NCBI GenBank assembly: GCA_053919585.1
Contig: CM132822.1
DNA: 64,000 nucleotides
DNA from: Euprymna scolopes
Taxonomy: Eukaryota
Strand: one strand, 5' to 3'
Within the stretch, counting starts at the first letter, position 1; every line of letters starts with the position of its first letter. The notes beneath the pieces were generated by a model. The model saw nothing but the letters and a program-made list of their open reading frames with translations, searched no databases and was not told the origin of the DNA. This document shows positions 1 to 64,000 of the stretch, piece by piece. Both the position numbers and the translations under genes were made by a program.

Positions 1-510
1 ACTGATTGATAATTGATCCAAAAATCCGAAATTTTCATCGTAGAATTACTAAAATGTAGAGTTCCAGGAAAAGACAGGTTTTGGATTAATGGTTGTCATT
101 ACCATGCAGGCGAAAAACTAAAAGATCTGACTTCAGCAACATGTTTAGACATTCACGGAACTGTGTGCATAGACACAAAGTAAAAATAAAAACTATACAA
201 ATAGACAAACACTCAATAAATTGCAAAAATTCAATTCATATCAGGATGCAGAATACATTCCTACATTGTTGACGTAAAGCTGGCTAAATGCAATGGACAC
301 GTTTTGAATATAAAATTGGCTCTCGTCACTATTAAGTTTCAGATGGAGATGGACCAATTAAAGCTGTTTAGCAGATATTTCATAAGCTCCTGCTGATATT
401 CCGAAAGTTTAAACTCAATGTAAGCCACAGATTCAATTATATCAGGATAGATGGAGAATACTTTCCTACAGTATTACCTGAGGGAAAGCTGGCTAAATGC
501 AAGAGAAACG
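1..510 (+). pseudogene. Decayed leucine-rich-repeat coding module
   Basis: Same family as 4625-4900 and 13716-14296; KDLTSATCLDIHG and LRESWLNA motifs. Confidence 0.45.
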
Positions 511-539
511 AAAACCTTATTAAAATGTACCCCTGTAGT

Positions 540-970
540 TCCCGCTGTCGATTCTAGGGAATTGCAGAAGTTGATTAAGAGAGCAGGACCTGAAAACCAG
601 AAAAAATGTCAGATGGAGAGTGACCCATTTTAAGACTTGTTTAGCAGATATTTGCAAGAAACCAGGCCATCTGTAAATTGGGATAAAAGTAAACCTATTC
701 CAGGAGATGCAGTTTAATCACATACAGACATTCAGCATGGTGCTTAAAAACGTGATAGACCGCAATAAATTGGTTGCGGTCTAAGCCAAATAGTGGCCTA
801 GTAACAAGTATGGGTTGTTGGAGTTCCCAAAATGCCAGAATGATCTCACGTTTCTTGATCTTACTGTCCAACGAATCGAGTATCTGAAGGATTCAGTTTG
901 ACCATTGGATGAGCTTTAGTATGGCCAGGATTGTTGCATAAATATGCAAAGTGATGCAAGTATGAAAACA
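540..970 (+). pseudogene. UGP2: UTP-glucose-1-phosphate uridylyltransferase (UDP-glucose pyrophosphorylase) N-terminal fragment
   Basis: Across frameshifts reads ELQKLIKRAGPENQKKCQME..FKDLFSRYLQETRPSVNWDKSKPIP...NKLVAV...TSMGC...RNDLTFLDLTVQRIEYLK. This matches the animal UGP N-terminus (RFLQEKGPSVDWGKI...NKLVVVKLNGGLGTSMGCKGPKS...TFLDLTVQQIEHL). Confidence 0.85.
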
Positions 971-1291
971 AATCAAGGATAGAAACAGTTTTGAGAGGCA
1001 TACCTCTGACCACCGATGCTTATTACACTAAACAAAACCGACAAGCGCCAGATACGTCAATATTTTCATAGCAATCGACTATTATGACATTGAAAATTAA
1101 ATCTTGAAACTCCTCCATATTTTGCATTCAGAGTGCTTTTGTCCTATTATGCTGTTTGTATCGGGTTTTAGAGCAAAGATCGGGTGTGATGTGAATTCCC
1201 AAACCAGTTTCCATTCCAGGTATGCGACCATTGCCTGGAAGTCACCACCACCCTTAATGCCATTCTTCATAGTGTCCGTCTGGAGAGACAC

Positions 1292-2260
1292 GATCTGTAC
1301 GATGATCTATATTTTCCCAGTATCTGACACCAACCAGGATAGGATCTGAGAGGCTCCAAGGTTCAGCGCACCAGCTCCTTTGGTGTGCTACATCTGAGCG
1401 AGCTATGATGCAGCTACCAGCATGTTGAATGACCGGTTACTTCACCCTTTCTGTGGCATTCGCCCATGCTGTTCAATATGGTTATGGACGAGGTGCGCTC
1501 TATCCAAGCTTGCATATCCAATGGGGTCAACGGAGGTGGGGGGGGGTGACGTTGGCTATGCTGATGACCTCACTCCTGTCACAGACACTGGCAGATATGT
1601 TGGTTAGCTTGGGGAAGTGAAGCTAGCTCTGGGAGGATCAAGGATGGTGATTAACTCCTCCAAATGAAGGTCACTTACTATAGTCTCCAGCAAAAAGGCA
1701 AAGCATATTCATTTGGAAGCTGCGGAGTTTGTCTGGTGCTCAACCGGTCCAAGATCTTAACCCTAAGCATTTGAGCTGCTTGGGATCAGATATAATTAGA
1801 AAGTCCTTTCCTTTCCATATCGCAAGGTGGTCCACGACTGGCTGAGCAAGATGCATTCGGCTCCATTGAAGCTGCTGCAGTTCATTTAGCTCTGGTGGGG
1901 ATATGCGATGCCCAGCTTCTGCAGTCGCTGGTCCTGGGTAACATGCACCATAACATGCTCAGGGCATTGGATGTTAATGTGAAAAAACAACGTCCAAAAA
2001 GACTTTCTGGTCGGCTTTTATGCCGCTGTCTCAGGGTTTTAGTGCAGTCTTGGAGGGGGGGGCGATTGCCTTCCTTGGCAACTTACATTTCTTTAAGACA
2101 GTAGGTACCAAACGTTATTTGCCTCTGCAATATCAGGAATTGTACATGAGGTCACCCAGAGTGTTCCATCCCAAACAACTCTGAACCACCCTGCCATGGT
2201 GAGGTGCCCTATGGTGTGTGATAAGCAGTATTAAGATGGAGGGAGGCTACGGTTTCATCT
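1292..2260 (+). mobile_element. Degenerate R2-clade non-LTR retrotransposon RT/thumb fragment
   Basis: APAPLVCYI*ASYDAATSML..GIR[QGDPL deleted]SPMLFNMVMDEV..YADDL..MVINSSK*RSLTIVSSKKAK..APLK..LLQSLVLG...LRALDVNVKK..PKDFLVGFY. The thumb pattern APLKPQQ..LDxxVR..WLxLPxD..GFFHA..GGLG is typical of R2. Confidence 0.75.
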
Positions 2261-2271
2261 TTGGATTAGTT

Positions 2272-2520
2272 TTGCCTGAAAGTATCATGCCTGTACACGA
2301 CCACCATTGTCACATTTGGGCTGGTGCATCTGCTAATAGTCTCATCCTTGGATAGAGTTCAAAAGAAAGTCATCAACCTGAAAGGTCCTGAACTGTCGTC
2401 TAGCTTCAAGCTCTGTCCCATCGACGAAATGTTGCATTTCTCTACCTGTTTTACAGGCATTTAAAATGGTGGATACTGATGAACTACACGCTCTTGTACC
2501 CCCTCTACCGAATGCACCGA
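2272..2520 (+). mobile_element. CR1 ORF2 3' fragment (also at 8862-9110 and 22953-23195; a further piece at 9230-9500)
   Basis: Aligns by eye to 29365-29570 of the intact CR1 (CHIWAGAS..LDRVQK..GPELSS.LQ.LSHRR.VA). Confidence 0.8.
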
Positions 2521-2714
2521 GATATATATATATATATATATATATTACACACACCGAGTAGAATTATATCCGGGCTGAAGAATCTACTACTTAGAATAAA
2601 AAAAGCAAAAAAAAAACAAAAAAAAACAAAATGTTAAATAATAGGACCTGCTCCATTAGCAGAGCTCCAACTCTTGTCTTATCGCTTCAATGTCTCATTT
2701 CCATATAAATGTTT

Positions 2715-3410
2715 TTGAAAAAGATGTGTAAAGGCGAAGAGGAGAAATGTTTATGGCCAGTGTATAGCGGAACAGAAAAACGCTCGCCAGGGGGCTGACA
2801 TGAAAAAAGACTAAGCTGGTGTCAAGACAAAAATACCGTAGAACAAAAAAGAACACAGACCTGAATTTATTGGACTAATCTGTTTCTCATTCATATACAG
2901 TCTGAAAAAGGTCAGAAGTTACATCAGCCAAAATGCAGTGAAAATATAATCAATTCTCATCTCCAATAGATTTAGTTTTCTTTATATTTTTGAACCTCCT
3001 CGATGGCCACTAATGTAAGACCTACACAAGCAGAATTGGAGATAAAAAGGAAGACTAGGGAAACTATCGGCGATAGGGGGTAGGTGGTTGTCGAATAAGG
3101 AGAAGTGGACCTGGTCGCACATGAATATCTTCAAAGCTTTTAACCAAAACAAACTGGCACAACCAATATATTGAGGATTTCAAGCAGCTTCAGATGTTGA
3201 GGTGTTAGAGACGGTGTAAAACCTATTATGTAAAAGTCACTGTGTGAGAGTTCCTAACAGGAACCGAAACGGCCGAGCATAACTTTCTCAAATTTCAAAG
3301 CCAGCATAAGGATGCATTGCACGTTTCACACCAAAGAATTAGCTATTAACCGACGCTTGGCAACTCATTAAGTCATTTCGAAGTTTTAAGAACTCGGCGG
3401 CCATTTTTCT
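2715..3410 (+). mobile_element. Degenerate LINE APE-endonuclease/linker fragment (also 10848-11560, 15560-16420, 26390-26670)
   Basis: The longest copy shows IFAQEHF and RARGR motifs, then WHNDILR..SEVDEVFEAWCKIYY.KVTVRVPNR, resembling the EN-to-RT linker of L2/CR1-group ORF2. Confidence 0.45.
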
Positions 3411-3854
3411 CAAGTATGAAAACAAGGTAAAAATGGATTTATTACTATACATATTGATGTCTGTCGCCTTAAATTAAAACGTAAAAGCAATCAGGAATTT
3501 ATCGTTTGAATCTTAAAACTTTGTATCTTTATCATATCCTCATCCACAAAAACAACCATCATAGAAACCCAATAATAAACGTAACAGCATGGATGTATAT
3601 ATGCATCAATGTTGTAAAATGCTGGTAGTGGTTTTTTAAATTTATAAAAAATTCCTTGCTGTCTTTTTACTCTAAAATTCCATTAAACAGTAAAATAAAA
3701 AGCAAATCTTGAATGAAGCCGAACCCACCTTAGATTAGAATTTTAGGCTGAATATTATTATTTTTTTTTTTTTACACATGCGTCATACCTGTATTTACAA
3801 AACAATCACAGACGCCAAGTAATTAAAGCGAAAATATCAATTAATCTAAGTTTT

Positions 3855-4900
3855 ACACCATGAAAATTACTAATCACGTTCAAAGTAGTTAATGATTCCT
3901 AAAAAATCTGAATCTTCATAGAAAGAATCGCTTAATGAATGCAGAATTCCAGGAACAGGAAACTCCTTCAAAGATCTGACTTCAACATGAGTAAAAGACT
4001 TTAGACTAAATTTCTATTAGACAAACACTTTCAATAAGCACCCGCTGAAATTCTGAACAAATGGTTGAACTGTCATAGTAAGCGACCGATTCAATATCAC
4101 GAGATTCAGAGTGCATAACTACAGCATTTCCTGAAGGAAAGCTAGCCAAACCCAAAAGAAACGTTTTGAATAAGAAACTGGTTCTCGTTACTATTAAATC
4201 CCAGATGGAGATGGACCAATTAAAGCTGTTCAGTAGATATTTTAATGAGTTTCTGCTGAAATTCTGAAAGTTTAAACTGTCATGGTAAGCAACAGATTCA
4301 ATATATATCAGGATAGATACGTATACAGTCCTACAGCGTTTCCTGGCGGAAAGATGCCTAAATGCAAAAGAAACGTTGTGAATGAGAAATTGGTTCTCAT
4401 CATTATTGAATTCCGGATGAAGATGGACCAATTAAAAGCTGTTTAGCAGATATTTGCAAGAAACCGGGCCATCTGTAAAATGGAATAAAATCAAAACAAC
4501 TGCCAGATGCGATTAAAACTTATCCAGACATTCAGCAAGAGATTTCAAAAACGTCAAAGAACTCAACAAATTGGTTGCAGTAAAGTTGAATTGTGGCCTA
4601 CAAAGGAGTACGGGTTTTGGAAACGTTTTGAAACAGAAACCGATTCTCGTCAAAATTATGCTGGTGAAGAACTCCTTCAAAAGATCTGAAATCCTCAACA
4701 TGTGCAGACATAAGGAAACGTTTGCATCCAAAAGAATTTTTTCACTCGTTCTTAGAATAGCACTTCATTAGACAACCATTTTAAATATGTTACCCCTGAT
4801 TTTCTAAATGTGTGAAGGTTGAATAATGTCCTGAACACAGACTTGATGAGAATGGATGCGAAGTGTATCCCTAATAATTTAGCAAATTATTCTATAATAC
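3855..4900 (+). pseudogene. Decayed typical-type LRR modules interleaved with UGP fragments
   Basis: My consensus across copies reads approximately GENSFKDLTSSTCLDIQGN-LQRIQVKDFT..LLDNHF.(I/V)PAEIL..LNCHG..IQYI, fitting LxxLxLxxNxLxxIxxxxFxxL. Several frameshifts are required. Confidence 0.55.
4417..4620 (+). pseudogene. UGP2: UGP fragment (divergent class 2)
   Basis: LFSRYLQETGPSVKWNKIK...NKLVAVKLNCGLQRSTGF. Confidence 0.75.
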
Positions 4901-5029
4901 GAAATCTTCCAAGAATTCCTGGAGATTGTACACTTCATACAGCGCATACGTAAAGTGCTTCTTAAATACATATTAATGACCTTGATTTGTCTCCGTAAAA
5001 AAAAAAAAAACACAAATCTTCAATCATGA

Positions 5030-5215
5030 ATTTGAAATCTACCAAAGCTATCCAGCTAAAATCTATCTCTTCAAATACGTAACTGCCTCCTTGGACATCG
5101 AAAACCTAGTCACTAACGTTCCGATAATTATTTTACGGTCATTTTAGACTACAAAAACGATGTAATACTTCCTCCAGTCAGAACCCAACACCTTGAAAAC
5201 TTGTTAAAATGCATC
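5030..5215 (+). mobile_element. Penelope-like RT fragment fused to UGP (also 13215-13400, 17430-17615, 19060-19245)
   Basis: KST...SKYITASLDVENLVTNV...VYKNDVILPP..QHL.NLLKCTT, similar to the PLE RT motif ASLDVESLFTNVP. Confidence 0.7.
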
Positions 5216-5239
5216 ACTCTAGTTCGCTGTGTCAACGGC

Positions 5240-5530
5240 ACAGGGAATTGCAAAAGTTGGTTGAAACAGTAGCACTCGAAAATCAGAAATGTCATGAAGA
5301 TTGACCAATTTAAATAGCTGTTTAACAGATATTTGCAAGAAACCGGGCCACATGTAAATTTGGATGAAATCAAACCAATACCAAAGGACGTGATTAAACC
5401 ACATGCAGACATTTGGCAAAGATCTCAAAAATGTGAAAGAGTTGAAGAAATTGGTTGTGAAGCTGAATGGTGACCTAGGAACAAGTATGGGATGTCGGGG
5501 TCCCAAAAGTGCCATCAGTCTTGAATGATC
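5240..5530 (+). pseudogene. UGP2: UGP fragment (class 3)
   Basis: ELQKLVETVA...YLQETGPHVNLDEIKPIPKDVIKPHADI...KKLVVKLNGDLGTSMGCRGPKSAI. Confidence 0.85.
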
Positions 5531-5534
5531 TATT

Positions 5535-6085
5535 AAATCCGAAAACGTCATAGGAAGAATCACTGAATGAATGCAGAGTTCCAGGGAAACACGTTTTGGA
5601 TAAGTAGTTGTCAATACCATGCGTGTTAATACCCAAAGATCTGACTTCAACATGTTTAGTCATACAAAGAAATGACTGCATAAAATACAAGTAAAAGACT
5701 TTACACTTTCTAGTAGACAACCACTTTCAATAAGTTCCTGAGTTGAAAAGGTCAAACTGTCTTGGTAAGCAACTGATTCAATATATATCAGGATAGATGC
5801 GGAATATATTCCTACAGCGTTTCCTTAAGGAAAGCTGGCTAAATGGAATGGAAACTTTTTGCATAATAAACTGGTTCTCGTTACTATTAAATCCCAGATG
5901 GAGATGAGCCAATTAAAGCTGTTTAGTAGATAATTAAAACTCCTGCTGAAATTCTGGAAGTTTAAACTCATGGTAAGACGCCGATTCGATGTATATCAGG
6001 ATAGATGGAGAATACATTCCTAGAGGTGCCTGAGAGAATGCTTGCTAAATGTATAAGAAGCTGGTTCTCGTCATTATTGAATTCC
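5535..6085 (+). pseudogene. Decayed LRR module
   Basis: Paralog of 13716-14296 and 17935-18310. Confidence 0.5.
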
Positions 6086-6410
6086 AGATGGAGATGAACT
6101 AATTAAAAATGCTCTTGCAGATATTTGCAAGAAACTGGGCCATCTGTAAAACGGAATAAAATCAAATAAAAAGGTGATTAAATCCTAATCTGACATTCAG
6201 CAAAAATCTCAAATACGTCAGAGACCTCAAATTGGTTGCCTGCAAGCTGAATGGTGGCTTAGGAACAAATATGGATGTCGGGGTCCCAAAAAGTGCCATC
6301 CGTCTTGAAACATCTCATTTCTTGATATCACCGTCCAATAAATTGAGTATTTGAAGAGTCCAGATTGTCCATTCAGCTTTAGTATGGCCAAGATTGATAT
6401 ATATAAAACC
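6085..6410 (+). pseudogene. UGP2: UGP fragment (class 4)
   Basis: RYLQETGPSVKRNKIK...KLVACKLNGGLGTN...GPK...FLDITVQ*IEYLK. Confidence 0.8.
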
Positions 6411-7129
6411 GATAATTGAGATTTTAAAAATATTTTAGTATCCACATTATAAGTGGATTGTCTTAATATAGATCATTAAAATGTACAATGAATCAAAGAA
6501 ATTGTCAATGTGAATAGATTGCAGATTTATATTGTACTAAATTCGAGAATAATTTTATACCATGAAAATGACTAATCACTTTCGAACTGATTGATAATTA
6601 ATCCAAAAATCCGAAATTTTCATTGTAGAATTACTAAAATGTAGAGTTCCAGGAAAAGACAGGTTTTGGATAAATGGTTGTCATTACCATGCAGGCGAAA
6701 AACTCAAAAGATCTGACTTCAGCAACATGTTTAGACATTCACGGAACTGTGTGCATAGACACAAAGTAAAAATAAAAACTATACTAATAGACAAACACTC
6801 AATAAATTGCAAAAATTCAATTCATATTAGGATGCAGAATACATTCCTACATTGTTGACGTAAAGCTGGCTAAATGCAATGGACACGTTTTGAATATAAA
6901 ATTGGCTCTCGTCACTATTAAGTTTCAGATTGAGATGGACCAATTAAAAAAGCTGTTTAGCAGATATTTCATAAGCTCCTGCTGATATTCCGAAAGTTTA
7001 AACTCAAGGTAAGCCACAGATTCAATTATATCAGGATAGATGGAGAATACTTTCCTACAGTATTACCTGAGGGAAAGCTGGCTAAATGCAAGAGAAACGA
7101 AAACCTTATTAAAATGTACCCCTGTAGTT

Positions 7130-7560
7130 CCCGCTGTCGATTCTAGGGAATTGCAGAAGTTGATTAAGAGAGCAGGACCTGAAAACCAGAAAAAATGTCA
7201 GATGGAGAGTGACCAATTTTAAGACTTGTTTAGCAGATATTTGCAAGAAACTAGGCCATCTGTAAATTGGGATAAAAGTAAACCTATTCCAGGAGATGCG
7301 ATTTAATCACATACAGACATTCAGCATGGTGCTTAAAAACGTGATAACCACAACCAATTTATTGCGGTCTAAGCCAAATAGTGGCCTAGTAACAAGTATG
7401 GGTTGTTGGAGTTCCCAAAATGCCAGAATGATCTCACGTTTCATGATCTTACTGTCCAACGAATTGAGTATCTGAAGGATTCAGTTTAACCATTGGATGA
7501 GCTTTAGTATGGCCAGGATTGTTGCATAAATATGCAAAGTGATGCAAGTATGAAAACAAA
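7130..7560 (+). pseudogene. UGP2: UGP fragment (copy of 540-970)
   Basis: Near-identical to 540-970. Confidence 0.85.
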
Positions 7561-7879
7561 TGAAGGATAGAAACAGTTTTGAGAGGCATACCTCTGACCA
7601 CCGATGCTTATTACACTAAACAAAACCGACAAGCGCCAGATACGTCAATATTTTCATAGCAATCGACTATTATGACATTGAAAATTAAATCTTGAAACTC
7701 CTCCATATTTTGCATTCAGAGTGCTTTTGTCCTATTATGCTGTTTGTATCGGGTTTTAGAGCAAAGATCGGCTGTGATGTGAATTCCCAAACCAGTTTCC
7801 ATTCCAGGTATGCGACCATTGCCTGGAAGTCACCACCACCCTTAATGCCATTCTTCATAGTGTCCGTCTGGAGAGACAC

Positions 7880-8850
7880 GATCTGTACGATGATCTATAT
7901 TTTCCCAGTATCTGACACCAACCAGGATAGGATCTGAGAGGCTCCAAGGTTCAGCGCACCAGCTCCTTTGGTGTGCTACATCTGAGCGAGCTATGATGCA
8001 GCTACCAGCATGTTGAATGACCGGTTACTTCACCCTTTCTGTGGCATTCGCCCATGCTGTTCAACATGGTTATGGACGAGGTGCGCTCTATCCAAGCTTG
8101 CATATCCAATGGGGTCAACGGAGGTGGGGGGTGACGTTGGCTATGCTGATGACCTCACTCCTGTCCCAGACACTGGCAGATATGTGGGTTAGCTTGGGGA
8201 AGTGAAGCTAGCTCTGGGAGGATCAAGGATGGTGATTAACTCCTCCAAATGAAGGTCACTTACTATAGTCTCCAGCAAAAAGGCAAAGCATATTCATTTG
8301 GAAGCTGCGGAGTTTGTCTGGTGCTCAACCGGTCCAAGATCTTAACCCTAAGTATTTGAGCTGCTTGGGATCAGATATAATTAGAAAGTCCTTTCCTTTC
8401 CATATTGCAAGGTGGTCCACGACTGGCTGAGCAAGATGCATTCGGCTCCATTGAAGCTGCTGCAGTTCATTTAGCTCTGGTGGGGATATGCGATGCCCGG
8501 CTTCTGCAGTCGCTGGTCCTGGGTAACATGCACCATAACATGCTCAGGGCATTGGATGTTAATGTGAAAAAACAACGTCCAAAAAGACTTTCTGGTCGGC
8601 TTTTATCATGCCGCTGTCTCAGGGTTTTAGTGCAGTCTTGGAGGGGGGGGGGCGATTGCCGTCCTTGGCAACTTAGATTTCTTTAAGACAGTAGGTACCA
8701 AACGTTATTTGCCTCTGCAATATCAGGAATTGTACATGAGGTCACCCAGAGTGTTACATCCCGAACAACTCTGAACCGCCCTGCCATGGTGAGGTGCCAG
8801 ATGGTGTGTGATAAGCAGTATTAAGATGGAGGGAGGCTACGGTTTCATCA
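7880..8850 (+). mobile_element. R2-clade RT fragment (unit 2 copy)
   Basis: Near-identical to 1292-2260; GYADDL in ORF 8010-8192; FYHAAV retained. Confidence 0.75.
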
Positions 8851-9110
8851 TTGGATTAGTTTTGCCTGAAAGTATCATGCCTGTACACGATCACCATTGT
8901 CACATTTGGGCTGGTGCATCTGCTAATAGTCTCATCCTTGGATAGAGTTCAAAAGAAAGTCATCAACCTGAAAGGTCCTGAACTGTCGTCAAGCTTCAAG
9001 CTCTGTCCCATCGACGAAATGTTGCATTTCTCTACCTATTTTACAGGCATTTAAAATGGTAGATACTCTGATGAACAACACGCTCTTGTATCCCCTCTAC
9101 CGAATGCATC

Positions 9111-9157
<47 letters not shown>

Positions 9158-10339
9158 ATTACACACTGAGTAGAATTATATCCGGGCTGAAGAATCTACT
9201 ACTTAGAATAAAAAAAAAAAGAAACACTTAATAGGACCTGCTCCATTAGCAGAGATCCAACTCTTGTCTTATCGCTTCAATGTCTCATTTCCATATATTT
9301 TTTTTTTACATGAATTTAAATAGAAGGGCCTGAACTTCCGGCACTTGTGTCCAAACATACTCCCAACTAATCCAACAAGCAAAAGGCAACCCATTCACTG
9401 TTGAGGACACCAGAAAACATTCTTCGGACTGAAATTTCCTCACTATTTTGCACTTTCCTGACTACTCACCCGCAAGAGTTTAAATGTGAACATCTTTCTG
9501 CTCAACTGTTATACACAATCCCAAACAGTAACCTTTGCATTTCATTTATGACTTGTTTAGAATAACAGAGCATAAGGAGTGTCTAAACCCATCTAGGAGG
9601 GACCCAATGTATAGGAATCAAATCACTCGCTCCAAAGTATAAAATATGGTTCCTGCAAATACTTATTTTTATGAAGATATAGGAAAACTGTCACAGATTC
9701 AACAACCCAAGTAAAAGGCACATACATGTTTTTCAGTTCTCTCCCTTAGAATGGCATATCGAAATCTTTTTCAATAAGCTCTAAATTTTACTGGTTAAAA
9801 ACTAGTGTTAATTTACCTACAAGATGTCTAAGAAAAGTGGTTCCAAACCAATTTGTCATGGCATAAGTGTCATGAAGATACAAATCTGTCATAACCGGAG
9901 TGGATTGTATTAATGCAAAATTTTAAAATAACAGCCACTAAAAAAAAATTGTCGATGTAAATAGATTTCCTATTTACTTTGTAAATTCGAAGTTAACCGC
10001 ATCCACCACTAAAACAGGGCAAAAAAAAAAAAAAAAAAAAAAAAAAGGAGTGCGTGGATCCCTCCTAGATGAGCCTAACGCATATGAATCAAATTACTCG
10101 CCAAAAATGAAGTCTAAAGAAATAACGTTCCTTTGCATACTTTTTTTACTCATGAAAAAATTATAATTAATAATTATCAGGGATTCAAGAACCCAAGTAA
10201 AAAACCAGACCTGTGTTCCCACCGGCTCTTTCCTTTAGAAAGGCACTATATTAGGAAGCTTTTTAATAGGCTCCACCTGTAGCCCAAAATAGATTTTACT
10301 GGAAAAAAATTTACTCAAGTTGGAGTACCAATTATAAAA

Positions 10340-10520
10340 ATACAAACTCGAAAGGGGATCATTTCTAAAATGCCTACACTCGTGTATCATATAGCAAACG
10401 CATTACACAACCTTATATATAAAAGATACTACCACCAACGCAATACATCGATAACCAAACTCCCAATAAACATGACTGCCTCCTAGACACCAAAACCTCC
10501 AAACATTCTGATAAAAACCC
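10340..10520 (+). mobile_element. Penelope-like RT fragment
   Basis: IISKMPTLVYHIANALHNLI...TASxD, similar to PLE RPIISQIPTPTYxIAKxL. Confidence 0.55.
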
Positions 10521-11906
10521 CATGAAAATAAAGTCAGACAATGCTACCCCGTTCACCCCCCACCTCCAGTTATAAATAATACTGATAATATGCCCCCCTT
10601 AAATTAAAACGCAAAAGCAATCAGGAATTTCACGTTTGAATCTTAAAACTTTGTATCTTTATATCCTCATTCACAAAAACAGCCTTCATAGAAACCCAAT
10701 AATAAACGTAACCGCATGGATGGATACATGTATCAATGTTGTAAAAAAAAAAAAAAAAAAAAAAAAGTACCAGCATTTTTACATTTGCAAAAATTCCTGT
10801 CCTTTTACTCTAATTCCATTAAACAGTAAAAGTAAAAATCATTTAGTTTGAAAAAGATGTGTAAAGGCGAAGAGAAGAAATGTCTATGGCCAGTGTATAG
10901 CGGAACAGAAAAACGCTCGCCAGGGGGCTGACATGTGACCTCGTAGTGGCTGAAAAAAAAAAAAAACAAAAAAAAAAACAGACTAAGCTGGTGTCAAGAC
11001 AAAAATACCGTAGAACAAAAAAGAACACATTGGACGATTGTTTCTCATTCATATACAGTCTGAAAACTGTCAGAAGTTACATCGGCCAAAATGCTGTGAA
11101 AATATAATCAATTCTCATCTCCAATAGATTTAGTTTTCTTTATACTTTTGAACCTCCCTGATAGACACTAATGTAAGACCTATTCAAGCAGAATTGGAGA
11201 TAAAAAAGGAAGACTAGGGAAACTATCGGAGATGGGGGGTAGGTGGTTGTCGAATGGGGTTGAAGTGGACCTGGTCGCACATGAATATCTTCAAAGCTTT
11301 TAACCAAAACAAACTGGCACAAATATATTGAGGATTTCAAGCAGCTTCAGATGTTGAGGTGTTGGAGACTGTAAAACCTATTATGTAAAAGCCACTGTGT
11401 GAGAGTTCCTAACAGGAACCGAAACGGCCGAGCATAACTTTCGCAAATTTCAAAGCCAGCATAAGGATGCATTGCACGTTTCACACCAAAGAATTAGCTA
11501 TTAACCGACGCTTGGCAATTCATTAAGTCATTTCGAAATTTTAAGAACTCGGCGGCCATTTTCCTCAAGCATGAAAACAAGGTAAAAATGAATTTATTAC
11601 TACATATTGATGTCTGTCGCCTTAAATTAAAACGTAAAAGCAATCAGGAATTTATCGTTTGAATCTTAAAACTTTGTATCTTTATCATATCCTCATCCAC
11701 AAAAACAACCATCATAGAAACCCAATAATAAACGTAACAGCATGGATGTATATATGCATCAATGTTGTAAAATGCTGGTAGTGGTGTTTTTAAATTTATA
11801 AAAAATTCCTTGCTGTCTTTTTACTATAAAATTCCATTAAACAGTAAAATTAAAAAGCAAATCTTGAATGAAGCAGAACCCACAATAGATTAGGAATTTT
11901 TAGCTG

Positions 11907-11943
<37 letters not shown>

Positions 11944-12575
11944 GCGTTATACCTGTATTTACAAAACAATCACAGACGCCAAGTAATTAAAGCGAAACTA
12001 TCAATTAATCTAAGTTTTACACCATGAAAATTACTAATCACGTTCAAAGTAGTTAATGATTCCTAAAAATCTGAATCTTCATAGAAAGAATCGCTTAATG
12101 AATGCAGAATTCCAGGAACAGGAAACTCCTTCAAAGATCTGACTTCAACATGAGTAAAAGACTTTAGACTAACTTTCTATTAGACAACCACTTTCAATAA
12201 GCACCCGCTGAAATTCTGAACAAATGGTTGAACTGTCATAGTAAGCGACCGATTCAATATCACGAGATGCAGAGTGCATAACTACAGCATTTCCTGAAGG
12301 AAAGCTAGCCAAACCCAAAAGAAACGTTTTGAATGAGAAACTGGTTCTCGTTACTATTAAATCCCAGATGGAGATGGACCAATTAACGCTGTTCAGTAGA
12401 TATTTTAATGAGTTTCTGCTGAAATTCTGAAAATAAACTGTCATGGTAAGCAACAGATTCAATATATATCAGGATAGATACGTATAGTCCTACAGCGTTT
12501 CCTGGCGGAAATATGCCTAAATGCAAAAGAAACGTTTTAAATGAGAAATTGGTTCTCATCATTCTTGAATTCCGG

Positions 12576-12780
12576 ATGAAGATGGACCAATTAAAAGCTG
12601 TTTAGCAGATATTTGCAAGAAACCGGGCCATCTGTAAAATGGAATAAAATCAAAACAACTGCCAGATGCGATTAAAACTTATCCAGACATTCAGCAAGAG
12701 ATTTCAAAAACGTCAAAGAACTCAACAAATTGGTTGCAGTAAAGTTGAATTGTGGCCTACAAAGGAGTACGGGTTTTGGA
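12576..12780 (+). pseudogene. UGP2: UGP fragment (copy of 4417-4620)
   Basis: Near-identical to 4417-4620. Confidence 0.75.
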
Positions 12781-13424
12781 AACGTTTTGAAACAGAAACC
12801 GATTCTCGTCAATATTATGCTGGTGAAGAACTCCTTCAAAAGATCTGAAATCCTCAACATGTGCAGACATACAAGGAAACGTTTGCATCAAAAAGAATTT
12901 TTCACTCGTTCTTAGAATAGCACTTCATTAGACAACCATTTTAAATAAGTTACCCCTGATTTTCTAAATGTGTGAAGGTTGAATAATGTCCTGAACACAG
13001 ACATGAGCATGGATGCGAAGCGTATCCCTAATAATTTAGGAAATTATTCTATAATACGAAATCTTCCAAGAATTCCTGGAGATCGTACACTTCATACAGC
13101 GCATACGTAAAGTGCTTCTTAAATACATATTAATGACCTTGATTTGTCTCCGTAAAAAAAAAACAAAAAACCCGAAACGCAAATCTTCAATGAAGCAGAA
13201 CCAATCATGAATTTGAAATCTACCAAAGCTATCCAGCTAAAATCTATCTCTTCAAATACATAACTGCCTCCCTGGACGTCGAAAACCTAGTCACTAACGT
13301 TCTGATAATTATTTTACGGTCTTTTTTAGTCTACAAAAACGATGTAATACTTCCTCCAGTCAGAACCCAACACCCCCAAAACTTGTTAAAATGCACCACT
13401 CCAGTTCGCTGTGTCCACGATACA

Positions 13425-13715
13425 GGGAATTGCAAAAGTTGGTTGAAACAGTAGCACCCGAAAATCAGAAATGTCATAGAAGATTGACCAATTTAAATAG
13501 CTGTTTAACAGATATTTGCAAGAAACCGGGCCACATGTAAATTTGGATGAAATCAAACCAATACCAAAGGATGTGATTAAACCACATGCAGACATTTGGC
13601 AAAGATCTCAAAAATGTGAAAGAGTTGAAGAAATTGGTTGTGAAGCTGAATGGTGGCCTAGAAACAAGTATGGGATCTCGGGGTCCCAAAAGTGCCATCC
13701 GTCTTGAATGATCTC
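13425..13715 (+). pseudogene. UGP2: UGP fragment (class 3)
   Basis: QETGPHVNLDEIKPIPKDVIKPHADI, then a frameshift to KKLVVKLNGGLETSMGSRGPKSAI. Confidence 0.85.
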
Positions 13716-14296
13716 TCAAATCCGAAATCGTCATAGGAAGAATCACTAAATGAATGCAGAGTTCCAGGAAAACACGTTTTGGATAAATGGTTGTCAATAC
13801 CATGCGAGTGAATACCCAAAGATCAGACTTCCTCAACATGTTTAGTCATACAAAGAAATGGCTGCAAAGAATACAAGTAAAAGACTTTACACTAGTTTTC
13901 TAGTAGACAACCACTTTCAATAAATTCCTGCAGAAATTCTGAAAGTTGAACAGGTCAAACTGTCTTGGTAAGCAACTGATTCAATATATATCAGGATAGA
14001 TGCGGAATATATTCCTACAGCGTTTCCTTAAGGAAAGCTGGCTAAATGCAACGGAAACGTTTGAAGAAACTGGTTCTCGTTACTATTAAATCCCAGATGG
14101 ATATGGACCAATTAAAGCTGTTTAGTAGACATTTTAAGCTGCTGAAATACTGGAAGTTTATATTCATGGTAAGACGCTGATTCAATATATATCATGATAG
14201 ATGGAGAATGCATTCCTAGAGTTTCCTAATAGAAAGCTGGATAAATGCAAGAGAAACATTTTGCATCAGAAACTGGTTCTCGTCATTATCGAATTC
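13716..14296 (+). pseudogene. Decayed LRR module
   Basis: PKDQTSSTCLVIQRN..LQRIQVKDFT..LVDNHF.IPAEILK. Confidence 0.55.
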
Positions 14297-14630
14297 CAGA
14301 TGGAGATGGACCAATTAAAAAGCCGTTTTGCAGATATTTGCAAGAAACTGGTCCATCTGTAAAACGGACTAAAATCAAACAAATACCAGATGTGATTAAC
14401 ATTCAGCAAAAACGTCAAAGACCTCAAATTGGTTATCTGCAAGCTGAATGGTGGCTTAGGAACAAATATGGATGTCTGGGTCCCAAAAGTGCTATCCGTC
14501 TTGAAAGATCTCATTTCTTGATCTCACCGTCTAATAAATTGAGTATTTGAAGAGTCCAGATTGACCATTGGCTGAGCTTTAGTACGGCCAAGATAGTTGC
14601 ATAAATACACCAAGTGATACAAGTATAAAA
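14297..14630 (+). pseudogene. UGP2: UGP fragment (class 4)
   Basis: RYLQETGPSVKRTKIKQIPDVI...KLVICKLNGGLGTNM...GPKSAI...FLDLTV**IEYLK. Confidence 0.85.
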
Positions 14631-17607
14631 CCGATAATTGAGATTTAAAAAATATTTTAGTATTCATATTATAGGTTGATTGCCTTAATATAGATCATTA
14701 AAATGTACAATGAATCAAAGAAATTGTCAATGTGAATAGATTGCAGATTTATATTGTACTAAATTCGAGAATAATTTTATACCATGAAAATGACTAATCA
14801 TTTTCAAACTGATGGATAATTAAAAAATCCACAATTTTTATTGTAGAAAGAATTACTAAATAAATCTAGAGTTCCAGGAAAATACATGTTTTGGATTAAT
14901 GGTTGCCATTACCATGCGGGCGAAAAACTTTATCTGACTTCAGCAACAAGTTTAGACATGCAAGTAACCGTGTTCATAGACTTCAAGAAAAAGACTACAC
15001 TAGTTTTCTTGCAGACAAACTTTCAATAAACTTAATTCTGAAAGAATAAAAGTTAAACTGTCATGGTAAGCGACTGATTCAATTCATATCAGGATGCAGA
15101 ATATATTCATACATTGTTTCTGTACGTAAAGCTGGCTAAGGGCAAAGGAAACGTTTTGAATATAAAATTGACTCTCGTCACTGTTAAGTTTAAGTTCGTG
15201 GGAAAATATCAGGAGGTGTGAGAGCTGTAGCAGCCGACACCCACCATATCACAGGCGGAGACTGCTTATCACGACTTCGAGATTTGAAATTCATTTTCTC
15301 CCTGGCTTGGCCATCCACAAGCCTTATGTGGCAGTATATGAAAGGCAAAATCTGAAACCATTAATTCTTTCGCTGGTCTGCCCAACAGGAAACGTCGTGA
15401 GTAAAACAAGCTTACAATGGCTCTCTTCAAACTAGCATTTCCACGTGCTGTACCTAAACGAACATTCTTTGTCATGCTTAACATAACTCACAGAACACAT
15501 TAACACTGAAGACGGCTCTTTCTACGTATAAACACGTAAACGGAACTGAACCCTCAACCAGCCAGCATGATATTAATTCTATTTTTGCACAAGAACACTT
15601 CAAACTAATAACCACTTTCTCTTGTACTCAGCTGCTAACAAGGATAAATAAAAAAAATTAGGAAGTGTCTGCAAATTGGCACAACAAGAGAAAGTAACAA
15701 GGGCACGTGGTCGGCAGAGAAAAAGTTCGTTTGAAAAAGACAAGAAATCTATGGCCAGTGTAGTGGAGCAGAGAGAAAAAAAAAAGCTCGCCAGAGTGGA
15801 GTGAGTGAGACCAAGCCGGTACGAGGACAAAAAAAAAAAAAAAAAACGGAATGGACCTGGATTTATTAGACTATATGCTTTCTTTCATTATTAATATACA
15901 GTGTGAATGCACTTGAAAACGGCCAGAAGTTACATCGACCAAAATGCTGTAAAAATATAATCAATTCTCATCTCCAATAGATTTGGTTTTCTTTATACTT
16001 TTGAACCTCCTCGATAGCTACTAAAGACCTATACAAGCAGAATTGGAGATAAAAAGGGAGACTAAGGAAACTATCAGAGATGGGGGTGTGTAGGTGATTG
16101 TCGAACGAGGAGAAGTGGACCTGGTCGCATATGATTATCTTCAAAGCTTTTAGCCGAAACAGAAGCTCGCACAACCAATATATTGAGGATTACAAGCAAC
16201 TTCAGATGTTGAAGTGTTGGAGACGTGGTGTAAAATCTATTATATAAAAGTTACTGTGAGAGTTTCTTATAGGAACCGAAACGGCCGAGCATAACTTTTG
16301 CAAATTTCAAAGCCAGCATAAGGTTACATTAGAGATTTCACACCTGAAAGTTCACTATTAATCGACGCTTGGCAATTCATAAGTCATTTCAAAATTTTAA
16401 GAACTCTGCGGCAATTTTCTTTCGAAAGTATAAAAACAAGGTAAAAATACATTTCTTACTATACATATTGATATCTGTCGCCTTAAACTAAAACGCAAAA
16501 GCAATCACGAATTTCACGTTTGAATCTTAAAACTTGGTATCTTTATCATATCCTCATCCACAAAAACAACCATCATAGAAACCCAATAATAAACGTAACC
16601 GCATGGATGGATACATATATCAATGTTGTAAAAAACTACCAGCATTTTTACATTTGTAAACATTCCCGTCTTTTTACTCTAAAATTCCATTAAACTGTAA
16701 AATTAAAAAGAATCTTGAATAAAGGTTGAACTGTCATAGTAAGCGACCGATTAAATATCTCAAGAGATACGGAGTGCATTCCTACAGCATTTCCTGAAGG
16801 AACACTGGCCAAACGCAAAGAAACGTTTGGAATAAAACTAGTTCTTGTCACTATTAAATCCCAGATACAGATGGACTAATTAAAGCTGTTCAGTAGATAT
16901 TTTAATGAGTTCCTGCTGAAATTCTGAAAGTTTAAACTGTTATGGTAAGCAACAGATTCAATATATATCAGGATATATACGTATACATTCCTACAGCGTT
17001 TATTGACGGAAAGATGCCTAAATGCAAAAGAAACGTTTTGAATGAGAAATTTGTTCTCGTCAGTATTGAATTCCGGATGAAGATGGACCAATTAAAAGCT
17101 GTTTAGCAGATATTTGCAAGAAACAGAATTATCAAAAATCTTACGCAACAATTATATAAAACTGATACGGTTTTCTGTATACGACTTCAATTTAAATGAT
17201 TGAAAATATTAATCTTCCAAGAATTCCTGGAGATCGTACACTTCATACAGCGCATACCTAAAGTGCTTCTTAAAATACATATTAATGACCTTGATTTGTC
17301 TCCATAAAAAAAAAAGAAAGAAAAAAAGAAAAAAAAGAAAAAAGAAAAGAAAAGAAAAACAAGAAAGAAAAAGCAAAAGAAAAAAAAAAGAAAACGCTAA
17401 TCTTCAATGAAGCAGAACCAATCATGAATTTGAAATCTACCAAAGCTATCCAGCTAAAATCTATCTCTTCAAATACATAACTGCCTCCCTGGACGTCGAA
17501 AACCTAGTCACTAACGTTCTGATAATTATTTTACGGTCTTTTTTAGTCTACAAAAACGATGCAATACTTCCTCCAGTCAGAACCCAACACCTCCAAAACT
17601 TGTTAAA

Positions 17608-17932
17608 ATGCACCACTCCAGTTCGCTGTGTCCACGATACAAGAAATTGCAAAAGTTGGTTGAAACAGTAGCACCCGAAAATAAGAAACGTCATATGAAG
17701 ATGGACCAATTTAAAGAGCTGTTTAGCAGATATTTGCAAGAAACCGGGCCACATGTAAATTATGATAAAATTAAACCAATACGAAAGGATGTGATTAAAT
17801 CACATGCAGACATTTGGCAAAGATCTCAAAAATGTGAAAGAGTTGAAGAAATTGGTTGTGAAGCTGAATGGTGGCCTGAGAACAAGTATGGGATCTCGGG
17901 GTCCCAAAAGTGCCATCAGTCTTGAATGATCT
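17608..17932 (+). pseudogene. UGP2: Best-preserved UGP N-terminal fragment
   Basis: ORF 17608-17925: KKLQKLVETVAPENKKRHMKMDQFKELFSRYLQETGPHVNYDKIKPIRKDVIKSHADI. A shifted frame continues KKLVVKLNGGLRTSMGSRGPKSAI. Confidence 0.9.
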
Positions 17933-17934
17933 CT

Positions 17935-18900
17935 TAAATCCGAAATCGTCATAGGAAGAATCACTAAATTAATGCAGAGTTCCAAGAAAACACGTTTTGG
18001 ATAAGTGGTTGTCAATACCATGCGGGTGAATACCCAAAGATCTGACTTCCTCAACATGTTTAGTCATACAAAAGAAATGACGGCAAAGAATACAAGTAAA
18101 AGAATTTACAGTTTTATAGTAGACAACCACTTTTCAATAAGTTCCTGTGGAAATTCTGAAAGTTGAAAAGGTCAAACTGTCTTGTAAGCAACTGAGTCAA
18201 TATATATCAGGATAGATGCGGAATATATTCCTACAGCGTTTCCTTAAGGAAAGCTGGCTAAATGCAACGGAAACGTTTTTAATAAGAAACTGGTTCTCGT
18301 TACAATTAAATCCCAGATGGAGATGGACCAATTAAAGCTGTTTAGTAGATATTTTAATGAGTTCCTGCTGAAATTCTGAAAGTTTAAACTGTCATGTTAA
18401 GTAACTGATTCAATATATATAAGGATTAGATGAGGAATACATTCCTACAGCTTTTCCTGACGGAATCATGCCTAAATGCAAAAGAAACGTTTTGAATGAG
18501 AAATCACTGAAATCAACATAAGAAATACAAGGAAAGAATTTTTTCACTAGTTCTTAGAATAGCACTTCATACAACCATTCTAAATAAGTTACCCCTGATT
18601 TTCTAAGTGTGCAAAGGTTGAATAAAGTCCTGAATACAGATTTTATGAGCATGGACGTGAAATGTATCCCTAATAATAATCTATCAAAAATTTCTATAAT
18701 ACGAAATGTACGAATTAATATTTATACATAAATTTTACAACGTTGGGTTGTATGCTCGTAAATTATAACCAAATAATACGTGGTTGTAATTATCAAATAA
18801 CCCTTACGCAACAAGATGAGCATTGTATAAAACGGATACGATTTTCTGCATACGACTTCAATTTAAGTGATTTAAAGTAATTATCTTCCAAGAACTCCGG
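17935..18900 (+). pseudogene. Decayed LRR module with possible LRRCT start
   Basis: Same family; 'ttatcaaataacccttac' (LSNNPY) near 18790 resembles the LxxNPF C-terminal cap. Confidence 0.45.
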
Positions 18901-19271
18901 GAAATCGTACCCTTCATACAGCGTATACCTAAAGTGCTTCTTACTATACATATATTAATGACCTCTTGATTTCTCTCCGTAAAAAAAAAAAAAAAAAAAA
19001 AAAAAAACTGAAACTGAAATCTTCAATGAAGCAGAACCAATCATGAATTTTACGTTTGAATAAAATCTACTAGAGCTATCACGCTATAATCAATCTCTTC
19101 AAATACAGAACTGTCTCTCTGGACATCGGAAACTTAATCACTAATTTCTGATAATTATTTTTATGGTCTTATTTAGTCTACAAAACTATGCGATACTTCC
19201 TCTAGTCAGAACCCAACACCTCGAAAACTTGTTAAAATACACCACTCAAGTTCGCTGTGTCCACGATAAAG

Positions 19272-19558
19272 GAAATTGCAAAAGTTGGTTGAAACACTAG
19301 CACCCAAATATAAAAATGTCAGATGAAGATGGACCAATTTGAAGAGCTGTTTAGCAGATATTTGTAAGCAACTGGGCCACATGTAAATTTGGATGAAATC
19401 AAACCAATACCAAAGGTTGTGATTAAACCACATGTAGGCATTTGGCAAAGATCTCAAAAATGGGAAAGAGCTGAATAAATTGGTTGTGAAGCTGAATGGT
19501 GGCCTCGGAACAAGTATGGGATCGGGGTCCCAAAAGTGCCATCCGTCTTGAATGATCT
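19272..19558 (+). pseudogene. UGP2: UGP fragment (class 3)
   Basis: Paralog of 17640-17932; contains KLVVKLNGGLGTSMG. Confidence 0.8.
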
Positions 19559-19713
19559 CTAAAAATCCGAAATATTCAAAAAACGAACTTTCTTTCTATG
19601 ACTAAGTCCATATTATAAAAAGGAGGGGACTATATAAAATGAAATATACAATGAGTAAAAGTAATTGTCAATATAAATGTACCACAAAATTGTAAAATAA
19701 TTTCGTTTGATGA

Positions 19714-19750
<37 letters not shown>

Positions 19751-20276
19751 GTCTAGGTTTTACACCATGAAAATTACTAATCACGTTCAAACTGGTGGAT
19801 AATTCCTTCAAAAATCCGAAATCGTCATAGAAAGACTCACTAAATGAATGCAGAGTTCCAGGGAAACACGTTTTGGATAAGTAGTTGTCAATACCATGCG
19901 TGTGAATACCCAAAGATCTGACTTCAACATGTTTAGTCATCCAAAGAAATGACTGCATAGAATACAAGTAAGACTTTACACCAGTTTTCTAGTAGACAAC
20001 CACTTTCAATAAATTCCTGCGGAAATTCTGAAAGTTGAAAAGGTCAAACTGTCTTGGTAAGCAACTGATTCAATATATATCAGGATAGATGCGGAATATA
20101 TTCCTACAGCGTTTCCTTAAGGAAAGCTGGCTAAATGCAACGAAAACGTTTTTAAGAAACTGGTTCTCGTTACTATTAAATCCCAGATGGAGATGGACCA
20201 ACTAAAGCTGTTTAGTAGAAATGTTACACTCCTGCTGAAATTCTAGAAGTTTTAACTGTCATTGTAAGACGCTGAG

Positions 20277-20312
<36 letters not shown>

Positions 20313-20617
20313 AAAGATTTTGAAACATCAGTTGGAAATATTTACTGATTTGAAACCACCTGAACAGTGAGAATTTTTTTTCTTATCACTGGTATTCCAA
20401 CTGAAACCAATTTCCCTCTTTCCTCATTCGTTTTCTTAGTTTTTAATTTATCAATCTGACGTTTCCTCTTTGAGGGTCAGACGATAAGGCCTTAAGGAAA
20501 TTTTAACAATTTCACCTGCCCGTTTTTTTTTTTTTTTTTTTGGTTTCTTTGGTCTTTTTGATTTAAATTATGTTTCCTCTGAAATTTCTCCTTCCATTTT
20601 GCTGTGCCAAGAATTTA

Positions 20618-20659
<42 letters not shown>

Positions 20660-20759
20660 GATAGATGGAGAATACATTCCTAGAGAGTTTCCTGATAGAA
20701 AACTGGATAAATGCAAGAGAATCATTTTGCATAAGAAACTGGTTCTCGTCATTGAATTC

Positions 20760-21110
20760 CAGATGGAGATGGACCAATTAAAAAAGCTGTGAAGCAGATA
20801 TTTGCAAGAGACTGGTCCATCTGTAAAACGGAATAAAATCAAACAAATAAAAGATGTGTTAAATCCTAATCTGACATTCAGCAAAAATCTCAGATGTCAG
20901 ACCTCAAATTGGTTGTCTGCAAGCTGAATGGTGACTTAGGAACAAATATGGATGTCGGGGTCCCAAACTGCCATCCGTCTTGAAAGATCTCATTTCTTGA
21001 GCTCACCGTCCAATAAATTGAGTATTTGAAGAGTCCAGATTGACCATTGGTTGAGCTTTAGTACGGCCAAGATAGTTGCATAAATACACCAAGTGATACA
21101 AGTATAAAAC
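20760..21110 (+). pseudogene. UGP2: UGP fragment (class 4)
   Basis: Paralog of 14297-14630. Confidence 0.8.
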
Positions 21111-21407
21111 CGATAATTGAGATTTAAAAAATATTTTAGTATCCACATAAGTGGATTATCTTAATATAGATCATTAAAATAAACAAGGAATCAAAGAAAT
21201 TGTCAGTGTGAATAGATTGCAGATTCATATTGTACTAAATTCTAGAATAATTTTATACCATGAAAATGACTGATCACGTTCAAACTGATGGATAATTCAT
21301 CCAAAAATCCAATTTTCATTGTAGAAAGAATTACTAAACAAATGTAGAGTTCCAGGAAAAGACATGTTTTGGATTAATGGTTGAAAACGGGCAAAAAAAC
21401 TCAGATT

Positions 21408-21670
21408 ATAGGGAATTGCGACAGTTGATTAAAAGGACCTGAAAAAAAAAAAAAAAAAAAAAAAAAATAGATGTCAGATTGACCAATTTTAAGACCGGTT
21501 TAGCAGATATTTGCAAGAAACCACGGCGTGTAACAAGTATAGGTTGTTGGAGTTCCAAAAATGAATGATCTCGCGTTTCTTGATCTTACTGTCCAACGAA
21601 TGATTCAGTTTGACCATTGTATGGCCAGGATAGTTGCATAACTATGCAAAGTGATGCAAGTATAAAAACA
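21408..21670 (+). pseudogene. UGP2: Internally deleted UGP fragment (class 1)
   Basis: Paralog of 540-970 with deletions; retains FLDLTVQR. Confidence 0.65.
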
Positions 21671-21956
21671 AATGAAGCATCGAAACACTAGTGCTTATTA
21701 CACAAATAAACCTGACATGGATCGATATTTTCATTGCATTCGACTATTACAACATTGAATGCAACACCAGGGTGACTTTCAAGATTTAATTTTCAGAGTG
21801 CTTCTTTACTATTATGCTGTTTGCATCATGTTTTATAGCAAAGATCGGCTGTGATGTGTAAATTCCCAAACAAGTTTACATTCCAGGTATGCGGCCATTG
21901 CCTGGAAGTCACCACCACCCTTAATGTGATTTTACATAGTGTGTCTGGGGACACAG

Positions 21957-22950
21957 GATCTGTACGATGATCAATATATCAAGAATTTGACACCAATCAG
22001 GATATGCTCTGAGTGGCTCCAAGCTTCGGCGCACCAGCTCCTTTGGTGCGCTACATTTGAGTGAGCTATGATGCAGCGAACAGCACGTTGAATGACCGTT
22101 TTTTCACTTTCGCTCGTGCTGTTCAATATCCGAGCTTGCGTAGCCAATGGGTTAATGGACGTTGGCTATGCTGATGACCTCACTTCTCTCCAAAACTGTG
22201 GCAGCAGTGAAGCTAGCTCTTGCAAGGTCAAGGATGGTGATTAACTGCCAAATGAAGGTCACTTACTATAGTCTCTAGCAAAAAGGCAAAATATTCTCAT
22301 TTGGAAGTTGCGGAGTTTGTCTGGTGCTCAACCGGTCCAAGATCTTAACCATAAGCATTTGAGCTGCTTGGGATAAGATTCAATTGGAAAGTCCTCCTTT
22401 CCTTTTTACATCGCAAGGTGGTCCACGACTTGCTGAGCAAGATGCATTCGGCTCCATTGAATCTGCAGCAGTTCATTTAGCTCTGGTGAGGATATGTGAC
22501 GCCAGACTTCTGCAGTCGCTGGTCCTGGGCAACATGCACCATAACATGCTCAGGGCATTGGATGTTAATGTGAAAAAACGTCTGCAGGTGGCCGAGGCTC
22601 CCAAAAGACTTTCTGGTCGACTTTTATCATGCCGCTGTCTCAGAATTTTAGTGCAGTCTTGGAGGGGTCGGGGGTGATTGCCTTCCTTGGCAACTTCAAT
22701 TTCTTTAACAAGACAATAGGTACCAAAAGATGTTTGCCTCTGCAATATCAGGAATTTTACATGAGGTCACCCAGAGTACCGTCCTGAACTACTCGGAACT
22801 GCCCTGCCATGGTGAGGAGCCAGATGGCGTGATAAGCAGCAGTAAGATGGAGGGAGGCCACGGTTTCATTTTTGAGTCGGTCTCGCTCTGGCATACTGTA
22901 CAAAAGCATCTGATTATCAATGAACACTGGCTTTACGATGCTATAAAGAG
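21957..22950 (+). mobile_element. R2-clade RT fragment (unit 4 copy)
   Basis: Diverged paralog; retains YADDL and the extra segment read as VCRWPRLPKDFLV. Confidence 0.7.
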
Positions 22951-23542
22951 TTTTGCCTGAAAGTATCCCCTGCCTCTACACGACCACCATTGTCACATTT
23001 GGGCTGGTGCATCTGCTAATAGTCTCATCTTTGGACAAAGTTCAAAAGGTCAACCTGAAAGGTCCTGAACCGTCGTCTAAGCTTCAAGCTTTGTCCCATC
23101 GACGAAATGTATTTCTCTTCCTGTTTTACAGGCATTTAAAATGGTGGATGCTCTGATGAACTACAAGCTCTTGTAGCCCCTCTATAGAAGTGCATCCGAG
23201 ATTCTACCTAGATATCTACTCCTGGAGTAGAATTAGATCTAGGTTGAAGAATCTACCACTTAAAAAAAAAACAAAAAAAAAAGACGAAGTAGAAATAATA
23301 GGACCTGCTCCATTAGCAGAGCTCCAACTCCTGTCCCATCGCTGTAATGTCACATTCCATGTATTTAAATAGAAGGGAGTTACTTAACCCCATGAAAATA
23401 AAGGCAAACAATGCTACCCGTTCACTCCCTCCCCCACAGCTCCTAGAAAAGTACACTAAACCGCACGAGTTCCCTTTGGACGACCATACAGTGAATTGAA
23501 GTTGGTTTAAACAGCATCACCTGAAATGAGAAAATACTCATA

Positions 23543-24609
23543 CAGTCCTGGTCAAAATCATAAGACCACTTAAAGATTTTCAGTGGGATTGAGGTCCGGT
23601 GAACATGCTGGATGATCTAACAATTCTATATTATTTGAAGGAAAGTATTCTTGTGCTTGCCGAAGTGTGTATCGCAGCGTTGTCTTGCTGAAAAATCATT
23701 TCTTCCACACAGACATGGACCTTCAGTCCTGATAGAAGCATTTTCAAGCATTGAAATGTACTTAAATGATGTTTCTTCCACTACTTGCAACTTTAGGGTC
23801 CCAGCTGATGAGAAAGCACCCCCAGATCATTAAACCCTCCTCCACTATGCCGAGTTGAAAAAGTCTCTTTGGGCAAATTTTTATCATGCCAATAGTGTCG
23901 AAACCCATCTGGACCATCCAGATTAAACTTTTTCTCAGAGAAAATTACATTTTCTCGCTTCTCTTCATCCCAAGTCTGGTGTTTGGCGGCATATTTAAGT
24001 CGGTTAGTTTTGTGCTGTTCAAGAAGACGTGGTTTCTGCAGTCGCTTTAAATGATTGAAACCCTTCATTTTCAGATGCCTTCTGATGGTTTTAGGACCAC
24101 ATTCTACTGCTGTTTGGCTTTTCAATCGACTTGAGCTCATACTGGAGTTTTTTTTAAACTTCTGATATGGCGATCCAGTGATGGGTTATATTTTTTGGTC
24201 GAGGTGGATATTTTGTGCCCATACTGATCTGGATTTCTTAAATCCAGATAACTGTTTTGCTACTATTCACTTCGTTTGCAATGAATCTATGGGGGATTCC
24301 ATCCCAATTAAGCTGAAAGATCCTCTCAAACTGATAATGGTTTCACTTTTGTTATTTATAATTTAGTAAGCTGTTTTTAATTACTAACAAGTTGCTTTTA
24401 GTAACATAGAAAGCTTTTCGTATGTATTTTTCAAAACTAGCCGATTATATGAAAGTTGTCTTATCATTTTGACCAAGTGAAAATGTTTTAAAAAAATAAT
24501 TAGATCACAGTTAAGGTTTCGAATGAAGCGGATATCGTTTTTTTTACATCATTTTCCCTTTTGGCTATGGTTTCTACCATTTGTTCGATTTAAAAATTCG
24601 ATAATATGC
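23543..24609 (-). mobile_element. Internally deleted Tc3-like (Tc1/mariner DD34E) transposon
   Basis: TA|CAGTCCTGGTCAAAATCATAAGACCACTT end; minus-strand [30 protein letters not shown] and SPDLNPTEN; same family as 55039-56525. Confidence 0.9.
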
Positions 24610-25019
24610 TATAGAAAAACCTATACATATTGATATCTGTCGCCTTTAACTAAAACGCAAAAGCAATCAAGAATTTCACGTTTGAATCTTAAAACTTTGT
24701 ATCTTTATCATATCCTAATCCACAAAAACAACCATCATAGAAACCCAATAAACATAACCGCATGAATGAATACATGTATCAATGTTGTAAAACCACTACC
24801 AGCATTTTTACATTTGTAAAAATTCTTGTCTTTTTACTCCAAAATTCCATTAAACAGTAAAATTAAAAAGCAAATCTTGAATGAAGCAGAACCCAATATG
24901 AATTAGGTATTTTAAGCCGAAATTTTTTTTTACATGCCTCATCTGTATTTACAAAACTATCATAGAAGCCAAGTAATCCAAGAGAAAATATCAATTAAGT
25001 TCGATAATAGTTAATGATT

Positions 25020-25429
25020 CCTAAAAATCTGAAATCGTCATAGAATCGTCACTTAATGAATGCAGAGTTCCAAGCAAAGGAAACTCCTTCAAAAGATCCG
25101 ACTTCCTCAACATGTTTAGACATACAAGGACATGTCTGCAAAGAATACGAGTAAAAGACTTTACTAAATTTCTATTAGACAACTTTCAATAAGCACCCGC
25201 TGAAATTCTGGAAAAAAAAAGAAAAAAAGTTGAACTGTCATATTAAGCGACTGATTCAATCAGTCAAGAGATGCAGAGTGCATAACTACAGCATTTCCTG
25301 AAGGAAAGCACGCCAAACGCAAAAGAAACGTTTTTTAATAACAAACGGGTTCTCGTTACTATTAAATCCCAGATGGAGATGGACCATTTAAAGCTGTTCA
25401 GTAGATATTTTAATGAGTTTCTGCAAATG

Positions 25430-25485
<56 letters not shown>

Positions 25486-25990
25486 GATAGATGCGAAATA
25501 CATTCCCACAGCTTTTCCTGACGGAAAGATGCCTAAATGCAAAAGAAATGAGAAATTGGTTCTCGTCACTATTATGCTGGTGAGAAACTCTTTCAAAAGA
25601 TCTGAAATCAACATGTGCAGACATACAAGGAAACGTTTGATTAAAAAAGAATTTTTTCAACCGTTCTTAGAATAGAACTTCATTAGACAACCATTTTAAA
25701 TAAGTTGCCACTGATTTTCTAAATGTGAAGGTTTAATAATGTCCTGAATACAGACTTTATGAGCATCGACCTGGAATGTATTCCTAATAATTTAGGAAAA
25801 TATTCGAAATGTATGAATATTTATACATAAATTTTCTGACTGGGCAGCGTTAGGTGATATGTTAATAAATTATAACCTAATACATAGTCGTAATTATCAA
25901 ATAACTCTTACGCAACAAGATAAGCGTTATATTAAACGGATACGGTTTTCTGTATATGACTTCAATTCAAATGATTTAAAGTATTGATCT
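25020..25990 (+). pseudogene. Decayed LRR module (unit 4)
   Basis: NSF.DPTSSTCLDIQG..LQRIRVKDFT; paralog of 3855-4900. Confidence 0.5.
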
Positions 25991-26788
25991 TCCAAGAATT
26001 CCTGGAGATCATACCCTTCATACAGCGCATCCCTAAAGTGCTTAATATATATATATATATATATGACGTCTTGAGATATAATATATACCTACTCATGTGG
26101 CTTAATCTACCACTTAGAATAAAAATCAATTTAAAGAGTTGTTTATCAGATATTAAAAAAAAAAAAAAAAACGAAAAACAAAAAAAAACTGGGCCACCTT
26201 TAAATTTGGGTAAATCAAACCAAAGGATGTGATTAAACCACATGCAGACATGTGGCAAAGTTCCAGGAAAACACGTTTTGGATAAGTGGTTGTCAATACC
26301 ATGCGGGTGAATACCCAAAGATCCGACTTCCTCAGCATGAATGAAGCAGAACCCACCATGAATTAGGAATTTTAAGCTGAAAATCGTCTAAGACTAAGGG
26401 AACTATCGGAGATGGGGGAAGTGTAGGTGGTTGTCGAACGAGGACAAGTGGACCTGGTCGCACATGAATATCTTCAAAGCTTTCAGCCAACACAGAGGCT
26501 GGCACAACGATATATTGAGGATTGCAGCTTCAGAAGTTGACGAGGTGTTTGAGGCATGGTGTAAAATCTATTATATAAAAGTCACTGTAAGAGTTCCTAA
26601 TAGGAACCGAAACGGCCGAGCATAACTCTTGCGAATTTCAAACGGCCGAGCATAACTCTTGCAAATTTCATATCTGGCAGTGTTCGTAAATGTTTTCTAC
26701 AGAAATTCATCCGATAAGTATCGAAAAAAGAAAAATCCGATCTTAAGAAATATTTTATATTAAAGCAGCCAAGGTAAATAAGTCATTT

Positions 26789-26862
26789 GGAGATATCGCT
26801 CAGGTGGTAAAGCATTCGACAACAGGTCGATTGATGCCCTGTTCAAGTCTGGGTGTACTTCA
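26789..26862 (+). pseudogene. tRNA-like module (pseudo-tRNA or SINE head) followed by TTTTT
   Basis: A-box-like TCGCTCAGGTGG; TCGAC/GTCGA stem; T-arm CCCTG-TTCAAGT-CTGGG; bulged acceptor stem; T5 at 26868-26872. The anticodon loop is non-canonical. Confidence 0.6.
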
Positions 26863-26947
26863 TTTAATTTTTAAATTTCTTAATGAGTTCAATTCATGAT
26901 AAAGAGATACCAGGACCAAACTCAAGAAAACCAACCTGCCTCCTCCC

Positions 26948-28855
26948 TTGAGGCTTGCATTTACTAATATCCGCGGGCTTAGAACTAACTTAGATGATGT
27001 TGAGTCATTTCTCCTTGTAAACACCCCGGATATCTTAGCATTAAGTGAAACTAACCTTCACTCCTCCATACCCTCTAACCACTTTAACATGCCTGGTTAT
27101 CTCCCACTCTACCGTAAGGACTCGGACAGACATATGCATGGACTTGGAGTCTATATTCGAAACACCCTCCCCCTAACTAGAGAAATAAAACTAGAATCAG
27201 AGGGCCAGGCCTTTATGTGCTTCAGACTAAATATGCAACACAATATTAGCTACTTATATTTTCTCTACCGCTCTCCCTCAAACCAAGACTGTACCCTAAT
27301 AAACAAAGTCTCAGACAGCATAGATATAGCACTCTCCCTCGATACTAGCGCACAAATACATGTATTTGGTGACTTCAATGTCCACCACAGTAACTGGCTA
27401 GGATTCTCAAATCACACAGACGTAGCTGGTAGCGCCACATATAGCTTCTCTATATCTCATTCCCTATCTCAGATGGTTACATTTCCGACACGTTTCCCAG
27501 ACCAGCACGATCAACATGCCTCACTTCTAGATCTCTTTCTGACAACAGTTCCCAATGACTGTACAACAAATGCCCATAGCCCACTCGGGAATGCTGATCA
27601 CGCTGTGATAATGGTAGAAATCAGCCTAAATTCTCGCCCTAAAACTGAAGACCCACTACTCAAAACAACGAGGTATTACAAAAAGGCTGATTGGGAAGCC
27701 ATCAGGGAGCTCATCAGAGATGCCCCATGGCAAAATATCTTTACTCTTCCAGCGGAACAGTGTGCAAATGAGACAACTGAATGGTTCAAAACTGCTATTG
27801 AAGCACATGTTCCCGCACGGAAATACTATAGCAAGCCCCACTCCCCCCAATGGTTTACTTCTGCTTGTGCAGCTGCCATTTGTCAAAGGCAGCATGCGTT
27901 CCGCAGATTCAACCGACATAAGTCCAGCTCAAATAAACAGAAGTTTATAGAAGCTAGAAATAATTGTAAGAGAGTGATAGACACAGCTAAGTCAGATTAC
28001 TCTGAAACCACCAGAAAGCGCATCGAAGCACAGAAATTAGGAACCCGGGATTTTTGGAAAATCTACAACAGCGTAGTTAATAATGGACAGTCAATTATTC
28101 CCCCACTAACAAACAATCATGAGGTTGCTTGCACGGCAACTGACAAGGCTAATCTGCTTGCCAGTCGGTTTGCCTCAAACTCCACACTGAACTCGGTACA
28201 CCACTCACTCCCTGATTTTCCTCTGCGAACAGACGCCACACTTGACGACTTGAAAATCACCCCTTCTCAGGTACATGCTATTATAAAAAACCTAGACACC
28301 TCTAAAGCATGTGGACCAGATCTCATCCCGGCTGTGCTATTAAAAAAATGCTCTGCCGAGGTTGCTCCAGTTCTGTCCAAACTTTACAATAAATGCCTTA
28401 ACGAATCTTGTTTTCCCGACTGCTGGAAAACCGCCTCTGTGGTACCAGTCTTCAAGAATTCTGGTGAAAGAACTGACCCACTAAATTATCGCCCCATTAG
28501 CCTCCTCCCGCTTTTCGCCAAAATATTTGAGTCCTTAGTTAATAAAGCCCTAGTCCAGCACCTAACAGCTGCTAAACTCTTGACTGACAAACAATATGGA
28601 TTCAGGCAAGCCCGTTCAACAGCAGATATCTTAACTGTAGTTTCTGAACGTATATACCGTTCATTGGATAAAACAGGGGAGGGTAGAGCGGTGGCCCTTG
28701 ATATATCTAAGGCTTTTGACAGGGTATGGCACGATGGTCTTCTAAGGAAAATTAGATCATATGGAATCACTGGAAGAATTCATAACGTAATTAAATCCTT
28801 CTTAAGTAATAGAAAAACCAAAGTTGTCCTCGACGGACGTACATCCAAACAATGA
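26948..28855 (+). CDS. CR1 ORF2 part 1: APE endonuclease and N-terminal RT (no ATG; frame open to the 5' junction)
   Basis: TNIRGL, LSET, GDFNVH, LDLFLT, ADH, GPD, PVFK, NYRPISLL, QYGFR, LDISKAFDRVWH. Confidence 0.92.
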   Translation: MRLAFTNIRGLRTNLDDVESFLLVNTPDILALSETNLHSSIPSNHFNMPGYLPLYRKDSDRHMHGLGVYIRNTLPLTREIKLESEGQAFMCFRLNMQHNISYLYFLYRSPSNQDCTLINKVSDSIDIALSLDTSAQIHVFGDFNVHHSNWLGFSNHTDVAGSATYSFSISHSLSQMVTFPTRFPDQHDQHASLLDLFLTTVPNDCTTNAHSPLGNADHAVIMVEISLNSRPKTEDPLLKTTRYYKKADWEAIRELIRDAPWQNIFTLPAEQCANETTEWFKTAIEAHVPARKYYSKPHSPQWFTSACAAAICQRQHAFRRFNRHKSSSNKQKFIEARNNCKRVIDTAKSDYSETTRKRIEAQKLGTRDFWKIYNSVVNNGQSIIPPLTNNHEVACTATDKANLLASRFASNSTLNSVHHSLPDFPLRTDATLDDLKITPSQVHAIIKNLDTSKACGPDLIPAVLLKKCSAEVAPVLSKLYNKCLNESCFPDCWKTASVVPVFKNSGERTDPLNYRPISLLPLFAKIFESLVNKALVQHLTAAKLLTDKQYGFRQARSTADILTVVSERIYRSLDKTGEGRAVALDISKAFDRVWHDGLLRKIRSYGITGRIHNVIKSFLSNRKTKVVLDGRTSKQ

Positions 28856-29786
28856 CATAAATGCGGGAGTGCCTCAGGGGTCTATCCTTGGACCTCTATT
28901 GTTCCTGATATTCATAAACGACCTCCCTGATAATATTGTTTCGGAGATGGGTATATTTGCCGATGACACCACTCTCTATAACAGATATGAGGGGAAAACA
29001 AATGAACACATATCCAAGAAAATGGCAGAAACACTAGAGGATGACCTCCAATCCGTAGTGGAATGGGGACAAAAATGGTTGGTCTCATTCAATGCTGCTA
29101 AGACTAAGCTTGTTTCCTTCAATAACTACAAGAAACCTTCTCTACCACCAATAGCAATGGCCAAGAACACATTGCCTGAAAGTACTTCTTTTAAACTCCT
29201 CGGCCTAACGTTTACAGGGAATATGAACTGGAATAGATACATTGAGAGCATTGCCAAGGCTGCTGCAAGGAAGGTTGGCTCCCTCTACCGTGCTAGAAAA
29301 CTACTTACGCCTGCCAGTATCCTATACCTCTATAAGGCAACCATTCGCCCATGTATGGAGTACTGTTGTCACATCTGGGCTGGTGCATCTACTGCTTGTC
29401 TCTCGCTCCTGGACAGGGTTCAAAAAAGAGTCGCAAACCTGATAGGTCCTGAACTGTCATCTGGGCTTCAACCTCTGTCCCATCGACGAGATGTTGCATC
29501 CCTCTGCCTGTTCTACAAATACTTTAATGGTGAATGCTCTGACGAACTGCAAACACTTGTACCTCCCCGACGTAACTACCCCCGACAAACCCGACAAGCT
29601 ACTAAGTCTCATCCCTTTACAGTGGAGATCCCTAGGTGCAAGAAAGCCTTTTACTCCAATAGTTTCTTCCCCAGAACTGCGGGTCTTTGGAACTCCCTTC
29701 CGGGATTCTGCTTTCCCAACTGCAATGATATGCAGAAGTTCAAGTGTAATGTTAACAAACATCTTTCTACTCTTCTCCCTTCATAA
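28854..29786 (+). CDS. CR1 ORF2 part 2: RT C-terminal half (continues after a frameshift at ~28853)
   Basis: DINAGVPQGSILGPLLFLIFINDL, FADD, FNAAKT, LLG, IRPCMEYC, SFFPRTAGLWNSLP. Confidence 0.92.
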   Translation, partial: DINAGVPQGSILGPLLFLIFINDLPDNIVSEMGIFADDTTLYNRYEGKTNEHISKKMAETLEDDLQSVVEWGQKWLVSFNAAKTKLVSFNNYKKPSLPPIAMAKNTLPESTSFKLLGLTFTGNMNWNRYIESIAKAAARKVGSLYRARKLLTPASILYLYKATIRPCMEYCCHIWAGASTACLSLLDRVQKRVANLIGPELSSGLQPLSHRRDVASLCLFYKYFNGECSDELQTLVPPRRNYPRQTRQATKSHPFTVEIPRCKKAFYSNSFFPRTAGLWNSLPGFCFPNCNDMQKFKCNVNKHLSTLLPS

Positions 29787-29901
29787 TGACCCCGCTAATT
29801 AATTCCCTAATAGTAGCCCCCTGCTTCAAAGTGGCACTGTGCCTTGTTTGGGGTGAAAATTGAATAAAAAAAAAAAAAAAAAAAAAAAAAAAGAGATACC
29901 A

Positions 29902-30142
29902 TTAAAAATCGCTGCAAATCATTTCCTCGGTTACATATTTTAAAACTGTCCTGAAAGGTCATTTCTGATTAATGTCCAATCATAGTCAAGCCCAAATATT
30001 AACTGGCATGATAGTGTCATCAGGAAATTGACATTTGTGAATTACTCCACCGGGCAAATTATTCCTTTTATCTAATCAATCTGCATAAATTAAAATGTTT
30101 TAAGCGGATTGTACGACGGGGCAACGCCAGGCGGCCAGCTAG
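29902..30142 (+). mobile_element. 3' part of a non-autonomous Helitron-like element interrupted by the CR1 (5' part about 26671-26900)
   Basis: Ends GGGGCAACGCCAGGCGGCCAG-CTAG|T, the same GCAACGCC hairpin plus CTAG terminus as at 37238 and 44350. Confidence 0.55.
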
Positions 30143-30634
30143 TATCTTATAGACTGGCTAAAATTAGCTTGGAAATCGCATCATGACTAACAAGTTCATG
30201 GAAACCATAGACGGTCCACTTTTCTTGGAGTTTCCCGGATTTTGGAAGGAGCAGATTTAATGCTCGTTGCCCGAGGCGCTCTGACTTGTGTACGTTTTCC
30301 CCCGGTCCAGAAGGATCCTCTTATGGAGTTGGCCTATTTTTCCACCATTGTATCACATCCCATCGAGATGGGAAAGAGGTAAATGAAAGACAATTGTAAA
30401 ATACAGAACCTTTCTTTGTATGAACGTTTACAATATATTCTTTTCTACCTAAACCTGTTCTATGCTTATTGTGCCAAGGCTAAGTAATTAAGTAAATGTA
30501 AGTTTAGAGAACAAATGCTAGATTTTACATTTTATGGACGAAATCTGAAGCTGTGAACATGCACAGGAATGATTGCGTATGAAGCTGACAGTGGTGACAA
30601 TTTTTTTTGAGCATCTTTGTTCGAGAGTTCAAAT

Positions 30635-31060
30635 TTTTTTTTTTTTTAACATAGGCATCGCCACTTATCAAGGTCCAGAGACCACTCGAGGATAAGGGTT
30701 AAGAGTGTACAGTAGTCAGTTGGTCAACATAGTAATTGTTAGTAATGGAAATTCGGTAAATTTTATAACTTAAATGGAACGGCTGATCAAGAACTTGTTT
30801 ACGTTAGACTTTAAGACAGATTGTAGTCGGCTGGAAAACAGGAAAACGGAAGAGTTCCACAGGCGTCAAGTTCTAAGAAAGAAGCTTTGTTCATGGAATC
30901 TACGTTTAGGTTTAGGCACAGATAAAGAGTGGGGGGAATTATTGATAGTGTTTACAGCAAGGCGAGTGTTTGTGAAAGTTTGGCAAGGGAGGATCATAGA
31001 TTGAAGCTCAGTCGAGCACTTGCCATGAAAAAGCAGAGACAAACTCGCAATATTGAGGTT
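30635..31060 (-). mobile_element. CR1 3' fragment with poly-A
   Basis: Minus strand: HGKCSTELQSMI...PHSLSVPKPKRRFHEQSFFLRT*RLWNS...KSNVNKFL; T-run on the + strand. Confidence 0.8.
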
Positions 31061-31319
31061 GAAGTGAAAACGAGGCTCGAATTTCAGACCTCATCGCACT
31101 ATTAGCACTCCCTAAATTACTAAATAAAGAAACTGAAGGAAGATTCAGACTGTTCAACTACAGAAAACATTTTATGCCCGTTCATTAGTTGCGAAGTACC
31201 TTCAATTTCTAGACGTCTATCATATGGGCACTCATCGATAGTACACACATTAAAGCGTCTTAATCATAGCAGTAGATCCAGCTTTAATCACAGGTCGTCA
31301 AGAACTGCAGGATCTGAAT

Positions 31320-31830
31320 TTATCAGCTTGGCCATCTGTCATGTTTGATCACTCTTGGAACAAACTTTGCACAAATCTTCCGCATCCACAGTTCCTCACG
31401 GATAATTGACAGCAAATTGCACTTATTGTTTAGATAGAAGTATCATTATCCATGAAATTATTTGGTTAATAATTAAAAGGTGCTAGTAGTAATGAGAGTC
31501 AGAACAGACTTGCTGCCTTCCTTGAAACTCTTATCCCACTCCAAAAACTGATGCTCAATTCATGCAACATGATCCAGAAGCAGTCTGAAGCATTCAATGT
31601 TTCCTAGTTTGAAACAATTTTATTGCATAAGTCATGTTCAGAAGGTTTTTAAAATTCAACCATGACAATCCGGCTTTAGTGTGTATTTCAATTCCTGCTG
31701 CAGCTGTTCATTTAAAATCAAACATTAAAGCTGAAATCAAACATTGGTCATTACAGATGTATAGCAATAACATACTGAATTTTCAAGAGTCTACAATTTT
31801 AACTGCTTGTACGAAAGTCTGAAAACTTAT
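31320..31830 (-). mobile_element. Highly degenerate mariner fragment
   Basis: Minus strand MRKICAKFVPRV matches the mariner WVPR linker motif. Confidence 0.5.
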
Positions 31831-32242
31831 GAGGCACATTATACAAAGGGCAAGCTTCTAATCGTCGCGTTTTCTAATGTGAAAATCGGAAATTCTTTCA
31901 GCCTCCTTGTTTGCAAGTCTGTCAAGATTTATACAACTCACTCTTTGCAAAACCTCCCAAGAGACAATACGTACACAACTGCTGCAAAAACTGGGGGCAA
32001 ACCTATATATGAAGAGGCTACAAGCACGTGATTAATACATTGTGTACTCAAGATAAAAATGACATTTGGGAGTTCAAGAATTTTTTTTTTTTTTTTTTTT
32101 TTAGATTATCACATAGCTAACTGTCAGTGTGGATGCATGTATAGCAACATATGCAAGCGAGAGCCATGTGCAAGGTAACTAAAAAAAAAAAAAAATTAAA
32201 AAAAAACATGGTTAGGAGAGGACAGAAATAGACGTTATACAT

Positions 32243-32500
32243 ATGGTTGGTTTTACGGCATATCAACCCTTTTCAGGTTATTTAATGCCGATTCCAAAGA
32301 TTTTGAAAAATTTTTGGATAGAATATTTGTTGTTTTCATGTCGGTTTCTATTTAACCCATAGTTGGGACCCTAACAGGTACTACCACTCCGGGTCAGAGT
32401 GGACCTGGGAGCAATGGTAATTAAAGGGTGGCTCCACACTCCGCAAAGCCCTCAAGCTGGAGCCTCACCACTGGATATAGTTTAAGGTCATATCCAGGAC
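32243..32500 (-). mobile_element. Short non-autonomous retroposon (family S), 5'-truncated
   Basis: Matches 52315-52650; TSD CGTTATACAT at 32233-32242 and 32501-32510. Confidence 0.8.
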
Positions 32501-35500
32501 CGTTATACATGAGGGATAGACATCCCTAAACATGGCCAGACAAATACGCGTTTGACACGAGTCTTGTTAAGCACATTGGAGTAAGAAAACTAAAAAACCA
32601 GGCATTATGCAAGTAACTGTAAATAAAGGTATTGTTTTGACTAAAACTGAAGCCACATTCTTTCCTTGCGACTAGTGTGCAAGTTCCGAGTGTTGACAAG
32701 ACTGAAGATAATGGCAATTTAGAACAGTAATGAGAATTTTTCTAGCCCGGTAGAGGAATCCTACCTTCTTGCAGTAGACTTGGCAGTACCTTTAATGTGG
32801 CCACTGGATATCCCCAATTGTACCAGCCTTGGCATCATTCTGATAATCTAAAACCATCGAACTTTGGTTTTACTCATTTCTTCCATATATTGCCTTCTAC
32901 TTTGCAGATTGTCGGGTGCTCTTAACGTCTTTTGCATCTACCCAATGCCCATTCAAGGAAGCCGACTCCCCCTCCCCCGTTATGGAGAGGCGTTCGGACA
33001 ATATCAGGAATAAGATGATCTGTAATAGTGTGACGGCAGGTGTCCGGGCAATCAAAACAATGAGAACTCCCGGAATTTAAAGCTACCTTTATCCATGGTG
33101 CCTGGAAGGCATCAATTACGTCAATGGGTTAGACCAAAACCAGCAAAAAGTACAATGAACAAAAGCTGGCGAAAATAAGGTCAATCAATAGCAAATCTGA
33201 CCCAGAGAATTGCCGAAAAATAAACAAAGCTGGCAATAAAAAGGTCAACAGGTAAAAGTGATAAAAAGCAGATAAAAAAGAAGAGGTGACAACTACAGGT
33301 CGACACAGTTCTTCGACCCACCTTCTCCAACCTTCACCGCTCTCCAATGTTAGTTGTCACTTATTTTGAAGTGACAAAGTAAATAAATCTGTATTGAAAA
33401 CAAAGTTTCTCGTATTCATTTTAAGAAATAACTTCGTTTATACAGCCAAGAGAACTTGATCACAGCCCATTCATATAAGTAACACCTCTACTGTCCAGTC
33501 TTATACAATATCTTGGACAGAAAGTTAATCTAACAGTTTTTTGAATTTTTGAAGTGAAGATTGATGGGATGCCTTATTTGGATTATACAGAATCTGTTGA
33601 ACTGCATGGAACTTTGAATAAACCTTTTAATTCACAAGCCATCACCAACTGATAGTTTGGTTTTATGGCATATCACCCCTTTCGAGTTATTTCAATACCA
33701 ACTCCAATTATTTTAGTAATTCTCATGTTGCATCCAGTTATTTCCTGAAAGTTTTTTTTTTTTAAGCTCTTTGTATCTTAATCGCTAGTTTGGTTGTTTT
33801 GTAGTGGATTTTATCGTTTTTGTTCCCCGTCCCGCAGAACAAGAGTTAAACAATGGGCGAGAGAAAAGTATTACAGTATTAATGTTTGGTACATTTTAAG
33901 TCAGGAATGTAATCAGGGAATGGAAGAGATAGAAACAGGGGAACTAGGAAGGAAAAAGGGTGGGAGGGTAAGGCGGGTCTTTGGTTTTGCAGAACACAAG
34001 TTTTGCAAAAGTAGAAAAACAAAGAATCAATGTTAAGTTCATTTCATCTCAAGAGGCCAATATCATAAGACAGCCTGTTCTGGTAGCACCAGTCAAATAC
34101 TGATGCAAGAGGCGTAGACTTAGTCGGATGCGCATGGTTAGGCAGAGTAGGTTCTTTAGGCATTTGAAAATACAAACCAATCACTTTCTGCATTCAAGAG
34201 TTTTTTTAGAAGTCCGAAACATTAAGTATCTTGAACTGCTGCTGTATTTGACTCGCGTTCGCACTTTAGAAATGAAAGTTAGAAACAGGACGAGGAAATC
34301 TATTTCACACTTTAAAATAAGCTGGAAGGAAAACGAAGATTATGACATTAAGAACCTTTTAGAGTTAAAATTAGTGTACCATAGTAATAGTGGTGGGGGT
34401 ATTTTCGTAAAAAAAAAAAAATAAAAATAAAAAAATAAACTCCCTATACAAAACCACATCACACCGTTATGGTAAAATCCTAATTTTCCTAACATAACAC
34501 TTCATGTACGTTTCTCATAATATCCAAGAATTATACCTTACAGTTAAGGTGCTTAGCAGAAAGCAGTGAAATCTGCATACGAAAATCTATGAAAACCTAT
34601 TTGTAATGTGTTCTCAATTATCGTTAACACTTTCATAAAACCGTGATTACAAGTACACCTCTTCTTGGATTGCATTTGAATAACTTCATCCATCCAAGAT
34701 GGAGCCAAAATCAGAAATTTTTATATCAAGGCACATGGACCATTGTAAGAATATAGGAAATTCTCAACCGGATATTTATTCGTCGATCGTTACACAAAGT
34801 GTGCAAATTAGTCTCTGCACATCAGTTGCACGCATCCTTCCAGCCAGAAAAAGAAAAATTGTCAAATGAGTCAGGAAGGATGAACACCTAAAGATAGCCA
34901 ATGTGAATATATGAAGCCAGATTGTCACCTTTCTCACGGAACTCTAGAAACAAAACATTTAATCTTAAGACGGTTTGAATATTTGCATTCTGTTCCTTTC
35001 TATTAAATGTATATAGAATATCTGAGCACTTATCTTGTAACAGTTTTAAACACTTCTCACATCTGATTATGAACTGAATCTTTTCTAAACCGACTCATCC
35101 AAAATACTTCAAAACCCCTAAAAGAATCCCAACTTTACTGAAAGGCGAGACATTCATCCGTATTAAAACCCTTTAATTTCTTAACTTGCTCCTATTGCTG
35201 TAATCCATTTTTAAATATGTATAAAATATGTGACTGCATGCCTATGAACTCGTTTTAACATTTAATTTGATTATAATTTTTTTTCTCTACACCGACTCGT
35301 CCCCAAAAATACTTCAAAACCTCTAAAAGAAACCCTCCAAACTAAAATTACCTAAAATGAAGATCCGAAGGTAAAGCCAAAGGACACATGTTTTAAAACA
35401 AATGTAAAATCTAAGAAAACCGGCAGTCTCATACCTACCGACCGAACCTTATAACTAAACAAAAAGATCCATGACTATCACACACAAGGGCAACCAAACA

Positions 35501-35749
35501 AGAAGTGTCAGTTTCTTTTAAAAAAATCCCTACACAACCAACAAAAGTCACCTGCAACTTACTCGATTACTTCACCCGAAGATGAAAGCCACACCCACGT
35601 GACAACCTCACCAAAACAAAGACAAATTTAAAATTTGACAAATATTTCAGAGTTCATCTGAGGAAAATGCAAAAAGAAATTCATAATTCTAAGTTCAATA
35701 TATATAATATATATATATTATATATATAATATATATATGTATATATGAA

Positions 35750-36557
35750 GAGCATAATGTGGTGTCCCACAATTGAAGTAAGGTTGACAACTTTAATAGA
35801 GCTAAGGTATATGGTCCTCCTCGTTGCCCCATTTATCTCCAGCTTCCGTGGTTAGGCTCTTCCATCCAACCTTTAGCAGACAAAATATCGTCTTCAGTAA
35901 CACTGTTTTAATGCTGCTAATTTGCGCATCATTTATTCCACTCGTCCTGCTTTCCCTTCCTTTCCTAAGGACGCCTTGCCTTCCAATGAACAAAGTTCGG
36001 TTATTTACCTTTACCAATGTCAGTGCGACGCTGACTATGTTGGCAAGACGATACAGCGATTATCGGTCAGAGTGGCTCAGCATGTTCCTGGCTGTATCCG
36101 TAGACACGAACCGGTCCCGTCTTCTAGAAGTTCACAGGCGCAAGAGTCTGCTATAGGTGACCACTTGTTGGACAAGAGAACGTGTCGTGATCTCTACTCT
36201 GATAACAGTTTTTCCATAGAGCACGACATCGTTTCCACCTCGACTTACTAGAGGCTATTATCAATTCTCGACGTCCCTCTCTCTGCAGACAAAGGTAGTT
36301 AAAACATTCACTGCAGTTATTTAATGACTCTTGGTCGTCCATGAACTAATTTTTTTTCTTCCGACCACTTTACAATTACAGTATTTTATTTACCAATTCA
36401 TGGTTTTGAGTAATTAACCAATTTACCGACGATTCCCCCGAAGAGAGTCGGTTGAAAACCGCTTCGGGAATATCAAATCTGTTTTTTCCCCTTTTTATTT
36501 TTTTTGCTCTGGTATCTTTCGACACATCGCATAACATTTTTCCCCATATCATCCGTT

Positions 36558-36560
<3 letters not shown>
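35750..36560 (+). mobile_element. Penelope-like element 3' fragment (GIY-YIG endonuclease and pLTR remnant)
   Basis: SSVIYLYQCQCDADYVGKTIQRLSVRVAQH...SAIGDHL...LLEAIII.SRRPSLCRQ; flanked by (TA)n. Confidence 0.9.
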
Positions 36561-36595
<35 letters not shown>

Positions 36596-36597
<2 letters not shown>

Positions 36598-37238
36598 TAT
36601 ATAAATTAAATGAACTCATTTTTCCCCCCGTCTGATTTTGACCTTAATAGGATTAAAAATCAAGATATTTCATGCTAATATGCACAAACGGCAGAACAAT
36701 ATCTGAGGTGTGTTATAGGTTTATTATTTCTCAAATTCCTCGATAATCTTAGATTTCTATACTTTCTGCAGAGAAGTCACGGCCAGAATCGGTTAAGATC
36801 AATGGAAGTGGTAAAATATTTTCTCTAATAAATTCCTCCCCCCCCCCTGCCACCACTTAACACCGTTTGGGGATCGTTCACAAGGAACAGTTGAGAAGAG
36901 AACACCGGTTTGGCTTCGTAGTTCTTTCATGTGAAGTTATTTAAAATCACTAACTAAGCTGCAGTGCTCTGTGGCGTAGTGGTTAGCGTGCTGGACAATT
37001 CACATCATATTTTCACGTTCGCGCCGACATACCGTAGTTTTTTTTTTCCTAAACAACTGGAATGGACTTTTCTTGGTGGCCGAACTGTTAACGTTGCAAA
37101 TTTTTTTTTTTTTCACTTTATTTTCCTACTTTTACTCATGACTCCGGGTTTGATCCTTCCTACTTACCTACCATAACATTTTTTACCCCCCCCCGTCTCG
37201 GAAACAAACACTCGAGCAACGCCGGGTACCCCCGCTAG
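36596..37238 (+). mobile_element. Non-autonomous Helitron (about 640 bp)
   Basis: 5' TCTATATAAAT; 3' CTCGAGCAACGCCGGGTACCCCCG-CTAG|T; no TSD; sits within AT microsatellite. Confidence 0.75.
36966..37037 (+). pseudogene. Degenerate tRNA-like module inside the Helitron
   Basis: A box TGGCGTAGTGG followed by TTAGCG; B-box-like GTTCGCGCC; followed by a T-run. Confidence 0.5.
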
Positions 37239-38989
37239 TATATAATATAATATATAATATAATATATATAATATATATAATATAATATAATATTGTCTTT
37301 GATTCTCAATTTTCATATCATTAAGCCTTAAAATTAACTAAAATATAAAAGTTATCCTGTAGAAGTCCTCAAACTTCCAAGCTAGAGAAAATAAGGTGTT
37401 ACCCATTTGAGTTACATATAAATAACTCAATATAGAGAGATAAATATGCAACTTAATTCTTAGTTATAGGATTGAAATTTTAAAATTCCATAAAAATTGG
37501 GCTTAGTCATATATGTGTAGAGTCTCCGAAGGAAACATATCCGACTGCTTTTCTGTTTTAGCAAAAGGCATTTATTATCATTACTTTCCAAACAATGCAT
37601 ACTTGTTTTTTCTAACTATTCATTTTGTCTGCCATGAGATGAACATCACCTCGCCGTCTCGACAATATTGAAAGGCTCTTGCCACCACTACAGGGCCTAC
37701 ACGTCCATCTCATCCGGTATATGTTTTTTTTGGCGCGAACATATGCCAGCCATAGCTAGTCATCTCATCTTTGAATATACGCGTCAGTCTTTTCAATGCA
37801 TACTAGGATTCTCTCGACCACATACTGTCCTTTTTTCACCACGCAAACCCACACTTGCTAATTTGAACAGTGCTGAAACTGCTGCTGTTTACATGTCGCA
37901 TCCTTTCACTGCTGCTATGTTCAGACGTGCTCGTGTTACATTAGAACAGATAGTCCATGAAAGCATTTAACCTTTACACGAGTCCATATGAGCAATATTA
38001 ATCCGATTTTAAAATTCACGGAAGGATCCTTTCAGCCTATAAAAATAAGCACTAACGTTAACTAAATGGGAGAAATTCATAATTCCAAGTGGATTGGCCA
38101 ACTGAATCTTATATCAACCTGCAATTGAAAACGTTTATTACCGTTTTATATTCCGGCTCTGCCTTTTTGGAATCTGGTTTTTATAACGTCTTCGGGGGTA
38201 GGGGACCTCATTGATATGCAAAATCAAACACAACCCTCCATTAAAATAGAATTAAAATTTTAAAATAATGTCACGCTACAGGAAAAAAAATTACAGCCAT
38301 ACTAGCAAACAACTCATCCAAAGATATGAATATGCAGAGATGCAAGAGTTTATGAATACATACTAGCTTTCCCAACCCAGTGTTGCCTAGCTGTAGATTC
38401 ACTAATTGTTTTAACAAAGTATTTTTTAAAGTCATTTGGACGTACTCACAAGGATTTATTCTAAATTTATAATTTAAAATGAGAATTTGAAATTCTGTTT
38501 TACACCCATGTTGCAAGCACTATTTCCCGCCCAAAATAATTCGAATTTCACTGCGCATATTTTGTTTAAACTAGATGGAAATTGCGTCAATTATGTTGAT
38601 TTTATAAGAATTCGGCTTCAGCTCCGCTAAAATTCTTGAAGCCGAAACCTTTTACACAAAAAAAAAAAAAAAAAAAAATACATTTCAAACATTTGAAATT
38701 CTGTTTTTAACAAAACTCTTCATCATCACGACATACTTATCCAAAAGAAAACATTCCCAATTGATCAAAAACTAAAAACACAACTGATAATCTTCAAAAT
38801 TTGAAATTTCGGAGGGAGGATAAGATTTAGTCAATCCTGCAAAATACTCCATTTAAATATCCGAAGTTATTTAAATCCCTCCATTAGGAGAGGAAACAAA
38901 TGGGGTGTAGAAAGTTGGATTTGAAAATACAGAGTCCTTGATCAGGTGTCTCCAAAGTTTCTGAATGGAGGGTCATATTGCTGACTTGA

Positions 38990-39480
38990 GCTATGAAGAC
39001 CAAAATATAAAGTGTGTTTTGAGAACTATCAAGTTTGGAGGCGGGGAAGCATTATATTTGGAGTGTGCTTTCTAGCCAAGGTAAAACGCCTCTTGTCCGG
39101 TTGAAAACTCGTGTAAAGACGCAGATCCATAAAATCATTGGGACATGATCTTGATCATACAGAATTCAGGTTTCGATAGGGCTGCCTTTATGCAAGATAA
39201 TGCCTCATGTTACAAAGCAAAGGTGGCAACGAGTTACCTTATCGAGCAAGATTTCGAAGTTATGGATTGGCCACCGCAAAGTCCTGACTTAAAACCAATA
39301 GAAAATCTTTGGAAGACCTTAGTGAAAGTTATGGAAAGAAATCCCACTAACACGGAGGATTTGTGGGTGAAGCTTCAAGAAGAAGCGTATAAAATTAGTA
39401 TTATGAGTAGGATTGTCAAGAACTGATTCATTTTTGTAGTCGAAGATGACTGAATATTGATTGTACATGTTTTTTTGGGG
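38990..39480 (+). mobile_element. Tc1 DD34E transposase 3' fragment
   Basis: TIKFGGG; FMQDNA then 34 residues to the E of SPDLKPIENLW. Confidence 0.9.
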
Positions 39481-39799
39481 CTGTTTACATGGTTTCTCAA
39501 TTTTATCCCTTTTGGACGTTCCTATTTTGAAAATTTATTTTTCTATCCTTTGCAAAGGATTCAAATTTTAGTATGTTACGGGAGATGACCACAACCAGTT
39601 AAAATTTCAGTTTTTCAGTTATTTCTTTCAAATATTAGGTTTTAAAGTTTTGTCCCTTAGTTTTGGATGATACGGTTTTGCCCGTTAGCGTTGCTTTTTA
39701 CTAAAACTTTCTTAACCGGGTTAAAAAAAAAACGTTCTTATTTCACCATGTTTTTTCCGTTTCCATTAAGATTTCCTGACTATTTTCAGGCCTTTCTAA

Positions 39800-39866
39800 G
39801 ATCTGTGGCTCGGATTGAAGACAGGTTCGCTGGATCTGGCCTGCAGGCCATAGTTTGGAGACCCTG
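39800..39866. mobile_element. hAT (Charlie-like) terminal remnant
   Basis: Reverse complement CAGGGTCTCCAAACTATGGCCTGCAGGCCAGATCC resembles Charlie-type hAT ends. Confidence 0.5.
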
Positions 39867-41357
39867 CCTTGGATAAAGAGCACTTTTTCCTGCAGAAATA
39901 CATTGCAAGTCCCACCCACATTCCCCAGTAGGGAAGAGTCAGACGATGACTTTCAGAAAAGCAGAAACATTCTTCAGACAACAGTAAACATGACATCAAC
40001 ACTGGCAGACTAATTTAATACAAGTGGGGGGGAGGGACAAAAAATGGTCGATCTATGTGCATAGACATAGGACTAGCACTCTTGGATGGAAATACAATTT
40101 ACATTTTATTTTACTTGGAAAAGTATTTGCATATTGGTGCATCTTGAAATAGTAAAACTAAAAACCTTAAGGCTTTCTCTGCTACCAGTACAGGAATACT
40201 AGTAGAAGGCGCAAGAGGTGTGGCATAGTTTATGACGAAAGTTAAGCCACATAAATGGCCAAACACTAAGGGAAAGGAGTCAGTCTTTCGCTCATGATTA
40301 ATGAGTAAGCCTCCATCAGCAAAACACCCGCATGCATATGTAACAAAACTTGAGTGAAGACAAAGAATTAGGATTAGTTTTCCTCGCTCGTCTTTCGTCG
40401 CCAACAGTCACTCGTATTCTCTTCAGAAAAAACAATTACGTTCGATCGCACCAACGAGGAAAAGTCCTTATATGTAGTCAATCCTTTGCACAGTTTTCAG
40501 GCCGGATTACGGATTTGAATGAGAGCAGTTCTTTTGTGAATCCTATTTTTGTCAACTCGGCAGAACCAGACTTGTTCAGTTCCGCTACCACAAGGAAAAA
40601 TAGTCCTTGTAAAGAGTTCCAGTGCTGTTCACCATGATTCTTCAAACTACTTAGTTTGACACTAGATGTCATTCTGATTTTGTCGAAGCTTACACATTCA
40701 ATTGTGTAGTAGTTGCTCTCTAGCAGAACCTTAAAAATCGATGTCAGGCGGCTCACTACTTTGTAGCAGAACTCTTCAATTTTAACGAAACCATTGATCT
40801 TATTAAAAAGATCAGTCATCATGCCTTGATCTCAACTAACCATTACAATCCTTCTCCGATCATAATTGAACGATCCTGTTTTGAGCCAGTCTACAGAAGC
40901 TTTGTATATAAATTCACCCCCAAATTCAAATCATACCTCTGCATAGTGTGCCATTAAGCATTGTGTTGATAACAGCTAATTCTTTCCTGACCATAGCCCA
41001 GACTTGAGCTAGTCTATAGAGACTAATTCAAATTCCAGTATAAAGTTTGAAGGATGAACTTTAGTCATTTTATGACAACCGTTAATTCTTGTGAGCGAAA
41101 ATTCTTTCTTGTATTAGTTAAATCCCAATTAAGGAATGAAAAGTGTTTCATCCTTAAAATTCTGTGCATTTTAAATTATACACTGAACGAAATTCAAGTT
41201 TTTTTTTTTAACTTCGCTGGAATATGCTTTCCTTATTTCCGCAAGGCTAGTAATTTAACAGAAACATGCTTACTAAATTATTTTCAGTGAATAGAAATTG
41301 GCCCAACCTTCTGTCCAAAAAATAACTTATTGGCTACGGCAATATTTATTGTATATT

Positions 41358-41610
41358 TGGTTGTTTTTGTTTTACAGCATATCAACCCTTTTCAGGATAA
41401 TTGCCGAATCCAAAGATTTAAGAGTTTTTAATAGAATATATTGGTTGATTTCAAATCGGTTTCTATTTAACCCATAATTGGGACCCTAACAGGTACTACC
41501 ACTCCGGGTCAGTGGACCTGGGAGCAATGGCAATTAAAGAGTGGCTCCACACTCAAAGCATGAAAGCTGGGGCCTCACCATTGTATATAATTTAAGGTCA
41601 TATCCAGGAC
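41358..41610 (-). mobile_element. Family S retroposon, 5'-truncated
   Basis: Matches 52315-52650; no clear TSD. Confidence 0.75.
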
Positions 41611-41864
41611 CGCATATCAAGTGGAAGATACAACTCCCGATTCAAAAAGTAACACGAAAGGTGGAAACTTTGCAAAATATTCAAAGGTTGTCAGCTGACC
41701 AAAGGAAACGAATTAAACACATTATTTAAGACTCCCATGCTCGATAGTCCGGGAGTGGTGAAAAGAGAAGTACCCTACGCTTACAATCTAGCTTCATCCA
41801 CATACGTATTACAAGAACAAAGGCAATACAAATACACAATGTCATGCTGCCAAATAAATATGTA

Positions 41865-43101
41865 CGAGGGCGTGCAATACGTAATGCCCCTGACCCATTT
41901 CCAGTTGTCTGATTTAGTTGAAATTTAGCATGTGCAATGATTTATACCTCTACGGGTTATGTGGCAAATTACAGCTCTGAACTAATTGTGGTTTCTGTTT
42001 TACGTCTGTTTGAACCGAGTCAAGTGTGAAGTGGAGCCTGTTGAATGTCGAGCAGTGATCCGGGTTTTTGTATTTTAAAGGACGCGCACCATAGGAGACT
42101 AGAAATAAAAAAGTATGGTGATAATGTCCCATCATGACCTTGTAAAACACAGGCATCGTGAATTCAAACATGGTTGGAAGCCTATGGAAACAGCTCCCAG
42201 ACCTGGTCTCCCCCCTTCTGCGATTGATGAGGCATCTGTCCGTCAAGTTGAGGCTGCCATTTTGGAAGATCAACGCATTACTATTCGCCAAATAGCCCAA
42301 GATTTGGAGATTAGTACAGGGTCTGTGGAAACTCATGACTATTTGCACGAGGTGTCTGTTAGATGGATTTCCAGGTTGCTCACACCATTCCAGAAGCTAG
42401 AATGCGTCGAGTGCTCGAGGATGAATTTGGAGATGTGCCAAGAAGATTAGTCAAAGTTTTTCAAAAGACTGATTACACAGGATGAAACCTGGGTCCATCA
42501 CTATGATCCAGAGACCAAAGCCCAGTCAATGAAGTGGAAGCACTTGGACTCACCACCCCAAAAGGCAAGGGTGCAGCCCTCCATTGGCAAGGTCATGCTC
42601 AGGGATGGGATGGAGTAGTGATGACAGATTTCTTGGCAAAGGGTACCACAATTAAAGGAGCCCATTATTCTTCACTTTTGAGGAAATTAAGGGAAGCTAT
42701 CAAAGTCAAGAGGCGGGGCAAGATCAGCAAAGGTATCCTCTTCCTGCAGGACAATGCTCCGGTCCACAACTCGCATGTCGCCAGATCAGAAGTACGGGCA
42801 TGTGGTTATGAAATCCTCCCCACTGTCCTGACTTTGAACCCTCTGACTTTCACCTCTTCCCAGCCATGAAGTTTTTTTTTTTTAAAGGAAAGTTTCCCAG
42901 ATGATGCAGCCTTGATTTCTGAAGTCACGTCGTGGTTGGAGGACCAACCTGGAGTGTTCTACAAAAACAGTCTCCAGAGCGGCATCAAACGATTGGAGAA
43001 ATGCATAACTGGTTCTATGAAATACTAATAACTGTGCCAAGTTACGTTGCTCTACTGCTATGGGAAGTGGATCAGGGGCATTACTTATTGCACGACCCTC
43101 G
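41865..43101 (+). mobile_element. Full-length, defective mariner transposon
   Basis: TIRs CGAGGGCGTGCAATACGTAATGCCCCTGACCCA / TGGATCAGGGGCATTACTTATTGCACGACCCTCG; TA TSD; WISRLL, ITQDETWVHHYDPETK, LQDNAPVH, PSDFHLF; frameshifted. Confidence 0.95.
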
Positions 43102-43199
43102 TACATATTCAAACAATGTACATTTTGAACCGTGAATATTTTTATTATTGAAAAAATAAAAAATGTCTAGAAAATATTTCTGCACAGGTTTTAGATAGC

Positions 43200-43480
43200 T
43201 ATTGACAAATAAGGTCATCACTGCAAACATCAAAGTGAACAGTCAGAAACTGGTAGCTGTAAACAGCTTTAAATATCTTTGTAATTGTCTCAAATGAGGG
43301 GTCCAAACATTAGGTATTCAGAATTCTGAAACTACAGTAGCATTCAACCCAATATAGGAAGACACTAGTAAAAGAGCAAATTATGCGCTCAATAGTAACA
43401 TCAAGAGAATGGAGGACAACATCAGGGAATGGACATGCCTGAGGCTCAGTAGCACCATCAAAAAATATAGGACAGGCTGG
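43200..43480 (+). mobile_element. RTE-clade LINE RT fragment
   Basis: IKVNSQKLVAVNSFKYL..IVSNEGSK...MRSIVTS..EDNIREWT. Confidence 0.6.
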
Positions 43481-44049
43481 AATAGAGATTATGAGAGCTT
43501 CTACAGAGGCAGGCCCCTCCTGCGATCAACCACATTGCAGTGATAGAAAGACATCTTGCTTTCCTTAGTTTCTGAAATTACAACTAAAGAAAAAAAGGTA
43601 ATGAAGACATGCGGTGCATGAAAATGCAAAATTTAATAGAAAATTAGAAGTGTACAAAGCAGCGTTCGTGTGTGCATGTACAACTCCTACGGCCGACACC
43701 ACTGAACCGGTCATGACCAAACCTGACATGGTCTCTGAAGGGATGGTGCACACCATTTTTCAAGGTCATATTTGGTGTGGCTTTTAAAACACTCCCCCAC
43801 CTAGGGACACCAAGTTGGGGTTTGCTACGATCCCACGGCTACCACCATTGCACCGGCCAACTTTTGTGAATTTGAATCGGATCACCCTCTACTCTTACGC
43901 AATCATAAAAATTTGCATGATAGTGATCCTAACATGGGACAATTTATTGCACTGTAAATTGACCTTCCAAAGTAACGCTGCCAAAAAAATAATGTAACGG
44001 ATCGTTAAGGATCCTTTTGAGAGAATTCTGAAAAAGTTTAAATACTTCC

Positions 44050-44350
44050 CTTTGTGACAAGGTCAGTACAAGGTACTGAGATTTGGGAAAATCTTTAATC
44101 CGTTTTCGGCCAGAAATTTGGCTGTTAAGGGGTCAAAGTTCAACGATTTAACCTTTGCGAACTCGACTAAACTCCTCCACGAATTGTTGGCCTAAACACT
44201 TGAAATTTTAGATATAGGTTCCTTAGACATATCTAGCTTGATTTGAGCCCCAAGCAATAAATGTTAAGGGGTCAAAGTTACAAATTAACCGCCCTTTTTT
44301 GCTCAACATACACCTCCAAACACCCGGGCAACGCCGGGCTGAAATGCTAG
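44050..44350 (+). mobile_element. Non-autonomous Helitron-like 3' portion
   Basis: CCCGGGCAACGCCGGG hairpin then CTAG at 44347-44350; internal repeat GTTAAGGGGTCAAAGTT twice. Confidence 0.55.
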
Positions 44351-44369
44351 ACTGTATATAACGACGTCT

Positions 44370-45320
44370 TTTGCGAGAGGGTCGGATTGGAATCATGATT
44401 TTGTGACGAAGGAAAAGTTGAGAAATCAAAAGACTGCTTTACGAAATCCGAGTTATTTTGTGATTTATACTTCCAAATCTTACTGCACTTAAATACAGTA
44501 TCCGTGTCCGAAGAAAGATCTGATTTATCAATTTTTGGTCTACAGACATTAAACTAAATATCATTCGGGCCTGTTCTGTAACAAATATTTGGTTTTTATC
44601 CAGTAAAAGTACTTTCGAAACGACAAAATTGGAACTAGACAAGTCAACGTTATCTTTAGGCATGCGCAAATATACATTTATATCTTTAACATTTTTTTCA
44701 AATTTTTATGTATAAACAGACCAAATGCAAAAGGGATAAGCCTTTAGAGCGAAATGTTTTGGTTTCAATTCTAGCTGATGGCACTAAAGCCATTTTCTTC
44801 TTAGGAAATGGCTACCACAAAATATATAAATGGTTCTATAAAGACAGAATCTGCATTAAAGTAGATGCAAGCTTATTTCACGATCGAGTAGCGCCGGGCT
44901 GCCGGATAATGTTCATAAAAAACTAAATGATGCTGGCAATGAATAATTCTTACAATTTGGAAATTAGCCTGGAATTAAAAAGGTATTCTAATTATATCGA
45001 AGCGATTGCTGCCAGAGTTAAAGATGAGCAATATTCAAAGAGGTTTGGTATCAGTAACGATTGATTCAACATTTAATTTCATCGCCAATTTGATTCAAAC
45101 ACCAGGAAACAACGATGTTAATAGAAATCATAGAAAACCTCCGAGAAATCTAGATCTGATAAAACTATCTTTTGCATTTAGACATTTTGTTTGATCGATA
45201 TCCGGAAGGTATTGGCGTTATTTCAAATTGAATTCAGCTACAGAAAGTGACGAAATTTCACTGTACAGAACATAATGCAGTTCTACACAAGCTGTCACAA
45301 GTAGATTTTATATCCTGATA
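44370..45320 (+). pseudogene. Decayed LRR-like gene copy (family 2), paralog of 57617-58585
   Basis: Colinear with 57617-58585; ATG at 44662 (MRKYTFISLTFF) follows tttag. Confidence 0.4.
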
Positions 45321-45339
45321 AAAATGTTACATCCTCCAT

Positions 45340-45447
45340 ATAACGTCTGGTATTCCCAATTAGTCACCATATGGTACTGATCAGGCTCAACGTTGCTTAA
45401 CTTCGGCGATTAAACAAGAACCGCTGCGTCATTAATTAGTTTATGGG
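45340..45447 (-). pseudogene. 5S rRNA-derived fragment (pseudogene or SINE3 head)
   Basis: Reverse complement CGGTTCTTGTTTAATCGCCGAAGTTAAGCAACGTTGAGCCTGATCAGTACC..GGTGAC..TGGGAATACC matches the animal 5S internal control region. Confidence 0.8.
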
Positions 45448-46039
45448 GTTTAAAAAAAAAAAAAAAAAGAAAATTTTTGACCAGACTGATGCATTTCATG
45501 CAGAATCTGCGCATATTTTGTTTTCAAAATAGGAGGCTGTTTTATTACCTTGACAACCTTCATGTTCGTGGAAGGTCACATACGATAAAGAATGGTCTCC
45601 TCTCAGATAGGGACTAAAAAAAAAAAAAAAAAAAAATGGCGTTTTCAAGCTTGCCTGCGTCAAGTAAAAACTTAATTGTTCGTATTTTCCTATCACGTTA
45701 TTTGATGGATATCGTGCAAAACTGAATCAACTACAATACGAGTCTACAACCTGAAAGATGCTCGCCATCCTTTTTGTCTATCCGATCGGCAGAATACCCG
45801 ACAATCAACGAAACAACGATCCTTTAAGATAATCATGGTGATTCAAAAGGAGTACAGAAAATTCCGATATAAATTCCTTTTTACTGTCGCAATCATCCTA
45901 CGAATCTAAAGATTCTATTGGCATTACCCCCCCCCCCCCACACTCAGATATTTTCTAGGGAATTCTTTCTGGAAAGACATCTGGTTTACAGTAGGGATCA
46001 CATGCAGGTTGCCAACATTCTAAGGCAACGTGATTTTTT

Positions 46040-46113
46040 GTAGAACGAACTGGATTTGAACTTGAGGCCCAGTCTCAAAGAACTAATGTTAACGCACACA
46101 ATGCCACGCAGCC
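46040..46113 (-). pseudogene. Degenerate tRNA-derived (SINE-head-like) fragment
   Basis: Reverse complement GGCTGCGTGGCATTGTG...GTTCAAATCC (B box). Confidence 0.35.
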
Positions 46114-46319
46114 AAATATTCAAACAATGAACATAAAAATGTTCATTGTATAAAGTGTTTTACCAAATTTCGTTTTCCCAATTTTTCTTTCAAAACCGTT
46201 TTCGATAGCACTTGTTAAGTGGTGACTTGTTTCAAGGTTTCATTTTAACTTTATGCATGCTTAGTGGTATTTGTGCCTACTGGATTTATAAAATAGTGAT
46301 ATATATTACTATGCGGATA

Positions 46320-47060
46320 ACAGTAAAATTTTCAAGATAATAGGGGGAAGATGACTTTACGACTACAGAGAAACCTGAACAACGTAAGATGGACAGAAAA
46401 ATGTCTAAGCTTTCATCCGGATAAGACAAGATACAGAGGATTGGCATGCCAGTAATGAATGAAGGAGAATATCTTTATGGAGGAACAGACCGTCCATCCC
46501 AGAAAAAGATAGTGTTAAGAGTTAAATTTTCTAATTATATAGTGAGAAAGGGGAATAAGGAAACAGTGGGAAGAGTTAGAAAAAACCCTTGTGGCTCTTT
46601 ATGCCGACATATTCAAACAACTGTATGTAGCTCCGGTTCGCCCTCGCTTAGAATATGTTAAGTATGGAATCCATTATGAATGGAAAAGATAATAGAAAGG
46701 GTGCAACGCAAAGACAACTTGTACAAAATATGAAAAACAAACAATATGATCGATTAAAAACATTAAATCGATCTACGATATCTTATGAGATCATGAGCAG
46801 ACCTGATAGAAACGTACAAGATAGTGAGTGGGAAAGGTGATGCAAAATCACTTGAAAACATGTTTGTGCAGAGAGAACAGAGTAATAAGGATATTCCAAG
46901 AAGTTATTTAAGCATCAGGAGGAAGTACTTTCCGTGCCGAGTGATCGCCATGCGGAATGTGCTACCTGAATCAGTTATAAAAAGTGAAACTACTTCAGTT
47001 TGGAAAAAAAAAGGGGGCTGGATAAATTCTGGAAAAAATAAGATCAGAAATATAAGGCAC
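46320..47060 (+). mobile_element. Degenerate CR1 RT C-terminal fragment
   Basis: LQRNLNN..FHPDK...VRPRLEY..VWNP...ADLIETYKI...RRKYFPCRVIAMRNVLPESVI. Confidence 0.75.
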
Positions 47061-47229
47061 GCATCCATCCACGCATCGTCAAAGTAGAGATGACTGACGG
47101 GGTCACAAGCTGAGCCTCTTCTGGGGGGGGGGAGTCATCTGCAATTATCTTTATAATGGTTATTCAACTCTACCCCTTCTCCTCATGGCCCTTTGTTGAA
47201 TTTATGTTTATCAACACTAAAGAATTGCC

Positions 47230-47515
47230 AAATCGGTGCTCAGATTCGACGTCCCCTGGGCCCTGCATTAGCTGAATGTTTTTTTACAAGTCTATTTAAT
47301 TATGTATGGAAGCTCTCCATTTATTGGAGAGCTATCGCCTACACCCATGCAGCTTTTGTCTCTGAAAATGAAGCAAAAATATTTTAAACTTCATTCTCTC
47401 CACAAAGCGTTACTATAGAGAGATTGATAGTTGACCTACCTGGATGTTATAATTGAACGCATAAAGTTCCTTTTTACGCCAGTTCATCGTAAACCGACCT
47501 TTACTGATTTATACA
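47230..47515 (+). mobile_element. Penelope-like RT fragment
   Basis: PLGPALAECF...YLDVII...VHRKPTFTDLY. Confidence 0.7.
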
Positions 47516-48159
47516 GAGCAAGTGACGCGATAAGGAAATTTAGTTTATGAAAAGCTAACGTGAATTTGCGCCTTTTCACCGTTACCTCCTTCCCTCAGAT
47601 TAGTCCTTATGTCGGCTAAACGACTAAGGAGAACGACAGACGGCTAAATCCCGTTCGAACACTTACATGTGATATTTTCGGGGGCTGCTGTCCATCTGCA
47701 TGAGATTCTAGTTTGCAAATTCATTGCTACTACAGAGATGACTATAAGGCAAAAGATATTACAATCCAAATTAAAAAAATCTTATAAAAAGCTTTGTTTT
47801 CATATTTTCAAACAATTTCTTCCGAAACTAAAAGTCACGAAGCGGCGCTAGGGGCCTCAAATCATAGATTTTATGGACCATTCTTTTATGGGTCTTTAGC
47901 TGGTTTAAAGAGGTAAGTGGTTAAAAAAAAAAAATTAATAATTATGGATTTTGTATATTCAGCTTAGCTTTTTTTATAATTTTATAAAAGTGTCACGTTA
48001 GTTGTGGTCACGTCACCAGCTTTGAATGCTAATTTTGCTTTCGATTCTAGCTGGTGGAACCCAAATATTTACTTTTAAAATCACGACACGACGAAATCTG
48101 GACGAATTAAAATAGTCGTGAACGTATTTTACGCCCGAGCACCCCCCCCATAGTCTTAC

Positions 48160-48570
48160 ATTTTTTTTACATTGTAGTCACAACTTATCAAGGCCCGGAA
48201 GCCACTCGGGATAAGGGGTATTGCGTGTACAGTACGTTAGTATTGGAGATTTGATGGTGCCTTAAGGGGCGGTTCATCAGGAATTTGCCCACGCTGGACT
48301 TGAAGACACCCAGGTTGTAGTCAGGTGGGAAACAGGCAAACGGAACAGTTCCACAGGCGTGCACCTCAAAGAAAGAAGCTGTTCATGGAATCTACGTTTT
48401 TGTTTTGGCACAGATAAAGAGGGGAACATTTTTGACAGTGGTTTCAGCTAGACGGGTGTTTATCGTGAAAGATTGGCGAGAGGGGACCAGAGATTGGAGC
48501 TCAGACGAGCACCTGCCATGAAAGTAATAAAACAAAAACAGGCTCGCAACGTCTCTTGTGGGAGAGATTA
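48160..48570 (-). mobile_element. CR1 3' fragment (family of 30635-31060)
   Basis: Shares 'gttccacaggcgt..aagaaagaagct.gttcatggaatctacgttt'. Confidence 0.8.
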
Positions 48571-51500
48571 CAGGGAAGAGAAAAGGGCATCCCCACTAAG
48601 CCACGAAGCCTATTTTATTTTGCACTGTCAAGGCAGGATAGGCTATTTTTATGGAAGCAGTACTCCATCCTTGGACGTAATTGGCTTATATATATATATA
48701 TATATATTAGAGCGGTAGAAGGAGCCTACCATTTTTCCAGTGAACTTGGCAACTGACATATCCAGACATGAGATTAGTTCAATTCTGCTCGTTTTAAGAA
48801 TATTAAATATCTATTTGTTATTTAATGACCAATAGATTTGCATAAGATAATATTGTGTATTACTAAGTGGAACATGATTTTTCGTTTTAGTATTTACATT
48901 TCACAATTGATTTCAAGTTTTTCGGAAACGTCTTTCAAAATTTTAATATTCAAATGTATTCTAATAAAATAAAATCATTCGATTGTTTAAAAACAAATCA
49001 CTTCCTTGACTGTTCAAAATAAACTCGACTAAATATCTCAGAGTCCGGTGTAAGGAGGACAGTACTTGCCTCTGCACTAGCATAGATTAAATCTTTAGAA
49101 ATTTATGTACAGAATCGGTCAGACTGAAACTAACTCCACTACAGAGGATTCTTATCGTTATCTTTCACCTGTAGCGAGGTACGGTCGCGTATCGTTTGGA
49201 AAATAGCAGGTGTATCAACTTCGTCGCCAATGTGGAATGAATTACAGCTTTGATGATAAACCTCCAAGCGGAAATTCTCGAATGTAGGTTTTACTATATT
49301 GTGCAGAGAATATCTCATTAAGATTTACATGCATGGTCGAATTTTAAGAATCGCTTGTAACCAGCAGCTTTTAACGAAATTTCAGACACGTTACTCTATA
49401 GAGTTTAAAAAATACTATAGGAGAATTTAAATTATAGGGTCGCTATTCCAAACTAACTAAATGAGGCTGACAAATGCTTACGGTTCGGAAAGATGCGGCC
49501 TTGAATTATTAAAAATGTATTCCAATCATGTCGAAGCGATTGCTGCTAGAGTTGAAAGGATGGATATTTAAAGGTTTTTTTTTCAGTGACGATTGATTAT
49601 GTATTTAATATAATCGCCAATTTAATTCAAATACCAGGAAGCAAAGATGTTCCTATTTACAATGCCTCCCCACGGGACAGAGTTAGACACCAGAGTCGTT
49701 ATTTAACGGGGAAAAAAAGGAACAAAAATAAAAATTGTCTCAGTCGTGAAGGATTTCTCCTCCACTGACAAAGAACAAGAAATTGAAGTGTAGCATCTGA
49801 AGAACAGACACTACACTTTGATCTTGTCCCGAAGGCCAAGAATGTTACTAGAAAGCATAGAAAACTTACGCGAAACCAAGATCTGATAAAACTTGGTCTT
49901 TTACATTTAGTCATTTCATTCGATGGATATTTCCAAGGTATTGCCGTTATCTCAAGTTGAATTCAACTACAGAAATTGACAGTTTCATGTTTGTTTTGTG
50001 CAGACCATAATGCAGTTCTACACAAATGGTGTAGAGTAGCTTTTATAAGCTGGTCGAAGGAAAAATAATCATACGAGAATGTTTAAATTACAGGGTTGCC
50101 ATTCCCAATGAATCAGACAATTTCAGGTATTTTAGATTTAGTCATCAAAATGTTTTTATTACCTATAGGAAAATAAACAGCTTTCAGTCATGTGATCAGC
50201 TTTGTCATGTGATCAGCTTTCAGTCATGTAGCGATTATTCATGACTCACAAGCTAAATATCGTACAGACTGTTTGGAAGCCATCAATGTTACAGAGGAAC
50301 CTAATTCGAGAAAACAATTTAAATCTGAACTTCAATACGTCGAAACTAGTAAAAATCTCCCAAATGTTATTCCTATGAAAGAATATCATCGATAGATGAA
50401 AATATTGCCACGTATGTCTGTTCTAAAAGAAATTCAGAAATAAACATTAACGTGAGAAAACGATATTGTAGGAGCACTAGGAACGATAGTGAAACTTTGG
50501 AAATAGAATAGGACAGATTGTAATCAGACGGATGGCAATGAAGATACAACGAATTTCAATAATGAAAACTGCATAAATATTAAGGAAAAAACTTCAATGT
50601 GGAGATTAACTACACGAACCGGACACAGATACAAAAAGTAGCATCACTTGGAATCATGAAAACTGAAATTGTAAGATAGTCCCCTTTTTTGAGGGGCACC
50701 ATAAACGGGCACCAGACCAAATAGTGTGGTTAAGTAGGATGGAAAGAGCGGGGAAAGAAAGCACTAGTCAGACCTCCACTGCAGTAGTGCGAAGAGGACC
50801 GACACCTTGGGGAGGGTTATTGCCACCAATAGTCCAGTGAAGATCAATGGTCGCCGCCAACGAGAAATCAACGGTAGTGGCTGTTGCGATAACGCAAATT
50901 CTTTTGCAAAGAATTTCGAAAGGAGGTGGAGAGTACTTGAAATCTGGGAAGACTTGTCACTCAGACTCCGGGAAACAAGTTCTGAAAGAGCAATCTTTGA
51001 TATTTTCGGAAGGTGGTGTCTATTTGCATGGGACTAGTTGGCAAATTCATCGCTACCACGACAGTGATAAATGTAATACAAAAGATATAATACAAAAAAA
51101 AAAAAAAAAAATCTCCAAAGTTTTATTTGTGTCTCCATATTTTCAAATAATCTCAGAAACTAAAAGTCGCAGAACGGCGCCTGGGGTCTCAAATGACTAG
51201 AAATTTTATGGACCATTTCGTCATGGGTCTTTAGCCGGGCAAAATAGGTTGTAAGTGGTCATTAAATTTATCAAAATTGAAAAATCGTTACATTTTGTGC
51301 ATTCATCTTAGTTTTTTTTTATAAAAAAAACTGCGTGTCACGTTAGCTGTGGTAACGTCACCAGCTTCGAATGTTAGTTTTGCTGATGGCACCCAAATAC
51401 TTTTCTTTTGAGATCAACTAATATGTACGAATATAAGTGAATTATTTAATGACCAATAGATTTGCAAAATATAGTAGTGTATATTACTAAGTGGGACATG

Positions 51501-52314
51501 ATTTTTCGTTCTAGTCCTCGTTTTCTCATTTCAGAATTGATGCTAGAAACTTATTTTTTTGGAAACATTTCAAAATGTGAAGATTTTAAAGTGATTAATT
51601 CTAAGCAGTCTAAGAACTTTTTCATTTGAATAAAAACATTCGATTGTTAAACAAGTCCCTTCCTTGACGGTTGTTTAAAATTAACATTCATTGACTAAAT
51701 ACCTCATTAAAGCGTGCGGTGTAAGGCGCACAGCTACTGCTTCTGCACTAGCAGAGTTTAAATCTTCAGAAATCTATGCACAGAATCAGTCAGACTGAAA
51801 CGAACTTTACTACAGACGATTCTCATTGTTATCTTTCGACTGTAGCAAGGGACGGTCGCGTATCATTTGGAGAATAGTATCAATTTACTCGCCAATATTG
51901 AAGGATTTACAGCTTTGATGATAGACGTTGAAGCGTAAATTCGACGGTGTAGGTTTTACTACTTTATGGGGCAGAAAATATCTCTACAATATTTACGTAC
52001 ATTGTCGAATTTTAAAAATCGCTTGTAACCAGCAGCTTTTTAACGAAATTTATGACCTGTTACTCTATGTAGAGTAAAAAATCTATACTATACGAGAATG
52101 TTCAAATTATAGGCTTGCTATTCCAAACTATGAGGCTGAGAATAAATAATGCTTATAGTTTGGAAAGTAACGGCCTGGAATTATTAAAAACGTATTCCAA
52201 TCATGTCGAAGTGATTGCTGCTAGAATTGAAAGAATAAATATTTAAAGGGTTTTTTTTCAGTGACGATTGATTATGTATTTAATATCATAGGCAATTTAA
52301 TTCAAACACCAGGA

Positions 52315-52650
52315 TTGGTTGGTTGTTTTTGTTTTACGGCATATCAACCCTTTTCGGGTTATTTAATGCCGAATCCAAAGATTTAAGAAAATTTTTTTAA
52401 TAGAATATATTTGTTTTCAAGTCGGTTTCTATTCAACCCATAGTTGTAACCCTAACAGGTACTACCACTCCGGGTCAGAGTGGACCTGGGAGCAATGGTA
52501 ATTAAAGGGTGGCTCCACACTACCCAAAGCCCGCAAGCTGGGGCCTCACCACTGGATATAGTTTAAGGTCATATCCAGGACCCCCATTGAGGGACGTTTA
52601 CCCTCTGCAGGGAGGCAGTCGATGTATTCTAATGCCCCACCGACAGGGCC
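52315..52650 (-). mobile_element. Longest family S short retroposon (336 bp)
   Basis: 12-bp TSD CAAACACCAGGA (52303-52314 and 52651-52662); empty site in the paralog at ~49628; (AAAC/AACC)-type 3' tail. Confidence 0.9.
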
Positions 52651-53479
52651 CAAACACCAGGAAGCAAAAATGTTACTAGAAAGCATAGAACACTTACGCG
52701 AAACCAAGATCTTATAAAACTTGCTCTTTTACATTTAGTCATTTTATTCGATGGATATCTCCAAGGTATTGACGTTATCTCAAGTTGAATTCAACTACAG
52801 AAATTGACAGGTTAGCGTTTGTTTTGTGCAGACCATAATGCAGTTCTACACAAATGGTGCCAAGTAGCTTTTATAATCTGATCGAAAGAAAAACAATTAT
52901 ACTAAAATGTTTTAATTATAGGGGTGTCATTCCCAATGAATCAAACAATTTCAGGTATTTCAGATTTGGTTATCAACGTTTTACTTAAAGAAAACAGAGC
53001 TTTCAGTCATCAGCTTCAAAGAGATATGTAGCAATTATTCAATAAATGGTCACAATCCCTATAAAGCTGAATATCGTACAGAGGAACCCAATTCCAAAAG
53101 ACGGTTAAAATCTGAAGTTATCTATACATAGAAACTAGTAAAATCGCCCAAAAGTTATTTCTTTAACAGAATATCATGAATGAAAAAATATTAACACTTA
53201 TAATTTTATGTCTGTTCTAAAAGAAATTCAGAAGTCATAAAAGTAACAGGTCAGAAAACAATATTGTTTTTGCACTAACCTTGTAAGAGCACTAGGAACG
53301 ATACTGAAAAACTTTGGAAGTAGAATGGTAGAGATTGGGATCAGGCGGATGGCAATGAAGATACAAATTTCAATAATGAAAGCTGCACAAGTATTAAGGA
53401 AAAACCTTGAATGTGGAGACTGCACAAATACTATAGACACAAAACACCAGAGCATCACATGGCTGCATGAAAACTGAAA

Positions 53480-53820
53480 GTATAATTGTAAGATACAGCC
53501 CCCCTTTTTGTGAGTGTCACCATAAACGGGTACCACACCAAATAGCGAGTTGAAGGAGGATGGAGAGACCGGAAAGAGAAAGCAGTAACCAGACCTTCAC
53601 TGGAGTTGTGCAAAGAGGACAGACATCTTGGGGGGAGGGTTATTGCCACCAACAGTCCAGTGAAGATCAATGGTCGCCACTAACGAGAAATCAACGGTAG
53701 TGGCTGTTGCGATAACGGAAATTCTTTTGCAAAGTTTTTCGAAAGAGGTAGAGAGTATTGGAAATCTGGAAGACTTTTCACTCAGACTCCGGGAAACAAG
53801 TTCTGAAAGAGCAATCTTTC
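53480..53820 (+). mobile_element. Possible Gypsy-type aspartic protease remnant (also ~50670-51010)
   Basis: PLFVSVTINGYHTK*RVE resembles PxxVxVxINGxxxxxxVDTG; the catalytic motif itself is lost. Confidence 0.3.
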
Positions 53821-55038
53821 GTGATGGCTTGTGTGACTACTAATTAGTAAATAGCAAACGTGTATCAAGATCTTAGTTACTATTAGTCAAACCAAGATTG
53901 GCTTCTACTTTTTAGGCGATTTCGGTGAGATTTTTTTAAAGTTATTAAGTTTAAAACAAATTATCGTAGCTTGTTTTCTTTTCGCCAATTTGTAATAACA
54001 TTTTATTGTAAAGGAAATAAAGTTATTAGAATTCTGCAACCTATGTTAATCCACTAGAAAATAAAAAAATTTCAGGCGATTCCATGTAAACGGACTGAAA
54101 GAAAATAGGTTTTGCATATAAATCTAACAGAAAATGACGTTCTTTCGGACCAGACAGAGTGGTCAATTTTGTTGGTTTTAAAAATCTGTCATTAAATGAT
54201 CTTGACCAAAATTTAATATTAATGCCATTGCGAATAGTCAAAACGTTTTTTGTAGTACTAACCCTAAGTTTGGGCGGTAATGCGAAAAATAACACGATTA
54301 CAACTGGGTTTATGAGAGTCGGCCAGACTTAGGACCTTGTTCCGGGCCATTTTTCCTTTTAGGACAGTTAACGAAACTTGGCACTAACCCTTTTACTCTA
54401 AATTTATGTGCAAGTCAACCCACTCTAAATTCTAAAATAATTTTCGGTGTGTTCACACACAATCGCCTTAAGTAGAATATTAATGAGGGGGAGGATTTAA
54501 AATGTACATTTTTTTTTATTTGATAAATCTAACTTTCATACTTCATGTGTTTTATTCCAAGTTTTGATTAAATTGATTTTTTTGGCAAAATAAATGCAAT
54601 AAAACATACGATTATTTCAAAGATGATCACTCCAGACAACGCAAGACCAGGTTGGCGCCGGAAAAATTAAAACTGTTCAGGAGCAGCTTATTCCTTTTAA
54701 TAAACTGAAGTCTGAGTATTGACTTATCACCTAGGTGATAAATGAGAGAGCATTTCAAAAAGTTTCCCAAGGTGATATAACTCTTGCTTACTTTGCCATA
54801 ATTTACCAATAAAATTTAATTGGACCCAGAAATCCTGGTTCATATCCCTTAATTTCATATTATAATCTGATAAATAAAAACCTGTTTATAATTTCCAGGA
54901 AAAATAAAAAGGTTTTGGAATCGAAAATGAGGATCAAATTTTCTCTACCCCCCCAAAAAAATTCTGATTAATTATTCCAATCTTATATATATATATCGTT
55001 CAGGTCCTTTCACCGCCAATCTATTTTTCATATATACA

Positions 55039-55438
55039 CAGTCTTGGTCAAAATCATAAGACCACTTAAAGCGCTTACGCATATTATCGAATTTTTAATC
55101 AAGCAAATGGTTGAAGCCATTGCCAAAAAGGAAAATATGGAGAAAATGAAATCTGCTTCATTCGAAACCTTAACCCTGATCTAATTTTTTAAAAAAATTT
55201 TCACCTGGTCAAAATAAGACCACTTTAATAAAATCGGCTAGTTTTGAAAAAATGAATACGAAAAGCTTTCTATGTTACTAAAAGCAACTTGTTAGTGGAT
55301 AAAAAAAACATCTTACTAAATTATAACTGGCAGAAGGGAAACCATTCAGAGTTTGAGAGAGGAAGGATCTTTGAGCTTGATAGCAAACGAAGTGAATCGT
55401 AGCAAAACGGTCAAATTCTTTAAGAATCAATATAAGCA

Positions 55439-55474
<36 letters not shown>

Positions 55475-56525
55475 AGGTCGACCAGAAAAATAACCCCATC
55501 ACTGGATCGCCGTATTAGAGGTTTAACTCCAGTATGAGCTCAAGTCGATTCAAAAGCCAAACAGCAGAATGTAATCCTAAAACCATCAGAAGGCATCTGA
55601 AAATGAAGGGTTTCAATCATTTAAAGCGACTGCAGAAACCACGTCTTCTTGAACAGCACAAAACTAACCAACTTAAATATGCCGCCAAATACCAGACGTG
55701 TCCGATAATTATTTTAGAATTTAGAGTGGGTTGATGAAGAGAAGTGGGAAAATGTAATTTTCTGATGAGAAAACGTTTAATCTAGATGGTCCAGATGGAT
55801 TTCAACACTATTGCATGATAAAAATTTGCTCAAAGAGACTTTTTCAACTCGGCATAGTGGAATAGGGTTTAATGATATGGGGTGCTTTCTCATCAGCTGG
55901 GACCCTGAGTTGCAAGGCCGGCAAACATCATCGCAGTACATTTCAATGCTTGTAAATGCTTCTATCAGGACTGAAGGTCCATGTCTGTGCGGAAGAAATT
56001 GGATTTTCCAGCAAGACAACACTTCTCAACAAGCACGAGAATACTTTTCTTCAAATAATAGAGAATTGTTAGATCATTCAGCATGTTCTCGGGACCTCAA
56101 TCCCATTGAAAATCTTTGGAGATGGATGGCAAAAGAAGTGTTCAAGGATGGAACCCAGTATGATTCGATAAAGGAACTTTCTGATTCAGTTTTCACTACA
56201 TGGGATAAAATTCCTTCGCAACTGATAAAAACCTTAGTTGCAAGCATGCCGAAGAGAATTTTTGAAGTAATTCTTAATAATGGGAGGCTATACTAAATAC
56301 CGAGGCCGTTTTTAGTAATTTATAATTACCTTTTGTTAGATAAATTATCAGTGGTCTTAATTTGACCAGGTGAAAATGTTTTTAAAAAATAATTAGATAA
56401 GGGTTAAGGTTTTGAATGAAGCAGATTTTTTCAATCATAATTTCCTTTTTGGCAATGGTTTCAACAACTTTATTAAAAATTCGATAATATGCGTAAAAGC
56501 TTACTTAAGTGATCATATTTTTTTG
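55039..56525 (+). mobile_element. Near full-length, defective Tc3-like DD34E transposon with long IR/DR termini
   Basis: About 190-bp TIRs with an internal repeat GGTCAAAAT..AAGACCACT; ORFs 55534-55734 and 55811-56296 ([31 protein letters not shown]). Confidence 0.93.
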
Positions 56526-56691
56526 CAATTATGTTGTTCCTTTGTTATTTATTTCTTCTAAAATCCGATTGCTGCATCGGAAAGGCCAGTTAAAAATACA
56601 TAATATACTTTGTTATTTTCTTTAATTTAATCCCTTTTTTAGAATTTATTAGACAAAATTTAACTATTTTACCGTGCCAATAAATATGATC

Positions 56692-56751
<60 letters not shown>

Positions 56752-57616
56752 TATAAGTAAACCTCTATCAGCTTGTTTTCCATCGTTCTGTAGTCACCCT
56801 GTTAGAGCCAAAAATTGGCAGAGTAGCAAGGCCCCCCCCATCTATATTAGACAAAACCTAGGCCACTTGCAGGCTCCTGTGGCTACCCGTGACGTTTTGA
56901 TTGCCGAGCCAATGCTTCTCTTCTGTGTGTATTCAGAAACTCATGATATACAACCTGGAACAGGTCACAGGAACGAGTACTTAATCTCAGGCTGTTAGAC
57001 ACAAGTTCAAACTGGTGTCGGAGTTTCTGAACAGAAAACTTGATTCAAACTGGCACACCTATATTTTGTCCATGCCATTTACTTAGCAACAGTCTCCACT
57101 CCGAAAAACAATTGTCAGTAGCACTACATAATGGAGCTACTAGGATGTTAGATTTGAGATATTTAACCCAGACTCCTTCAATTTCTGAAATTCCTTCAGA
57201 GACTTCTAATTCTTCCAATACTCACACTATTCTTCAGAAAGTAAATGGTCACTGACAAGTCAGACTTGTGCCAAAACTTGAGATTCCCGTCCAATCAGAC
57301 AAGCAATAGCCTTGTGAAAAGGGTTACAGGTCCTTACGAAAACACCAGCACCAGTTTTACCGGTTAAGTGTGAGTATATTAAGAAATAGATAAACTGTCC
57401 CAAGGCAAAGTTTTAAAAACTCGCGATACCGAATACATATGGGGTGAAAAAAAAAAGTGGCATTTGTCTGTATGCCACAATAGAATGACAGGTTACAAAA
57501 TATGCACAAAAACCACCGTCATTCGAACCCGGAATCCGTCCAGTACAAGGAAAAGGGAGGAAATACATGCAAATCATGGTACTGAAGAAATTAAAAGTCT
57601 GCATATTAAAATGTTT

Positions 57617-59800
57617 TTTGCGAGAGGGTCGGATTGGAATCGTGATTTTGTGACGAAGAAAAAGTGGAGAAATCAAGAGAAGACTGCTTTACGAAATCGG
57701 AGTTATTTTGTAATTTATACTTCCAAATCTTACTGCACTTAAATACAGTATCCGTGTCTAAAGAATCTGATTTATCAATTCTTGGTCTACAGACATTAAA
57801 CTAAATGATTCGAACCTGTTCTGTAACAAATTAGATTTGGGTTTTAGTCAGTAAAAGTACTTTCGAAAAGGTCAAAATTTTTAAAATTGGAACTTGAGCA
57901 CAAGTCGATTTGTTATTTTTAGGCATGCGCAAATATACATTTATATCTTTAACATTTTTTCAAATTTTTATATGTATGAGCAGATCAAATGCTAAAGGGA
58001 TAAGCCTTTAGAGCGAAAGGTGTTCGTTTCAATTCTGATAGCACTAAAACCATTTTCTTTAGGAAATTACTATTGAGCACAACAAATATAGAAATGGTTC
58101 TATAAACTCGGGCTCTGCATTAAAATAGATGTAAGCTTATTTCACGATCGAACAGCGCCGGACGGCTGGATCATGTTCATATAAAACCAGTCATGCTGGC
58201 AATGAATAATGCTTACACTTGGAAAGTAGCAGTCTGGAATTATTAAAAAAATATTCCAATCATGTCGAAGCAATTGCTGCTAGAGTTGAAAGCATGAATA
58301 AAGTTTGATATTAGTAACGATTGATTCAACATTTAATTTCATCGCCAATTTGATGAAAACTCCAAGAAACAACGATGCAAATAGAAAGCATAGAAAACCT
58401 ACGAGGAGTCCAGATCTGATAATAAAACTCTTGCTCTTTTACATTCAGTCATTTTATTCGATGGATATCTGCAAGGTGTTGTAGTTATCTCAAGCTGAAT
58501 TCAACTACAGAAGTGACGGTTCAGCATATCTGCACAGACTAATGCAGTTTACTGCAACGGTCCCCAGGTAGCTTTTATATCCTGCATGAAGGGAAAAAAA
58601 ATCATGTTTAGAGTTGGCGTTCCCAAGGAATCTAACAATTTCAGGTATTTTAGATTTGGTTATCAAAAAGTTTTATTACCTATAGGAAAAGAGCTTCCAG
58701 TCATGTGATCAGCTTTAAACAGTCATGTAGCGATTATTTTTCAATAAATGGTCACAATACTTAAAGCTAAGTATCGTACCGACAATTGCTTTTGACAGTT
58801 CCAAAGCCATCAATGTTACATTGTACGCTTCTTGGGTTACAGAGAAACCTAATTAAAAAAAAATAATAAATATCTCAAATTATCAGTACGTCGAAACCAG
58901 TAAATCTACCAAAAATGTTTTTCCATTAAACAGAATACCATGGATGAAGAAAAATTAACACTGATAAACTTATGCTGATCTTATGTCTGTTCTAAAAGAC
59001 AACTGGAGAAAAATTATGACAAAAGCAAACAAAAGATTGATCATTACTGTTTAACACAGCTAACGATAGAATATATCTTAGAATAGCAGCGGTATAAACT
59101 TCATTGCCAATGTACAGCAGATTCCGGTTTTATTTTCTGTCGAAAAAGAGCTTTTTCATCCTAGCATGCAAGTTTTGCTTCGTTATGTTAAGAATCTCAA
59201 ACTTAGAGAAATTGCAGTTTTTCCGTAGTTTAGATTCAGCTTTATGCAATTTGAATTTTTACAATGGCCTTAGAGGAAAAAAAAAAAGCTTGCAAGATTA
59301 TGAAAACTCAAATCTTGCAAAACATGTCTGTATTGTCAGTTGATGGGGATAAAAAGTTAACGTTGGTTATAAGACTAATCTCACTTTTAAGACAATTGAG
59401 AACATCCGCTAAGAGTTCGGGATAAATTCAATATTCCAGTTATGATGAGGGTTTATAAGCACGGCAGAGTTTTCACAATTGCCTTGCGTTGATATCGCAG
59501 TATCCTTGGCTAGATGTTAAGAATTTCAGGCTTGTTAATCATCACAAGTAAAAAATCAGTACCAAAAACAAAATTGGAGAATATGCAAATTCTAAGATTG
59601 CAATCCACTATTAACATTGCAAACAAAATTGTATTTTTATGTGGAAGACTATGGAAAAAAAATCATTCCCTCAAAAGTTTATAATTGGTAGAAGATCGAC
59701 TGGATGGAATCTGTCATTAAACTTCATTTGAACAGCATTCAATGTTTCAAGAGCATAGATAATGGTTGTTGGAAGTAGTCAGATTTGGCGAAATACCCAA
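57617..59800 (+). pseudogene. Decayed LRR-like gene (family 2), longest copy
   Basis: ttttag|gcATG at 57925 gives a hydrophobic N-terminus MRKYTFISLTFFQIFICMSRSNAKG; scattered LRR-like frames: LELKA*IKFDISN, QIESIENLR, TLLGLQRNLIKK, ISNLEKLQFFRSLDSALCNL. Confidence 0.45.
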
Positions 59801-61654
59801 TTAAAGAATGTGTGTCAAGCAGGACAGTACCTACCTCTGTAGTAACATGGAATAAATCTAGAAATCCTGAAAACGTTTTGTACAAACGGATCAGATTTAA
59901 CAGAACTATAGAAACAAAAATAACAGGAATAGAAATCCGGGTCGGTAATTTTGTTTTAATTTTGTTATTCCACTTCGACCACTTAAAACGTATCACGGGT
60001 ACATGCCCATCTAGTTTGGAGTTTCTCATTCGACCACATGCTGGCCACAGCCGGCCTATTCTCGTCTCCAATTTTATGCATCTTTTTTCTTGAACACGCA
60101 CTTTGCTTCTCCAGACCACGTAGTACATTTCTTTTCCTAATTTGCATATGCGCTTTTTTCGGTTACTGTTGCTAACATCTTCACAAGCCAGCCATCCTTT
60201 GCTGCTGCTGATTTTTCCACGTTCATATGCATTATGTTACAAAATTACAGCTTTTCCGTTCTAGCATACAGGCATTTGTTTCGGCTTTGGAAAACGCAGT
60301 CTTCAGGAACTCGTGATATAGGTCTTTGTGCACGATCGAATTTTTACAATCAGAAAGTGTTTAGCTAGATGTAGCAAAATTTAAACATTAACGTTTGGCC
60401 ATGTCAAACGATAAACTACTTGTGTCAAAGTTACGCTTTGAGATTATATTAGAAGGCAAATGACGGAGAGGAATGCCAAAGCGAAGGTGAGAAAATGTTT
60501 TTAATTAACAGTTAAGTGCCCATTAACCAACTTGCCCTGGATCGGAAGTAATGGCGAAAAACGAGTCGCGCGAGTTCGCAAACTGCAACAAGCGGAAGAT
60601 GCAACTCCATGATTAGTCATTATTGGAGAAAATATATGCACATTACAAATTAACTCCAAACACTAGAAAATATTTAAACAATTGTAAATGTTTTCAATTT
60701 GGCTAAAAATTCCACCGAAGATTCGTTATATTTAAATAGCAATATAGCGATCGTCGCGCATCTTTTCAAGAGAAATGGCGCTGAAGTTAACTAAATGTGG
60801 ACTGGACTAGTTTTGATGATAAAGCTTGAAACGGTCATTATCTAACGTGCAGTTTTTACTACTTTGGTAGGGAAAATCGTGGTTTACCCGACTAATGTGT
60901 GCATCATGCGTGATGGTTAAAGAAAGCGGCTACGCGTTTATGTTTTGTCCGGCTATACAAGCGATAAATAAGCATTTACATCGGAGACGTTCTTCTGTCT
61001 TGCGGGGTTAGAAAGAAATCAAATGATCCAAGATGACGTCCGTGATCTTTTAAAGTCCTTAATCTCGCAGTTCTCGCATGGTCACATGACACCTGCTCAT
61101 GAGGCATGCCCGCACACTATAAAAGCAGGTAGCTGTGAGGAGTTGGGACAGCGTTTAGACCTGCGTACTGTAAGCAGTGCTCTGCGTCCGATACAACTAG
61201 TGTAGTAAAATTTGTGTCGTTAAATCTTGTTCATTCGCTTAAGGAAAAAAGCTAAAGTGACGCTTTTGTATTGACGTGGGTAACGTTCGCTTAAGGAAAA
61301 AATAAGCTAAAGTGACGTATTTGACGTGGGTAACGTAAACTATACAAATTAGATTATGCAAGATGCACACGTGAAAAAAAAAAAAAAAAAAAAAAAGTAT
61401 GAAGGGACAACATTGATTTAAGAAATGAGGACTTGCCTTACGACTATCTAATGAACTTCACTCGCAACACTGCCATTCTGTGCTTCAAAGAGACTCATTT
61501 AAATCCTAGGTCGAACACCTTTGAGCCCCTGGGAACGCCAAATCCCAGAGTAAATGGATAACTGTTTAGTTTCAGGCCTTAACACATGTATATTTGAATT
61601 GACCACCGTGACAAAACACTATGTGGTCAGACATATCAAGTTTGTTTAGAAATA

Positions 61655-61915
61655 TGAAAACAAGAGCCACAAAAGAGACGTTTTTAGCACTAAAAGTTCC
61701 CGGAGACGCAAATCAGAATTTCGCCAGCGTCGCCCATACTAGAATAAAGGGATCAACATTTTGGCCAAGTTTCAGAAAAATCTAGTGGATGGATCAAAGT
61801 TGTGGGGGGGGGACTTCATTTTTATCTCTTGAGCCCCTGGGGGACGCAACAGGATTTTCGCAAAATCATTTTACTGTGCACATCTAATGAAATTAAATTT
61901 GTGGCAAAATTTAAG

Positions 61916-61949
<34 letters not shown>

Positions 61950-62025
61950 ACGATTACCTGGCAATCGTCCGGACTAACGGACGTCACTGAAAATTGACTA
62001 CAATAAATCAGGGGACCAACAAGTG
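61655..62025 (+). mobile_element. Possible Helentron/HINE-like non-autonomous element
   Basis: Starts AAAACAAGAG; GGACGATT..AATCGTCC hairpin; CGGA-like repeats; flanking related segments at ~61550 and ~62130. Confidence 0.3.
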
Positions 62026-62701
62026 AAGCATACATGATCCGTGTGCAGTGAAGGAGGTATAAAAAAATGACTAAGTTCAGCATTTGCCCCATTTAGCCCC
62101 CGAAAGTCCTCAGAGGACAAATCCTGGTGAAAATGAACAAACTGTAGTTTTAGGCCTTAATCTATGTACATTCGAGTTCTGCACCATGCAAAAAAGTGAC
62201 TAACTTCAAACGTTACAAATGTGAGCAAAATAATCAGCTCCAAATTTAAAAAAACCTTTTCAGCCAACGAGCAGAGTTAAAATCTTAACGATAACAGCAT
62301 TAAAAAGATTTTAAATTCAATCGGCCACAAAAAGAATTTTAAAGTCCATTTAGGACACAAGTTGCCCGGTCTTAAAATACGCTTAGACATGTTTTAATCT
62401 ATGGAGATTGCGTATGTATTGAACCAATCATCTATTGAATGGTATATATTACGAGGAATAATTTGCCAGGTGAATTAATACGCATAAAATAATGATCTCG
62501 TTCAAAGCCCGTCTGTTAACAATATAACCTTGGCTGATACCTTGGCGATACCCTGGACGAATCACTTCTGTTTAATGTTTAGTTTAATAAATTTGTGATG
62601 TAGGGGGAAAAAGTACTTTTATTTTAAATTTCACTACAAAAAAAATTAAAATAAAATGGTTAGGTACACTCGGACTTGAATTTTTCAGCTTACAGTATGG
62701 T

Positions 62702-62950
62702 TGTTTTTGTTTTACGGCATATCAACCCTTTTCAGGTTATTTAACGCCGAATCCAAAGATTCGGAAGAAAATTTTAATAGAATATATTTGCTGTTTTCAA
62801 ATCAGTTTCTATTCAACCCATAGTTGGGACCCTAACAGGTACTACCACTCCGGGTCAGAGTGGACCTGGGAGCAATGGTAATTAAAGGGTCTCCCCACAC
62901 TCCCCAAAGCCCGCAAAATGGGGCCTCACCACTGGATATAGTTTAAGGTC
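62702..62950 (-). mobile_element. Family S retroposon, 5'-truncated
   Basis: TSD TACAGTATGGT at 62691-62701 and 62951-62961. Confidence 0.88.
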
Positions 62951-64000
62951 TACAGTATGGTAGTCTTCAAGTCCAACGTAAACGAGATCTTGAGCCGTCC
63001 CCTCTTCAATCCAATTTAACAAATTTCCACTAAGGATTACTACGTTAGTCCCACTGACTATTGTACACTCATTAACCTTTATCCTCGAGTGACCCCCGGG
63101 CTTAGATAGGTGGCGACTCCTTTAAAATATTTCGGTAAAGTTGGTTCCAAATTACTTTCAGGTGAACATGCATCTCGTTTGGGGTGAATTAAAAGTGAAT
63201 TCCTAGAAGCCGTCCAACGCATGCTAGCATATAAAAGGGACGTTAAACCGAATATGATGTTTCCGATCAATCGCATGATTGAGTATAGAATTTCCTCCAT
63301 ATTGAATACAAGAATCAGAGCAAAGAGGGTGGGGAAAGAGCTTTTATAAATTTAACAGAATCACAATATAAATCTTTAAAAAATCTTTAAGAAAAAAGAA
63401 ATTTTTAAATCTACAGATTCATTCAGTTTCGTGGTCTGATGAATCGGCTTAAAAATATTCCGACTCAAAGTTTAATGTAGATTTCCAAATTTGAATCGAT
63501 TTTTTTTTTTTTTGGTCTTCATTTAACCGAAAATTCTAGATGTTTTATTTGGTTCCATTTTAAGAAACTTACGGATATTTTTTTCGTCTAATCTTTCGTA
63601 ATCAAAAAAAGATGAAGATAAGCCGCTTATTTAGCAACAGTCAATGACATCCGAGATTAATAATGGCAGAGATTTAAAATTAAAGAAATCAGAGAAGTTG
63701 CATCTACGAAAGAATTAACAGGAACTTAATGAGGATATTAAAAAAAAGGAAAGTTTGTTGTTTCTAGGGTTGCGGAGTCAAAAGTTATAATTTCCAATTC
63801 CTAATGTTCCAAAAATTATCAGACTAAAGTCTGACATGATCAGTGCAAAAATTTCCGCCACTTTTCAGAAGGGATATTTTAAGCCATGGAGATCTATTTT
63901 ATTGATCTTGTTATATATTCATTAATACATTTTTCTTTCAGATTAGAGTGCATCCTACATATTCTGACGACACTACCTGGTAACTAATTGAGTATTACAA

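What the first reader, a model, noticed from the sequence alone, without database searches (positions are those of the whole stretch)
1..26670. Strand-polarised patchwork array of host-gene and retroelement fragments (candidate small-RNA source locus or template-switch chimera)
Seen: every ancestral module I can orient reads on the + strand (UGP, LRR, R2 RT, CR1, LINE endonuclease, Penelope RT). The only minus-strand element is a Tc3-like insertion confined to unit 4. Six independent families sharing one orientation has a chance of about 1/32 if random, and the second half of the window is mixed. Established: uni-strand piRNA clusters such as flamenco accumulate co-oriented TE fragments, and R2 RT makes end-to-end template jumps that fuse RNAs in sense orientation. 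Inference: the array is either a locus whose minus-strand transcript would be antisense to several TEs plus two host gene families, or an amplified multi-template cDNA chimera.
Basis: partly seen in the sequence, partly recalled or inferred. Interest (0 to 1): 0.7.

Follow-up and report, generated by a model that had tools for sequence, protein, structure and literature searches.

The report
Amplified pseudogene array under antisense transcription
In a cephalopod genome, a spliced scrap of a sugar-metabolism gene was copied 56 times in tandem inside a 165-kb stretch that is likely transcribed from the opposite strand without coding for protein, which would make it a candidate source of transposon-silencing small RNAs.

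Summary
The array is real but is the last 27 kb of a 93-kb head-to-tail duplication carrying 56 frame-broken pieces of a spliced UGP mRNA. Modules were added stepwise, so the array is not one cDNA chimera. Yet a larger polarity exists. Over about 165 kb, including the 'mixed' second half, long A runs outnumber T runs 47:6 (18:1 outside the array), the mirror of 7 of 7 control genes, and a SINE/LINE family that inserts sense in genes (21:1) lies 11:0 on minus. A calibrated scan finds no coding exon. Other transposons lie 18:3 antisense to this inferred transcript (genes 41:40), including two independent R2 pieces; with the SINE/LINE family the tally is 18:14, not significant. Poly(A) RNA barely covers the array; no small-RNA data were available. 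Best reading: a non-coding minus-strand unit, likely piRNA-cluster-like (0.45); an ordinary giant intron or lncRNA is nearly as likely.

The parts
1..26566 (+). Right-hand 26.6 kb of a 93-kb head-to-tail array (starts at window coordinate about -66,970; G000:C40:64.599-64.693 Mb)
556..888 (+). Processed UGP fragment, exon 2 end to 8 nt of exon 5 (example; 18 merged pieces in the window, 56 in the array)
882..931 (-). Ferlin C2-exon piece, antisense, fused to the UGP piece (also 6349-6394, 7470-7519, 14545-14595, 21024-21074)
1144..2225 (+). R2 reverse-transcriptase fragment (also 7732-8815, 21809-22917)
2307..2503 (+). CR1-type LINE 3' piece (also 8897-9095, 22990-23175)
3223..3297 (+). 5' end of a non-autonomous Helitron (also at 11378, 16236)
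3299..3391 (-). IS1595/Merlin-like transposase piece, antisense to its ORF (also 11454-11546, 16311-16402); family name is a lead
13253..13405 (+). Penelope-like RT piece lying just before the UGP piece (also 5072-5223, 17470-17622, 19179-19251)
20039..20185 (.).
23572..24609 (-). Tc1/Tc3 transposon
26567..30143 (+). Complete non-autonomous Helitron (TC start, hairpin and CTAG end) that closes the array
26903..29892 (+). Young CR1-type LINE ORF2 with one frameshift, poly(A) tail and target-site duplication, nested in the Helitron
32247..32502 (-). SINE of the family sharing its 3' end with the LINE-I element (also 41357-41611, 52311-52660, 62698-62950); marks transcription direction
1..64000 (-). 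Window portion of the inferred non-coding minus-strand transcription unit (about -75 kb to +91 kb in window coordinates)

Best explanation
The array is a 93-kb head-to-tail duplication of a spliced UGP mRNA fragment and its neighbours, built stepwise, and it lies in a 165-kb domain with the sequence footprint of genes read on the minus strand but no detectable coding exon, which likely works as a uni-strand piRNA-type precursor. Shown: the UGP piece is a retro-copy of the intron-bearing C9 gene; the seed reads Penelope-like RT (+), UGP (+), ferlin (-), CR1 (+); later duplications kept orientation and carried along later insertions (R2, Helitron end, Merlin-like piece); every long piece is frame-broken. 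Inferred (about 0.85): long-term germline transcription of the minus strand across the whole domain. Inferred (about 0.5 given that): the transcript is processed into small RNAs and selection has favoured antisense transposon insertions; the amplified antisense UGP is then most likely a passenger rather than a selected silencer.
For: Spliced junctions in 22, 43 and 17 of 56 pieces, no C9 intron sequence; 26 of 26 long pieces group with the C9 parent at 100/100 and 0 of 26 keep frame. Direct repeats only; stepwise module map. A>=15: T>=15 on + is 47:6 in the domain and 18:1 outside the array, against 3:4 and 6:6 in 270 and 203 kb of flank; 7 of 7 control genes, two of them on minus, have T on the sense strand, 127:45. 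Several A runs are expansions inside UGP and CR1 coding pieces, not tails; human genes show the same poly(T) polarity (PMC7181645, passages). SINE/LINE-I family: 21 sense: 1 antisense in genes, 11 minus: 0 plus in the domain. Exon scan: 30 hits at score 20 or more in 450 kb of held-out genes, 3 on their antisense strands, 0 in 220 kb of domain minus strand; no hit over a Pfam cut-off among 242 minus-strand ORFs. Other transposons 18 antisense: 3 sense after collapsing duplicates, versus 41:40 in genes (p 0.005) and 49:45 in flanks (p 0.006). Two independent R2 pieces, one 90% identical to the rDNA element, both antisense; R2 is 149-fold enriched in one class of oyster piRNA clusters (PMC6128900, passages). 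Run X5 holds 31 unspliced contigs over 17 of 30 bins, word share 0.20 against 0.018 expected from uniform DNA.
Against: No small-RNA data were seen. With the SINE/LINE-I family counted the tally is 18:14 (p 0.60; versus genes p 0.15), and setting that family aside was decided after seeing the data; a young intact LINE-I lies sense to the inferred transcript. CR1 alone is about 9:3, p 0.15. Three poly(A) runs gave 81, 254 and 35 reads on 1-20000, of which 81, 251 and 34 fit only partly, mostly on the CR1 piece, so strand was not measured. X5 is only guessed to be RNA and no silent stretch was laid with it. CpG o/e outside the array is 0.80, between flanks (0.90-0.93) and genes (0.53-0.67). The left flank also leans 4:1 minus for the SINE family. 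The exon scan missed 3 of 20 known exons outright and scored only 6 of 20 at 20 or more, so a gene with few weak exons is not excluded. No 26-mer of the array matches UGP mRNA perfectly, 12 have one mismatch. Control genes are all housekeeping-type and only seven.
Confidence: 0.45

Rival explanations
1. The same array sits in an ordinary giant intron or long non-coding RNA gene on the minus strand; the antisense excess comes from selection against sense poly(A) and splice signals, and no small RNAs are made.
For: Every transcription footprint is shared with ordinary genes; near absence from poly(A) reads and low unspliced cover in X5 fit intron RNA; overall tally 18:14 is unbiased; intronic orientation bias is general in human (PMC10030826, passages); reversed pseudogenes in primate clusters are mostly by-products (PMC6461890, abstract).
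Against: In seven control genes of this genome the same families are not antisense-biased, 41:40; no exon reached the score that even the sparsest control would give about three times in 165 kb (Poisson 0.04); run polarity is stronger than in genes (p 0.025); two R2 pieces outside rDNA.
Confidence: 0.38
2. No transcription: a replication-direction or repair bias in this domain produced the A-run polarity and biased insertions, and satellite-type methylation of the array lowered CpG.
For: Transcription strand was not measured; CpG outside the array is only mildly low (0.80); octopus satellites are relatively more methylated (PMC9476566, passages).
Against: Three markers (run polarity, run density, SINE/LINE-I orientation) move together exactly as in 7 of 7 genes and vanish in 470 kb of flank; X5 cover is 11-fold over uniform DNA.
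Confidence: 0.11
3. The unit is one multi-template cDNA chimera made by R2 or another RT (or a Helitron cargo) and then amplified.
For: The UGP piece is an internal mRNA fragment with no tail, bounded by a sense Penelope-like RT piece and a 4-nt microhomology to ferlin; tripartite LINE chimeras exist (PMC2104539, abstract). This remains possible for the 0.6-kb seed only.
Against: UGP-ferlin is sense-antisense; R2 appears only from -15.7 kb, the Helitron end from -6.5 kb, the Merlin-like piece from +3.3 kb; LINE-I and CR1 have their own target-site duplications; DNA transposon pieces are included; no CTAG-to-TC Helitron junctions.
Confidence: 0.06

Closest known systems
Uni-strand piRNA clusters (Drosophila flamenco, recalled; mollusc clusters, PMC6128900 passages)
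   Same: Long non-coding domain with one inferred direction; most transposon families antisense (18:3); R2 pieces present.
   Different: One abundant SINE/LINE family is entirely sense; overall 18:14; small RNAs not shown; no Gypsy enrichment looked for.
Reversed pseudogenes in mammalian pachytene piRNA clusters (PMC6461890, abstract)
   Same: Processed host-gene fragment antisense to the inferred transcript, decaying without sign of constraint.
   Different: Here one 350-nt internal fragment is amplified 56 times in a patchwork, in a mollusc.
Su(Ste) repeats of Drosophila (recalled, not from a call)
   Same: Tandem, chimeric, decayed gene copies with transposon inserts read antisense.
   Different: Copies are 70-86% identical to the parent with no perfect 26-mer; the parent is a single intact enzyme gene, not an amplified selfish gene.
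Bipartite and tripartite LINE template-switch chimeras (PMC2104539, abstract)
   Same: Seed joins an mRNA piece directly to retroelement pieces.
   Different: Contains a sense-antisense junction, lacks tail and flanking duplications, and grew stepwise.
Complex tandem segmental duplication / pseudogene array (general knowledge)
   Same: Direct head-to-tail units 4-30% diverged, nested insertions carried along.
   Different: Nothing essential; the added feature is the polarised domain around it.

Membership tests
Uni-strand piRNA cluster | Produces 24-32-nt 1U-biased small RNAs from one strand | not testable with these tools
   No small-RNA run was offered.
Uni-strand piRNA cluster | Long single-strand precursor transcript | tested here: inconclusive
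   Indirect footprints point to minus; reads too few to give strand.
Uni-strand piRNA cluster | Transposon pieces mostly antisense to the transcript | tested here: inconclusive
   18:3 without, 18:14 with the SINE/LINE-I family.
Uni-strand piRNA cluster | Non-coding | tested here: met
   0 exons at score 20 or more in 220 kb versus 30 in 450 kb of genes; no Pfam hit over cut-off; no exon-like cover in 40 kb laid.
Uni-strand piRNA cluster | Transposon density above genome background | not tested
   Only a small home-made library was available.
Processed pseudogene | Introns precisely absent | tested here: met
   Three junctions spanned in 22, 43, 17 of 56 pieces.
Processed pseudogene | Loss of reading frame | tested here: met
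   0 of 26 long pieces without a frameshifting gap.
Processed pseudogene | 3' end of mRNA, poly(A) tail and target-site duplication | tested here: not met
   Only coding nt about 86-432 of exons 2-5 present; an internal fragment.
RT template-switch chimera (whole unit) | All components fused sense to sense in one event | tested here: not met
   Antisense ferlin and Merlin-like pieces; stepwise accretion.
Non-autonomous Helitron (26567-30143) | 5' TC, 3' hairpin and CTAG, insertion between A and T | tested here: met
   Ends shared with four dispersed copies; the hallmarks themselves are recalled.
Helitron concatemer (array) | Head-to-tail CTAG-to-TC junctions between units | tested here: not met
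   Only truncated 5' ends in the last 33 kb.
R2 element | RT homology to an intact element in 28S rDNA | tested here: met
R2 element | Inserted in its 28S target | tested here: not met
   No rRNA match in the window; fragments only.

The most novel reading that the evidence does not exclude
A cephalopod uni-strand piRNA cluster, recognisable from mutation footprints alone, that has amplified an antisense UGP fragment 56-fold and uses it, Su(Ste)-like, to tune the intron-bearing UGP paralog while also silencing R2, CR1 and Penelope elements.
Probability: 0.12. Interest if true: 0.8.

Novelty: new variant of a known kind. Interest (0 to 1): 0.48.

Why it matters
If small RNAs confirm it, this is a defined piRNA source locus in a group where my ten literature searches listed no such locus, and one whose growth can be read unit by unit. 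Independently, long T runs and one SINE/LINE family mark transcription direction in 7 of 7 genes here, a cheap way to list long non-coding units in a 5.9-Gb genome without RNA data. If it is only an intron, it is a curiosity: a large neutral pseudogene array.

Tried and rejected
Laying four RNA runs on 30200-50100 gave repeat cross-mapping only; 15 of 90 joints were shown, none exon-like. About 3 reads of X9 fall in the bin where X5 peaks (5594-5990): too few. A large host gene on minus was my first reading (70%); eye, Pfam, Atlas and three exon scans found no exon. Own-genome searches of three 'unique' stretches returned only repeat debris. My guess that subunit X is antisense ferlin exon failed; so did the guess that it is an upstream UGP exon (320 kb of C9). 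C5 hits of the UDPGP family are a different gene. Helitron concatemer rejected. My recollection that the mollusc piRNA paper describes tandem gene-fragment repeats was not borne out ('tandem' 0 occurrences). Earlier scan findings: none. Assembly artefact rejected: units differ by 4-30% and four large contig sets of one study hold 48-57% of the words. Supplements of the papers were not read.
Full report
Setting. The window is G000:C40:64,666,001-64,730,000 of a 5.9-Gb genome. The nearest named relatives of a UGP protein from this genome are octopod (80%), so the host is a coleoid cephalopod. Coordinates below are window coordinates; negative values lie upstream. I read 664 kb around the window and seven control genes.

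The array. Self-alignment shows nested direct repeats only: the minus-strand count is zero in all but one of 388 bins. The array runs from about -66,970 to 26,566, so the finding covers its last 27 kb. It holds 56 UGP-derived pieces, 56 on +. Their parent is the intron-bearing UGP gene on C9, not the two intact intronless copies on C10: 26 of 26 long pieces group with the C9 gene at 100/100 (30 shorter pieces left out). The pieces span the exon 2/3, 3/4 and 4/5 junctions in 22, 43 and 17 of 56 cases, where C9 has introns of 4.5, 17.5 and 1.9 kb, and no C9 intron sequence other than repeats occurs. They cover only about nt 86-432 of exons 2-5, are 70-86% identical to the parent, and 0 of 26 keep frame. 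So the seed is an internal fragment of a retro-copied mRNA, decaying neutrally.

Modules. LRR and LINE endonuclease were not found (a whole six-frame Pfam scan covered 18001-30000 only, the rest was scanned module by module). The subunit that reads like them occurs 48-50 times and nowhere else searched. On minus: the Tc1/Tc3 copy; a 50-bp piece directly behind UGP that is the antisense of an exon of an intact ferlin gene on C8 (otoferlin E 2.5e-5; mollusc myoferlin/dysferlin; about 28 exons; 23 of 24 hits minus); and a piece antisense to an IS1595/Merlin-like ORF (Atlas 0.89-0.91, a lead; alignments). That makes 5 plus: 3 minus, p 0.73.

How it grew. The module map (81% of 1-26670 assigned) shows a simple unit at the far left (Penelope-like, UGP, ferlin, CR1), with subunit X joining from -63 kb, R2 from -15.7 kb, the Helitron end from -6.5 kb and the Merlin-like piece from +3.3 kb. 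A full-length LINE with intact ORFs and RNase H lies on minus at -14.2 to -8.1 kb inside a UGP piece, with a target-site duplication of about 14 bp; the CR1 at 26.9-29.9 kb has its own of about 11 bp inside a complete Helitron. This is ordinary insertion followed by direct duplication (unequal exchange inferred), not one cDNA. Only the seed could be a template-switch product, and its UGP-ferlin junction is sense-antisense over a 4-nt microhomology, which RNA-to-RNA jumps between sense templates do not give.

The larger polarity. Runs of 15 or more A outnumber T runs 47:6 on + between -75 and +91 kb, and 18:1 in the unduplicated part 30,150-91,000 (p 8e-5); flanks give 3:4 and 6:6 at a five- to twelve-fold lower density. 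Several runs are expansions inside UGP and CR1 coding pieces. In 7 of 7 control genes, five on + and two on minus, T runs lie on the sense strand, 127:45; the same polarity is reported for human genes (PMC7181645, abstract and passages). A SINE family sharing both ends with the LINE above lies sense in those genes 21:1 and on minus in the domain 11:0, the five array copies having different flanks. CpG o/e is 0.65 in the array, 0.80 after it, 0.90-0.93 in flanks and 0.53-0.67 in genes; octopus methylation is on bodies of steadily expressed genes (PMC9476566, passages). Together these point to long-term germline transcription of the minus strand over about 165 kb. This is inferred, not measured.

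Is it a gene? An exon finder trained on ferlin and UGP gave 30 hits at score 20 or more on the sense strand of 450 kb of held-out genes, 3 on their antisense strands and 0 on 220 kb of the domain's minus strand; it scored 6 of 20 known exons at that level and missed 3. None of 242 minus-strand ORFs passed a Pfam cut-off (26 more, where only the LINE did). Poly(A) runs showed no exon-like cover on 1-20000 or 30200-50100. A typical multi-exon coding gene is unlikely; a giant intron with weak end exons or a lncRNA is not excluded.

Is it cluster-like? With one method for all regions (tblastn plus Helitron 3' motif) and six CR1 and four R2 duplicates each collapsed to one, transposons other than the SINE/LINE-I family lie 18 antisense: 3 sense to the inferred transcript, against 41:40 in genes and 49:45 in flanks (p 0.005, 0.006). 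Two independent R2 pieces are antisense, one 90% identical to the rDNA element at +77.5 kb; R2 is 149-fold enriched in one class of oyster clusters (PMC6128900, passages). Against: with that family the tally is 18:14 (not significant), its exclusion is post hoc though motivated by the controls, and an intact LINE lies sense. Short-method additions cut both ways (three more CR1 and one Penelope piece antisense; one more CR1 and the Merlin-like piece sense). Run X5, guessed to be RNA, holds 31 unspliced contigs over 17 of 30 bins at 11 times the share expected from uniform DNA; its nature and strand are unknown. A minus transcript would offer 0 perfect and 12 one-mismatch 26-mers against UGP mRNA, 2 against R2 and 17 against CR1: weak targeting, as found for most reversed pseudogenes in primate clusters (PMC6461890, abstract).

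Verdict. Observation partly confirmed; reasoning wrong, direction of the guess partly right. The array itself is a neutral, stepwise tandem amplification. The domain around it is the finding: a likely non-coding minus-strand unit, piRNA-cluster-like at 0.45, plain intron or lncRNA at 0.38, untranscribed at 0.11, single chimera at 0.06. It is not filed as a piRNA cluster, since the defining small RNAs could not be tested. Interest 0.48.

Noticed in passing
L026:5840 to L027:1650 (window coordinates -14160 to -8350), minus: Young intact LINE with RNase H whose 5' region starts with the same head as an abundant SINE and whose 3' end is the SINE's tail; the SINE may be an internal-deletion derivative.
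   Followed up: partly
Seven control genes on C5, C8, C9, C20, C32, C44, C45: This SINE/LINE family inserts almost only in the sense orientation of host genes (21:1), opposite to the usual intronic bias; a usable marker of transcription direction.
   Followed up: partly
Control genes versus 470 kb of flank: Mononucleotide runs of 15 or more are 3-20 times denser in gene bodies than in intergenic DNA of this genome and T-rich on the sense strand.
   Followed up: partly
L001 and L002 (C10:100.98 Mb and 111.85 Mb): Two intact intronless UGP genes; the named octopod UGP proteins share their N-terminus, so the intronless type may be an old coleoid retrogene beside the intron-bearing C9 gene.
   Followed up: no
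window 44349-58999: A second, smaller set of direct duplications (about 75-81% identical) of repeat debris in the same domain.
   Followed up: partly
L029:3455-3679 (window coordinate 77455-77679), plus: 225-bp piece of the R2 5' end, 90% identical to the rDNA element, far from rDNA.
   Followed up: partly
L024, window coordinates -34600 to -34000: A 15-bp stretch of a UGP piece expanded into about 38 perfect tandem copies.
   Followed up: no
L013, window coordinates -149500 to -144170: 5.3-kb satellite with a period near 100 bp, outside the polarised domain.
   Followed up: no
G000:C46:86.2-87.8 Mb: R2 copies spaced about 60 kb apart in two opposite blocks, presumably the rDNA locus.
   Followed up: no
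G000:C223, C904, C185, C340, C553: Small contigs with long intronless tRNA-synthetase ORFs, probably bacterial contigs in the assembly.
   Followed up: no
window 5594-5990: Depth peak (42.5) of contig set X5, with about three reads of X9 in the same bin.
   Followed up: no
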